Assembly (NCBI GenBank): GCA_036785375.1
Contig: JAWMAR010000007.1
Location: forward strand, 11,036,001-11,100,000
Direction: 5' to 3'
Source of the DNA: Leucoraja ocellata
Lineage: Eukaryota
Length of the DNA: 64,000 nt
Of this stretch, positions 1 through 64,000 are shown one piece after another. Below the pieces are notes generated by a model that made no database searches, had not been told where the DNA came from, and saw only the letters and a list, made by a program, of their open reading frames with translations. Made by a program: the position numbers and the translations under genes. Position 1 is the stretch's first letter; the number at the start of each line of letters is the position of its first letter.

Positions 1-176
1 GTCAAAATTGACTTCTCCATTTGAAGCTGTATGACAATTCTTGCAAAGTCTCTTGCGCCCGTTTACACTCTATGATAAATGTACAATTCAGAAAACTACA
101 GAAAACTGCTGGAGTCTCGGTTCTACTCGTCCAGTGGATAGACTTACGGCATTTGAAAGCTCAACGAGAGAAGAGA

Positions 177-225
177 ATGCTGTTCATTTTGCTTTGTGCC
201 TTTGCACTGCCTGTCACCGCTAATC
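177..225 (+). CDS. Signal-peptide exon ([16 protein letters not shown])
   Basis: ATG at 177, hydrophobic leader, consensus donor C|GTAAGT at 225/226, phase 1 matching the downstream Ig exons. Confidence 0.7.
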
Positions 226-3200
226 GTAAGTATCCTTTAATAAGGAACAGAAGTTGCTTTTCTGGCTGTTTCACTGTGAGTGAAATGATTAACTGTATGA
301 GATAGACATGTGTGTCCGTGGAAACAGAGCAGGATCAGTCTTTTGATGCTGTACTTAAGGTGACAGGCAGTCTTCCAGAAAGGGAATATGTATGTGTGTG
401 AAGACCTTTTTTTTTTTTTTTTTTTTTTATTATTAGAAGTACGGTAAATTACAATTCTACACAACACATATATCTTGATACATTTTTTGTACCGCTTCAT
501 TTTTTTTTTTTTTTTTGAGCTTTAAGAAAAAGGTAGAAGTAAGGAAAGTAAAGAAAGTGCAAGAGAGTCGTGCAGTGCAAGAGTGTAAGGAAAAGAAAGC
601 CCCTTAGGAAAGAAGTTAGAGAAGGAAGTAAAGTGAGAAAATAGACCCTAGAAAAGAGAGAAAGAGAAAGTAGAAACAATCGCTCTGTTATAACATTAAA
701 CTCCGCAGAAAGGGGACTACCAACCAAGTCTGTTTTTGTTATTTTACCTCCCGTTACCAGGTCCTGATTCCGCTTATTTATATATTTGTTTTTTTTTAGA
801 TTACTATTGCACCTCATACTTGTAATAGGTCCAGAAACATAGACCACGTCTTTTGGAATTGGTCTGCTTTACCTGCTAGGAGGAATCTCATCTCTTCCAG
901 ATGTAATGTTTCAAACATATTTGATATCCACATTTTTATTGTTGGTGTCGGCGCATTTTTCCAGAATTTAAGTATAAGCTTTTTTCCCATTATTAGCCCG
1001 TAATTAAATAAATTCTTCTGAAACACGTGTAATTCAGGGTTACCTTCCGATATTCCGAAGATAATCCATTCTGGTTTTGGTACCAGTTTTATTTTGATCA
1101 ATTTTGAAAAAATATCAAATATTTCATACCAGAATTTTTGGATTTTTGTACAAAAAACAAAAGAGTGCGCTATGGTAGCTTCTTGACATAGGCATTTATC
1201 ACAGATTGGTGAAACATTAGGGAAGATTTTATTTAATTTAGTTTTTGAATAATATAATCTATGTTATGTTTTAAATTGGATGAGCGTATGTCGTACGTTG
1301 ATCGAACATTTATGCACCTGTAGTAAATGATTATCCCAGGTCTCTTTTGAGATTTTTATAGCTAATTCTTGTTCCCAATCTTTTCTAATTCCATCTGTTG
1401 TGGGTATTTCTATGTTTAAAATGATATTATATAGGTACGATATTAAATTAGCTGATTCCGCCTTGGTCTTCATTGCTTCATCCAATAAGTCGGAAGACAT
1501 ATTATGATAGTCTTTTGTGTGTTTTTTCAGATAATCACAAATTTGAAGATATTTAAAATATTGGTTATTTTTCAAATTATATTTCAGTTGTAGTTGTTGA
1601 AATGATAGTAAATTCCCCAATTCATACAGATCTTCGAGCGTTTTAATTCCCATTCTTTCCCATTGTATAAATGATTTGTCTATGATTGATGGTTTAAACG
1701 ATGGATTATTGACTATTGGTATTAAAAGAGATAGGTTTCTTAATTTTAAAGTCTGTTTTATTTGTTTCCATGTTCTTATTGTGTTATGTATAATTGGATT
1801 TTTATTATAATTTTTATTATTCAAATTTGTTGGTGAGAGGATAGTCGCTCCTATATTACTCGGGGAGCAGTCCCCTTTTTCCATTACCATCCAGTCCGCC
1901 TGTAGTGCAGAATTGTCCAGCAGGTGAATCATATTTTTAATATTTACTGCCCAGTTATAATACATAAAATTAGGGAGCGCTAGACCCCCCAGCTCTTTTC
2001 GTTTATTAAGGTGTGCTATTTGTATTCTATGGGATTTATAATCCCATATAAAATTTGTAATGTCTGAGTCCAATTTTTTGAAAAACATTTTTGGGAGGTA
2101 TATAGGTATTGATTGAAATAGGTATAGAATTTGTGGTAAGAAAACCATTTTAATAGCATTTATTCTGCCTATTAAGGACATCGGAAGTGTTTTCCAGAAT
2201 TTAATCAGATTATTCAATTTCTTGAGTAAAGGATTATAATTGGCTTTAAACATATCCTGGTAATTTCTAGTAATTTCAATTCCCAAATATTTGAATTTTT
2301 CTGTGGCTATTTTAAAGGGAAATTTCCGAAGTTGTGTTGAGTCTTTTGGTTTTATCGACATAATTTCACTTTTGTTCCAATTTATTCTATATCCTGAAAA
2401 GGATCCAAAGTCCTCAATTAAGTTTAATATGTTTGGTATACTAATTTGTGGTTTTGTGATGTACAGTAGTACATCATCGGCATATAGGGATATTTTATTC
2501 TTTGAGTATTTTGTATTATAACCATAAATATCCGGATGTGTTCTTATTTTTTCAGCAAGGGGTTCAATTACCAAAGCAAATAACAGCGGTGATAATGAGC
2601 ATCCTTGTCTATTGCCCCTTGATAGTTCAAATTTCGAGGATAAAATATTATTAGTTAATATTCTAGCCGTAGGTTTGTTATATAATAGTTTTATCCATGC
2701 GATAAAGTTTTCTCCCAATTGGAATTTTTGCAATACTTTAATCATATAATCCCATTCTACTTGATCAAACGCTTTTTCTGCGTCCAGTGAGATAATAGAT
2801 AACTCTTGGTCGTGAGGTTTATGTGAGTGCATTATGTTAAGCAAACGTCTCAAATTATTAAATGAATGTCTCTTAGGTATAAATCCTGTTTGATCTCCAT
2901 TTATTAATCTACTAACATACCTGCTTAATCTACTGGCTAGTGTTTTCGCTATTATTTTTTGATCCGTATTTAACAAAGCAATAGCTCTATATGAGCCTGG
3001 TTCTTCTATGTTTTTATCTTTTTTAAGTATTAATGTGATCGTTGATTCTGCTAATGTTTCGGGTAAGCTTTGCTCTTTAAAAGCGTGTGTATACATTTTC
3101 TGTAATCGTGGGGTAACTATATCATAAAAGGCTTTATAGAATTCACTACTGAATCCGTCTGGTCCTGGTGTTTTACCATTCTTTAGTGTTTTTATTGTGT

Positions 3201-6200
3201 CTTCTATCTCCTTGGAAGTAATTATTGCTCCCAGTTCCTCTTGTTCCCTCAATTCTAATTTTGGAAGGTTACAATCTTCCAGAAATTCTGAAATTTTATT
3301 ATTATCTATTGACGTTTTAGATGTATATAGATTTTCGTAGAATTGAGCAAATCTTTTATTGATATCCTTGGGTAGTGTTAATAATTCCCCACTATCTGAT
3401 TTAATCTTTAGTATTGCATTCTCTTTTTCCCGTTTTTTCAACTGGCGTGCTAAGAGTTTGTGGGGTTTGTCCCCGAATTCAAAGTGTTCTTGTTTTGTAA
3501 CTTGGAATAATGTTATAACTTTCTCTGACAATAATTTATTCAGCTTGAATTTCAATAATAGGATTTTATTATGTTTATCCATAGTTGGATCTTTAGCATT
3601 ATCTGTATCTAATTGTTTTATTTGTTCTTCTAAATGTCTTTGTTCTTTCTTATTCTTTTTATTTTGGTAAGCTTGAAATGAAATAATGACTCCTCTAATA
3701 AATGCTTTAAAGGATTCCCATAATAGCGTGGGGGATATATCTGGTGTATCATTTATCTCAAAGAATAAGTCCATCTGTTTTTTTAGATATATACTCCCTT
3801 GTGGGTCTTTTAAAAGTTGCGAATTAAACCTCCAGAACGATTTATTCATAGACATTCCTTCTAATTTTAAAACAAAGGTTAAAGGAGAGTGATCTGAAAT
3901 CGCATTAATGTGGTATTTAGGATTCATAGTGTGTGTAATTAATTTTGTATCCACAAGAAAATAATCTATCCGTGAATATGTTTTATGCACCGTTGAATAG
4001 AACGAGTAGTCCCTTCCCGTCGGATTTGCAATCCTCCATACATCTGCTATATTTGTGTTTTCCATATATGTATGTAAGAGTTCACTGGTTTTAGATTTCA
4101 TATTACCTTTTTGTTTTTGCATCGATTTATCTAAATAAGGGTCTAAAACACAGTTGAAGTCTCCTTCGATTATAACATTTTGATAATTAGATTCGGCAAT
4201 TTTATTCAGAATTTTATTAAAAAATTGAGGGTTATCAAAATTGGGCGCATATATATTTACCAGCGTAATTGGCATATTATTGATCTCTCCTGCTACTATA
4301 AGATATCTCCCTTCCTTATCTGAAATAGTATTCTTTGATTTAAATGGAATTCCTTTACGGATAATAATTGCAGTGCCTCTAGATTTTGAAGTGAATGAAG
4401 AGTGAAATGTTTGGCCTATCCAGTTAGCCCTCAATCTCGTCTGATCTTGATGTTTAAGATGAGTTTCCTGTTGGAACGAAATGTCCGTGTTGTATGCTTT
4501 CAACTGAGCTAGTATCTTGCCCCTTTTAATAGGTTCATTAATACCCCTTATATTCCAACTACATAGTGTGACTCCTCCCATTTTCCTTTGATTGTCGTCA
4601 TACATTTTTACCAATTTTAATGACCGTACTTATTATGGTGCATCCATACCTCAGGACTCTGGTTATTTTGGAAGCATTTATATTATAGACTTTCTTGGTA
4701 GTTCCCCTCTGCGATTGTCCTTGAAAAAAAAACACATAAATGTGACATATTGTGGTAATAAAAAAAAAAAGTATATAAAATAAATGTACGGTGTCTGGAT
4801 TTCCGACACCGTAGTGAGTGGCCCACTCGTCTGTGGGATATGACATCAATATTGCTTCCGGCGTAGCTGTTATGAGGTTAGCCCCGCTGAATTTATTGCT
4901 CATAACCTAGGGGGTAGGTACCGTTTCCAAATCAGTTCTATTTCACCCCATTACAGTATATATGTATATATGTTTCATTCCGACTTATCAAATCTAATCA
5001 ATTATTCAGTTACACATATTCCTCTCTCTTTATCTCTTAACTATTTGTAATTGGTTTTAGTATTGTTAAAAGTGAGCTGTTCGTTGAAAGGGTTAACCAG
5101 AGTCAGGCTCCTGGAATTAAGCCAGGTGTCTGAGTTTCTTCCCCTCCCCACTCGAGCTGCGGAACCTGTGAGATTACAATGTTATCTACGTTATAACACA
5201 TATTTATCAATAACAGTTTATGTATTATGTATTAGTATTGTTAGTAATTAATTAGTAATAGTTCTCTATATTTTGTAACAGTCTGTGAAAATATGTAGGC
5301 CATGTGATGTTTTTCACTCTCTCTTAGCTTCGGCAGATCTGCATTCTTCTGTTATCCTGGCTTAAACATCGCATGTCCTTGAATTAAATTCGAGAGAAGA
5401 TTATAATGTCTAGACAAGTCTCATGGAAAATCTGTTGCAAATAGCCATTTTTAAATCTTGATGTTATTCACTTTTTACATTTTCTACTAATATTCTTGTT
5501 GGGGGAATAAGCACATTAATTAGTTCATGACGTCTGGTGATCAATCTTCTTCTGCTGCTGCCTTAGCAACGATTTCTTGTGCGTATTTAAGAGATTCTAC
5601 CGGATTAGTGAATGTTTTTGAGATTCCCTTAAAAGTGATACGCATCCTAGCTGGATAAAACACTCCAGATATGACGCCCTTGACACCGTAGAGAGCTTCT
5701 CTGGTCTGTGAGAACTTTCTTCTCTTTAGCACAATCTCATAAGGGTAGTCCCGTAGAAGTTTAATAGAATCATTTCCATATATCATCTTCTCTCCGTATT
5801 TAATTTTTTTCAACAGCGCTTCCACTGTTGGGATATCCCGAAGTTTGACTATAATCTGTCGTGGGTAGGCTTGTTCTCCTTGGAATCTTGGTTTAAATCT
5901 AGGTAGTCGATGTGCTTCTTCAATTACTGGTGCTTCAGGTAAATTGAGTACATGTTTAATTAAATTGGCAGTGTACTCACGAGCGTTTTCCCCCTCAGCT
6001 CCCTCTTTCACTCCACGTATTCGTATATTTTGATGTCTTGAGCGAGCTTCTAGTTCAACACATTTATCAGATACTTTTGTAAATTGGCTCTTAAGGCTGT
6101 GTCATTCTGATTTCATTGCCTCCATTTCTCCAGCCATCTCTTCCACAACAGCTTCCAAATCTTTCACTGCATTTACATTTGCGGAAATAGTTTCATGCAC

Positions 6201-9200
6201 AGCCTCAAACATCTTTGTGGACTCTTCTGCCACCTTAGTAATTTTCCCCGTTAGCTCTTCTTGCACATCATCAACTTTTTTTTGCAGAGCGCCAATGCCC
6301 GCGAGTATTTTTTCATTACCAGCATTAATGGATTGTATGTTTTCCATCAAGTTTAAATTTCCAGCTTTCACATCCTCTTTCAAATCTCTTACCGAGTTCC
6401 TTAATTCCTCCATTTCAGTTTTCTCTTTTGTGATCGACTCAGTCTTAGATCGTGTAGTCATTCCAGAATCCACTCCAGAGGTTAGTGTTGCAGTTTCTTG
6501 GTGTTCCTTAGTCTTCAGAAGTTGTTTTGACACTTTCCTCTGAGGACTCTGACCTGTAGCTGTATTTTTCATTTAAAATCGGTTTCCCTCCGTTAAATCC
6601 ACGGCGCTTACTGATGACGTCATCAGCACCGCGACATGAAACTCCGGTAAGCCTTTAAGATCGGTCCCGACCTCCAGACCCGATTTTAACGCGAAAAATC
6701 GCGATTTTTTCAGCGGAGCTAAAAGGTTTGCAACTGCTAGCAAAGCATGCCGCCACCGGAAGTCGAAGACCTTTAATACAAACATTTTACAATACAGTAA
6801 ATGATCAGTTTGAGATTATAAGGCTGGAGTCAGAGCAGCTGGAGAGATTGTGTTTAGTTGTCGACCCCACACTTCTGGATGAAGATATTAGCCCTTGAGA
6901 GGGGGTGAAGGGCGTTGTGTCCTTGGCATAGTTTAAAAGTGAAGATGATGAGAAATATCTTCACTGAGAGTAATGCACCTATAAACATAGAAACATAGAA
7001 ACATAGAAACATAGAAATTAGGTGCAGGAGTAGGCCATTCGGCCCTTCGAGCCTGCACCGCCATTCACTATGATCATGGCTGATCATCCAACTCAGTATC
7101 CCGTACCTGCCTTCTCTCCATACCCTCTGATCCCCTTGGCCACAAGGGCCACATCTAACTCCCTCTTAAATATAGCCAATGAACTGGCCTCAACTCCCCT
7201 CTGTGGCAGAGAGTTCCAGAGATTCACCACTCTCTGTGTGAAAAAAGTTCTCCTCATCTCGGTTTTAAAGGATTTCCCCCTTATCCTTAAGCTGTGACCC
7301 CTTGTCCTGGACTGCCCCAACATTGGGAACAATCTTCCTGCATCTAGCCTGTCCAACCCCTTAAGAATTTTGTAAGTTTCTATAAGATCCCCTCTCAATC
7401 TCCTAAATTCTAGAGAGTATAAACCAAGTCTATCCAGTCTTTCTTCATAAGACAGTCCTGACATCCCAGGAATCAGTCTGGTGAACCTTCTCTGCACTCC
7501 CTCTATGGCAATAATGTCCTTCCTCAGATTTGGAGACCAAAACTGCACGCAGTACTCCAGGTGTGGTCTCACCAAGACCCTGTACAACTACAGTAGAACC
7601 TCCCTGCTCCTATACTCAAATCCTCTTGCTATGAAAGCCAACATACCATTCGCTTTCTTTACTGCCTGCTGCACCTGCATGCCTACCTTCAATGACTGGT
7701 GTACCATGACACCCAGGTCTCGCTGCATCTCCCCCTTTCCCAATCGGCCACCATTTAGATAATAGTCTGCTTTCCCGTTTTTGCCACCAAAATGGATAAC
7801 CTCACATTTATCCACATTATACTGCATCTGCCAAACATTTGCCCACTCACCCAGCCTATCCAAGTCACCTTGCAGTCTCCTAGCATCCTCCTCACACCTA
7901 ACACTGCCCCCCAGCTTAGTGTCATCCGCAAACTTGGAGATATTGCCTTCAATTCCCTCATCCAGATCATTAATATATATTGTAAATAGCTGGGGTCCCA
8001 GTACTGAGCCTTGCGGTACCCCACTAGTCACTGCCTGCCATTGTGAAAAGGACCCGTTTACTCCTACTCTTTGCTTCCTGTTTGCCAGTCAGTTCTCTAT
8101 CCACATCAATACTGAACCCCCAATGCCGTGTGCTTTAAGTTTGTATACTAATCTCTTATGTGGGACCTTGTCGAAAGCCTTCTGGAAGTCCAGATACACC
8201 ACATCCACTGGTTCTCCCCTATCCACGCTACTAGTTACATCCTCGAAAAATTCTATAAGATTCGTCAGACATGATTTACCTTTCGTAAATCCATGCTGAC
8301 TTTGTCCAATGATTTCACCACTTTCCAAATGTGCTGCTATCCCATCTTTAATAACTGACTCTAGCAGTTTCCCCACTACCGATGTTAGACTAACTGGTCT
8401 GTAATTCCCCGTTTTCTCTCTCCCTCCCTTCTTAAAAAGTGGGGTTACGTTTGCTACCCACCAATCCTCTGGAACTACTCCAGAATCTAAAGAGTTTTGA
8501 AAGATTATTACTAATGCATCCACTATTTCTGGAGCTACTTCCTTAAGTACTCTGGGATGCAGCCTATCTGGCCCTGGGGATTTATCGGCCTTTAATCAAT
8601 TCAATTTACCCAACACCACTTCCCAACTAACCTGGATTTCACTCAATTCTTCCACCTCCTTTGACCCAGGGGCACCTGCTATTTCCGGCAGATCATTTAT
8701 GTCTTCCTTAGTGAAGACGGAACCAAAGTAGTTATTCAATTGGTCCGCCATATCCTGGTTCCCCATGATCAACTCACCTGTTTCTGACTGCAAGGGACCT
8801 ACATTTGTTTTAACTAATCTCTTTCTTTTCACATATCTATAAAAACGTTTGCAGTTAGTTTTTATGTTCCCTGCCAGTTTTCTTTCATAATCCATTTTTC
8901 CTTTCCTAATTAAGCCCTTCGTCCTCCTCTGCTGGTCTCTGAATTTCTTCCAGTCCTCCGGTATGCTGCTTTTTCTGGCTAGTTTGTACGCATCATCCTT
9001 TGCTTTGATACCATCCCTGATTTCCCTTGTTATCCATGGATGCATTACCTTCCCTGATTTATTCTTTTGCCAAACTGGGATGAACAATTTTTGTAGTTCA
9101 TCCATGCAGTCTTTAAATGCCTTCCATTGCATATCCACCGTCAACCCTTTTAGAATTAATTGCCAGTCAATCTTGGCCAATTCACTTCTCATACCCTCAA

Positions 9201-12200
9201 AGTTACCTTTCTTTAAGTTCAAAACCATTGATTCTGAATTAACAATGTCACTCTCCATCCTAATGAAGAACTCAACCATATTATGGTCACTCTTGCCCAA
9301 GGGGCCACGCACAACAAGACTACTAACTAACCCTTCCTCATTACTCAATACCCAGTCTAAAATAGCCAGCTCTCTGTTGATTTAGATAACGATCCCGCAT
9401 ACATTCCAAGAACTCCTCTTCCTCAGCACCCCTGCCAATTTGATTCACCTAATCTATATGTAGATTGAAGTCACCCATTATAACTGCTTTGCCTTTGTCG
9501 CAAGCATTTCTAATTTCCTGCTTGATACCATCTCCAACTTCACTACTACTGTTAGGTAGTTAGGCTGTACACAACACCCACCAGCGTTTTCTGCCCCTTA
9601 TTGTTTCGCAGCTCTACCCATACCGATTCCACATCCTCCAAACTAATGTCCTTCCTTTCCATTGCGTTAATCTCCTCTCTAACCAGCAACACTACCCCAC
9701 CTCCTTTTCCTTTCTCTCTATCCCTCCTGAATATTGAATATCCCTGGATGTTCAGCTCCCAGCCTTGGTCACCCTGGAGCCATGTCTCCGTGATCCCAAC
9801 TATATCATAATCATTAATGGCTATCTGCACGTTCAACTCATCCACCTTATTACGAATACTCCTTGCATTGAGACACAAAGCCTTCAGGCTTGTTTTTACA
9901 ACGCTCTTACCCCTTATACAATTATGTTGAAAAGTGGCCCTTTTTGATTTTTGCCCTGGTTTTGTCTGCCTGCCACTTTTACTTTTCACCTTGCTACCTA
10001 TTGCTTCTACCTTCATTTTACACCCCCCTGCCCCTCTGCTCTTGTACCCATCCCCCTGCCACATTAGTTTAAATCCTCCCCGACAGCACTAGCAAACACT
10101 CCCCCAAGGACATTGGTTCCATTCCAGCCCAGGTGCAGACCGTCCTGTTTGTACTGGTCCCACCTCCCCCAGAACTGGTTCCAATGCCCTAAAAATTTGA
10201 ATCCCTCCCCCTTGCATGATTTTTCAAGCCACGTATTCATCTGCAATATCCTCCTATTTCTGCTCTGACTGGCCCGTGGTACTGGTAGTAATCCAGAGAT
10301 TATTACCTTTGAGGTCCTACTTTTAAGCTTATCTCCTAGCTCCCTAATTTCATCCTGTAGGACCTCATCCCTTTTTTTACCTATATCGTTGGAGCCAATA
10401 TGCACCACGACAACTGGCTGTTCACCCTCCCCCTCCAGAATGTTCTGCAGCCGTTCAGTGACATCCCTGACCCTTGCACCAGGGAGGCAACATACCATCC
10501 TGGAGTCTCTTTTGCGGCCGCAGAAATGCCTATCTATTCCCCTGACAATTGAATCCCCTATTACTATGGCTCTTCCACTCTTTTTCCCCCCCTCATGTGC
10601 CGCAGAGCCACCCATGGTGCCATGAACTTGGCTGCTGCTGCCTTCCCCTGATGAGCAATCTCCCTCAACAGTTTCCAAAATGGTATACCTGTTTAGGAGG
10701 GAGATGACCGCAGGGGACTCCTGCACTACCTGCCTACTGCTTTGCTGACTATTGGCCACCCGTTCCCTTTCTGTCCTCTTACCTTTTACCTGCGGTGTGA
10801 CCAACTCACTGTACGTGCTGTCCACGACTTTCTCAGCGTCGTGGATGCTCCAGTATGAATCCAACCGCAGCTCCAATCGTTCAATGCGGTCTGCCAGGAG
10901 CTGCAGCTGTACACACTTCCTGCGACATATCCTACTCCCAATTTAACTATATTAAATATTATAGAATTATCAAATTGAAAGTAGTTCAAGCCAAGCCACC
11001 TCTTGTCTTCAGCAAGGAGCTGAATATATTCCCAGGCTAAAGAAATCAAGGGGAATGGGGACAAAGTTCAATTCTGTATTGATTAGCAATTAAGAGCCAT
11101 AATCATATTGACTGTTGACCAGGCTTGAACAGCCGAATGGCTTCCTGTGTTGCTCTGAATGTCTTTGCGCTCATTGTTGATTCTGATCCTAATCAAATTG
11201 GTTTTGGTTTATTATTGTCACATGTACTGAGGTACAGTGAACACCTGCACCTGGGATAATACCTTTCTCAAAATAACATCTCATATGCGAAGAATGAATC
11301 CCCAATCTTCCAATATACCTTGTTGTGGCCACAAACATTTTTATTAAACAACACTTCCTCTGTAGGTGCAATGCTATATTCTTTACTCTATTTGTTTTCT
11401 CTAATGCACTAAGTGATGTAATCAAGAATGGTACGATTTAGCCGGATAACACACAAAATAATTTTTCGCCTATCTCAGTATACATGAAAATAATAAACCA
11501 ATACTAATTTTCCTCAATCAGTATTACCAGCCCATCTAAAATGTCCCTTCCCTCTCCATTATCAACACCTTGTAGCCAGAACCATTAAATGTCTGGTCCT
11601 GCCCCAACTCTGCATCATTTTTCCATATAGATATTTCTACCTATCAATAACCAGGCTCACTCACATATTTACTATTTTCGTACTATCTGCCACTCCCAAT
11701 CTTGGTGCACCTTATTTCTCTTTTCTCTTGCCACATGCTAGCAATAGATACTGATCCATTACTTTGTCTGTTCGGCTCAAACTCTTCACCGTGCACCAAT
11801 AAATCTCCCTACTACGACACTGTCCCAGTGTGGCTGAGGTGCAACCCATTGATCCTGGAGAGATCTTTCCTGCTGCAGAACTGGTCCAATGCCCCTAGAA
11901 TTTAGAGCAGAAATGAGAAAGTCACGAAAATTAGTGCAGTAATTAAAATGTCCTGAGCATTGGAGCAGTAACCAGAATTCTTGTGGATTAGCACAGCAAC
12001 TAGAATATCACAAGAATTGAGCAGTAATTCAGCTCAAAAATCAATCCATGGCTCCCCAGCCCCAGTTTCTACCACTGACCGAAAAACACTGAGGGCAACT
12101 TAGAGTAGTCTGTTAATTAACGATGCACATCAATTTGAGAAGGGGAAGGTTAAAGTGTCAGTGATGCAGTTGAACAAAGGGGACTATGAAGGCATGAGAG

Positions 12201-15200
12201 AGGAGCAGGCCAAGGTAGACTGGAAAGGGATCCTAACAGAAATGACGATGTAACAGGAATGGCAGGAATTTCTGGGCATAATCCGGAAGATGCAGGATCA
12301 TTTCATTCCAAAAAGGAAGAAAGATTCTAAGTAGGAGGCAACCGTGGGTGACAAGAGAAGTTAGGGATAGAATAAAACTAAACAAAAAGATGTATAACAC
12401 AGCAAAGCATAGTCGGAAGCCAGAGGATTGGGAAACTTTCATAGGACAACAGATAGAAACAAAACGGGCAATACGGGCTGAAAAGATGAAGTATGAGGGG
12501 CAGCTGGCCAGGAATATAAGGAAGGACAGTAAAAGCTTCTTTAGATATGTTATGGGAAAAACAGTAGCAAAGTCAAATGTGGGTCCCTTGAATGCAGACA
12601 CGGGTAAAATTATAATGGGGACAAGGAAATGGCAGAAAAGTTGAATAGGTACTTCGGATCTGTCTTCACTAAGGAAGACACAAACAATCTCCCAGATGTA
12701 CTGGAGGACAGAGGATCTAAGGGGGTAAAGGAACTGAAAGAACATTTTATTAGGTTAGAAATATTATTGGGTAGGCTAATGGGACTGAAGGATGATAAAT
12801 CCCCTGGGCCTGATGGTCTGCATCCCAGGGTCCTCAGGGAGGTGGCTCTAAAAATAGTGGACGTATTGGTGAACATTTTCCAATGTTCAATAGATTCAGG
12901 ATCAGTTCCTGTGGATTGGAGGATTGCTAATGTTATCCCATTTTTCAAGAAAGGAGCGAGAGAGAAAACGGGGAATCGCAGACCAGTTAGCCTGACTTCA
13001 GTGGTGAGAAAGATGCTGGAGTCAATTATTAAAGAGGTAATAATGGGGCATTTGGATAGCAGTAAAAGGATTAGTCCAAGTCAACATGGATTTATGAAAG
13101 GGAAATCATGCTTGACTAATCTTCTGGAATTTTTTGAGGATGTGACAAGTAAAATGGATGAAGGGGAGCCAGTGGATGCAGTGTGTCTAGACTTTCAGAT
13201 AGCCTTTGATAAGGTCCCGCATGGGACACTGGTTACTAAAATTAGAGCACATTGTATTGGGGGTAGGGTGTTGACATGAATAGAAAATTGATTGGTAAAC
13301 AGGAAGCAAAGAGTAGGAGTGAACGGGTCCTTTTCAGAATGGTAGGCAGTGGCGAGTGGATTGCCGCAAGACTTGGTGTTGGGGCCGCAAATATTTACCA
13401 CATATTAATGATTTGGAAGAGGGAATTAGGAGCTACACTAGCAAGTTTGCAGATGACACAAAGCTGGGTGGCAGTGTGAACTGTGAAGAGGATGTTAGGA
13501 GGTTGCAAAGTGACCAGGACAGGTTGAGCGAGTGGGCAGATGAGTGGCAGATGCAGTGTAATATAGATGAATATGAGGTTATCCACTTTGGCGGCAAAAA
13601 CAAGAGGGTAGATTATTATCTCAATTGGGTTAGGTTATGTAAGGGGGAGGTACAGCAAGACCTGGGTGGCCTTGTACACCAGTCACTGAAAGTTGGCTTA
13701 CAGGTACAGCAGGCAGTGACGAAAGCTAATGGAATGTTAGGCTTCATAACAAGAGGATTTCAGTATAAGAGGTTCTTCTGCAGTTGTATAGGGCCCTGGT
13801 AAGACCACATCTGCAGTGTTATGTACAGTTTTGGTCTCCTAATTTGAGGAAGGACGTTCTTGTGATTGAGGCAGTGCAGCATAGGTTCACGAGATTGATC
13901 CCTGGGATGGTGGGACTGTCATATGAGGATAGATTGAAAAGACTAGGCTGGAGTTTAGAAGGATGAGGGGGTATCTTATTGAAACATATAAAATAAAAGG
14001 ACTGAACAATCTAGATGCAGGAAAATTGTTCCCAATGTTGGGCGAGTCCAGAACCAGGGGCCACAGTCTTAGAATAAAGGGGAGGCCATTTAAGGTCTGA
14101 GGTGAGAAAAAATATTTTCACCCAAAGAGTTGTGAATTTGTGGAATTCCCTGCCACAGAGGGTAGTGGAGGCCAAATTACTGGATGGATTTAAGAGAGAG
14201 TTAGATAGAGCTCCAGGGGCTAGTGGAGTCAAGGGATATGGGTAGAAGGCTGGCACGGGTTATTGATTGGGGACGATCAGCTATGATCACAATGAATGGC
14301 GGTGCTGGCTCGAAGGGCCAAATGGCCTCCTCCTGCACCTATTTTCTATGTCTCTATGTTTCTATCTTTGAGATGTGGGAAACAAACTAAGAAAGAGAAA
14401 CCCATGCAGTTATGGATGGAAAGTGCAAACTGTACACAGCATCTGAGGTCAGGATTAAACTCTGAGTCCCTAGAGTTGTGAGTTAGCAGCTCCACTAGCT
14501 GCTCCACTGTGCCAGCTGTGTACATCCTCGATTAGCGGTCAGGTACTTCCTTGGTGGGATCTTTCTGTGCACTACTTGCCTGTGGCATTCCCAACGCTAC
14601 TTCACCGCCAACACTTCAAACCTGTGAAGCTCTGTGGACCGCCCCCTGTCTGTGAGGGAAGTGATGTAAATGCAAGGTCTCTCCCGGACAGCAGCTTAGA
14701 GCTGTGAGAGATGTGGCTCCAGTGAAGAGCCGACACAGCCCGGAGGAGGGGAACCACTGTTAGTGTCACAGTCCCACCTCCCCATTTCTCACAGCTCACC
14801 ACATAGTGACGGTGACAAACAGCACAGCAGCATCACAGTTCAACTGTCTTCCACAAGGGCAGGGACCCAGGGTGGGCGCATCCTCCGACAGTGACTGTGG
14901 CCCTCAGTTCAGTCTAACGTTACATCTCTGTGTCTTCACAGGCTGCAGTATCAGTGGTTGGACCATGGAGACACCGGACAAGGTGATGGGAAGGAAGGGG
15001 AAGCTCGTGGTTCTGTACTGCAAGTTCACTCACCCTCACCATGAATACAAAGGCAACATCAACATCATCTTGAACGAGGAGAAGGAGATGACCAAGAAGA
15101 CCCTTTTCAAATACAAAAATTATCGATCGAGCGGCAAGTATAAAAATGAGATCGTGAAAAATGTAGGAGCTCGCTACAGACCAATGGGGGACCCTCGGAA

Positions 15201-18200
15201 GAACGATGCTTCCATAATCATTAATCAGCTGAGAACGACGGATACAATCAAGACCCTCAACTGTCGTGTTGAGCTCACAGAGCAAGCAAAGGCAAAGTTT
15301 GAATGCCCACATGGGCCTATCACAATATCAGGTGAGGAATGATTGTGCTGCAAACAAACAATTTGTCTTCCTTCCTGCTTCCTGTGATTCCGATGTTACT
15401 GGCATGGCTGGCAATTGTTCAAGCTGCTGACTTGTTGGCTACATCACTGGGAGATCATGCCCTGGTTTGACTGTCTAAAATACATCACGTTGCACTAAAC
15501 TGATTTTAAATCTATTAACCAACCCTCAACCCACTTGCCCCGCTGATCACGATCCTGCTGTAGTTTTTGATAACCATCTTCACTCAAACTCCTCATTTCT
15601 GCCTTGACCATGATGTCCAGTCACTGTGGAATGGGGGTGATATCATTGCCACATCTGGCCTGCTGTTATAGTCACATATTATATCTCCTCCAGTTAAGTT
15701 TCAGATATTGGTATTGGTTTATTATTGTCTATTGCACTGAGATACAGTGATATTTTTCCGAGTGCTATCCAGACAAATCATCCCATTGAGGCACTAGAAA
15801 CTGCAGATGCTGGAACCATGAGCAAAACACAAAGTGCTGAAGACACAGTGGGTCAAGCAGCATTGGTGGAGGAAATGGACAGGCAATTATCCGGGTCGGT
15901 TCCCTTCAAACTGATGGAGTAGTAGGGAGAAAGATGGGAACGGGGCAAAGCTTGCCCAATGAAAGGTGGATGGAGGTGGGGGAGGGGGGGGGGGCACGGG
16001 GGAGATGCTTATCAGATGGGTGGAGACAGTGATAATGGCGAGTGGTGAAAAGTGGTAAAAGGTGTCAGACAAGGAAACAAAATGTAAATGCGGAGGCAAA
16101 TGGATGGAATGGGCCAGGGGAGATGGGCAGGTGAAAGACGTGATAGAAGGAACTATGGGATTCGAGGATGGGAGATGAATACGGGAGATGAAAGGAGCAG
16201 TGTGACAGGGATAATGGGAGCAATGTGTGCACAGTGGGCTGGTGGGGGGCGGGGAGGGAGGTATTACTTGAACTTTGAGAGTTCAGTGTTCATACGGTTG
16301 GGCTACAAGTTACACAAGCTGACCATGAGGTGCTGTTCTTCCTGTTTGCGTGTGTTCTCACACTGATAATACACAAGGCCAGTGACAGTCAGGTCAGTGT
16401 GGGAACAGAAAGAGGAGTTAAAAAGCTTCGGAACCAGGAGCTCCAGCAGGCCTTGGCAGACTGAACATAAGTATTCATCATATTGGGGACACAGAATGCA
16501 ATAGATGAGGTTGGAAGAATCAGACCTTAGATGTGTGCATCAGGCACTGTAAAAGAGAAAATAAACAAAGTGAAGAATGTAGTATGACAGCTACAGTGAA
16601 AGTGCTACTAAAGAGTAGTGCAAGCGTTTAACGTGGTAGATTGGAAGATCGCGTAATTCAACTCTAGCATTTGTGAGGTCCATTCAAGACTCTAACAATA
16701 GGTAAGAAGTTGTTCTTCCATCTGGTGGTACCTACTTTCTAGTTTTTGTATCTTCTGGGTGTGAGAATGTCAGGGTATTAGTTGTCCTTGATAATGTGGT
16801 TGCTTTTTCGAGGCAGCATTAAGTGTAGAATGGTGAAACGGAGAATCAAAATTGACCCTGGCAGATTGGAGAGAGCATTTGTTCAGGCAGTGTTAGTGAA
16901 CAGGAAGGGGTAGTCCCTGGTTTTTAAAACAATGCTTAGACTATTACGTGAAATGAGAGAAGGAGTCAGAACACAGATGCTCGAACCAACTCTCATCCAT
17001 AAAATCATGGCTAATTCTGGACCTTGTTCATTCACTGAGAGATCCCCCAGATAGTGATCTCCATGAGACCCAGACAAACTGTGGACCTTTGGTTTGAACT
17101 TACTCAACTACGTTTTACCCACAGCTTCTGCATAATGTGGATTGTTGATTGTAATCATGTATAGTCTTTTTGTTGACTGGTTAGCATGCAATAATAGCTT
17201 TTCACTGTACCTTGGTACAGGTGACAATAAACTAAACTCTGGGATGGAAAATTCAGTAGGTTCACAAACATTATTGTAGCGAATTTCTTGACCTCAGTCC
17301 TGAATGTCTGACTTCTTTTTCCCTGACATGTGGTTTTTGAATCATAAGCAGGAGGAAATAAACTTTCCTCAAGTATTTGTGAAATCCATCTATTCCCCAG
17401 AGCCCTCTGTCCATTGACATCCATCAGTCCCAGTCCCCCTATTCTTTCCACACAATCCCCCAAATTATTCCAGTCAGGTGTGTTTAATAGTCATATGCAC
17501 TGGGATTAGAACAACACAATTATTCATTGCTGCAACTTTGCAGGCACATTGATGCAACATAATAATACATTTACAACAAACAATAATACAATATCAGTTA
17601 TACATGGTAATAGCATTTGATTAACATTTGAAGTATTTAAAGCAACCTTATACAAAGTGCATAATAGTTTGGTGCAAGAGCCTGATGATGCCACAATGAA
17701 CCTAAACACAACCAAACTTCAGCACTGATCTGTTATGGACAAATAACGGGATTGCTGAATCACAGTTCGGGAGGGAGATCTTTAGTGAAATTAAAACAAA
17801 CTGTTAAATGGCAAAATTGTCTTCTTGAACCTGGAGGTAAAGGTTCACATTTCCTGTACCTTCTACCTGGCAGTAGCAACAAGAGGAGATCAAGCCGTGT
17901 GATACTGTTATATTGGCTGACCTCAATATTTACTCTCATTCACTTACCAATCAAGTGACCACAACAGCCGATCACCAGGGCAATCCTGTCCCCAACCAAT
18001 CATAGATTCCTCCACATTCCCACTTCTCTGCAACATAAAAGACATTTGTTTTATTGTAACTTTTCCCAGTTCTGATCATCAACATGACAATCATTTGTTT
18101 CTCTCCTGATTTTTTCTATGTCAATGTAGCTATCGTAATCTTGTACTTCATACTTTCATCATTGAGCCCAGCGTCTCGCACTTCACTAACCATTGCCTCA

Positions 18201-21200
18201 ATGTGTCACATTTGTTTTAGTTAACTGTGTCTCAGAAGGAGTTTTCCACATGTTCCTTGGCATCCTGGAGCATTGTTCTATCTTATCTCTCATTTCTGTG
18301 TAGGTATTATCACTCGGTGCGTGTCTCTGTTAATTTTTTATCTCACACACCTTCTCCACCTCTTCATATTCCATCTGCAATCTTCTTATAATTCGATGGA
18401 AAATGACCATGCAGTAGAACATGCAGTAGAAAATGTAGTAGAGGTATACTACATCGACTGGATCCTTCCTTATCAATTCTGTTAGATATATTGTCCACCC
18501 TAACCCTAAACTCCACTTAAATTATCAACAGAACTTCCCCTTCATCAAGAATTAAAACATAAATTGCTGTAAAATTAATCAGGTCTGAATGCAAGTCAAC
18601 TGGAGGGGCGACAATATCCATGTAGGACGTTGTGTTGCTGCTACTCAGGAGGGTTTAATCTAGTTTGTCAGAAGGTTGGGAACTGGAGCAGGTGGAAAGA
18701 TTGAATGGGATGTAGACATCAGCTTAAGACTGATCAGAAGGGCTGGCGGGGCCAGGTTAATGAACGCAGTGGAACTGATGGGCTGAAGTATGTTTATTTC
18801 AATGTTATGTGTATTATGTGTAAGGCAGATGAATGTAGAGTTTGGATTAATGCATGGAACTATGATGTTGTGGCCATTAGAGTTTTGGTTGAGCGAGGGG
18901 CAGGACTGACAGCACAATGTTCCAGGGTTTTGGGCGTGATTTAGCAGCATTGTAGGTTATATCAAAATGCAACCAGGCCACCTGCAATTACTCTATTCAA
19001 TTTGATTTGAGAATTCTGCATATTATTTATAAAGAAGATGAAGTTACATTTACAGTTACATTTCACCGCTCTAGAGCAGCGCAGGAGGGTCAGGGACAGA
19101 TGGGTCAGAGTGGGAGTGGGATGGAGAAACATGGTCACAGATGTGTAGGAAGGAACTGCAGATGCTGATTTATACCGAAGATAGACACAAAATGCTGGAG
19201 TAACACAACGTGCCAGGCAGCATCTATGGAGAAATGGAATAGATTCTACTTCAGGTCTGAAGAAGGCTTCCATTCACAAACCTTACCTACTACTTTTCTC
19301 CAGAGATGCCGCATGATCTGCTGAGTTACTCCAGCATTTTGTGTCTATCAACATGGTCACAGACACAGGTAAAGTATTGATAAAAATAAATGGGGGTAAT
19401 GCATCCGACCAATGAATAATGTCCATATTTTAAATCTTTCTCTATCCGAGGTGATGTCAGCGCATCTATGGTGATCGGGAAGAGAGGAGGTAGTGCCACA
19501 CTGAACTGCAACTTCAAACACTCGAGAGCAAATAGCAGGGTGATCACTATCCTCTGGATGAAGGGGACTCCATCGGAAGAGTCCGTTGTCTTTAAACATA
19601 CCCGCTCCTACGCCACAAGCGGTCCCGGCACTGACAATGTAAATACAGGAGGTCGATATGAGCTGGTGGGAAACGTAGACAATGGAGATGCCTCCATCAG
19701 AGTGAGGGGACTCATGTTGAATGACACCAACAACTATTTCTGTCATGTTTGGACCTGGAATTCCCCTCTGAAGATAAATATTCAGGTGACTCAGGATGAG
19801 ACGGGACTACAGGTTTTGGGTAAGGAAACAGTCAGTGTTGAGGAATAAATGATAAAATCACATTGAACAACTGTGAGAAGAATGAGCTTCGTTCTGTTTC
19901 CTCTCTGAATATTTCACTCCATTCTCCCGCTGGGTCTCTTTCAAATCTTCACCCCTTCCTGGTTCTCCCCCTGCACCAATGAATAACAGTGACTTTTATC
20001 CCTCTCTAGGCTTCAGCCACCATCTTGGAGCTATGGTGATAATGTATCTGGAGATACGTGTGTGTGCGGGAGAGAATGGACAGGTTGATCATTTCAGCTG
20101 CCATTTGTTGAGTCTACTTTCTTGTGATTGGCTTCACTTTCTAGTGGTTAAACATAGATAAACATCATGTCTAATCTCCATTGCTGGTGTTGATGGGAGA
20201 ATCATGGGACCTCCAGTGACATTGTTGTCAGCCTCTGGTTCCGGTAATGGGGGAGGGGAGAAGAGAGAGTAACTCGGGTGTGAGTGATCCTTCATTATGT
20301 TGGCTGCTTTCCCAAGGAATAAATGCAGTTGATGGGTGGGGGAACGAGGGAAAACCTTTTATTCATTCTACATGGTTAATCCTGAGCTTTCTGGTGCTTG
20401 TAATCTTAATCATCCATGCAATTCCCCCTCTGACTATTTTTTGTGACTTCCTTATAACCCGTCTAATGCAATTTGAAGAACAGGGCTCTCTGCATCATTG
20501 CAGACTCCATTGAATTCAAGAATTTTGGATGATACTTTTTCTCTCTTTTATCAGAACTAACCAGTTCTACTGAAGATAAGCAAAATGGAATATTAATCAG
20601 TTATTCTCTGAACAATTATTATAACTTAAAATAAGTTAGCTGAAGTTGCAGAGGTTGTATAGAGGGGTGGATCGGAAATAGGAAATATCTCTGACAGGGT
20701 GAGTCTAGATTTGCTGTTGATGAAATTATCTGGTTGATAAATTAAGGAAGGAAACTGGAGACAGAGAACAGAAACAAAGATAGAAACAGAGCTGCAAAAC
20801 GTACGTCAGCTGCAAGAAACACGCTGCAGATCAGGCAGCGTCAGTGGAGAGAGGAGAACTGAGTCAGTATTGCAGATGGATAACCTGCTGCAGAACTTCT
20901 GATACAAACAGCGAGAAAGTTGCCAGAAATTGTTGTATTCAATGTTGACTCAATAGTTCAATGGGTCAACCGTGAATAGAACAATTTCTGGTGACTTGCT
21001 CGCTGTTTGTATCAGAACTGGCGAGTTCTACAGCATCTGTGATACTGACTCAGTTCTCCTGAAGAAGAATCACGACCCGAAACGTCACCGATTCATTCTA
21101 TCCAGAGATGCTGCCAGCCCGCTGAATTACTCCAGCATTTTGTGTCTATTTTAGGTTCAATGGTTTCTTTATTATCACATGTAGCAAGTACAGTGAAATA

Positions 21201-24200
21201 CTATTTTGCATACAGATCAGTAAGAATATCACCGTACATAAATAAGCACAACCCCCCCGGTTAGTACATCATGTACAGAAGAACCCACTGAGTCTGGGCA
21301 ACAGTTGCCATTTTGCACCATTTTATAGTCCTCGATGCAGTTGCCACAGAGGCCCCATTGCAGCCGCCGCCTCCATTCCAGTTGTCCTGGAATGTTGACC
21401 CTCACCCTGCACAGCCCTATTCAGCCCTTCTTCCCCAGGGGTGGTGTGCGGTGGGGGGGGGGGGCTCCTCCCGCAGATGAGATTAGGGCGCGGATGTTAA
21501 AAACTCCTCCACCCCGCCTGATTCCGTTAACCAGGCATTTTCTATTTGGCTGCCAGTTACTAGCAGAGTTCCGCAGGGCTTGGTGCTGGGGCCGCTGCTC
21601 TTCACGTTGTATATTAATGATTTGGATGAGGGGATTGAAGGCTTTGTGGCCAAGTTTGCACATTATACAAAAATAGGTGGATGGGCAGGTAGTGCAGAGA
21701 AAGCAGGGTCTCTGCAGAAGAACTTGGATAGGTTGGGAGAGTGGGCGGAGAAGTGGCAGATGGAAAGGTGTGGAAAAGTGTGGAGTCATGTATTTTGGTA
21801 ATAGGATTAAAGGCGTTGATTATTTTCAGAGAGAATCCAGAAATCGGAGGTGCAAGGTGACTTGAGAATGCTGGTGCAGGATTCACAAAAAGTTAATCTG
21901 CAAGTCAAATCAGTTGTAAAGAAAGCAAACGCAATGCTAGCATTTATTTCGAGAGGGTTTATATGCAAAAGTAGGGATGTAATGCTGAGAATCTTTCAGG
22001 CGCTGGTCAGGCCACATTTGGAATATTGTGAGCAATTTTAGGCACCATATCTGAGGAAGGATGTGCTGGCTCTGGAGAGGGTTCAGAGGAGGTTCACAAG
22101 AATGATCCCAGGAATGAGTAGGATAACATCAGATGAATATTTTACGGCACAGGGCCTATGTTTGCTGCAGTTTAGAAGAATGAGGGACGACCTCATTGAA
22201 ACAGACAGAATAGTGAAAGGTTTGGATGTGGAGAGGATGCTTCCACTAGTGGGACAGTTGAAGACGAGAGGTTTTAGCCTCAGAATTAAAGGACGTTCTT
22301 TTAGGAAGGAGATGAGGATGAATATCTTTGGTAGGAGGGTGGTGAATCTATGGAATTCATTGCCACAGATGGCTGTGGAGGCAGTGGATATATTTAAGGC
22401 AGAGATAAGTAGATTCCTGATTAGCGCAGATGTTAGAGGTAATGAGAAGTGCTTCGGGTGCAGAACCTAAGCTCCGCCCCCCCCCCTCCCCCCCCCCCCC
22501 CCGCCCCCCTCCCCCTCCCCACCTAATTCAGTTAACCGCGCCTTTAGTCACACTCCATCCTCCTCTCCGGTTCCCGGTCTTCAAGGTCAAGGCTCCATCC
22601 TGGCCAGACTGAAGCTGAGATGTCTTTACTTGAGATTGGCCCTTATTAGAATAGTGCAGGTCAGGAACAGGTGGATCAGAGTGGAATGGGATGGAGAATC
22701 CAAGTCACAAGTATGGATGAACTATTGATAAAGACTGTATGGTTATTGTATTCAATTACTGAATCATATTCACACTTTAAAACTCTTCTCTCTGCAAGGT
22801 GATAATGACAGAGCATCCATGGTGATTGGGAGGACGGGTGCGACTGCCACACTGCCCTGCTCCTTCAGTCCCTCGAACAGGAATCCCAGCTCCATCACCA
22901 TCAGCTGGATGAAGGGGAATCCACAAAAATGGTCTGTTGTCTTTCGTGACACTTCTCCCCGCCCAGCAGCAAATCGCATTCCTGAAAATGTGAATAAAGG
23001 AGATCGATATGATCTGTTGGGAAATCTGGATCAGGGAGACGCATCCATCAGAGTGAAGGGACTCAAACTGGATGACGCCAGTGATTACTCCTGTCACGTT
23101 TATGTCAGGAATTCAACGTTGACGACTGTGACTCAGGATGAGATGAAACTGCAGGTTGTGGGTAAGGAAACGTATGTTATGCTGTAAACGATAATATCAT
23201 ATTGAACAACCTTAAGAGGAATGAGCTCCCACTGACAGTGTAGACCAGCACAGGAACAGGCCCTTTGGCCCGCAATGTCTGTACCGAACATGATGCTACG
23301 TTAATCTCGTCTACCTGCAGGTGATGCATTTCTTCCATTACCTGCATTTCAAAAAGTCTCTAAAACTCCACTATCGTAGCTGCCTCCACCACCCCCAGCA
23401 GTATTTTCCTGGCACCCACCACCCTCTGTGTAAACAATAACTTTCCCCACATATCTCCTTTCATATTTTCCCATCTGTCCTTATCACAATGTCGTCTATT
23501 CGTTGACATTTCCGCCGTAGGCAAAAGGTTCTGACTCTCTCTCCTATCCATGTCTTTCATATTTTTATAAACTTTCAACAGTCCAGAGAAACAGTTCAAG
23601 TATGTCCGACCTTTTCTTATAACTATTACCCTCTAATCCAGGCAGCATTCTGCTAAACCTCTTCTGAACCCTTTCCAAAGTCTCCTCATCCTTCATGTAA
23701 TGGGTGAAAACTGCACATAAAACTGAATGCAATAATCCCAGTGTCGTAACTAAAGTTGTATAGAGCTACAACATGACTTCCTGACTCTTGTATTCAGTAG
23801 ATAGACACTAAAAGCTGGAGTAACTCACTGGGACAGACAACGTCTCTGGAGAGAAGGAATGGATGATGTTTTGGGTCGAGTATCATCTTCTCGACCTGAA
23901 ACATGACCCATCCTTTCTCTCCAGAGATGCTGCCTGTCCTGCTGAGTTACTCCAGCTTTTTGTGTCCATCTTCGGTTTTAACCAGCATCTGCAGTTCCTT
24001 CCTACACATCTTGTATTCAGTACCTTGACCCATGAAAGCAAGAAAACTGTACACGTTTTTAACGTGTTGCCATTTTCAGGGAGTTATGGAATTGGATCCC
24101 AATATTTTTCTGTACATCAGTGGTATTAAGGGTCTTGCCCTTGTATATTTTCCACTTGCATTCAACCTCCCAAAGACAACACTTCACATATGTTCGAATC

Positions 24201-27200
24201 AAACTCCATCTGCCATTTCTCTGCCTATATCTGTATTAGATTAAAATTTGTAGTATCTTTCGACAGTTCTATGTTCATCTGTCTTCCTCATGATACTCTT
24301 GCATTTTCAATAAGCAACACTACAGCCCATGTGTGGGTTTGATATTTGAGCTGCCACATGTGGACTGCACTCTTACGATTGGCTTCACTTTCCCATGTTT
24401 GAACAGAGGTGAACGCCACTGTCTCATCTCCAATGTTGGTGTTGACGGGAGACTTGTGGCATCTCCAATGATATTGTCATCAGACTCTAGCTATGGTGGT
24501 TTGGGTCAGGTAATATTGACTTTTGAGGCAGTTCTGGCCAGTTCTTATACTTAACAGTAAAGGGCTTGTCCCACTTAGGTGATTTTTTAGGCAACTGCCG
24601 GTGACTGTCATGGTCGTAGCAGGTTGCCGAAAAACCGGTGACTGGACCCTCCCTACGACAATGTCTACAACAACCTACCACCTAGTCGACGTTAAGCCAT
24701 GACAACCGGCGACTCAATCGTCACGACTTAGGACGTCCACCTACGACCACACCTAGACAACCCTACGACCACACAGGTGACAACCTACGATAACTCGTCA
24801 ACCGACCTCCCCCCGCGACAAGCTACGACAAGTTACGACCCTGTCGGTGACAATTGAAGACTTCTCTTGACGCCGGTAGCTGTCGCCGGTTGACGCAGGT
24901 TGACGTAGGTAGTCCCCAAATGAATTCATCGAAGTCAGCAGCAGCGACAACATACATCATCCTGGCAACAACCTATGTTATCCTGGCGACAACTTACGAC
25001 AGCACCTACGTCAGGAGAAGACAAGCTACGACAAGCCCAAGATCGCTGAGTGTCGCCAAAAAGATTTGAACATTTCAAAATCCTGCGGCGACCAGAAAAA
25101 CGCTACGGATCTTTGGGCGACTTGAGGAGACGACTCACGACCCTACATGTGACACCCGGCAACCGTGTGGTGACCGCCTAGTCGCCCGTTGTCGCCTAAT
25201 AATCGCGTACGTTGGACAGGCCCTTAAGCAAGTTATTGAAATTGTTGTATTAAATGTTAACACAAAAGCTTCATGCTGCCCAGACAGAAGATGAGGTTGC
25301 TTGAGATTGGGCCTCGTTAGAACAGTGCAGGAGGTCTGAGACAGACAGATCAGAGCGGGAGTGGGATGGGGAATCAATGTCACAGGCATGGATGATGTAT
25401 TTTTATAAACCATGTGGAATAGATTGTTAAATACAACTTTTCTCTATACAAGATGGAAAGAAGAAGACATCCATGGTGATTGGGAAGAGAAGAGATTCAG
25501 CCACACTGCCCTGCTCCTTCAGCCCCTTGAACAAGAATCCCAGCCCCATCACTGTCCGCTGGATGAAGGGGAATCCACGGGAAGAGTCCACAGTCTTTAA
25601 TCACACCCACCCCCACTCTGTGAACCCTCCCTCCACTGTCACTGTAAAGGGAGGAGGTCGATATGAGCTGGTGGGAAAACTAGACCAGGGAGACGCCTCT
25701 ATCAGAGTGAAGGAACTCAGACTGGACGACAGCAGTGACTATTTCTGTTACGTTTGGGACAGGAATTCCACACAGGAGACGGTGACTCAGGATGAGACTA
25801 AACTGGAGGTTGTGGGTAAGGAAATATCTGTCTGTGTTGTGCTGTGAACGATAAAATCACATTAACAACTGTAAGAGGACATATTTAAGAGGGAGTTAGA
25901 TGTGGCCCTTGTGGCTAAGGGGATCAGGGGGTATGGAGAGAAGGCAGGTACGGGATACTGAGTTGGATGATCAGCCATGATCATATTGAATGGCGGTGCA
26001 GGCTCGAAGGGCCGAATGGCCTACTCCTGCACCTAATTTCTATGTTTCTATGTTTCTATGAGATCCACTGACAGCTGGAGCCGAGATCGGCCCAATCCAT
26101 TGTAGGTTCCATTCCTTGCACCGGGCTTCCCTTGCTCAGCACTGCCCCTAGTGGTTGGAAAACAGTGCTGATTCCAGCCAGGTTGCACGGAGCTCCCTGC
26201 AGCAGGATCAGAGATTCAGAACCACATTCACCAGCTGAACCTCCAGTCCCTATGTCTGTGAATGGTCTGTGTTACAAAGATCCACAGACGGCCCAGGGGT
26301 ATCATCCGTCTCTTTCATTCACATCGACTCCGGGATCCTGTATGTTCTCTCACTGAATATTACATAGAACAGTACAGCACAGGACCAGGCCCTTTGGCCC
26401 GCAATATCGGTGCAGAATATAATGGTTCTGTAAGTTAAACTAATATCATCTGCCGACACATGATCCATATCCCTCCATTCCCTGTAGATCCATGTGCTTC
26501 TCAAAGACACTGTCATATCTGCAAATATTTCACTGCAGTCTCCTAGATGTGTCCTTCCAATCCCCATTCAGATGGAGTTTATCTGCACACACCAACAGTG
26601 ATTAATTCAATTAATTTAATTTAATTTCTTCCTTCTCCAAGTCCCAGCCACCATCCTGGAGCTGTTCGTTGTGAGTGACAATGTAACTGGAGAACACACC
26701 CTCGTGTGCAGGGCTGAAGGGAAGCCCCCTGCAAACATCACATGGATCGGCCCAGGGAACAGTGCTCTGCCCGTGAACATTAGTGAGATGACAGTCACAC
26801 ATGATCCAGAGAAACTACTGACTGTGGGAGAGCTGCTTCACCTCAGGCTGCCAGGGAAATACACGTGTGTGGCTGAGAATGAACACCAGATGGACACGCG
26901 TGAGATCCGCCTATTCGAGGTTGGGGGAGTGTTGCACCCAGGCGTCTACATTGGATTATCCATATTGGCTATTGGCCTGATGGTATTTGCTCTCATATCT
27001 TTGAAAAAATGTGAGTTTGCCAATAACAACTACATTGTGGGCTGTTGTGGGTGTTCTTGGGACTGGTGGCTTTTTCAAATATTATAGGCCGGAAATGTGA
27101 ACAGGAGGCCAGTCATCCCTGGTTAGGCCACATTTGGAGTATTTTGTCCAGTTCTGGTCACCACATTTCAGGAAGGATTTGGACACTTTGGAGAGGGTGC

Positions 27201-30200
27201 AGAGGGTTACAGAATAATGCCTGGATTAGAAGATTTTAGCTATAAGGAGAGGTTGGATTGTTTTTCTCTGGAACATCTGATGCTGAGGGGCGAACATAAT
27301 GTCAAATTCTGAGACATGTAGAAAGAGTAGTTAGTCTTTTTTCCTCAGGGTTTAGATGTCAAAAACTAAAGAGCATGGGTTAAGATGAGAGTAGGAATGT
27401 TTTTAACGGAGATTTAAGAAGTGCCATTTGTTCAGAATGGTTGGTGCCTGGAACGTGCAACCAGGGGAGGTGTGGAAGCTGACACGCTAGCAATGTTTAA
27501 AGAGCATTTATACATGTAAATATACATGGAATGGAAAGAGATCAAAACCATGTGCAGAGAGATACGATTAGTTTAATTTGGCATTATGGTCGGCACAGAC
27601 ATCGTGTGCCAAGGTTAAATCTTCAGTTCTAGTGGACTGGAGCTGTACCCCTTGAAGGGTCAAGTCTGCCCTCACCATTGCTACCCTGACAGACATTGTC
27701 CATAGACGGGTATAACAGGGTCAGAATTCCTGTTCTTAATAATACAGTCCTGAGATAAGGTATTCATTGCCCTTGCCCTCCGATGAATTTGTGGGAAGGT
27801 CCGGCTGTGATTCTGTCCTTAGATCCTCGCTGTTCTTCAAATGCTTGGGTATCATTTGAAAAAGGTTCTGAGTGTTCCGATTCAATCATGGACCAGTTTG
27901 CAGATGATGTGAAACTGAGTGGGAATGTGATGGCTCAAGGTTTGAAGAGAATATAACGACCAGCCAAGTTGGGAAACAACATGGGAATGTGAGAAAAAGC
28001 TGTCAAACTTCAATGCTCTTCCAGCGGTTACAGATTGGGGAATACCAATGTTCACAGATAACTCACTTTATGTATCAAACGTGTGGATTTCGGAAAACAA
28101 ATGTAATGTTGGCCTTTAATGCAAGAAGATATGAACTCGGGTATAAATGTATAGGTCCTTGGTCTCTATGCTATCAAAAGGACATGTGGGCATGGAGAGA
28201 ATGTTACCAGCAGTGAGTCCAGAACCAGAGAACACAGCCTCAGAATAAAAGGATGAACCTTTAGAATGGAGATGAGGAAGATTTTTTTTTTTTTAGCCAG
28301 AGACTGATGAATCAGTGGAATTCAATGCCACAGGCAAAAGTGGAGGTCTAGTCAGTGGAAAATTTATAGCGTAGATTGATAGATTCTTGATTAGGTCCTT
28401 AGATTTGTACAACAGCAACAAATGCTTGCATTCATGTATTAATTTATTATTATAGTCACTTCTACTGTGATACAGTGAAAATCTTTGTTTGTATGTTATT
28501 TGGTCAAATCTAATCATATCATACATGAGTACAATCAATCCATATACAAGTACAACAGGCAGTGTAAAGAGAAAAATACCAGAGTACATAATATTGTGTT
28601 TTAGACTTTGGTAGAGATACAGCGTGGAAACAGGTCCTTTGGCCCACCATGTCTGTGCAACCAGCGAGCACCCTGTATCATTAATTCTTATGTCTATCGT
28701 GTGTGGGAGGAAACCAGAGCACTCGGAGAAAACCTAAGTGGTTACAGGGAGAACTTACAAACTCCATACAGACAGCTCCCATAGTCAGGATCAAACCCGG
28801 GTCTCTGGCGCAGTAAGGCAGCAACTCTACCGCTGTGCCACTGAGCCATCCATAGTTCCTTCATTACAATGTTACAGCTCCAGAAAAAGTTCAGATAAAA
28901 AGAGAAAAAATGCATGGGTCGCACTGAAGTAAGTTGGAAGATCGGGACTACACCTTAGTTTGTGGGAGGGCCGTTCAGTAGTCTGGCAAAAGTGGGGGAA
29001 GAAGCTGTTCCTGAATCTGGTGGATTGCGTCTTTAAGCTAATGTATCTTCTGCCCAACGGGAGAGGGGAGAAGAGGGGATGACCGAGGTGAAAAATATCC
29101 TTGATTATGTTCACTGCTTTCCTAAGGCAGCGTGAAGTGCAGATGAAGTCAATAGTGGGAAGTGTGGTCTGTGTGATATACTCAACTACATTCACAACTC
29201 TCTGAAATGTCTTAGTCTTGGGGAGCTGTTTCCAAGCTGTGAAGCATCCTGACAGTATCCCGATCAGTCTGAAGAAGGGTCCCGACCCTATACGTCACCT
29301 ATCCACGTTCTCCAGGGATGCTGCCTGACTTGCTAAATTACTCCAGCACTTTGTCTTGCTTTCAATGGTGCATTTGTAGAAATTGGCTAGTGGGTTGGAG
29401 AAATGCCAAACTTTTTGTTAGTCTACTGAGCAAGCATGTGGCATGATTAATACAACAGAACATCCCGGGGTAAGGTAGGATTGGTACTGAATAGTGTTCA
29501 ACACTGGGACACAAGGAGGCCCACTGGGACACAGGGAGGCCCACTGGGACACAAGGAGGCCCACTGGGACACAGGGAGGCCCACTGGGACACAAGGAGGC
29601 CCACTGGGACACAGGGAGGCCCACTGGGACACAAGGAGGCCCACTGGGACACAGGGAGGCCCACTGGGACACAAGGAGGCCCACTGGGACACAGGGAGGC
29701 CCACTGGGACACAGGGAGGCCCACTGGGACACAAGGAGGCCCACTGGGACACAGGGAGGCCCACTGGGACACAGGGAGGCCCACTGGGACACAGGGAGGC
29801 CCACTGGGATACAGGAAGGCCCACTGAGACACAGGGAGGCCCACTGGGACACAGGAAGGCCCACTGAGACACAGGGAGCCCCACTGGGACACAGGGAGGC
29901 CCACTGGGACACAGGGAGGCCCACTGGGACACAAGGAGGCCCACTGGGACACAAGGAGGCCCTCTGGGACACAAGGAGGCCCACTGGGACACAGGGAGGC
30001 CCACTGGGACACAGGGAGGCCCACTGGGACACAGGGAGGCCCACTGGGACACAGGGAGGCCCACTGGGACACAGGGAGGCCCACTGGGACACAGGGAGGC
30101 CCACTGGGACACAGGGAGGCCCACTGGGACACACATTCTGCCCTTTGGTTTTATATTACACAGTTTTCTTCCTTCCTTATTTGATTCTACATCTGTCTTC

Positions 30201-33200
30201 ATTGTCTTCATTTTATCTCAATCCTTTGTAAAGTAAAGTATCCTTTATTGTCATTCAGACCTTCCGGTCTGAACAAAGTTTTGTGCCTTGCAGTCATACA
30301 TATAATAAAATAACAAAAACACACAATAAACCCAAATTTAACATCCACCACAGTGAGTCTACCAGGCACCTCCTCACTGTGATGGAAGGCAAAAGTCTTA
30401 AAGTCTTTGTCTCTTCCTTCCTTGTTCTCCCTCTGCGCTGAGGCGATCCAGGCTTCCCATGTTGTGACCCCGCGGGGTGATGGTAAGTCAGTTCCACGGC
30501 TGAATCCAAGCTCCGCGAACGGGCCGGCTCAAACTCCGCGGCCCGGGGTGGTTGAAACTGTCGCCCTCCAGTCCAGCAGACGAAACTGTTGTAGTGGGAG
30601 CTCTGGAAAAACAGATCACCAACCTGTGACCTGTGAGCTCCCGACGATGTTGTCCCCTGGGCCTGCGGCTGAGCCTCCGAAGTCGGGTCGCCGCCGGAAC
30701 GCCGCCACAGCTCCATCCATCTGCCACTCAACCCTTTTCTGAATCTACCAACATCTGTCAGTTTTTGCCACACCCGTTCCCCTTCAACTCTCCTTGCCAG
30801 CTTTCTCCCCTCTACTGCATCAATCTGATGAAGGATCGCGACCCAAAACATTATCTATCCATTTCTCTCCACCGCAGAGCCTGCGTGGCCCTATGAATTT
30901 CTCCAGCACTTTGTTTTTTACTGGGGAAAGTAGTTATGGACCAACTGCTATTGGGAAAGTTTGCATCAGGAAGTGAGAGTGATTTAATGATGAGAGGTTG
31001 TAAATTTAGTCTCGAAGGAAAAGGATTCATATGCAAAGTTTAAGGAACAGAAATTGGACAGGGCCTTTAAGGAAGATTATGAAAGAAAAGAACTTGAGCA
31101 GGGAATTAGTAGGCCCAGATGGGAGCATGATGGGCTCAGAGACCCATGAGCTGAGAGTAGAGAAGTGTGTTAAAGGAGGAAGAGTGGGAGAGGTATCTAG
31201 AGAGAATTCTCACGGAATACTTTCCTGTGTCTTTGACAGGTTCACAGCAGCGTGTGTGTTGTGTGGATGCCAGCACGGCCAATGGTCGGAAACCACAAGG
31301 ATCAGAGCCAGGTAATAGGAGAATCTGCCAAAACTTCCTTTCATATTGAGGCCATTCTTTGGAAAAGCAGAGCTCAAACCCACATTTAATAACTGGCCTT
31401 TCAATTGTCGCTACCACCTACCCTCCTTCCCTACCTCCAACAGCCTTCTAATTAGATCAGCAAAGACAATCCCTCTCAGAGCAGATCAGGTTGTGTGTTC
31501 AAGTGGAATATTAATACTTAAAAGACTCGCCTTAAGGCCCAGGGCTTGCACTAAGATTCCAGATTCCTCAGTCATGGGAATTAATCTACTCTGTCGAACC
31601 TACTGGAAGTATTTTGTATTGGACACCTGTCCTTAACTCTAAAGATTGAAGGTCCAACCTATTTAATCTCTTTGTCATCCCAATAACCAGCCTCATGAAC
31701 CTTTGCTGCTCAACCTGCAAAGTAAGTACAGATAGTACTGCTCAACATAGGTTTTGAAATCGCAAATTGGCTACAACACGATTGCTAAATTAGGTAATGC
31801 TATTATGCAGCTTGAATTGGTTATAAAATAATCTCTATCAGGAAGTAGAGATCCAGTTAAAAGTTACTTTGGAAAGCAGAAAAAAAGCTATCTGGGAAAA
31901 AACAACCTGGGGAGAAAAAAACATGTTCATGTAACCTCCCTGCAGTAAGCAGTCACCACTGTCTCTTATGAATACAGATCATCATGGGTGGCCAAGCAAT
32001 CATTTAAATTGACATGTGTGCAGTGATACTCTATTAAACAATGTAACATTGAGCCATCAGTATTTGTAGATTGCAGCTACAAAACTAAACTTGGAGCTAT
32101 AAAATAGATCTTTGTTTTTAAAAAAAACCAGTGGGAGAAATAACATTGTTATTGCAAGCCTCATAATCACCAGCCCCTTACCTCCTTTTTCTCATTGGCA
32201 CAATTATTTTCAGAATGTAATTTTTTACAATAAGATGTTCCTTAAGAATGCAGCATTCGTGGTATAGCGGAATTGCCTGTACATTGCTTTTTAGGGTAAG
32301 GAGACCAATATTATATCTAATACACCAGCTTTGGTTTTGAAAGGTCATTGTAATTTGGAATTGATCCTATTATTCCCAAAGTAACAATACCTGATCAATG
32401 TATCTCATAGATTTGCACAAATAACCTCATCTATGTAACCCTCCACCACGCCTGAGGATAGGGTTGGAAAGTTCTGCATTTTGCGATTACTCCAGGATTC
32501 CCTTCAGCTTTGACCCTGTGGGAGGGGATGGGGTGGACAGTTTGGGAGCTCTAATTTCTCCATTGAAATACGCATTGCTTTTTTGTGTCTTTGACAGGTT
32601 CACAGGAGCCTGAAGGGGATCCTATTTACAGTGTTGTTGATTTAAACACAGAGACAAGAAACAGGGCAGCCACCCAGGCAGTCCCAACTCCGAGAGAATT
32701 GGACAGGAATGTTGGTGAGTGCAGTGATGGTTATCATTTGAAATTTGCACAGAGGTAACCAGGAGGAAGAGATGCAGAAAGTAAAGGCCAGCTTTCACGA
32801 TCCAGCTCCTGCAGCAGAGTGGTTAAAAGTTGTAATTTTATGGATACAGCACGGAAATAGGCTGTTCTGCCCACTGAGTTCATGCCAACCATTGATCATA
32901 CTTTCACACTAATTCTATATCAACCCACTTTCTCATCATCTCCATGGATCTTAGGGGCGATTTAACCCGCATATCTATGAGGTGGTGGAGGAAACTGGAA
33001 CATCCGGAGGTAAGCCAAGCATTCATGGGGACGAGCACAGACTCCATACAGTCTGTATTGAACCCAGATCTCTGGTGCTGTGCTGTGGCGCTGCTGGCAG
33101 AGCTGCTGCCTCACAGCGCTTGAGACCCGTGTTCGATCCCAAACTTGGGTGATATCAGTGTGGAGTTTGCACATTTTACCTGCTGCGCCACTGTGCTGCC

Positions 33201-36200
33201 ACTGTCATTGAGGAAGGGAGCTCCTATTGATCTGAGAAACAAAGAGGGGATGTTTCTGAGGCAAGCTGGAGAAGGTAGAGATCCCAAGATTAGCAAAGTG
33301 GACCAGCTTACAGAAAATGGGAAAAGAGAACCTTCACACTGAAATGCCCCCGAGCTGGAGCCAGTGGAGGCCAATGGAGCGTTTTGTACAGATTAAAACT
33401 CACGTAAGAGGTGACAAGGCTGGAATGATTGAAGATAGGGACATGGGTTTCAGCAGCAGACGTGTTTGGAGTGGGACTGGGGGAACATGCAGTATCATGG
33501 ATGTAAAAATTAGAGGCATTAAAGTGAGAAAAAACTTGACTAAGCTCCCAAAGCATCTTTGCAGAATGGATTTGAGAAGATGTTTGCTCTTGTGAGCAAA
33601 CCTGGATTGAAGAGTTACTGTTCACAAGTAGGGGTCACCCATTTTAGGATGACTTGATTTCCGTTTCTTAGATCAACAGTCTTTGGAACTCTCTTCCTCA
33701 AAAGATTGAGTTTTTAATATTTTGGGCCAGAGATAGATGGAGAATATCTGGAAACAGAAATATCTGGAAACCCACAACAGGTCAGGCAACCTCTGTGAAA
33801 AGAGAAAGCACTAACATTCGTGCTGGACACACCTTCGTCAGACGTTTCATGCTCTTGAAGAGCACAGGGGTGAGCATTTAGCAGGTGGGATATCAGTCAT
33901 GATATCATTGAAAAGCAGAGCTGAGTGGTCGATTCTTGCTCTCAATTTGTATTCAAAGGTTACAAAGGTCTTTTATTGTCACATGTACCAATTAAGATAC
34001 AGTGTTTTGTGAATTACCATACAGCCATACAAGACACACAATTATATAAAAGTTAACATAAGCATCCACATCAGCAGGTTCCCTACATTCCTCACAATCA
34101 TCATCCTCTTTAAGAAATATATGAGTGAAACTTTCCCTTGCAACTGCAGGAGATGCAAACCTGTCCCTACATCTCCTCCCTTACATCCATCCAGGAACCC
34201 CCAGCAGTCCTTCCAGGTGAGACAGAGGTTAACCTGCACCTCCTCCAACTTCATCTACTGCACCTGATGTGGCCTCCTTTCCATTGGCGAGACCAAATAT
34301 AGCTTCGGCGACCGTTCCACTGAACACAAACTCTGTGTAACAAGACCTGTTGGATCTCTCTGTTGCTATATATTTTAACTCCCCTTCCCATTCCCATCCT
34401 AACCTCACTGTCCTGGGCCTCCTCCATTGTTAAAGTAATACCATACACAAACAGCACCTTATAGAAACATAGAAAATAGGTGCAGGTGTAAGCCATTTGG
34501 CCCTTCGAGCCTGCACCGCCATTCAATATGATCATGGCTGATCATCCAACTCAGTATCCTGTACCTGCCTTCTCTCCATACCCCCTGATCCCTTTAGCCA
34601 CAAGGGCCACATCTAACTCCCTCTTAAATATAGCCAATGAACTGGCCTCAACTACCTTCTGCGGCAGAGAATTCCAGAGATTCACCACTCTCTGTGTGAA
34701 AAATGTTTTCCTCATCTCGGTCCTAAAAGATTTCCCCCTTATCCTTAAACTATGACCCCTTGTTCTGGACTTCCCCAACATCGGGAACAATCTTCCTGCA
34801 TCTAGCCTGTCCAACCCCTTAAGAATTTTGTAAGTTTCTATAAGATCCCCTCTCAATCTCCTAAATTCTAGAGAGTATAAACCAAGTCTATCCAGTCTTT
34901 CTTCATATGAAAGTCCTGACATCCCGGGAATCAGTCTGGTGAACCTTCTCTGTACTCCCTCTATGGCAAGAATGTCTTTCCTCAATTAGGAGACCAAAAC
35001 TGTACGCAATACTCCAGGTTATATTCCGCTTGGTTTGTTTACAACCTAACGGTGTGAACATTGAATTTTTCAATGTTAGGTAACTAACCAGCAAAACCCA
35101 TCTACACTTCTCCCCACCCCCTTCCCACCGCACCTCTCTCTTCTCTGTGCCCCAACAGGACGAGCACCCATTTTAATGCTCCCCTCCCCTTTCACCCACA
35201 TTCATTCCTCTGGCTTCACAATTCACATGTATCCTTATCTCACACCTTCAGTCTTTCACCTCTGGCCGCTGTTCAACCCACCTGCCAATCAAATAACCCC
35301 CTCATGTGTAGGGAACAGTGAACACATGGTGAGCAGCAAAACAATGCCAGTCCCAAGATTCGTGCCTCCAGGGCCTTGTCAATATTCTATTTTACACCTG
35401 CAGGGAAGTAAAACTGCAGAAAAGGGAGTAGGGTGATAAGAAAGGGGAGATATTGGGCTGTCAGGGCTAGGGATGGGGGGGGAGAGAGACTGTTGGACAG
35501 TTACAGTTTAGTTTGGTGTCACGTGTACCGAGGTACAGTGAAAAGCTTTTTGTTGTGTGCCATCCAGTCAGCAGGAAGACAATACATGATTACAATCGAG
35601 CCATTTACAGTGTATCGATACATGATAAGGGAATAACATTTAGTGAAAGTAAAGCCAACAAAGTCCGATCAAGGACAGTCCGAGGGTCATCAAAAAGGGA
35701 GATAGTAGTTCAGGGGCTGGGATTGTGAGGTTAAGATAGCAAGGCGATGAATTTGTGCAGTAAATTTATGTCCTTTCCAGATCGCCTCTTAACCGGTACT
35801 CGAAAGAGGGAGCACATTACGCCAATTTTGGCCTCCCTTCACTGGCTCCCGGTGTACATTCGAGTTCATTTTAAAATTATTTTATTTGTTTTTAAATCGT
35901 TGAATGGGCTCGCCCTGCCTTACCTCTCTGAGCTGCTCCACCCATACGCTCCTGCCCGGTGCCTCAGGTCAGCTGATCAGCTGCTCCTTGAGGTACCAAG
36001 GTCTAAGCGGAAGCTCAGAGGGGATAGAGCCTTTTCTATTGCTGCTCCGGCACTCAGGAACACCTTGCCGTTGCACATCAGACAGGCCCCCTCACTGTCC
36101 ATCTCCAAATCCACCCTAAAAACTCATTTTTATTATCTGGCTTTCGACACTGGCTGAGACATTGCTCCTGTTTTTAGTGCTTTTAATGTCTTTTGATTTT

Positions 36201-39200
36201 TACTGTTTTATAGTCCTTTGTTTTACGGTTTTAATGGTTTGAAATAACTTCTTGTCCATGAGTTCTCATGTACAGCACTTTGTGGCAACTGCAGTTGTTT
36301 AAAGTGCTTTATAAATAAAGTTATTATTATTATTATTACTCTCCAGATGCCCTCATTTACAGCATTGTTCACATTCAAAGCCGTTCTCGAGTAGGAGTGG
36401 AGATAGGTAAGGAACAGTAAGCACACGGTGAGCTGTGAAACAACGTGGTGGTGTGGACGCCCCATGTAAAATAGTGTCCCCAACGGGCTGGGAGGCAAAC
36501 CCTTGATGTACTGACTAGAACCATCCACTGGTACTGACCATATACACTGGGCTTCCCAGCGAGCCTGTGATCCAGAGCTCTCCATATCCAACATTCAGGG
36601 CAGGTGCAGCAAAGGCCAGACATGGTGGAAGTAGTAACAAAGACCCAGGACATAGAGTTACTAGAGATCCTGGTGTTGTTTATTTTCCGCTTCCCACCAA
36701 CGGGCAGCCAAGCATTAGACCTGGAAGTACAATGCTGTCTATTCTGCAGTACGGTTCTGTACAGAAGCAGCGAGGGTTCTCTTGGGGCATGCAACGTATC
36801 ATAATGAGGGGTGAAGAACAGTCTTGGCAAAAGATGGACCACTATAGGAGGGGCAATCGGAACAGGCAAGAGACAGTGATTATCAAAGGTGGGGACTCAT
36901 GGAGTCATAGAGCACAGAGACAGGCTCTTTGGTCCAACTTGCTCAAGCCAACCAAAATGCCCATCCACACTAGTCCCAATTGCCTGCATTTGGCCCATAT
37001 CCCTATACACCTTTCCAAACCAAGTACCTGTCCCAATGTCGTTTAAATGGGAGTGGGTGGTTTGAGTGATAGAATACAGTGGGGGAGCGATGCTGGAATG
37101 CAATAACAATCTGTGTTCTTTTCAGATCCCCAGGAGTATCAGAATAACACTCTGTACAGCAATTTGCACATTCAAAGACCTCCCTGCAAAGAGGAGGAGA
37201 CTGGTAAGGACCACCGAATACACCGTGAGCGGCAAAATACACACATCTGCGAGGACACCCCTTTGGAACACATCAAACCCATTTCATACTGAGTGAGCCC
37301 AGCACCGATCCCTGTGATACACCACTAGTCACAGGCCTCCAGTCTGAAAAGCAACCCATCACCACCACCTTCCACCAAGCCAAATTCATATCCAATTGGC
37401 TCATTCACCCTAGACCTCATGTGATTTAATCTTCCAGAATGGTAAGCCATTTGAGAACTTGGCAAAGGCCATGTTAACGTTCATGCAGGCAATGTGTACC
37501 AGCTCTGCCCTCGTCAATAGACTCATCGAAAGCTCAGTCAAATTCACACACAAATTCCACACACAAAGCCATGCCCTCATTTACAGCATTGTTCACATTC
37601 AAAGCCGTTCTCGAGCTCTCCATATCCAACATTCAGGGGCAATCGGAACAGGCAAGAGACAGTGATTATCAAAGGTGGGGACTCATAGAGTCATAGAGCA
37701 CAGAGACAGGCTATTTGGTCCATCTTGCTCAAGCCAACCAAAATGCCCATCCACACTAGTCCCAATTGCCTGCATTTGGCCCATATCCCTATACACCTTT
37801 CCAAACCAAGTACCTGTCCCAATGTTGTTCAAATTGGAGTGGGTGGTTTGTGTGATAGAATATTGTGATAGAGGATTTCTTGGAATGTATGCGGGATAGT
37901 TATCTAAATCAACATGTAGAGGAACCAACGAGAGAGCAGGCTATTTTAGACTGGGTATTGAGTAATGAGGAAGGGTTAGTTAGCAATCTTGTTGTACGTG
38001 CCCCCTTGGGCAAGAGTGACCATAATATGGTTGAGTTCTTCATTAGGATGGAGAGTGACATTGTTAATTCAGAAACAATGGTTCTGAACTTAAAGAAAGG
38101 TAACTTTGAGGGTATGAGACGTGAATTGGCCAAGATTGACTGGCAATTAATTCTAAAAGGGTTGACGGTGGATATGCAATGGAAGACATTTAAAGACTGC
38201 ATGGATGAACTACAAAAATTGTTCATCCCAGTTTGGCAAAAGAATAAATCAGGGAAGGTAGTACATCCGTGGATAACAAGGGAAATCAGGGATAGTATCA
38301 AAGCGAAGGATGATGCGTACAAATTAGCCAGAAAAAGCAGCATACCGGAGGACTGGGAGAAATTCAGAGACCAGCAGAGGAGGACAAAGGGCTTAATTAG
38401 GAAAGGAAAAATAGATTATGAAAGAAAACTGGCAGGGAACATAAAAACTAACTGCAAACGTTTTTATAGATGTGTGAAAAGAAAGAGATTAGTTAAAACA
38501 AATGTAGGTCCCTTGCAGTCAGAAACAGGTGAGTTGATCATGGGGAACAAGGATATGGCGGACCAATTGAATAACTACTTTAGTTCCGTCTTCACTAAGG
38601 AAGACATAAATAATTTGCCGGAAATAGCAGGGGACCGCGGGTCAAAGGAGTTGGAGGAATTGAGTGAAATCCAGGTTAGCCGGGAAGTGGTGTTGGGTAA
38701 ATTGAATGGATTAAAGGCCGATAAATCCCCAGGGCCAGATAGTCTGCATCCCAGAGTGCTTACGGAAGTAGCTCCAGAAATAGTGGATGCATTAGTAATA
38801 ATCTTTCAAAACTCTTTAGATTCTGGAGTAGTTCCTGAGGATTGGCGGGTAGCAAATGTAACCCCACTTTTTAAGAAGGGAGGGAGAGAGAAAACGGGGA
38901 ATTACAGACCAGTTAGTCTAACATCGGTAGTGGGGAAACTGCTAGAGTCAGTTATTAAAGATGGGATAGCAGCACATTTGGAAAGTGGTGAAATCATTGG
39001 ACAAAGTCAGCATGGATTTACGAAAGGTAAATCATGTCTGACGAATCTTATAGAGTTTTTCCAGGATGTAACTAGTAGCGTGGATAGGGGAGAACCAGTG
39101 GATGTGGTGTATCTGGACTTCCAGAAGGCTTTCGACAAGGTCCCACACAAACCTAAAGTACACGGCATTGGGGGTTCAGTATTGATGTGGATAGAGAACT

Positions 39201-42200
39201 GGCTGGGAAACAGGAAGCAAAGAGTAGGAGTAAACGGGTCCTTTTCACAATGGCAGGCAGTGACTAGTGGGGTACCGCAAGGCTCAGTGCTGGGACCCCA
39301 GCTATTTACAATATATATTAATGATCTGGATGAGGGAATTGAAGGCAATATCTCCAAGTTTGCGGATGACACTAAGCTGGGGGGCAGTGTTAGCTGTGAG
39401 GAGGATGCTAGGACACTGCAAGGTGACTTGGATAGGCTGGGTGAGTGGGCAAATGTTTGGCAGATGCAGTATAATGTGGATAAATGTGAGGTTATCCATT
39501 TTGGTGGCAAAAACAGGAAAGCAGACTATTATCTAAATGGTGGCTGACTAGGAAAAGGGGAGATGCAGCGAGACCTGGGTGTCATGGTACACCAGTCATT
39601 GAAAGTAGGCATGCAGGTGCAGCAGGCAGTGAAGAAAGCGAATGGTATGTTTGCTTTCATAGCAAAAGGATTTGAGTATAGGAGCAGGGAGGTTCTACTG
39701 CAGTTGTACAGGGTCTTGGTGAGACCACACCTGGAGTATTGCGTACAGTTTTGGTCTCCAAATCTGAGGAAGGACATTATTGACATAGAGGGAGTGCAGA
39801 GAAGGTTCACCAGACTGATTCCTGGGATGTCAGGACTGTCTTATGAAGAAAGACTGGATAGACTTGGTTTATACTCTCTAGAATTTAGGAGATTGAGAGG
39901 GGATCTTATAGAAACTTACAAAATTCTTAAGGGGTTGGACAGGCTAGATGCAGGAAGATTGCTCCCGATGTTGGGGAAGTCCAGGACAAGGGGTCACAGC
40001 TTAAGGATAAGGGCGAAATCCTTTAAAACCGAGATGAGAAGAACTTTTTTCACACAGAGAGTGGTGAATCTCTGGAATTATCTGCCGCAGAGGGTAGTCG
40101 AGGCCAGTTCATTGAATATATTTAAGAGGGAGTTAAATGTGGCCCTTGTGGCTAAGGGGATCAAAGGGTATGGAAAGAAGGCAGGTACGGGATACTGAGT
40201 TGGATGATCAGCCATGATCATATTGAATAGCGGTGCAGGCTCGAAGGGCCGAATGGCCTACTCCTGCACCTAATTTCTATGTTTCTATGTTTCTAATACA
40301 GTGAGGGAGAGATGCTGGAATGCAATAACAATCTGTGTTCTTTTCAGATCCCCAGGAGTATCAGAATAACACTCTGTACAGCAATTTGCACATTCAAAGA
40401 CCTCCCTGCAAAGAGGAGGAGACTGGTAAGGACCACTGAACACACCGTGAGCGGCAAAATACACACATCTGCGAGGACACCCCTTGGGAACACATCAAAC
40501 CCATTTCATACTGAGTGAGCCCAGCACCGATCCCTGTGATACACCACTAGTCACAGGCCTCCAGTCTGAAAAGCAACCCATCACCACCACCTTCCACCAA
40601 GCCAAATTCATATCCAATTGGCTCATTCACCCTAGACCTCATGTGATTTAATCTTCCAGAATGGTAAGACATGTGAGAACTTGGCAAAGGCCTTGTTAAC
40701 GTCCATGCAGGCAATGTGTACCAGCTCTGCCCTCATCAATAGACTCATCGCCTCATCAAAAGCTCAGTCAAATTCATGAGTCACACACAAATTCCACACA
40801 CAAAGCCATGCCCTCATTTACAGCATTGTTCACGTTCAAAGCCGTTCTCGAGTAGGAGTGGAGATAGGTAAGGAACAGTAAGCACACGGTGAGCTGTGAA
40901 ACAACGTGGTGGTGTGGACGCCCCAAGTAAAATAGTGTCCCCAACGGGCTGGGAGGCAAACCCTTGATGTACTGACTAGAACCATCCACTGGCACTGACA
41001 ATATACACTGGGTTTCCCAGCGAGCCTGTGATCCAGAGCTCTCGATATCCAACATTCAGGGCAGGTGCAGCAAAGGCCAGACATGGTGGAAGTAGTAACA
41101 AAGACCCAGGACATAGAGTTACTAGAGATCCTGGTGTGGTTTATTTTCCGCTTCCCACCAATGGGCAGCCAAGCGTTAGACCTGGAAGTACAATGCTGTC
41201 TATTCTGCAGTACGGTTCTATACAGAAGCAGCGAGGGTTCTCTTGGGGCATGCAATGTATCATAATGAGGGGTGAAGAACAGTCTTGGCAAAAGATGGAC
41301 CACTATAGGAGGGGCAATCGGAACAGGCAAGAGACGGTGATTATCAAAGGTGGGGACTCATAGAGTCATAGAGCACAGAGACAGGCTCTTTGGTCCAACT
41401 TGCTCAAGCCAACCAAAATGCCCATCCACACTAGTCCCAATTGCCTGCATTTGGCCCATATCCCTATACACCTTTCCAAACCAAGTACCTGTCCCAATGT
41501 CGTTTAAATGGGAGTGGGTGGTTTGAGTCATAGAATACAGTGGGGGAGCGATGCTGGAATGCAATAACAATCTGTGTTCTTTTCAGATCCCCAGGAGTAT
41601 CAGAATAACACTCTGTACAGTACTGTGCACATTCAAAGACCTCCCTGCAAAGAGGAGGAGACTGGTAAGGACCACCGAACACACCGTGAGCGGCAAAATA
41701 CACACATCTGCGAGGACACCCCTTGGGAACACATCAAACCCATTTCATACTGAGTGAGCCCAGCACCGATCCCTGTGATACACCACTAGTCACAGGCCTC
41801 CATTCTGAGAAGCAACCCATCACCACCACCTTCCACCAAGCCAAATTCATATCCAATTGGCTCATTCACCCTAGACCTCATGTGATTTAATCTTCCAGAA
41901 TGGTAAGCCATGTGAGAACTTGGCAAAGGCCATGTTAACGTCCATGCAGGCAATGTGTACCAGCTCTGCCCTCATCAATAGACTCATCGCCTCATCAAAA
42001 GCTCAGTCAAATTCATGAGTCACACACAAATTCCACACACAAAGCCATGCTAACTATCCCTCATCAGTCGTTACTGTTCCAAATCCGGGTACATCCTTGT
42101 ACATCCTTGTAAAGCTCATTCTACGCTTCCCCCCAGTCTAGTTTCAGTCAATAAGATACTGAGTCAAGCCCTTACGCATCTAAATTTTATTTTGGAAATA

Positions 42201-44867
42201 CACAATAACAGTTCCTCACTACTATACCTAACCACTGTGGGTTCGATCCTTGTATCTGATTGGCCAAGCTCTCCTAGCCTTGTGCAAGCAGAGACACTCC
42301 AAACAGTCGCACAGTCCCAAACGTTCTCCCAGAAGATCGACTCAGGACCTCGTGGGAGTGGCCTTTTATAGGTGCCCGAACCTTGAGGGACGAATCATAT
42401 GGGGGTGGTCTCTTTACAGTCCAATAACAGATATCGATTAACACAGTACATGATAGACATTTCCCAAACCCAATAATACAGTAACTAATACTTTGTATTC
42501 AAACGGAGCTTCTGGAAGGAAGCAAACATAGCAACATGTGCCTTGTTATTCAAGAAACCTAGACAAGGCTCAACACTTAATCCAATCAACATCTTGCAAA
42601 GTAAAGCTTTGGAACAATATTAACAATGTATATATCTGGTTTGCATTCACCCAATCCGTTTCATGCAATTTACACCTAATTGTAAGAATCCGCAGAAGTC
42701 CCATTCTTTTCCTACAACTCTTATCTAGGCTCCAGACAAGCTGGCACCATTCTGCAGCTTGTCCCATTTCTGCAGAAGGCACATTTAAATTGACCAAATG
42801 GCCTAGCAGACCAGAAGCCTTTACACAATTTTAGTGTCTTGGCATCTCCAATTTGGCCAGAATTAACATCAAAATCCCCTCCAGTAATTCCCTCACCACT
42901 ACAGGCTCACTGGTCTGTAGTTCCCTGTCTTGTACTTGCAGCCCTTCTTAAATAGGGGCACAACATTTACCACCCTCCAATCTTCCAGTACCACTCTTAT
43001 GTTAAAGATGATGCAAATGCCTCTGCCAGAGCACTTGAAATTTCGTCCCTAGCTTCCTGCAATATCCTAGGATACATCTCATCAGGCCTGGGACATTTAT
43101 TTACCCTAATATGTCTTAAGACTGCCAGCACCTCTTTTGTAATGTAGATATGTTCCAATGTATTGCAATTCAATACTCTTAATTCCTAACTTCCATGACC
43201 TTCTCCACGATAAATACAGATGAGAAATGTTAATTTAAAACCTCGCCCATCTCCCATTGATGACCATGTTGATCCTATTCTCTTTATTTAGCCTTTTGCT
43301 CTTAATATACTTCGAGAATTTCTCTGAGTTCTCCGTTATCTTATCTGCCATAGCTATCTCATGTCCTCTTTTTGTCCTCTTTATTTCGCTCTAAATTGAA
43401 AGCCTACATCCTTTATACTTGAGAGGTTTGCTTGATTCCCAGCTACCTATATCTGACATATGCCCCTGTTGCATGACTAATGTTTCAATGTCCATCATAA
43501 ATCATGTTGAATGGCTGAATGGCCAACTTCCCTCCCTATTCCTTACATTCTGTGGACAAGATTCCTCAGACAGTAGCTTGGCTCTGTGTAGTTGGCTGTC
43601 AACCAGAGGACATGGGTTTAACTCAAGAACCAGGTGACTTTTGTTTAACGTGAGAGCTAAAAGATATAATAGGAAAAAGAAGGGCAACATTTTCACACAG
43701 AGGGTGGTGGTCAGAGCTACCAGAGGAGGGTAGTTGAGGAAGGTACTATGACAACATTTCAAAGACATTTGGTCAGGTACATGGAAAGGAAAGGTTTAGA
43801 GACATATGGGCCAAATGTGGGCAAGTGGGCTTAGTGTAGATGGGCATCTTGGAAGACATGGGCAAGTTGGACCGAAGGGCCTGTTTCCATACTGTATGAC
43901 TCTGACTCTATAAACAGCTGATGATCCTGGTCTCAGGGGGTTGGATGGATGATGGGGGGAAGGGGTCAGTGTGGGAGCAAAGAGCTTCGAAATGGGGCAA
44001 GTTCCCTCTGGCAATGAGAAGAGTAAGAGTACCCGCAATATAGAGGAGAGAGTCTCTGACAAGCCGGTTCTCTGATGGGTGAGAGGGCCTGGCCTTCCTC
44101 AAACTGGGTTGAATTCAAGCAATTTTCTAATATTGAGAGGGCAGGTCCAGGGAAAGCCAGGCACAATTGAAGAAGGACCAGAATACAAGGAGCCCAAATC
44201 AACCAGGATGACCATATCATCAGTTTATCTAACCTGTCTAACCAGCAGTTGAGTGAAAGACTGGGGAGAGTGGCCATCAGACGATAATGGAGAGGGGGTG
44301 TTGGATCTGGGGTGGAAGGCTGACTGAATTTGCAGAGAGGGTTCCAGTTCTGGATAGGCTCTGAGTTTGAGAGATTAGAAGTTTTCCTCTCACGAGGGGA
44401 ATGGATTGGTTGTTTGCATACCTATCTATTCCAAGAGTACGGCAATCAAATGCGGGAGGATGAGTTTAAGATGCGACGGGAAAGATATAATAGGAACCTG
44501 ATAGGTAAATTTTTCACACAGAGGGTGATGGTATATGGAACGAGCTGCCAGAAGAGGTAGTTGAGGCAAATACTCTGACAACATTTAAAAGACAGGTGCA
44601 TGGTTTGGAAAGGTTAAGAGGGATATAGGCCAAACACAAGCATGTGGGATTAGAGTATATGGGGCATCTTGGTCGGCATTGGAAAGTTGGGCCGAAGGGC
44701 CTGTTTTCGTGTTGTATAACTATGGTTCTCAATGGTTTGAATCAAGATAGAAGAATCTTACAATGACAACATAAAATCATAAAAATTGAATTGTTTATCT
44801 TCCAGGCTGCATTTATGCAACGGTTGTATATACAAAAGAACAGGCCAAGGATGCAAGTGGAGAATAA
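177..44867 (+). CDS. Multi-exon Siglec-15-like Ig-superfamily receptor (SP-V-V-V-V-C2-TM-multi-ITIM/ITSM tail), ~815 aa if all 13 exons are joined
   Basis: Exons: 177-225, 14942-15331, 19451-19819, 22799-23161, 25453-25815, 26642-27010, 31240-31311, 32598-32714, 36347-36406, 37126-37203, 40348-40425, 41587-41664, 44806-44867. All have AG/GT boundaries and phase-1 introns. Summed length is 2448 nt, open to TAA at 44865-44867. The first V and the C2-TM exon resemble Siglec-15. Confidence 0.75.
814..4614 (-). pseudogene. L1 ORF2 (endonuclease-reverse transcriptase) with one in-frame TAA at 1264-1266
   Basis: Motifs [37 protein letters not shown]. The frame continues past the stop (HRLYYSK...CDKC...HSFVFC) into ORF 814-1101. 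Confidence 0.92.
5541..6572 (-). pseudogene. L1 ORF1 (coiled coil + RRM/CTD) with one in-frame TGA at 6102-6104
   Basis: ORFs 6102-6572 and 5541-6011 share a frame. The linker reads [15 protein letters not shown], followed by AHR, PRQIIVK and YPA motifs typical of L1 ORF1. Confidence 0.88.
6981..10930 (-). mobile_element. CR1-clade LINE (HER1-like), near full length, disrupted ORF2
   Basis: SGNH-esterase ORF1 at 10064-10876 (GDS...DGLH). EN/RT fragments ([29 protein letters not shown]). 3' tail (CTATGTTT)n at 6981-7017. Confidence 0.93.
12130..14362 (+). mobile_element. 5'-truncated CR1-clade LINE, degenerate
   Basis: RT fragments ([12 protein letters not shown]) with frameshifts; 3' tail TTCTATGTCTCTATGTTTCT. 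Confidence 0.9.
14375..14515 (-). mobile_element. Degenerate tRNA-derived SINE (V-SINE/HE1-like)
   Basis: Similar to the SINE copy at 28690-28850 (GGCACAGTGGAGCAGC...GAGCTGCT...GACTCAGAGTTTAATCCTGAC on the minus strand). Confidence 0.45.
14942..15331 (+). CDS. V-set Ig exon V0, Siglec-15-like, retains the essential Arg
   Basis: Acceptor TCTTCACAG|, donor |[33 protein letters not shown] and CRVEL parallel Siglec-15 CTFTHPHRHYDG, RFRLLGNPRRNDLSL and CRVEF (recalled from memory). Confidence 0.88.
18570..18935 (+). mobile_element. Old CR1 fragment (ORF1 end / endonuclease start)
   Basis: GLKYVYFNV...WNYDVVAI resembles the CR1 ORF2 N-terminus. Confidence 0.55.
19451..19819 (+). CDS. V-set Ig exon V1
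   Basis: ATLNC...W...RYELVG...DASIRV...D-x-x-x-YFC. Acceptor is a weak CCGAG|, donor |GTAAGG, phase 1-1. Confidence 0.85.
20000..20085 (+). pseudogene. Decayed relic of the C2-set exon 5' end
   Basis: CAGCCACCATCTTGGAGCT..GTGATAATGTATCTGGAGA..GTGTGCGGG aligns to 26642-26725 with indels and a shifted acceptor. Confidence 0.65.
21530..22445 (+). mobile_element. CR1 RT 3' fragment, degenerate
   Basis: [22 protein letters not shown] and VVNLWNSLP fragments with frameshifts. Confidence 0.85.
22799..23161 (+). CDS. V-set Ig exon V2
   Basis: ATLPC...W...RYDLLG...DASIRV...DYSC. Acceptor TCTCTCTGCAAG|, donor |GTAAGG, phase 1-1. Confidence 0.88.
23235..23790 (-). mobile_element. Degenerate CR1-like 3' fragment
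   Basis: FTQRVVG-type C-terminal peptide in ORF 23360-23599. Confidence 0.6.
24561..25224. mobile_element. Non-autonomous PIF/Harbinger-type DNA transposon (MITE)
   Basis: Imperfect ~24-bp TIRs (AGGGCTTGTCCCACTTAGGTGATT / AATCGCGTACGTTGGACAGGCCCT), TAA duplication at 24558-24560 and 25225-25227, CGAC-rich non-coding interior. Confidence 0.75.
25453..25815 (+). CDS. V-set Ig exon V3
   Basis: ATLPC...W...RYELVG...DASIRV...DYFC. Acceptor TTTTCTCTATACAAG|, donor |GTAAGG, phase 1-1. Confidence 0.88.
25881..26058 (+). mobile_element. Short 3' end of a young CR1/HER1-like LINE
   Basis: Near-identical to 40118-40293, (CTATGTTT)n tail, and interrupts intron sequence that is contiguous after V1 and V2. 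Confidence 0.9.
26642..27010 (+). CDS. C2-set Ig domain + transmembrane exon
   Basis: [18 protein letters not shown]...GKYTCVAEN parallels Siglec-15 LCTAEGEPPPALAWSGP...GRYTCTAAN. Hydrophobic [20 protein letters not shown] is followed by KK. Acceptor TTCTCCAAG|, donor |GTGAGT. Confidence 0.9.
27085..28400 (+). mobile_element. Old CR1-like RT/3' fragments
   Basis: GTTAGGCCACATTTGGAGTATT...CAGTTCTGGTC and TTTGCAGATGAT segments are homologous to the other CR1 copies; heavily degraded. Confidence 0.55.
28690..28850 (-). mobile_element. tRNA-derived SINE (V-SINE/HE1-like)
   Basis: The minus strand has A-box-like TGGCACAGCGGTAG and B-box-like GGTTTGATCC, then GGAGTTTGTAAGTTCTCCCTGT. Related copies lie near 32960-33200 and 52655-52830. 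Confidence 0.6.
28920..29260 (-). mobile_element. Rex1/Babar-like LINE 3' fragment
   Basis: [12 protein letters not shown]...[13 protein letters not shown]...RFRNSFFP, homologous to 49769-50011. Confidence 0.65.
29502..30132. repeat. Minisatellite, 20-bp unit CCACTGGGACACA(G/A)GGAGGC, about 31 copies
   Basis: Direct head-to-tail units with single-base variants and no spacers. Confidence 0.97.
31240..31311 (+). CDS. Cytoplasmic exon 1 ([23 protein letters not shown])
   Basis: Acceptor TTTCCTGTGTCTTTGACAG|, donor CAG|GTAATA, 72 nt, phase 1-1, open frame. Confidence 0.65.
32598..32714 (+). CDS. Cytoplasmic exon 2 with ITIM-like PIYSVV
   Basis: Acceptor TTTTTTGTGTCTTTGACAG|, donor |GTGAGT, 117 nt, phase 1-1; [39 protein letters not shown]. 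Confidence 0.78.
34461..35020 (-). mobile_element. CR1/HER1-like 3' fragment, young
   Basis: Near-identical to 6990-7560; ORF 34551-34985 is the RT C-terminus. Confidence 0.92.
35783..36338 (+). mobile_element. L2-clade LINE 3' fragment with (TTA)n tail
   Basis: [14 protein letters not shown]...RAFSIAAP...LP...LKTHF is an L2-type ORF2 C-terminus, followed by AATAAAG(TTA)n. Flanked by CT(T/C)TCCAGAT direct repeats at 35773-35782 and 36339-36348. Confidence 0.85.
36347..36406 (+). CDS. Cytoplasmic exon 3 with canonical ITIM LIYSIV
   Basis: CTCTCCAG|...|GTAAGG, 60 nt, phase 1-1; [20 protein letters not shown]. Confidence 0.72.
37126..37203 (+). CDS. Cytoplasmic exon 4a ([26 protein letters not shown])
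   Basis: TGTTCTTTTCAG|...|GTAAGG, 78 nt, phase 1-1, TxYxxL motif. Confidence 0.78.
37862..40293 (+). mobile_element. Young 5'-truncated CR1/HER1-like LINE inserted in repeat unit 2
   Basis: 560-aa and 211-aa ORF2 parts and a (CTATGTTT)n tail. It interrupts GATAGAATACAG, which is contiguous in units 1 and 3. Confidence 0.95.
40348..40425 (+). CDS. Cytoplasmic exon 4b (identical to 4a, TLYSNL)
   Basis: Same intact acceptor and donor, 78 nt. Confidence 0.7.
41587..41664 (+). CDS. Cytoplasmic exon 4c with canonical ITSM TLYSTV
   Basis: Same acceptor and donor; differs from 4a/4b only at AGCAATTTG vs AGTACTGTG. Confidence 0.78.
44806..44867 (+). CDS. Terminal coding exon with ITIM/ITSM-like CIYATV
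   Basis: Acceptor TTGTTTATCTTCCAG|, phase 1; [20 protein letters not shown]. Confidence 0.72.
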
Positions 44868-46625
44868 AACATCCTGCTCATGACAAACCTCCCTGGTATT
44901 TTCGGATAACGTTGAAGTACAGATCATGAGTTAAATTGGAACGCTTGAGACCCGGGACTGGGGGTGCCCCACTGTAGGACGTCTGTGACACTTCGGAGGC
45001 TTCTGTGCATTTGAGTTCCTCGGCAAAAAATCATCTGTTACAGTGCCAGGACGAACCAGATCAATTAATTGCCAGCGAACTGCTTCTGAAGTGCAGTCAC
45101 TATCGTAAGACAGGGAGTCAAAGCTCAGCAAAAGTCTTCTGAAACATAGTAATGAATGGATAATTGAAAAGTGAATGTTGGAGCGCGGGTATTTGGGGAA
45201 ACCTTTCCCCTGCTCATCTTCAGAACATGAAACTATCATATTGTCGTGAGATTACACACGTTTGCGTTTTGGGGAAGGAAATCAGCTGTTCTTCCGTCTG
45301 TTGAGGCCCACTGCAAGGGTGGATCGCAGAACACCAAACAATCTGTTGCAGGAACTCAGCAGGTCTGGGTGGGGGTGTAGTTTGGAGGAATTGTGAAAGG
45401 AAGTGTGACTCCCATCTGTACTTGGGAAAATACTTCAGCAAGCCACTCAATTCAAGGGAAAATAGGGATGTGAAATAACTGCTGGCTCACAGAGTGACAG
45501 TACTTCAATTAGTCGTTCTTTTTACAGGCTTTTTACCTATATTCAGTCTTTCTACTGATCCTGGCAACAACATTGGTTCATACAGCACGGAAACAGGCTC
45601 ATGAGTCCAACTACATGCCCCATTGATGCTAGTCCCATCTGCCTGCATTTAGCCCATGTCACTCTCAACTTTCCCCATCCATGTACCTGTCAAATGCCCT
45701 TTAAAGGTTGTGATCGTTCCTGTATCAATCACTACCCCAAGCAGCTTGGTCCATATACCTACCACCCTCTGTGTGAAATGTTGTCCCTCAGATTCCCATT
45801 AAATCTTTCTCCTCTCACCCTAAAAATATTCCCAAAGCCAAAGTCAAAATAAAAGTCAAATTTATCCTGGTTCATGATTCTCCTATACTCCTATAGGATA
45901 AAAGACTCTGTGCATTTACCTGTTTATTCCATCGCGATCTTATACACCTCCAAACGATCCCCCCTCATCCTCCTGTACTCCAAGGAATAAAGTCCTATGC
46001 AGCCCAACTTCTCCATATAGCTCAGGCCCTCGAGTCCTGGCAATAGTCTTGTAAATTTTCTCATCAGTCATTCCAGCTTGTCATGGATGTCTGGGATGAT
46101 AAAAGAAAGATAGGTCTTAATTAGGATGAGTAGGCCATTCAGCCTCTTGTGGCTGCTGAACTATTCAATGTAATAATGATTCCTTCCCTGCATCATGTTC
46201 CTGCACTAATTCAATATCTATTGATTTCCTTAATTGCCTGGACTTTCAGAAAGCATTTGATCAGGTCCCACATAGGAGATTATTGGGCAAAATTAGGGCA
46301 CATGGTATTGGGGGTAGAGAAGTAGTTGGCAGACAGGAAACAAAGAGTAGGGATTAACGGGTCCCTTTCAGAATGGCAGGCAGTGACTAGTGGGGTACCG
46401 CAAGGCTCGGTACTGGGACTGCATCTATTTACAATATACATCAATGATTTGGATGAAGGGATTCAAAGTAACATTAGCAAATTTGCAGATGGCACAAAGC
46501 TGGGTGGCAGTGTGAACTGTGAGGAGGATGCCATGAGAATGCAGGGTGACTTGGATAGGTTGTGGGAGTGGGCAGATGCATGGCAGATCAAGTTTAATGT
46601 GGATAAATGTGAGGTTATCCACTTT

Positions 46626-49600
46626 AAAAAAAAAAAAAAATTATTTATTAGTAGTAAGTACAATACAGTGGTGCCTTTTTACAGGTTCCCTAAATTATGT
46701 TAACATATTACATTCTCTGTACAACTTCCTTTTTTTTTCTTTAAAGAGAAAAGTAAGAAGAGAAAAAGAAAAAGAGGTAGTAAAGAGTGAAGGATGGGCT
46801 GGTGTGCGTGAGTAAGAAGCAGAAAAAGGAAATAGTGAAGAAAAGATATAGGTGAGGGAGGAAAGCAGGAGGGAGTTTATCCAATCGCCACAAGGAGATG
46901 ATTTTTTATATTCTAGGTCGTCTTTCACCCATACCTGAAACTTTTATTTTTTACGATACTGTTGCACCACATGACTCCAAGAAATCAATAAATGGAGACC
47001 AACTCATTAAGAATTGGTCTTGTTTGTCTATTAGGAGGAGTCTCATTTCTTCCAAATATGCTGTGTCCAACATATTACTGATCCACATTTTAACTGTTGG
47101 TGTATTAACATTTTTCCAAAATTTAAGTATGTTTTTTTGCTATTATTAACCCATAATTAAAGAATGAGTTTTGGGGTTTATTTAATTTATTCCCATCTCC
47201 CTTTACTCCAAATAGAATCGTTTCAGTATTCGGTTCCATTTTTATCTTAAATAGATTTGTGAATATATCAAATATATCACACCAAAATTTATGAAGTTTT
47301 GTACAAGAAACAAATGAGTGTGTGATATTAACATTTTGAGAAAGACATTTATCACAGATGGGAGAGATATTTGGACATAATTTATTCAACCTAGTTTTTG
47401 AATAATATAATCTATGTAATATTATAAATAGAATTAAACTTTGTCTAGCGTTAATCAAACATTTATGTATATATATCAAATACTTTTCCCATGTTTCTTT
47501 TGAGATTTTTGTAATTAATTATTTTTCCCAGTCTTCTCTAATTGCCTCTGTTGATGGTCATTCTCTGTTTAAAATACTGTTATATAGATATGATATTAAT
47601 TTTTGTGACCGCCTTGATATTCACTGCTTCTTCCAGTGGATCTAAAATTATACTTTGAAATCTTGGTATATATTTCTTCATAAAATCACATACCTGTAAA
47701 TATTTAAAATATTGGTTGTTATTCAATTTAAATTTTGATTTTAGTTGTTGAAATGATAATAAATGTTCCATTTCATACAAGTCACCTACCTTTTTAATTC
47801 CCACTCTTTCCCATTGTCTATATGTTTTATCCATACCAGATGGTTTAAATACTGGGTTATTCACTATTGGTGTTAGCACTGATAAGTTTCTTAATTTTAA
47901 AGTTAATTTTATTTGTTTCCAGATTCGTATTATATTATGTATAATTGGATTCTTCTTATATAATATATTGTTCAGTTTTATTGGGGAGAAGAGGATCGCT
48001 CCTAAATCGTAAGGAGAGCAATCCTCTTTCTCCATTCTCCTCCATTCCAACTGTTGAGCAGAACTATCCAACCAGTAAATTATATTCTTAATATGCACTG
48101 CCCAATAATAATATAAAAAATAAGGCAGTGCAAGTCCCCCTACCTCTTTGGGTTTGCACAAGTGGTTTCTTTTAATTCTGTGTGCTTTATAATCCCAAAT
48201 AAAGTTGGTAATATTCAAGTCTAATTTTTTTTTTTAAATGTTTTGGTATATATATTGGTATAGATTGGAATAAATATATTATTTTTGGTAAAATTATCAT
48301 TTTTATAACATTTATTCTGCCAATTAATGATAGTGGGAGCGTTCTCCAAAATTTAATCAGAGCATTCAATTTATTTAATAATGGTATAAAATTAGCATTA
48401 AATAATGATTTATATCTTCTAGTAACTTGAATACCCAAATACTTAAATTTTTCCGTTGCAATTTTAAATGGAAATTTTAATAGGTTAGTCGCTTTCTGGG
48501 GTTTTAGTGTCATAATTTCACTTTTAATCCAGTTTATTCTATAACCAGAAAAAGAGCCAAATTCCTCTATTAAATTTAATAAATTTGAGATACTCGTTTG
48601 TGAATTTGTAATATATAAAAGTATATCATCTGCATATAGTGACATTTTATTACTAGAGTCCTTAGCATTATATCCTTGATTATTTGGATGCCTTCGTATC
48701 CTTTCAGCAAGCGGCTCTATCATAAGGGCAAATAGCAGGGGTGATAAAACACAGCCTATTGCCCCTCGATAATTGAAATTTTGGAGATAACATATTATTA
48801 GTTAATATTCTTGCCATTGGTTTATCATATCCCAAACAGTCAGCTTCAGGGAGTCTCAATGGCTTCCGCCCAGTGGCACTCACCCCCCTCATCGCGAAGT
48901 GCTTTGAGCGACTGATCTTGGCTCACCTCAAAGCCAGCCTCCCTCCCACACTGGACCCCATCAGTTTGCCTACCGGCCCAACAGGTCTACAGAGGATGCC
49001 ATATCTGCGGCCCTACACTCTGCCCTGACCCACCTGGGCAATAACAACTCCTACATCAGGTTGTTGTTCATCGACTTCAGCTCCGCATTTAATACTGTCA
49101 TCCCCGCCAGCTTGATCACCAAACTCACCACCTCCCTCTGCAATTGGACACTGGATTTCCTCACCAACAGACCACAGTCTGTTAGGATCAACAACCTCAC
49201 CTCCTCCACTCTGACACTGAACACCGGCGTGCCACAGGGCTGTGTGCTCAGCCCTCTCCTCTACTCCCTCTTCACCCATGACTGCGTCCCTATGTATGGC
49301 TCCAACGCCATCATAAAATTTGCCGATGACACCACGGTGGTAGGTCTGATCAGGGGCAATAACGAATCAGCCTATAGGGAGGAGGTCCAGAACCTGGCAG
49401 CCTGGTGTACCAATAATAACCTCGTCCTCAACTCAAAGAAGATGAAGGAAATCATCGTTGACTTCAGGAAGGCCAGAGGTGGCAGACATACTCCCATCCA
49501 CATAAATGGGACGGAGGTGGAGCGCGTCTCCTACTACAAATTCCTCGGGGTACATATCTCAGAGGATCTGTCCTGGTCCCTCAATACCACCAAACTGATC

Positions 49601-51536
49601 AAAAAGGCACAGCAGCGCCTCTAGTTTCTGAGGAGGCTTAAGAAAGTTCACCTGTCCCCCCAGATCCTGTCAAACCTCTACCACTGTACCATCGAAAGCA
49701 TCCTGACCATCTGCTTCACGGTATGGTACAGCAGCTGCACCACAGCTGACAGGAAGGCACTGCAACGGGTGGTGAAAACCGCTCAGCACATCATCAGTGC
49801 CCCGCTCCCTGTCATGGATGCCCTCCACCGCAAACGGTGTCTGAGACGGGCCGGGAAAATCATCAAGGGCCCCTCTCACCGTAACCATGGACTATTTGCC
49901 CTCCTCCCATCAGGGAGGAAGTACAGGAGCCTCAGTTCTTGCACAAGCAGGCTGAGGAACAGCTTTTTCAATAACACCATTACACTGCTGAACTCACAGT
50001 CCCGACGCTAACTATCATTTATACTCTCCCATCTGTATACATTTATTTGCCTATGTACTAGTTTAATTCATCCACATTGCAGATATTGTTTAACCAGTAT
50101 TTTTATTTCTACTATCTTGCACTCTGACCAGATGCTAAACTGCATTTCGTCGTACCTGTACTCGTATGTGTGCAATGACAATAAAGTTGAATCAAATCAA
50201 ATCAAATCAAATATAGTAATTTTACTCATCTAATAAAATTGTGTCCCATATTACATTTTTGGAGTACTTTGTATAAATACTGCCATTCTACCTGATCAAA
50301 TGCTTTCTCTGCATCCAAAGATATAACTGATAAATCTTCCTTTTCCGTTTTGTATGAATACATTAAATATTAAAAAGGCGTCTCAGATTGTTAGATGATT
50401 GTCTTTTAGGTATAAACCCTGTTTGGTCTGGATTTATCAATATATTAATATATTTACTCAATCTTCTTGCTAAAGTCTTTGCTAAAATTTTCTGATCTGT
50501 ATTTAGGAGTGATATGGCTCTATATGAGCCCGGCGCTTCTAAATCTTTATCTTTTTTAGGTATTAGCATAATTGTAGATTCTGCTAGTGTTTCTGGTAAT
50601 TTATTTTCGGTAAAAGCCTACGCATATAATTTAAGTAACCGTGGGACCATTAACTCCTGAAAACCCTTATAAAATTCATTATTAAAACCATCTGGTCCTG
50701 GCATTTTCCTATTTTTCAGGTAATTTATTGGTTCACTTATTTCTTCACTTGTGATCTGAGCTCCTAATTCCTCTTGTTCTAAGATATCCAATTTTGGCAG
50801 ATTACAATTATCTAAAAAATCTATAATTTTATTTTCTTCTATTTTAGTTTTAGGCATATATAAGTTTTGATAAAATTGGGCAAACCTTTTATTAATATCC
50901 TTGGGTAACGTTAATAGTTCCCCATTCTCTGATTTGATTTTAGTAATAGTCTTTTCCTTTTCTTGATTCCTCAATTGTCACGCTAGATGTTTATGTGGTT
51001 TATCGCCAAATTCAAACTGTGCCTGTTTTGTAATCTGAAATAATCTCATTACTCTTGCCGATAATATTCGATTAAGTTTAAATTTCAATAATGTGATCTT
51101 ATTATGTTTATCTATAGTTGGGTCTTTTGCGTTATCTAATTCTAATAGTTTAATTTCCTTTTCTAACGTCCCTTGTTCTATCATATTCCTTTTATTTTGG
51201 AAACTTTGATATGAGATTATAACTCCACGGATAAATGCATTAAAAGTTTCCCATAATAAAGATGGTGAAATACCCGGTGTCTCGTTTGTCTCAAAAAAAA
51301 AATTTCATTTGTTGTTTAAAATACTTGTAACCTTGTGGGTTATTAACTATTTGTGTATTAAATCTCCAAAAAGATTTTATACCTGGCATTCCCTCTACTT
51401 TTAAAGTAAAAGTCAATGGGGAGTGATCAGAAATAATACTATTATGATATTTAGGATTAATTGTGTATGGAATTAATTTTGTGTCCACTAAAAAATAATA
51501 AATTCTTGAGAATTTTTATGTACCGCTGAGTAAAAC
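46626..51536 (-). mobile_element. 5'-truncated degenerate L1 (ORF2), itself interrupted by Rex1
   Basis: Fragments homologous to the L1 ORF2 at 814-4614; 15-bp TSD GAGGTTATCCACTTT at 46611-46625 and 51537-51551. Confidence 0.92.
48830..50210 (+). mobile_element. Rex1/Babar-like LINE, 5'-truncated
   Basis: [35 protein letters not shown]; AATAAAG plus (AATCA)n tail. Confidence 0.88.
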
Positions 51537-54500
51537 GAGGTTATCCACTTTGGTGGCAAAAACAAGAAGGCAGATTACTATCTAAATGATGTCAAGTTGG
51601 GAAAAGGGGAAGTACAACAGAATTGGGGGTCCTTGTACATCAGTCTATGAAAGTAAGCATGCAGGTACAGCAGGCAGTGAAGAAAGCGAATGGCATGTTG
51701 GCCTTTATATCAAGAGGAATCGAATATAAGAGCAAAGAGGTCCTCTTGCAGTTGGACAGAGCCCTAGTGAGACCACACCTGGAGTATTGTTTGCAGTTTT
51801 GGTCCCATAATTTGAGGAAGGACATTCTTGCTATAGAAGGAGTGCAGCGTAGGTTTACAAGGTTAATTCCCGGGATGGCGGGACTATGCTGAGAGAATGG
51901 AGCAGCTGGGTTTGTACACTCTGCAGTTTAGAAGGATGAGAGGGTATCTCATTGAAACATATAAGATTGTTAAGGGTTTGGACAAGCTACAGGCAGGAAA
52001 CATGTTCCCGATGTTGGGGGAGTCCAGAACCAGGGCCACAGTTTAAGAATAAGGGGTAAGTCATTTAGAACAGAGACGAGGAAACGCTTTTTCTCACAGA
52101 TAGTGGTGTGTCTATGGAATTCTCTGCTTCAGAGGGCGGTGGAGGCAGGTTCTCTGGATGCTTTCAAGAGAGAGCTAGATAGGGCTCTTAAAAATAGTAG
52201 AGTCAGGGGATATTGGGAGAAGGCAGGAATGGGGTACTGATTGGGGATGATCAGCCATGATCACATTGAATGGCAGAGCTGGCTCGAAGGGCCAAATGGC
52301 TTACTCCTGCACCTATTGTCTATTGTCTATTAATCACCTATCATTTTCCAATTTTTCCACATCACCAAATATATGCCAGCTTTGAAATTGAGAATGCACA
52401 GCACAGAATGGGCCATTCGGCCCAGATTGTCTGTCCTGGGGTCCTCGCTTTGCCCAGCCTCACTCCCCCTATACATCACAACTGATCACTATTTTTATCC
52501 TCTCCATCGTGTGTTGAACCAGCATTTTACCTTGAATACATCTCTGCTGTTCCCCTCAGTTTTCCCTTTAGGAACCAGTTTCACATCCTGGCCGCTCTCT
52601 GGGGAAAACATTTTCTCCTGATTTCCCTTTTTGATTGATGTTGGCACAATGATGGAATAGAGCTGCTGCCAGGGTTCGGTTCTAACCTCCAGTGCTGGCA
52701 ATGTGAAGTTTGCACGTTTTCCCTGTGACCATGGTTTCCTCTTGGTGCTCCAATTTCTTCCCACGTCCCACTGATGTGTGGGTTGGTGGGTGTATATTGG
52801 CTGCTGTAAATTGTTCCTGGTGTGTAGGTCAAGGATAGAATTATGGGGCAGGGTGATAGAGGTCAATTGGAAGAATCACATAGGATTGGTCTAAATTCAT
52901 ATTTGACAATTAGCACAGCTCATTGGGCCTGTTTCTGTGCTGTTTGATTACAGATTTCCCAATGATTACATATGGTACATACAGCAGTGCAGCACAGGAA
53001 AAGGCTGTGCTAAACATGATGTCAAGCTAAACTAATCTCCTCTCGTGCGGAAAGGTTCAAATCGAAGATAGACATAGATGCATCTCTGGAGTGAAGGAAT
53101 GGGTGACGTTTCGGGTCGAGACCCTACTTCAGACTAATCTCATCTCTCTGTACATGGTCCATATCTGTCTATTCCCTGCATATCAATGTTCCTATTGATG
53201 TGCCTAACTAAAAGCCTCTTAAATGCCACTGTTATGCCTTATTTACCACCACCCCTGGCAGTACATTCCAACCAACACCATCCTCCGCACATCTCCTCTA
53301 AACATTGTTCCTTTCACCTTAAACCTATGCCCTGTAGTCTTTAATTTTTCCACCCTGGGAAAAGGTTCTGAATGTCTACCCTATCTGCGCCTCTCATAAA
53401 TGTATATAGTAATCAGGCCTCCCTTCAGCTACCCACATTCCAGAGAGAAGTCTGTACAACCTTTCCTTATAGCCAATACCCTGTAATCCAAGCATCATTC
53501 TGGTAAACCTCCTTTGCATCTATTCCTAAGCATCCACATGCTCCCTATATTGGGGCCACCGGAACTGCACCCATACTCCAAATGGAGCCTAACCAAAGTC
53601 CTATAAAGTTGCATCATAACTAATTGACTTATTCTCAATGCGTGCAACTTGTGATGGTGTAGTGCTACCTCAGTACAAGTTTGCATAGATTAGATCAGAG
53701 AGTTACCCTGTTGTTTTACACACAGTCAACTTAAAGAATGATATCGAAATTATTAAATCATAGACGTCATTCTTTGTTCACAATACGCTGCTTGCTCCTA
53801 TTCCAGACGGAAGATTAACAGACTGCCAACATGTGCCATCTGATCAGCTGCAATTCTTTCTGCTACCTGAAAGCCAACCTATTGATTGGAAGTTGTTGCC
53901 GGAATTGTATTAAATGTATATAATATTGATTTTGCATAATAATTTTACATTAAAGCTGTCACCCTTTCTGGATATCTCTGGATTGTAGCCATCTTTTATT
54001 GGAAAATCCAGAGATAAAACATAATTAAATGATGTAAAGAGGCTTTGAATAAATTACGCATACTTCGAGTTATGGTGTCACTTGTATCAGCCTATCTGGT
54101 CTTTCGCAGATTTTTGTTGGAGGAGGACATGATTCTACACAATGTCTATGCAAGATTTCAACATTTGCATTTCTATGTACCTGTATTTACATTTCATGCT
54201 CCACTGTGATATCTCCACAAGGTATGTCTACTTTGAAGAAGATCTCCTTCTCTCTCCTCCTCTCTCTGTATCAAGTTCTGTGACACCCTCTTACTGCTCC
54301 CCCTCTGTGATTCCAGCTGCTCCCTTGCTCTTATCCACCATCACTTGCAAAGCTTTAACCTCCCCGCAAGTTTTGCAGTTTTCTCTCCACTACCACAATC
54401 AGTCTGAAGAAGGGTCCTGGCCTGAAATGTCACCAATCCATGTTCTCCTGAGATACTGCCTGATATGCTAAGTTACTCCACCACTTTGTGTTGTACGCAA

Positions 54501-54870
54501 GATTTCAGCATCTGCAATTCCTTGTGTCTACCATCTGAGTATGATTCCCCTTCAATCCTTATTCTGCTCTCTGATATTAACCACATTCCAATTCTGTTGA
54601 CATCATTTAATTCTGTTTTTATAGACCCATCATTGAATAAAGTTCTTATAATTAAAACTATCTTGATGATAACCCCTCTTTACTAGCTCCAGTGAATGCT
54701 CGTGGGATTATCCATTTGTTCAATATCTACTATTCTACCAATTGAATTGTTCATCTTGTTTGCATTTCTTTCTTTTCCGTCACACATATAAGGTGTTTAA
54801 TTTAAAAACTAACCTTTTGCATCTCAGCTCCTAACCTCAGTTCTGCTCATATCAAGAAGTATCAAGAAAA

Positions 54871-57490
54871 ACTCAGAGCTCCCGTGCATTTTGAAGAAAC
54901 AGCAGAAAAGAGCAGGAAAAATCACTGATTGGCTCTAGCCCGAGTGGGAGGAGAGTTAGAAGTGAGTCAGAGGGGGAAAACAGTTGAAAAGGAGAGGCAA
55001 ATCACAGGCAGACTTAACTCAGAGCTCCTGTGGATTTTGAAGAAACAGCAGTAAAGAGAAGCAGGAAAAAGCACTGATTAGCTCTAGCCCGAGTGGGAGG
55101 AGAGTTAGAAGTGAGTCAGAGGGGGAAAAAGTTTAAAACTGAAGAATTTGGTTTGTAAATTGGTAAATTAGGCATTTTATCACTCAATATAAGCAAGATG
55201 GCTCTTAGGGAGCAGCAGTGAGGGAGCGGCTTTGTGAGAAAAGTGTGAGTCTTTGGCTCGAGAGTCTTCGGTGGGGAGGCTGAGGAGAGGAGGCTACGCA
55301 TAAAGCTCGAGAGGACGGAACATGGTGCACACATGTCGGGGCAGATGAGACAGTGTGAGGCTTGCAGAATGTGGAGCCCAGGAACACAGATGGAGCCTCT
55401 GGCTGCTACAACTGTGGCAAGTGCGTCCAGCTTCAGGACTGTGTTGGGGAACTGGAGAAGCAGCTGGATGACCTCAAGACCATCCAGGAAAACGAGAGTT
55501 TCCTGGACAGGATCTACAATGAGGTAGTCACGCCGAGGTTACGGGAAGAACCAAGATGTGTGACAGCGAGAAAGGGTGGAATTTGTGGAGTGCAGAAGAC
55601 CCAGGTGATGTGCCTAATGAAAACAGGTACGCCCTCTTAGGAACTGTCCGGGGAGACAATGTTTCCAGTCCGAGCGGCGGACAAGTCGGTGGCTACAATC
55701 CTGGAGTTGGGACTCGACCGGCGAGACCGACATCAGGCAGAACCCTAGTGATGGGTGACTCCATTGTCCGAAGAGTGGACAGGAGATTCTGTGGCAGCAG
55801 ACGAGTTGTGAGGATGGTCTGTTGCCTCCCTGGTGTCAGGGTTCATGATGTCACGAGCCGAATTCTGAACATCCTCGAGAGAGAAGGTGAACAGCCGGCA
55901 GTAGTTGTGCACAGAGGCACAAACAACATCGGGAAGAAGAGGAAAGAGGTTCTCCAACATGAGTTCAGAGAGTTGGGAAGAAGACTGAAATGCTGGACTT
56001 CTAGGGTGGTTATCTCTGGATTGCTTCCAGTACCACGTGCTAGTGAGGACAGGAACAGGGAGATAGGGGATCTGAATGTGTGGCTGAGGGGCTGGTGCAG
56101 GGAGCAAGGATTTAGATTTATAGACCACTGGGATCTCTTCTGGGGTAGGGGTGAACTGAACGGGTTACACTTTAACTGGACAGGGAACGACATTCTTGCA
56201 GGCAAGTTTGCTAGGGCTTTACGTGTGGGTTTAAACTAAATAGTGGGGGGTAGGGATTGACAAATTGGGAGTATAAAGATGGAGTTGAAGGGGAAGTGGC
56301 TACAGGAAAAATTACAAAAGATTCTCGAATTAATGGGAAGGAAAGCTTGAGATTGGACAACAGAGTAAGGTCAGGGCCAATTGCAAGCGGTGCGAGGGAT
56401 GAAGTGAATATGGAGGTCAAAGTACTGTATATGAATGCACGAAGTATAAGGAATAAAGTGGACGAGATTGAGACTCAGTTAGAAACTGGCAAGTATGATG
56501 TTGTGGGAATTACTGAGACATGGCTGCAAGAGGCCCAGGGCTGGGAACTGAATATTCAAGGGTATACCTCCTATCGAAAAGACAGACAGGTGGGCAGAGG
56601 GGGTGGGGTTGCCCTGTTGGTGAGGAATTAAATTCAGTCCCTTGCAAAGGGTGACATTGAAACAGGAGATGTGGAGTCAATATGGATAGAATTAAGAAAT
56701 TGTAAGGGTTAAAAGACCCTAATGGGACTAATCTACAGGCCCCCAAACAGTAGCCTGGACATAGGGAGCAAGTTGAATCAAGAGTTAAAATTGGCATGTA
56801 GTAAAAGTAATGCTGTGGGTGATATGGGAGATTTCAACATGCAGGTAGACTGGGAAAATCAGGTTGGTACTGGACCCCAGGAAAGGGACTTTGTAGAGTG
56901 CCTTTGTGATGGATTCTTTGAACAGCTTGTATTGGAGCCTACCAGGGAGAAGGCAATTCTGGATTTACCGTCATGTAGTGATCTGGATTTGATAAAGGAC
57001 ATCGAGGTGAACGAGCCATTAGGAGGCAGTGACCTTAACATGGTTAGGTTTAATCTACAATTGAAGAGGGAGAAGAGTAGATCAGAGGTGTCAGTGTTGC
57101 AGTTGAATAAAGGGGACTATGGGGCCATGAGGGAGAAGCTGGCCAAAGTTGACTGGAAAGATACACTAGCAGGGATGACAGTGGAACAAAAATGGCAGGT
57201 ATTTCTAGGAATAATACAGAAGGTGCAGGATCAGTTCATTCCAAAAAGGAAGAAAGATTCCAAGGGGAGTAAGGGGCGACCATGGCTGACAAGGGATGTC
57301 AGGGACAGTATAACATTTTTAGCGAAAAGTACAACGTAGCAAAGACGAGCGGGAACCAAAAGGTTTGGGTAATGTTTAAAGAACAACAGAAGATAACCAA
57401 AAAGACAATACGGGGACAAAAGATGAGGTGGCGGTGATGGCTCGAAGGGCCGAATGGCCTACTCCTGCACCTATTGTCTATTGTCTATTG
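54871..57490 (+). mobile_element. CR1 element with 5'UTR monomers, ORF1 and endonuclease, but no RT before the 3' tail
   Basis: CxxC zinc-finger and SGNH ORF1 (55333-56239), then EN fragments (YMNARSI, GDFN). At ~57430 it jumps to GGCTCGAAGGGCCGAATGGCC...(CTATTGT)n. Confidence 0.85.
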
Positions 57491-57494
57491 TTTA

Positions 57495-57890
57495 CCCCCT
57501 GACCACCCACCACCCCCCCACCAGACATCGCCTCGGCCTCAGTCCACTCACCTGCCTTCCTCCGGCCCCAACCCCCATTCCTGCCGTGTGTTCACCATTC
57601 CCCCTGACCTCCCCCTCTCAGATACTGAACGGTCTGTCCTCAGCAGAGGCCTCACCTTTGTCCCCTTCCATCCCCACCTCAATGAGTTCCGCGCCGCCGC
57701 GATTTGGAGCGCTTCTTCCGTCGCCTCCGCCTCACACCCTTCTTCCATGGGAATGAGTCCTCGCCCCCATTGATGATCCCTTTTCCCATCACCAACGGAC
57801 CCCCTCCTCTTGGAACCCCCCCTCATGGCCATCTTCCGGCTTTAGACCATTTTATTATAAACTGCCGACGGGACATCAACCATCTCAACA
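57495..57890 (+). mobile_element. Penelope-like element N-terminal ORF fragment
   Basis: LSDTERSVLSRGLTFVP...ERFFRRLRL resembles PLE ORF N-termini. Confidence 0.55.
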
Positions 57891-58179
57891 GTATATAATA
57901 CCATGTAATCCTGTGTTCAGGGAAGTGGAGAGAGGACAGCCAAGTGTCCGTGTTGCTGACTTGGCTGGGGCTTGTTTTCCTTGCCATTTCCGTCGGACGA
58001 TAATTGGTAAAGTTTTGAATTGGTCTACCAAACTGCTTTGTGATTTGTCTGTTTATTAAGACGTGAACCTGTTTGTTTAGTTATAAGTTAGCCTTTTTCA
58101 AGCAGATTTGATTCAGATTTGAATCAGGTTTTTCAATATAATTGTCAATAAGGAACAATTCTTTAAGAAATAGTTCCCA

Positions 58180-59022
58180 ACGGGAGGCACATGCAAAAGC
58201 CACAGAAGCTATTTTGGAAAGTTACAGCGCTATCACTGATGCCCTCAATCATTTGTACTCCGATGTTAATGTGAAGGGTGATACCAGGCTTCAAGCTAAC
58301 AATCTTTTGCAGAAAATGGAAGAACTGGAATTTGTGTTTATGCTGCATTTTTGGACACGTCTGCTAAGTCATTTCCACAAGGTCAACAAAGCCATTCAGA
58401 AATCCAAACAAGTTATTGAGTACTTGTGCAAGTTTGTACAGTTCAGGATTTTGTACGCAAAATTAGAGAAGATTTTGATGAGCTTGAGCAACAAGCAAAG
58501 GCCACCTTGCCAGATGTTAATTCCAGAACTGTCACAGGGAGACAAAGAGTAAGGAAGTGGCAAGGAAATGATGGAAGTGCACCTGGTTCTGATGCTTTAG
58601 ATAACTCTCTTCAAGATATAATTTTAGGAAAAAATCCTTTATCCCTATGCGAGATGCACTTGAAACCAATTTAAAAAGAAGAGATATTGTGTACAGTGAA
58701 GTTGCACAACAGTTTTCCTTTCTTGCTAATCTGACCACATTTAAGCAAGAAATTCAGCAAGGTGTTGAACATTTGATGGAAGCATACCCAGAAGATGTTG
58801 ACCTGAAACTTACTGATGAACTTTTGCACTTTCACTCATACGTGAGACAAAGCCATAGGCATACAGAAGAGCACTCTCTGTCTCATGCAGACCTTTATCA
58901 AATAATATACAAGGAAACAATTCAGATGGTCTTCCCTAATGTGGAAGCAATCTTGCGGCTGTTTCTTAGCTCAATAGTCACCAACTGCTCGGGAGAGAGG
59001 TCTTTTTCAAGACTCAAAAGAA
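58180..59022 (+). mobile_element. hAT-family (ZMYM1-like) transposase relic
   Basis: Frameshifted ORFs; C-terminal dimerisation motif FPNVEAILRLFLSSIVTNCSGERSFSRLKR. Confidence 0.8.
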
Positions 59023-59574
59023 TGTGCAGAATCCTGTCCCACCGTCGGTGTATTCCAAGGAGCTTTGCAAACAATGAAGCTCGGTGAAGCACTGTGATTG
59101 TGATGTTGGGGAAAGCAGAAACTAGTGCACAAATAACTTTCCACAAACAGCAATGACCAGGCTAGGAAGAACCGTACCATCCAATCAGTGTTCTTGGTAA
59201 GCAGCAACCTGGCACATGTCACCAGAGGATTTATCCCTGACCTCAGTAAAATTCACTGGACAAACTAATCCCACCTAGACACCAGAAATCATGGATTTGT
59301 TTTTGTTTCTAGTTGTGTTTTGCTCTAATGTATCGATTTCGCTTTATAATATTTTGATTGTCTTGCAGAATTTGTGTGATTTATGTATCATTTGTTTATG
59401 TGTCTGAGTCTATGTACCTCTGATGCTGCTGCAAGCAAGATTTTCATTGTACCCGTACCTCACTATACCGACGCATATGTGACAATAAACCGCAAGAATA
59501 AAATGTGAAATTCAGACATTTCTAGTGGTGGGGTAACTGTGAAAATCCCTGCAAAGGGAATATTGATCTGATGT

Positions 59575-60595
59575 GAATGTGTCCTTTAGGACCGGACAAT
59601 GTTTCCCCCTCTACTCTCAAGCTCTGTGCCGAACAACTGGCACAGACATTTTTAACCAGTCCCTGCAAACCTGTATTGACCCTGCCTGTTTCAAAGTCTC
59701 CGTTATTGTCCCTGTACCCAAAAAGACAAGGATTACTGGTCTTAATGACTACAGGCTTGTCACACTGACCTCTGTAGTCATGAAGACCCTTGAAAGGGTT
59801 GTGCTGGCCAAGCTGAAAAATATCACAAACCCCCTGCTGGACCCTCTGCAGTTTGCATATCGGGCCAATAGAACAGTGGGTAACACAGTCAGCCTAGGCC
59901 TGCACTTCATCCTCCAGCACCTAGACAGCCTAGATTAATTGTGCCAGAGCTACTACACTCCAAACTTTCCGAGTTGTCTGTGACCTGAACCCCTCTGTCG
60001 GTGGATCACCAGCTTTCTAACAGACAGGAAGCAGCATGTGAGTCTGGGAAAGCACATCTCGGACCCTCAGCAGAGGAGCACGGCAAGGCTGCACACTCTC
60101 CCCTCTCCTCTACTCTCTCTACACCAACGGCTGCACCTCCACAGACACCTCTGTCAAGCTTCTCAAGTTTGCGGACAATGCAACCCTGATTGGACTGATC
60201 CAGGATGGGGAGGAATCTGCCGACAGGCAGGAAGTGTCACAGCTGGCGTGCTGGTGCCAACGCAACAACCTGGAGCTCAATGCTCTTAAGGCAGTGGAAT
60301 TGATTGTAGACTTTAGGAGAGTTCCCCTTCCCCTCACCCCACTCACCATCAACAATACCACAGTCACATCTGTGGAGTCTTTTAAGTTCCTGGGAACCAT
60401 CATCTCCAAGGACCTTAAGTGGGGGGCTACCATCGACTCCACAGTCAAAAAAGCACAACAGAGGATGTATTTCCAACGGCAGCTGAGGAAGCACAATGTG
60501 CCACAGGCAATGATGGTCCAATTCTATATGGTGATCGTAGAGTCTGTCCTCACCTTCTCCATCATGGTCTGGTTTGGCTCAGCTACCAATCACGA
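59575..60595 (+). mobile_element. Rex1/Babar-like LINE relic
   Basis: [43 protein letters not shown], with internal deletions. Confidence 0.82.
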
Positions 60596-60635
60596 CAATA
60601 CAATACAATACAATACAATACAATACAATACAATA
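60596..60635. repeat. (CAATA)n microsatellite
   Basis: About 8 direct pentamer copies; probably the tail of a minus-strand unclassified repeat at 60636-61465. Confidence 0.9.
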
Positions 60636-62234
60636 CGGTTGTATACGTCACATTGCTCATAATGTGCAAGTGAAATGAATTTGCCAGCAGCGGTACAATG
60701 ATAAAGAACACACAAATACACAATAAAAATGTAACACAAACATCTACCACAGCATTCATCACTGTGGTGGAAGGCACAAAGATTGTCCAGTCCTCCTCCA
60801 TTTTCCCATGTGGTCGGGTCCTCAACCCTCCGCAGCCATCGCTGCGGGCGTCCAGATGTACAGACAAGATAAAAAGTCCAGGTAAGTCGTGAATCGGTGC
60901 AACCCTACCGGAGACCGCGGCTTCAAGATGGTGTAGACCGCAGGCCGGCGGTCGAAGATTTAAAGTTCCCGCCACGCCGCAGCCAGAAGCACCACAGACT
61001 GCAGGGCCGGCGATCTGGAGCTCCCCTACAGGGTTCCCCGGCTTGTGACCCCACTCCTGATGGTAAGTAATTCCACGCTGCGCCCGCGGTAGTAGTTGGC
61101 CGCGGGCCCATAGTTGGAGCTCTTCTACCCCCCGGGTCCACAACGAAGGATCCCGGGCTGCAGACGCCGCGCCAGCTGGAACTCTGCAGACCGGGGCTTC
61201 AGGCTGCCGGCTGCCGCGGACCAGCGAAACGGAGCGCTCCACCTCAGGCGAGCCCCTGCTCCACTCCGAGAGCCCACGCTGCGCCCACCGATGAGCCCCG
61301 GGCGCGTCTCGGGGAAAAGCCGCCCGACCTTCGCTGTTTGACCACGGGGGAGGTGACCTGGAAAAAGTCACCTCTCTGTGGAGGAGGTGACCGAAGCGGT
61401 TTCCCCCTTACCCCCCCCCGCCCCCCCCACACACAAAACGCACAGAGGATCATTAAAAACATACATTTTACTTCGGAGTCACGTGAGTGACTTCGTGAAG
61501 AACCCCGCTTCCACGCATGCGTGTCATATCGCTACACGCATTGCAACGAGTCACACAGGGGGAACGGCGTTCCCCAAGCGGGAGAATTTGAAAGTCGGGA
61601 ACAGCAGGTAAGAGACTCTGCGTTTTCCCTCTTTTACTACTTACTTTTAGGTGGCTGCGGAAAGCCGGCGGGGAGACCCGTGGAGGGCGAGCAGCCAGCA
61701 GCAGCAACAGCACGAGTTTCCCTGGAGGGGAACAACCTGAGCCCGACTTTGCTCCCGCACCGGCAAAATTCACCTCTCGGCCGGGCGGGAAGCAAAGTAA
61801 AGAGGTCCCGTATGCCAGTCTCAAGCGAGACTGACTTGGGACCAGTCGGTAGCAGCCAGCACAGAGGCTGCGGGACAGACAGCTCGGACCAGCGGTACCG
61901 GGGCTCGAAACGCTCAGCGAGTGCAGCGGCACTTATGGAGTCGGAACGGGACGTCCGGGCTGAAAACCTTCTTCACAAGGTAAGGGCCAGGGGATCTATA
62001 GGAACAGCCGGGGTTACCGGCTGCGGAGCTGCCGCGAAGGACCAGGCCCGTGAACACCGGGGTTTGGTCCGAGCGGCTCCAACCCGCAACGGAGGGAACG
62101 ACGGTCACCAGCGGGAGAAGGAAAGTCGGGAACAGCAGGTAAGAGACCCTGCGTTTCCTTCAACTTACCTTCTAGGTGCAGACATGGACCGGGTCCATGT
62201 AAGCTGCAGAAGGCCGGCGGGAGAACCGCGGAGG

Positions 62235-62480
62235 AGCGGCAGCAGCAGCAGTAGCAGCAGCGGCAGTCGGCGGCAGTCGGCAGCAGCAGCAGCAGCAGCA
62301 GCAGCGGCAGCAGTGGCAGCCGGCAGCTGCAGGAGCACGGGCAGCTGCAGGAGTTACGGGCAGCTGCAGGAGTACGGGCAGCAGCAGTGACACTGACAGC
62401 TGCAGGAGCGCAGGTTGCGGCAGGAGCTGGCAACGGCAGGAGCTGTAACGGCAGGAGCTGGCAACGGCAGGAGCAGCATG
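62235..62480. repeat. (GCA)n-rich low-complexity repeat with GCAGCTGCAGGAG units
   Basis: Visible directly in the sequence. Confidence 0.85.
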
Positions 62481-62620
62481 GGCACATCGATTCCCGGAGG
62501 AGGAAAACACCTGTGCCCAACTTCGCTCCAGCACGGTGAGAAAATTCATTTTCAGCAGCAAAGGACTTGGCAGTTGACTGGCTGCAATCTACTATTAGGG
62601 ACCAGTATGTGAGTGACCAG

Positions 62621-62685
62621 GTGTAGTATCTGTTCTTATCAGTTTAATATCTGATACGTCCCTTATCTAGGGACCATATATTAAA
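62621..62685 (+). ncRNA. Internal U2 snRNA fragment (about nt 31-95), not a complete gene
   Basis: GTGTAGTATCTGTTCTTATCAGTTTAATATCTGATACGTCCCTTATCTAGGGACCATATATTAAA matches vertebrate U2 (branch-point pairing region, stems IIa/IIb). It lacks nt 1-30 and the Sm site. Confidence 0.9.
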
Positions 62686-64000
62686 TAAAATCTATAATAG
62701 CTGTTATCATCAGTTTTAATGTCTTATATGTTCCTTAGCTAAGGACCATATAAGTAGGAGTGCCCAGAATTGAGGGCATTAGAGTGGGGTTGACCGGCTG
62801 CAACGACCGCAAGGGACCAGTACCGTCAGTACGGGGGTGGGTCCCACGGGTCTAAGATAAAGGAGCAGCCAGGAGCGCTGAGAGCGTTGGAGCCGGGTTA
62901 AAGGAATAGATGGAATCAGCTGTGCCAGTTATCCTCCACACCGGCCATATCCACTCCACGGAAGGAAGGACAAGCTGGAGAAGGAGGACCGTGGAACAGG
63001 GGGCAGCCAGCAGCAGCCAGCGGCACTTGGATCAACCGTAGTGGGATCAGCGGTGCCCGATGTCGGCCCCGCACCGGCCAGCTCCATGCGGCCGAGCGGT
63101 AGGCTAGACACAAATCAAACAAGGTAGTGGACTGAGAAGGGTCCGACTTTGCATAAAACCGCCGGCAACCAGCGCCCGAGAGGGCTGGAGCGGGAAGAAG
63201 CGGTGTATGGAGCCTTGCTCCAACGTGATAACCCACAGCAGTACCTCTTTGAGGGCTGCACAATGCTTCTACCCCATCAGAGGGGAGCACTGTGGGTCAG
63301 TTCTGGGTTGACTTGCAAGAGGGGTCCGCAGAACAAAAGACAAGTGGGCAGCAGTTAAGCCCCACATGGGTACCCCGTGCGGGACCCCTAGAGATCTCTA
63401 ACTCTATAAAAAAGAGTAGGCAGGACCCTGATGGGCCAGAGCCTGGTAATACAGCATCCCATGATCCTAACACAGCAGGGACTCTGCTGGACATGGTGGC
63501 TGATTACTTTAACCAAGTCAAACATGGGTAGACTTGGATCCAGGATGGCAATAGTATTACTATATGTCTGGCCACAAACGCCAACAGGGAAAAAATTTAC
63601 AGACACTGGCCAGACATCTGCCACCTGGCAACGGTGAGGCATTACGGGTGCCCAGTGTAAACCAATGCATTTGGCAGCATATGGGGACGAACATCAGGAA
63701 CCAGGACCTCAAGATCCAGAGAACCTTAAAGGGATTGACGGAAGGCATCATAGAATACACTCGCACCCTGGACTAAATGTAGGTAACCAAAGACCATCTA
63801 GACGCACTAGCTCTGTTTAGTAATATGCAATATGATCTGAACTACACATGGAAGGCTGCCATTCAGCCAGCACTGGGACCCCAAAAAATGCTACCATTTG
63901 CAAACAAAGAACCGTGAGTGGACAAAGCCAAGACACTGGGGCTCATCAAGGCCAGCGCAAGGGCCTATTTTGGAGCATGATACCGGCCACAGGCAACGCC

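What the first reader, a model, noticed from the sequence alone, without database searches (positions are those of the whole stretch)
177..44867. Fully modular, inhibitory-type Siglec-15-like receptor: four V-set domains, no TM lysine, six-tyrosine-motif tail
Seen: 13 exons, all introns phase 1, one open frame giving SP-V0-V1-V2-V3-C2-TM and a tail with PIYSVV, LIYSIV, TLYSNL, TLYSNL, TLYSTV and CIYATV. Known: mammalian Siglec-15 is a single V plus single C2 receptor that signals through a TM Lys and DAP12. Siglecs normally extend with C2 rather than V domains (Siglec-12 has two V). Inference: this is a lineage-specific receptor with Siglec-15 ancestry and inverted (inhibitory/switch) signalling. 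Because every internal exon is a symmetric cassette, exon skipping could vary both ectodomain composition and motif number, giving a combinatorial innate-receptor system in a cartilaginous fish.
Basis: partly seen in the sequence, partly recalled or inferred. Interest (0 to 1): 0.9.

Follow-up and report, generated by a model that had tools for sequence, protein, structure and literature searches.

The report
Inhibitory-type Siglec-15-like receptor gene
An intact 13-exon gene encodes a cell-surface receptor whose outermost domain resembles the sugar-binding domain of Siglec-15 but whose tail carries inhibitory-type tyrosine motifs; near-identical architectures are already predicted, though undescribed, in other skates and cartilaginous fishes.

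Summary
I found 13 + strand exons between 177 and 44867, with 12 GT-AG introns, all phase 1, and no stop in frame. They give a signal peptide, V0, V1, V2, V3, a C2+TM exon (no charged residue inside the TM) and seven tail exons carrying the six named motifs.

V0's best solved relative is human Siglec-15 (E 4e-13), and it keeps the sialic-acid Arg. V1-V3 have H, H and Y at that place.

The gene is not a one-off. RefSeq models in Leucoraja erinacea (LOC129695366) and Amblyraja radiata (LOC116971578) show the same V0-V1-V2-V3-C2 order, and the Leucoraja model also has this TM and tail. Models with one to three V0 domains and one or two non-Arg V domains, with tyrosine-motif tails, occur in Rhinoraja, Mobula, Narcine, Heptranchias and Callorhinchus. 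Partners with a TM lysine are named Siglec-15.

Only LIYSIV and TLYSTV fit the strict ITIM and ITSM consensus.

One RNA contig from a close homologue joins V3 to C2-TM and leaves at the predicted donor. Transcription of this copy, use of all tail exons, sialic-acid binding and inhibitory signalling are all unshown.

The scan also noted paralogues on neighbouring DNA. My reading: a new variant of a known kind, of moderate interest.

The parts
177..225 (+). Exon 1: ATG plus a 16-codon hydrophobic signal peptide ([16 protein letters not shown]), donor GTAAGT, phase 1. An in-frame upstream ATG lies at 72.
   Evidence: The same peptide is joined directly to the V0 exon in RefSeq models P0090 and P0002 (Amblyraja) and P0094 (Rhinoraja). 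tblastn gives 92%, 92% and 89% identity on 72-227 / 156-227 / 147-227.
14942..15331 (+). Exon 2: V0, a Siglec-15-like V-set domain with the F-strand Arg (..LNCRVEL..), the W of GWTMETP, and F and E at the places of human Y154 and E155. It lacks the C95-C104 cysteine pair.
   Evidence: Pfam V-set E 1e-06. PDB 7zoz Siglec-15 E 4.2e-13 with W, C, CRVE and E aligned. Residue roles from PMC10264397. C26, C107, R108, V109 and E110 are invariant in 18 of 18 aligned V domains.
19451..19819 (+). Exon 3: V1, V-set, with His at the Arg place (FCHVW) and 1 N-glycan sequon.
   Evidence: Pfam V-set 3.5e-15. Siglec-15 is the second-best PDB hit at 2.7e-07. Sequons. Orthologous V1 clade with Leucoraja and Amblyraja domain 2, SH-aLRT 99.
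22799..23161 (+). Exon 4: V2, V-set, with His at the Arg place (SCHVY).
   Evidence: Pfam V-set 5e-15. 70-75% DNA identity to V1 and V3. Clade with Leucoraja and Amblyraja domain 3, SH-aLRT 100.
25453..25815 (+). Exon 5: V3, V-set, with Tyr at the Arg place (FCYVW).
   Evidence: Pfam V-set 1.2e-14. 97% identical to Leucoraja P0089 over 25446-25814. An RNA contig of run X1 lies on 25452-25815 with 9 differences.
26642..27010 (+). Exon 6: C2-type Ig domain, stalk and transmembrane helix ([21 protein letters not shown], then KK) in one exon. No Lys, Arg, Asp or Glu inside the helix. Donor GTGAGT.
   Evidence: PDB Siglec-15 E 4.2e-05 over residues 20-117. The same X1 contig continues on 26644-27009 and then leaves the laid stretch.
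31240..31311 (+). Exon 7: membrane-proximal cytoplasmic exon ([23 protein letters not shown]).
   Evidence: 88% identical to Leucoraja P0089 residues 609-634. Aligns to Mobula P0004 SRQHRCCVD...
32598..32714 (+). Exon 8: PIYSVV exon (ITIM-like, Pro at -2).
   Evidence: 97% identical to P0089 and 85% to Rhinoraja P0094.
36347..36406 (+). Exon 9: LIYSIV exon (canonical ITIM).
   Evidence: 100% identical over 24 residues to the end of P0089, which reads through this donor.
37126..37203 (+). Exon 10: TLYSNL exon, copy A of a triplicated unit.
   Evidence: 73-76% identical to Rhinoraja P0094 residues 741-772.
37571..37615 (+). Truncated LIYSIV copy (unit B) with neither acceptor nor donor. Not an exon.
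37865..40198 (+). Reverse-transcriptase ORFs of a retroelement inserted inside unit B, in the intron before exon 11.
   Evidence: ORFs. RVT_1 E 1.4e-29. Repeat coordinates.
40348..40425 (+). Exon 11: TLYSNL exon, copy B, with intact acceptor and donor. Reading past the donor meets a stop.
40808..40867 (+). LIYSIV copy of unit C. It lacks the polypyrimidine/AG acceptor, because the duplication starts at the exon's first base. The donor is kept.
41587..41664 (+). Exon 12: TLYSTV exon (canonical ITSM), copy C.
44806..44867 (+). Exon 13: [19 protein letters not shown] plus stop (ITIM-like, Cys at -2).
   Evidence: 75% identical to the C-terminus of Rhinoraja P0094. Aligns to the ..IYATV.. ends of Mobula, Narcine and Heptranchias models.

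Best explanation
This is an intact gene for a type I membrane receptor of the Siglec-15 family. It belongs to a cartilaginous-fish subfamily that pairs inhibitory-type members with DAP12-type members. Its 13 phase-1 exons encode a signal peptide and a membrane-distal V domain (V0) that keeps the Siglec-15 sialic-acid pocket residues (W, Arg on strand F, aromatic plus Glu on strand G). Next come three paralogous V domains without the Arg, which I read as a glycosylated stalk or secondary binding modules. Then come one C2 domain, an uncharged TM helix and a roughly 190-residue tail with one canonical ITIM, one canonical ITSM and four near-motifs. Shown here: the exon structure, the domain families, the residue conservation and the homology. 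Inferred: V0 binds sialylated ligands through the Arg. Clustering then lets Src-family kinases phosphorylate the tail tyrosines. SHP-1/SHP-2 (and SAP-type adaptors at TxYxxV) dock and damp ITAM signals, including those of the TM-lysine Siglec-15 partner, which shares closely related Vx and C2 domains. Tandem duplication of V exons and of tail exons sets the maximum domain and motif number. Which tail exons are actually used is open.
For: Gene structure: 12 of 12 GT-AG phase-1 introns and open frames. Domains: Pfam V-set in 4 of 4 V exons, Ig in the fifth. Family: V0 matches PDB Siglec-15 at E 4.2e-13, with W, C, CRVE and E aligned (residue roles from PMC10264397). Of 1.84 billion representatives, 79 match V0 at E<=1e-3. 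Every one whose name I looked up is a Siglec-15/-12 or an uncharacterized fish protein. Tree: chondrichthyan V0 (22 rows, SH-aLRT 97) plus bony-vertebrate Siglec-15 V (14 rows) form a clade (99) apart from the Vx domains (28 rows, 99). Whole architecture in relatives: Leucoraja P0111/P0089 = V0-V1-V2-V3-C2-TM-cyt1-PIYSVV-LIYSIV(-TLYSNL). Per-exon identity to the window is 74, 87, 87, 97, 96, 88, 97 and 100%. Rhinoraja P0094 carries the collinear tail through to ..GCIYATVV... SP-V0 junction: present in 3 RefSeq models. Partners: V0-Vx-C2-TM(..LIPLIKFLLL..)-short tail proteins are named Siglec-15 in Leucoraja, Amblyraja, Mobula, Pristis, Hypanus and several sharks. RNA: a 2306-nt contig of run X1 lies on 25452-25815 and then on 26644-27009. 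Its remaining 1580 nt are not on 27010-28779. So V3 to C2-TM splicing and the 27010 donor are used in a close homologue.
Against: No transcript of this very copy was seen. The X1 contig differs by 9 letters in V3, and by 27 letters plus a 12-nt deletion and a 6-nt insertion in exon 6, so it comes from another gene or species. Runs X2, X6 and X23 covered only intronic repeats. The Leucoraja models end by read-through after LIYSIV (X3) or after the first TLYSNL exon (X1), so a six-motif tail has no model support in the nearest relative. Only 2 of 6 motifs are canonical. V0 lacks the Siglec-15 C95-C104 disulfide and has Met aligned to Y87, so sialic-acid binding is not assured. Ligand binding, phosphorylation and SHP recruitment are all inference.
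Confidence: 0.72

Rival explanations
1. The gene is real, but the long six-motif tail is only a genomic maximum. The usual product stops early (intron read-through after the LIYSIV exon, or one TLYS exon only), so it is an ordinary one-ITIM receptor. The triplicated exons are recent duplication debris.
For: Leucoraja isoform X3 ends ..VGVEIGKEQ* by reading through the LIYSIV donor. X1 includes one TLYSNL exon and then reads into the intron. Rhinoraja P0094 has a single SLYSNV exon. The triplication is recent (96-99% identity) and carries a retroelement insertion.
Against: All three TLYS exons keep identical acceptors and GTAAGG donors and open frames. The terminal CIYATV exon is conserved in Rhinoraja, Mobula, Narcine and Heptranchias models. 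Read-through ends of predicted models are often artefacts (my judgement).
Confidence: 0.35
2. V0 no longer works as a sialic-acid lectin. The receptor recognises a protein or pathogen ligand, as in other fast-evolving paired receptors, and the Siglec-15 likeness is only ancestry.
For: V0 is the most divergent exon between close paralogues or orthologues: 74-82% identity against 96-98% for V3 and exon 6. The C95-C104 pair is absent and Y87 is not aligned. In 7 of 13 TM-lysine partners examined the Arg is Leu, so loss of lectin function happens in this family.
Against: Arg, the A-strand Trp, and the G-strand aromatic plus Glu are all kept. Arg is kept in 6 of 9 long-tail or no-TM-Lys members examined.
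Confidence: 0.25
3. This copy is a silent or decaying member of a tandem array. Only its neighbours are expressed.
For: No read or contig matching this copy was found in the four runs laid. Its protein was not among the 27 hits at E<=1e-10 from the 8000 candidates scored. Scan notes report paralogues on both sides (unchecked).
Against: 13 of 13 exons are open and 24 of 24 splice dinucleotides are canonical, despite heavy retroelement load in the introns. The runs laid were not chosen by tissue, and contigs show presence, not absence.
Confidence: 0.1
4. Two genes: SP+V0 is a separate short gene, and V1-V3-C2-TM-tail is another.
For: The SP-V0 intron is 14.7 kb and the V0-V1 intron 4.1 kb. RefSeq has some short or chimeric models in Amblyraja (P0005 185 aa; P0002 fuses the end of one gene to the start of the next).
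Against: V0 ends in phase 1 with no stop or TM. V1 has no signal peptide exon of its own. V0 to V1 is joined in P0003, P0005, P0089/P0111 and P0090, and in every non-skate family member examined.
Confidence: 0.03

Closest known systems
Leucoraja erinacea LOC129695366, isoforms X1 (XP_055488227.1, 790 aa) and X3 (XP_055488229.1, 694 aa), 'uncharacterized protein' (RefSeq prediction)
   Same: Same order: V0(Arg)-V1(His)-V2-V3(Tyr)-C2-TM(no Lys)-cyt1-PIYSVV-LIYSIV(-TLYSNL). V3, exon 6, the PIYSVV exon and the LIYSIV exon are 96-100% identical to the window.
   Different: V0 is only 74% identical, and V1 and V2 87%, so it is a paralogue or orthologue and not this gene. The models start inside V0 (no signal exon) and end by intron read-through, without the CIYATV exon. 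It is a computer prediction with no published description that I could find.
Mammalian Siglec-15 (PDB 7ZOZ; PMC10264397; PMC7226832)
   Same: The V domain is the best solved match to V0. The C64-C142-type B-F disulfide, R143, W44 and E155 are kept, and Y154 is Phe here. The C2 exon also matches.
   Different: Siglec-15 is V-C2 with a TM Lys that binds DAP12/DAP10 and no ITIM (PMC7226832, passages). Here there are three extra V domains, no TM Lys, no C95-C104 pair and a long tyrosine-motif tail.
[quoted passage not shown] Leucoraja XP_055488168.1 = P0096, Amblyraja XP_032874347.1, Mobula P0011, Callorhinchus P0010)
   Same: V0-Vx-C2 ectodomain of the same two V types. P0096's Vx and C2 are 77-79% identical to the window's V3 and C2. 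P0096 sits on a contig of the same length as the Leucoraja four-V gene.
   Different: One Vx only. TM ..LIPLIKFLLL.. with Lys, and an 11-19-residue tail. Arg is replaced by Leu in 7 of 13 examined and kept in 2; my pattern did not resolve 4.
CD33-related Siglecs and Siglec-12 (recalled, not tested here)
   Same: Lectin V domain plus a tail combining an ITIM with a membrane-distal TxYxxV-type motif. Paired activating and inhibitory members. Siglec-12 has two V-sets. RefSeq names the Heptranchias homologue 'Siglec 12'.
   Different: The V0 sequence matches CD33 only at E 3e-3, against 4e-13 for Siglec-15. Those Siglecs lengthen with C2-set domains, not V-sets.
[quoted passage not shown]
   Same: Siglec-15-type V with Arg, C2, a TM without Lys, and a tail with IIYADI and VCYAEV. 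So ITIM-bearing Siglec-15 relatives are not confined to cartilaginous fish.
   Different: Single V. The tail is unrelated in sequence. V0 E-value is only 1.2e-06.

Membership tests
Siglec (I-type lectin) family | N-terminal V-set domain with the conserved strand-F Arg that salt-bridges sialic acid | tested here: met
   V0 ..NCRVEL.. aligns to C142-R143 of 7zoz. R108 is invariant in 18 of 18 aligned domains. The role of R143 comes from PMC10264397 and PMC7226832.
Siglec (I-type lectin) family | Aromatic and other pocket residues (in Siglec-15: W44, Y87, Y154, E155) | tested here: inconclusive
   W, F (for Y154) and E are aligned. Met is aligned to Y87, in a loop where the alignment is weak.
Siglec (I-type lectin) family | V-set followed by C2-set domains only | tested here: not met
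   Three further V-set exons lie between V0 and the single C2.
Siglec (I-type lectin) family | Sialic-acid-dependent binding | not testable with these tools
   Needs a V0-Fc binding assay with sialidase and an Arg mutant.
Siglec-15 orthologue | V domain closest to Siglec-15 | tested here: met
   PDB E 4.2e-13 against 3.4e-3 for the next family. Joint clade, SH-aLRT 99.
Siglec-15 orthologue | Two-domain V-C2 ectodomain | tested here: not met
   V0-V1-V2-V3-C2.
Siglec-15 orthologue | Lys in the TM helix for DAP12/DAP10 | tested here: not met
   The [23 protein letters not shown] has no charged residue. The feature is as stated in PMC7226832.
Siglec-15 orthologue | C95-C104 disulfide of the C'-C'' loop | tested here: not met
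   No Cys at the aligned places in V0 or in the other chondrichthyan V0 domains. The feature comes from PMC10264397.
ITIM-bearing inhibitory immunoreceptors | At least one I/L/V/SxYxxL/V motif in the cytoplasmic tail | tested here: met
   LIYSIV in exon 9. Consensus from PMC5112662.
ITIM-bearing inhibitory immunoreceptors | Uncharged TM (no adaptor pairing) | tested here: met
ITIM-bearing inhibitory immunoreceptors | Tyrosine phosphorylation and SHP-1/SHP-2 recruitment | not testable with these tools
   Needs a biochemical assay.
Paired activating/inhibitory receptor family | A partner with a closely related ectodomain but a charged TM and a short tail | tested here: inconclusive
   Met in sister species (Leucoraja P0096, Amblyraja P0112). 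In this genome it rests only on unchecked scan notes; no such gene lies in the window.

The most novel reading that the evidence does not exclude
Cartilaginous fishes run the Siglec-15 family as a paired-receptor system. The sialic-acid-competent arm is the inhibitory one, while the DAP12 arm has lost the Arg in most elasmobranchs. In the inhibitory arm, both the number of ectodomain V cassettes and the number of tyrosine-motif cassettes are tuned, by recurrent tandem exon duplication and by in-frame cassette splicing. One locus could then give a graded set of receptor lengths and inhibitory strengths. This would also suggest that inhibitory self-sialome sensing, not DAP12 activation, was an early role of the Siglec-15 lineage.
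Probability: 0.2. Interest if true: 0.7.

Novelty: new variant of a known kind. Interest (0 to 1): 0.5.

Why it matters
Reviews treat Siglec-15 as one of four conserved fish Siglecs and as an activating, DAP12-coupled V-C2 receptor (PMC7226832, passages). This locus and its relatives show something different in cartilaginous fishes. There the family is expanded into paired members, and the ITIM/ITSM-type arm keeps the lectin Arg. Its ectodomain is lengthened with V-set rather than C2-set domains, and this happened independently in skates (Vx three times), Heptranchias (Vx twice), Callorhinchus (V0 three times) and lungfish (V0 seven times). That gives a testable case of how lectin receptors change reach and signalling sign. 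It also provides a ready set of natural domain-number variants. It is comparative immunology of moderate reach. The proteins are already in RefSeq as unnamed predictions, so the gain is recognition and description, not discovery of an unknown kind.

Tried and rejected
Tail joints by reads. I asked read laying for 26730-32720 to span exon 6, cyt1 and the PIYSVV exon. I then spent the single counted call on 22780-28779, so the tail joints and the SP-V0 and V0-V1 joints remain unlaid.

Small word shares. Runs X2-X14 (0.11-0.12 of words) looked like orthologous transcripts. Laying X2 and X6 showed only high-depth intronic repeats (23.8-24.2 kb, 25.8-26.2 kb) and zero depth on the exons. I rejected them as expression evidence.

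A soluble isoform. The last 24 residues of Amblyraja P0003 map at 100% to 27785-27856. In the window the base before the needed 'AT' start is G, not an AG acceptor, and the X1 contig uses the whole of exon 6. I did not count it as an exon here.

A candidate exon near 35300 (a weak blastn hit to the donor region) has no open phase-1 frame with an acceptor. Rejected.

Literature. Searches returned no paper describing multi-V or ITIM-bearing Siglec-15-like receptors in cartilaginous fish. The library lacks most subscription journals, and supplements were closed, so I make no claim beyond those searches. Angata 2007 (the original Siglec-15 paper) was not read. It is known to me only as reference 17 of PMC7226832 and from recall. 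The features of CD33-related Siglecs and Siglec-12 are recalled.

All searches were exon by exon or used database proteins.
Full report
WHAT IS THERE. The window is vertebrate DNA rich in retroelements. The five distinct six-residue motif strings are at the stated frames and places. Reading the flanks gave these exons: 177-225 (ATG, 16 hydrophobic codons, GTAAGT), 14942-15331, 19451-19819, 22799-23161, 25453-25815 and 26642-27010. The tail exons are 31240-31311, 32598-32714, 36347-36406, 37126-37203, 40348-40425, 41587-41664 and 44806-44867.

All 12 introns are GT..AG, and every internal exon is a multiple of three and sits in phase 1. None of the 12 split codons is a stop. The codons sum to 815. 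I found it as a diverged copy of the acceptor region of the PIYSVV exon. C2 and TM are not separate exons. The helix [21 protein letters not shown], followed by KK, ends exon 6 and has no charged residue. I built no joined model; all searches were exon by exon.

DOMAINS. Pfam calls V-set for all four V exons (E 1e-06, 3.5e-15, 5e-15, 1.2e-14). It calls Ig_3/Ig_2/I-set/C2-set_2 for the first part of exon 6. Against all PDB chains, V0's best match is human Siglec-15 (7zoz, E 4.2e-13), and the next family is CD33 at 3.4e-3. The alignment puts V0's GW on R43-W44, its two cysteines on C64 and C142, its CRVE on C142-R143-V-E, and F-E on Y154-E155.

The Siglec-15 structure paper names R143 as the salt bridge to sialic acid. 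It names W44, Y87, Y154 and E155 as contacts, and C64-C142 and C95-C104 as disulfides (PMC10264397, passages). V0 has Met aligned to Y87 and no counterpart of C95-C104. In an alignment of 18 Siglec-15-type V domains, C26, F28, P31, D100, C107, R108, V109 and E110 of V0 are invariant.

V1-V3 are paralogues of each other (70-75% DNA identity). Their second-best PDB match is also Siglec-15, at 2.7e-07. The top hit is a triple-VH artefact. At the Arg place they carry His, His and Tyr.

THE TAIL. Under the consensus printed in PMC5112662 (ITIM I/L/V/SxYxxL/V; ITSM TxYxxV/I), LIYSIV is an ITIM and TLYSTV an ITSM. TLYSNL (twice), PIYSVV and CIYATV are near-motifs. The tail also holds other tyrosines (QEYQNN, VVYTKE).

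Exons 10-12 lie in a recent triplication, with units 96-99% alike and a spacing of 1239 nt where undisturbed. The unit begins exactly at the first base of the LIYSIV exon. As a result the two extra LIYSIV copies (37576, 40813) have no acceptor. The three TLYS exons keep identical acceptors and donors. A reverse-transcriptase-bearing element sits inside the middle unit.

RELATIVES. An exhaustive HMMER pass with V0 over 1.84 billion representatives gave 79 proteins at E<=1e-3 and 9 at E<=1e-30. The top ones are RefSeq predictions from cartilaginous fishes and a lungfish.

A second search, seeded with the Amblyraja four-V model P0003, scored only the 8000 candidates sharing the most words. It gave 27 proteins at E<=1e-10. 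Among them is Leucoraja erinacea LOC129695366 X3 (694 aa). Its cluster also holds X1 (790 aa). These read V0-V1-V2-V3-C2[14 protein letters not shown]..-..DPIYSVV..-..ALIYSIV.. X3 then stops by reading through the donor. X1 adds ..NNTLYSNL.. and then reads into the intron.

Mapped on the window, their identity by exon is 74, 87, 87, 97, 96, 88, 97 and 100%. They are therefore a paralogue or orthologue, not this gene. No protein of the window itself appeared.

Other models support the remaining joints and exons:
- Rhinoraja P0094 carries SP-V0-Vx-C2-TM and a collinear tail ending ..[20 protein letters not shown].
- The signal exon is joined to V0 in P0090, P0002 and P0094 (..PVTAD-R-..GWTMETPD).
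- Local alignments place each tail exon, in order, on the tails of the Mobula, Narcine and Heptranchias models.

FAMILY PATTERN. I classified all fetched proteins with the window's exons as phmmer queries. I then checked the strand-F residue by pattern.

The proteins with TM ..LIPLIKFLLL.. (Lys) and 11-19-residue tails are V0-Vx-C2. RefSeq names most of them Siglec-15. Of the 13 examined:
- 7 have Leu at the Arg place (six; Mobula P0011 by reading);
- 2 have Arg (Callorhinchus, Mustelus);
- 4 were not resolved by my pattern.

Of the 9 long-tail or no-Lys members examined:
- 6 have Arg;
- 2 have Cys;
- 1 has Gln.

A quick maximum-likelihood tree of 64 V domains (SH-aLRT only, no bootstrap) gave these groupings:
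- Chondrichthyan V0 (22 rows, 97) groups with bony-vertebrate Siglec-15 V domains (joint clade 99).
- All Vx domains fall in a separate clade (28 rows, 99) that includes Callorhinchus. The V0+Vx arrangement therefore predates the chimaera-elasmobranch split.
- The window's V1, V2 and V3 each group with the same-numbered domain of Leucoraja and Amblyraja (99, 100, 99). The four-V gene therefore predates those genera.
- The two Vx of Heptranchias, the three V0 of Callorhinchus and the lungfish V0 repeats each group within their species. That points to independent expansions.

An ITIM-bearing protein named 'Siglec 15, like' in Conger (V-C2, no TM Lys, IIYADI, VCYAEV) shows that such tails are not confined to cartilaginous fish.

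CASSETTES. RefSeq isoforms of relatives differ by exact in-frame blocks with zero mismatches elsewhere:
- Heptranchias X1/X2 differ by a 24-residue tail block that holds VPVYSII.
- Heptranchias X1/X3 differ by a 120-residue Vx.
- Callorhinchus X1/X2 differ by a 130-residue V0.
- Narcine X1/X2 differ by a 121-residue C2-TM block.

A more distant Narcine receptor has 14 isoforms that differ by 16-17- and 33-residue tail blocks. These are predictions whose RNA support I could not see.

RNA. One run search with 25453-27010 returned no holder on record as RNA. Laying four runs on 22780-28779 gave one informative record. It is a 2306-nt contig of run X1 (kind guessed as RNA, depth 58). Its letters 1-364 lie on 25452-25815 and letters 367-726 on 26644-27009. 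The other 1580 letters are not on the stretch.

That is a V3 to C2-TM splice at the predicted sites, with exit at the predicted 27010 donor. However, the contig has 9 and 27 differences, a 12-nt deletion and a 6-nt insertion in the TM, so it is a homologue and not this copy. X1 also holds low-depth intron-spanning pieces (for example 23132-23702). X2, X6 and the raw RNA run X23 covered only repeats.

WHAT I CONCLUDE. It is a member of a cartilaginous-fish branch of the Siglec-15 family with an uncharged TM and an ITIM/ITSM-type tail, next to TM-lysine partners. This is a paired-receptor arrangement known in kind from CD33-related Siglecs (recalled). The three extra Arg-less V domains and the exon-by-exon tail are real features, and at least two other skate genera share them.

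The likely mechanism is sialoglycan binding by V0, tyrosine phosphorylation and SHP recruitment. That is inference from the family. The polarity ('inverted') is undetermined, and the full six-motif product and combinatorial splicing are unshown.

I found no paper on this in five searches, within a library that lacks most subscription journals. Earlier first-stage notes of this scan report paralogues 49.6 kb upstream and 8.6 kb downstream, and TM-Lys clusters elsewhere in the genome. I did not check them.

Noticed in passing
window 62582-62758 (+): Full-length match to U2 spliceosomal RNA (Rfam RF00004, 63.3 bits against a gathering score of 46, model positions 1-192) in the GC-rich last 4 kb of the window. 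It could be a gene or a pseudogene copy.
   Followed up: no
window 1264-4614 (-): Uninterrupted 1116-aa ORF with endonuclease (Exo_endo_phos 1.5e-13) and reverse transcriptase (RVT_1 6e-41). This is a seemingly intact LINE in the 14.7-kb first intron.
   Followed up: partly
window 10064-10876 (-): 270-aa ORF with a GDSL-lipase/esterase-type domain (1.1e-11) next to RT fragments. It looks like an esterase-bearing ORF1 of a retroelement.
   Followed up: no
window 29502-30133: Minisatellite of 31.6 copies of a 20-nt unit (95% matches) in the intron between exon 6 and the first cytoplasmic exon. It blocked read laying across that intron.
   Followed up: partly
window 27785-27859 (+): A stretch whose translation is 100% identical to the last 24 residues of Amblyraja P0003, a model that lacks the TM. 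In the window it has no AG acceptor in the needed place. A GTGAGA donor candidate lies inside exon 6 at 26900.
   Followed up: partly
window 23780-24180 and 25780-26180: Short interspersed repeats with very high depth in all four runs laid. They explain the 0.11-0.12 word shares of organisms B and C in the run search.
   Followed up: partly
window 72-176 (+): An in-frame ATG 35 codons upstream of the signal-peptide ATG. The Amblyraja model P0090 starts at the equivalent codon (92% identity over 72-227), so the transcribed first exon probably reaches at least this far.
   Followed up: no
window 14944-14946 and 15304-15306 (+): V0 has two extra cysteines (first residue of the exon, CSISGW, and ..FECPHG near its end). 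They co-occur in P0002 and are both absent in P0090. This could be an extra A-G strand disulfide.
   Followed up: no
window 37204-37224, 40426-40446, 41665-41685 (+): A second GT (..ACC|GTGAGC) lies 21 nt past each TLYS-exon donor and keeps phase 1. The Rhinoraja model appears to use the equivalent distal donor. In the middle copy the extension holds an in-frame TGA.
   Followed up: partly
proteins P0095, P0096, P0103, P0104, P0108, P0110, P0011: In elasmobranch proteins named Siglec-15 (TM Lys), the sialic-acid Arg is Leu. Callorhinchus and Mustelus keep Arg.
   Followed up: partly

What the first reader, a model, noticed from the sequence alone, without database searches (positions are those of the whole stretch)
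35773..36348. L2 insertion duplicated a splice acceptor and created an in-frame exon trap
Seen: the L2 fragment is flanked by CTTTCCAGAT and CTCTCCAGAT, so the TSD contains the CAG|AT acceptor of the LIYSIV exon. The upstream copy keeps the original pyrimidine tract (TTTATGTCCTTTCCAG) and leads in phase 1 straight into the open L2 ORF2 C-terminus (DRLLTGTRK...AFDTG*, stop at 36157), followed by AATAAA near 36314. The downstream copy now depends on the (TTA)n tail. Inference: two competing acceptors, one giving a receptor with a ~125-aa LINE-derived tail and no downstream ITIM/ITSM, i.e. a transposon-made signalling switch.
Basis: partly seen in the sequence, partly recalled or inferred. Interest (0 to 1): 0.7.

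Follow-up and report, generated by a model that had tools for sequence, protein, structure and literature searches.

The report
LINE landed inside receptor coding exon
A young LINE retrotransposon fragment sits just inside a coding exon of a skate immune-receptor gene and did not duplicate the splice site; the gene likely survives by splicing to a look-alike site 18 bases further into the old exon, which would cost only six amino acids.

Summary
The sequence is as described, but the history is not. In a related organism without the insertion, both look-alike 10-mers are already present, 18 nt apart, so they are not a target-site duplication. The upstream AG is the exon's native acceptor. The downstream one is old coding sequence (Asp-Ser-Pro-Asp), as the Rhinoraja protein confirms. 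The LINE inserted 3 nt inside a 78-nt ITIM exon of a Siglec-15-like receptor and deleted 6 nt, a known short target-site truncation. The open 125-codon LINE frame is unremarkable: 23 of 27 family copies examined are open, 3 of the 4 paralogues carrying this insertion have premature stops, and the window copy's changes look neutral. Both Leucoraja erinacea RefSeq models retrieved use the downstream acceptor, so the likely outcome is an in-frame rescue that loses 6 aa. No RNA junction read was obtained, so a minor LINE-terminated isoform lacking the downstream ITIM remains possible but unshown.

The parts
177..225 (+). Leader exon ([16 protein letters not shown]), phase-1 donor at 226
   Evidence: the same peptide is in Amblyraja P0003 and Rhinoraja P0004
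14942..15331 (+). V1 exon, Siglec-15-like V-set domain with CRVE
   Evidence: PF07686; PDB 7zoz Siglec-15, E 6e-13
19451..19819 (+). V2 exon
22799..23161 (+). V3 exon
25453..25815 (+). V4 exon
26642..27010 (+). C2-type Ig plus transmembrane exon; no Lys within the hydrophobic stretch
31240..31311 (+). Cytoplasmic exon c1
   Evidence: matches P0001 and P0004
32598..32714 (+). Cytoplasmic exon c2 (PIYSVV); its phase-1 donor faces the insertion
35761..35783 (+). Native acceptor of exon A (AG at 35779-35780) and the first 3 nt of the old exon; the last two are a microhomology with the LINE
   Evidence: Rhinoraja DPRDSPDPLIYSIV
35784..36337 (+). 5'-truncated, sense-oriented LINE fragment (L2-type by recalled motif): ORF2 C-terminus to the stop at 36155-36157, 3' UTR, AATAAA at 36314, (TTA)n tail; replaces 6 nt of exon
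36338..36346 (+). Old coding sequence (from the Asp-Ser-Pro-Asp codons), now a candidate cryptic acceptor with AG at 36345-36346
36347..36406 (+). Exon A remnant, 60 of the original 78 nt, (D)[19 protein letters not shown] with ITIM-like LIYSIV; donor intact
37126..37203 (+). Exon B (78 nt, TLYSNL); further copies with intact splice sites start at 40348 and 41587
44806..44867 (+). Last coding exon (CIYATV...SGE*)
   Evidence: matches the end of P0004

Best explanation
A 5'-truncated LINE inserted 3 nt inside the 78-nt ITIM-coding exon of a skate Siglec-15-like receptor gene, deleting 6 nt and duplicating nothing, and the gene is likely rescued because splicing would shift to an in-frame AG already present 18 nt into the old exon. 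Shown: the insertion anatomy, the two pre-existing AG sites, the insertion's presence in all four paralogues, and neutral-like decay of the LINE frame. Inferred: the T-rich LINE tail now serves as the pyrimidine tract. Exon definition would favour the 60-nt remnant over a 626-nt read-through exon. The whole LINE would then leave as intron, and the protein would lose only DPCDSP while keeping LIYSIV. Use of the native acceptor would give a stop 249 nt before the next junction (predicted NMD) unless the LINE AATAAA is used, and is likely minor.
For: Empty site with both 10-mers. The Rhinoraja protein has the 6 extra residues, and the L. erinacea X1 and X3 models lack exactly these. Native exon A is 78 nt like its sister exon B. 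Organism B differs from all four paralogues at 25 of 38 listed sites, so the empty state is the outgroup state. The L. erinacea tail is closest to paralogue P2's first B exon and shares its 3-nt-shorter form, so it probably descends from an insertion-bearing copy. Pyrimidine counts at the downstream site (13/17) match the gene's other acceptors (12-15/17). Short target-site truncations and junction microhomologies are normal for an L2 LINE: 5 of 25 ZfL2-2 inserts in wild-type cells (PMC2666801, passages). The LINE frame has stops in 3 of 4 paralogues, and 7 nonsynonymous to 2 synonymous changes in the window copy against a neutral 69:28 expectation.
Against: No RNA read across any of the three junctions was obtained. 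The L. erinacea evidence is a pair of gene models whose transcript support I could not see; both end in intronic sequence and lack the leader. I could not show directly that L. erinacea carries the LINE; if it does not, the downstream AG was in use before the insertion. The native acceptor AG is retained in all four paralogues. Conservation of the remnant is not significant: 0 of 68 sites vary among P1-P3 against 83 of 2644 flanking sites, P about 0.11 by hand. The empty site comes from one sample of a relative, and one of three differences in that laid piece was not located.
Confidence: 0.72

Rival explanations
1. Two-isoform decoy: the native acceptor is still used often and the LINE AATAAA ends the transcript, giving a stable receptor without the downstream ITIM/ITSM-like motifs beside the rescued form. 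The truncation would matter, not the LINE peptide.
For: The native acceptor is intact in all four paralogues, AATAAA lies 533 nt downstream, and the insertion is shared by all four copies. Precedent: the L2-derived polyadenylation signal of IL18R1-Short (PMC13232192, abstract). Stops in the LINE frame would only shorten a junk tail.
Against: None of the 18 proteins retrieved with the C2-TM exon, and neither protein read for the L. erinacea locus, was seen to carry a LINE tail (14 sequences read). The c2 query returned one protein, with the downstream junction. AATAAA is present in the family copies, so it is not a local innovation. Paralogue P4 lost the AATAAA by deletion.
Confidence: 0.12
2. 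Exon A is mostly skipped: c2 splices to exon B (all exons are phase 1), and tandem copies of exon B supply the tyrosine motifs.
For: Skipping keeps the frame. P4 has deleted the downstream acceptor and its first A and B exons yet keeps an open ectodomain and three B copies. P1 has three B copies and P2 four.
Against: Both L. erinacea models include the A remnant, and the remnant is identical in P1-P3.
Confidence: 0.12
3. One reading: a target-site duplication copied the acceptor, and a 125-aa LINE-derived tail is a selected signalling switch.
For: The 10-mers match at 9 of 10 positions, and the frame is open and in phase in the window copy.
Against: The empty site holds both 10-mers. 23 of 27 family copies are equally open, and 3 of 4 paralogues have stops at codons 8, 28 and 51. 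Rough flank matches at other copies are 2-7 nt, never 10.
Confidence: 0.02

Closest known systems
Short target-site truncation by an L2 LINE (ZfL2-2; PMC2666801, passages read)
   Same: Deletion of 20 bp or less at the target, short microhomologies at both junctions, 5' truncation.
   Different: Here it is an old germline event in a coding exon, shared by four paralogues.
One-sided intron sliding to a cryptic site at a multiple of three (PMC2891723, passages read)
   Same: The acceptor moves 18 nt to a pre-existing in-frame AG, and a few residues are lost.
   Different: The trigger is a LINE insertion between the two sites, while the old AG stays intact; that paper found no alien-sequence mechanism in its set.
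IL18R1-Short, an L2-derived polyadenylation decoy (PMC13232192 abstract; review PMC13709765, passages)
   Same: An L2 3' end with AATAAA lies upstream of the signalling exons of an immune receptor.
   Different: That element is ancient and intronic, with expression and function shown; this one is young, exonic and has no transcript evidence.
Siglec-15 (PDB 7zoz; PMC6941304, one passage)
   Same: The N-terminal V-set domain aligns through CRVE, followed by Ig domains and a transmembrane segment.
   Different: Five Ig domains rather than two, no transmembrane Lys, and a long tail with tyrosine motifs. A conventional Lys-bearing copy lies elsewhere on the contig (L102).

Membership tests
Target-site duplication | The repeated motif is present once in the empty site | tested here: not met
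   Both 10-mers are present 18 nt apart in organism B; the Rhinoraja protein agrees
Target-site duplication | Direct repeat abutting both ends of the element | tested here: inconclusive
   A 9/10 match abuts both ends, but the same mismatch is in all three paralogues that keep both ends
Short target-site truncation | 20 nt or fewer of target lost at the insertion | tested here: met
   6 nt missing relative to the empty site; microhomology 2 nt at the 5' end and 1 nt at the 3' end
L2-clade LINE | Reverse transcriptase ORF upstream of this C-terminus | tested here: met
   RVT_1 at E 2e-28 and 2e-29 in two longer copies; the 125-aa fragment itself has no Pfam hit
L2-clade LINE | 3' end of short tandem repeats rather than poly(A) (feature recalled) | tested here: met
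   (TTA)n tail in the window and in the 27 copies shown
L2-clade LINE | RT phylogeny within L2 rather than another CR1-group clade | not tested
TE-exonised or TE-polyadenylated decoy receptor | Transcripts joining the host exon to the TE and ending at the TE signal | tested here: inconclusive
   Two RNA runs of organism C gave only trace depth on c1 and c2 and none on exon A
TE-exonised or TE-polyadenylated decoy receptor | Selection on the TE-derived coding sequence | tested here: not met
   Stops in 3 of 4 paralogues; 7 nonsynonymous to 2 synonymous changes in the window copy
One-sided acceptor sliding | Pre-existing cryptic AG at a multiple of three | tested here: met
   18 nt; 6-aa gap
One-sided acceptor sliding | The new acceptor is used in mRNA | tested here: inconclusive
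   Two RefSeq models in L. erinacea only; no reads
Siglec-15 proper | Two Ig domains | tested here: not met
   Four V-set plus one C2-type
Siglec-15 proper | Transmembrane lysine for DAP12 | tested here: not met
   Absent in the window gene, present in L102 and P0011
Siglec-15 proper | V-set arginine in CRVE (its role is recalled) | tested here: met
   Aligned to 7zoz
Siglec-15 proper | Sialic-acid binding | not testable with these tools
   Needs a glycan-binding assay

The most novel reading that the evidence does not exclude
One exonic LINE insertion gave a skate inhibitory Siglec-15-like family a built-in switch. The native acceptor now opens a LINE terminal exon that polyadenylates and drops the downstream ITIM/ITSM-like motifs, while the LINE's own tail activates a cryptic in-frame acceptor that restores them. 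Cells would tune the ratio of decoy to inhibitory receptor, which would explain why the insertion spread to all four paralogues.
Probability: 0.1. Interest if true: 0.6.

Novelty: new member of a known kind. Interest (0 to 1): 0.27.

Why it matters
It is a clean, datable example of a coding-exon LINE insertion that is probably tolerated through an 18-nt acceptor shift, with an empty site and annotated proteins on both sides of the event. It also shows how a 9/10 flank match can mimic a TSD. The mechanisms are all known. It would matter more only if the LINE-terminated isoform proved stable and regulated. The host family (multi-V Siglec-15-like receptors with tyrosine-motif tails in skates) may be of more interest than the insertion.

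Tried and rejected
RNA test: no RNA holder was listed for the stretch. Two raw RNA runs of organism C (X16 and X9, about 25% and 5% read) gave trace depth on c1 and c2 in X9 only and none on exon A; repeat-derived reads swamped the joint and loose-end tables. This is no evidence on expression. Organism A runs X3 and X6 laid nothing at the 5' junction, which is uninformative. No empty site was found in the window's own genome: all four copies of the upstream flank run into the LINE, and the other exon A copies are tandem-duplicate starts without an AG. Conservation of the exon remnant was not significant. The flank-repeat survey of 27 copies is a rough heuristic, and several 5' ends lay near the locus edge. 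One donor-like site inside the LINE (35990) would shift the frame and was set aside. No calibrated splice-site scorer was available, so only pyrimidine counts were used. Literature searches listed no paper on this locus or on ITIM-bearing Siglec-15 paralogues in skates; this covers the open library only and listings only. Earlier-findings look-ups returned nothing. No supplements were read; supplementary tables of PMC2666801 could refine the truncation figures.

Full report
Observation. The two 10-mers (35773, 36339), the 125-codon phase-1 frame with its stop ending at 36157, AATAAA at 36314 and the (TTA)n tail are all present. A genome search gave 2584 candidates, of which 40 were scored and 30 fetched. 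Three match across both flanks, and the other 27 match only about 35782-36338 at 96-98%. Most of those copies continue upstream with a shared family sequence unlike the window's, so the upstream 10-mer is host DNA. Two longer copies carry a reverse transcriptase domain. The L2 label rests on a recalled motif and the tandem-repeat tail; no clade tree was built.

Host gene. The window holds an apparently intact receptor gene: leader, four V-set exons, a C2-plus-transmembrane exon, and cytoplasmic exons c1, c2, A, B and last, joined in phase 1. V1 matches Siglec-15 (7zoz, E 6e-13). The closest proteins are from skates, with L. erinacea at 96%. It is not Siglec-15 proper: it has five Ig domains and no transmembrane Lys, which PMC6941304 (one passage) gives as essential for DAP12 binding. 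Four paralogues on the contig share c2, and all four have the same LINE 5' junction. P2 is broken (stop in V2, truncated V4). P4 lost the LINE 3' half with its first A and B exons.

Empty site. In organism B (runs X4 and X5, one sample), one 759-nt contig follows the window to 35783 at record letter 99, continues with CCTGTGACTCTCCAG, and rejoins at 36347 at letter 115. Read from the upstream AG this gives [14 protein letters not shown], an exon of 78 nt, the length of its sister exon B. The Rhinoraja protein independently reads DPRDSPDPLIYSIV. B differs from all four paralogues at 25 of 38 listed sites; 7 are window-specific and 6 are mixed. I dropped 4 of the 40 rows shown because they lay in repeats, added 2, and the tool hid 763 more. 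So B is an outgroup and the empty state is ancestral. The insertion removed 6 nt and has 2-nt and 1-nt microhomologies. PMC2666801 (passages) reports short truncations in 5 of 25 ZfL2-2 inserts in wild-type cells, with TSDs in the other 20. The supposed TSD is the native acceptor plus a chance look-alike in Ser-Pro-Asp codons.

The LINE frame. An in-phase fusion has a one-in-three prior. 23 of 27 family copies are open over the same codons, although these are best-scoring, young copies. The window copy has 7 nonsynonymous and 2 synonymous changes, against a neutral 69:28:3 split for nonsynonymous, synonymous and stop changes. The other three paralogues stop at codon 8, codons 28 and 51, and codon 51 plus a 1-nt deletion. 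The peptide is not conserved. This does not exclude a truncated isoform, because stops only shorten its tail.

Which acceptor is used. L. erinacea isoforms X1 and X3 both read [10 protein letters not shown], exactly 6 aa shorter than Rhinoraja. Their tail best matches P2's first B exon (96% over 46 aa, sharing the 3-nt-shorter form), so the gene probably carries the insertion, but I could not check its DNA. These are models: I did not see their transcript support or isoform X2, and both end in intronic sequence. The two sites have similar pyrimidine counts (12/17 and 13/17). From general knowledge of exon definition and NMD, a 60-nt exon is favoured over a 626-nt one, whose stop would lie 249 nt before the next junction. 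The remnant and its acceptor are invariant among P1-P3 (0 of 68 sites, against 83 of 2644 flanking sites), which is not significant. No junction read was obtained, so usage is inferred.

Rivals. A LINE-polyadenylated decoy has a precedent in IL18R1-Short (PMC13232192, abstract and outline). The review PMC13709765 (passages) cautions that many such exons go to NMD. Skipping of exon A is also in frame and is the only downstream route left to P4. I give rescue 0.72, decoy 0.12, skipping 0.12 and the original TSD switch 0.02.

Verdict. This is an exonic LINE insertion with a short target-site truncation, probably tolerated by one-sided acceptor sliding, a process described in PMC2891723 (passages). 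It is a new instance of known processes. Searches listed nothing on this locus, within the open library. Interest 0.27.

Noticed in passing
window 36347-42050: Tandem units of about 1.24 kb (exon A, intron, exon B, intron) begin exactly at 36347, the start of the proposed new exon, through an ATGC microhomology. The copied A exons (37571, 40808) have no acceptor, while the B copies keep both splice sites. B copy number is 3, 4, 1 and 3 in P1-P4, which could vary the number of ITSM-like motifs.
   Followed up: partly
G000:C7 about 10.98-11.38 Mb and L102: A cluster of Siglec-15-like genes: four with tyrosine-motif tails and no transmembrane Lys, three (L100, L101, L103) with a different transmembrane segment preceded by Arg, and a conventional Lys-bearing Siglec-15 about 7 Mb away (L102). 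This looks like a paired-receptor family; literature searches listed nothing on it.
   Followed up: partly
window 14942-15331 and paralogues: The V1 exon is the most divergent ectodomain exon among paralogues (87-93%, with in-frame indels, against 95-98% for V2-V4), a hint of diversifying selection on the ligand-binding domain.
   Followed up: no
L043 (G000:C7 about 11.363 Mb): Paralogue P4 has a deletion from the middle of the LINE into the intron after exon B, so every remaining exon A copy lacks an acceptor.
   Followed up: partly
window 37859-40295: A young reverse-transcriptase element with a 562-codon open stretch interrupts the second tandem unit and is 95% identical to an inverted copy at 6996-9419.
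   Followed up: no
window 29502-30133: A G+C-rich minisatellite with self-matches offset by 60 nt in the intron after the transmembrane exon.
   Followed up: no
window 1264-4629, minus strand: A 1121-codon open frame resembling an L1-type ORF2 (label recalled) in the first intron, with a more decayed copy at 46944-51539.
   Followed up: no
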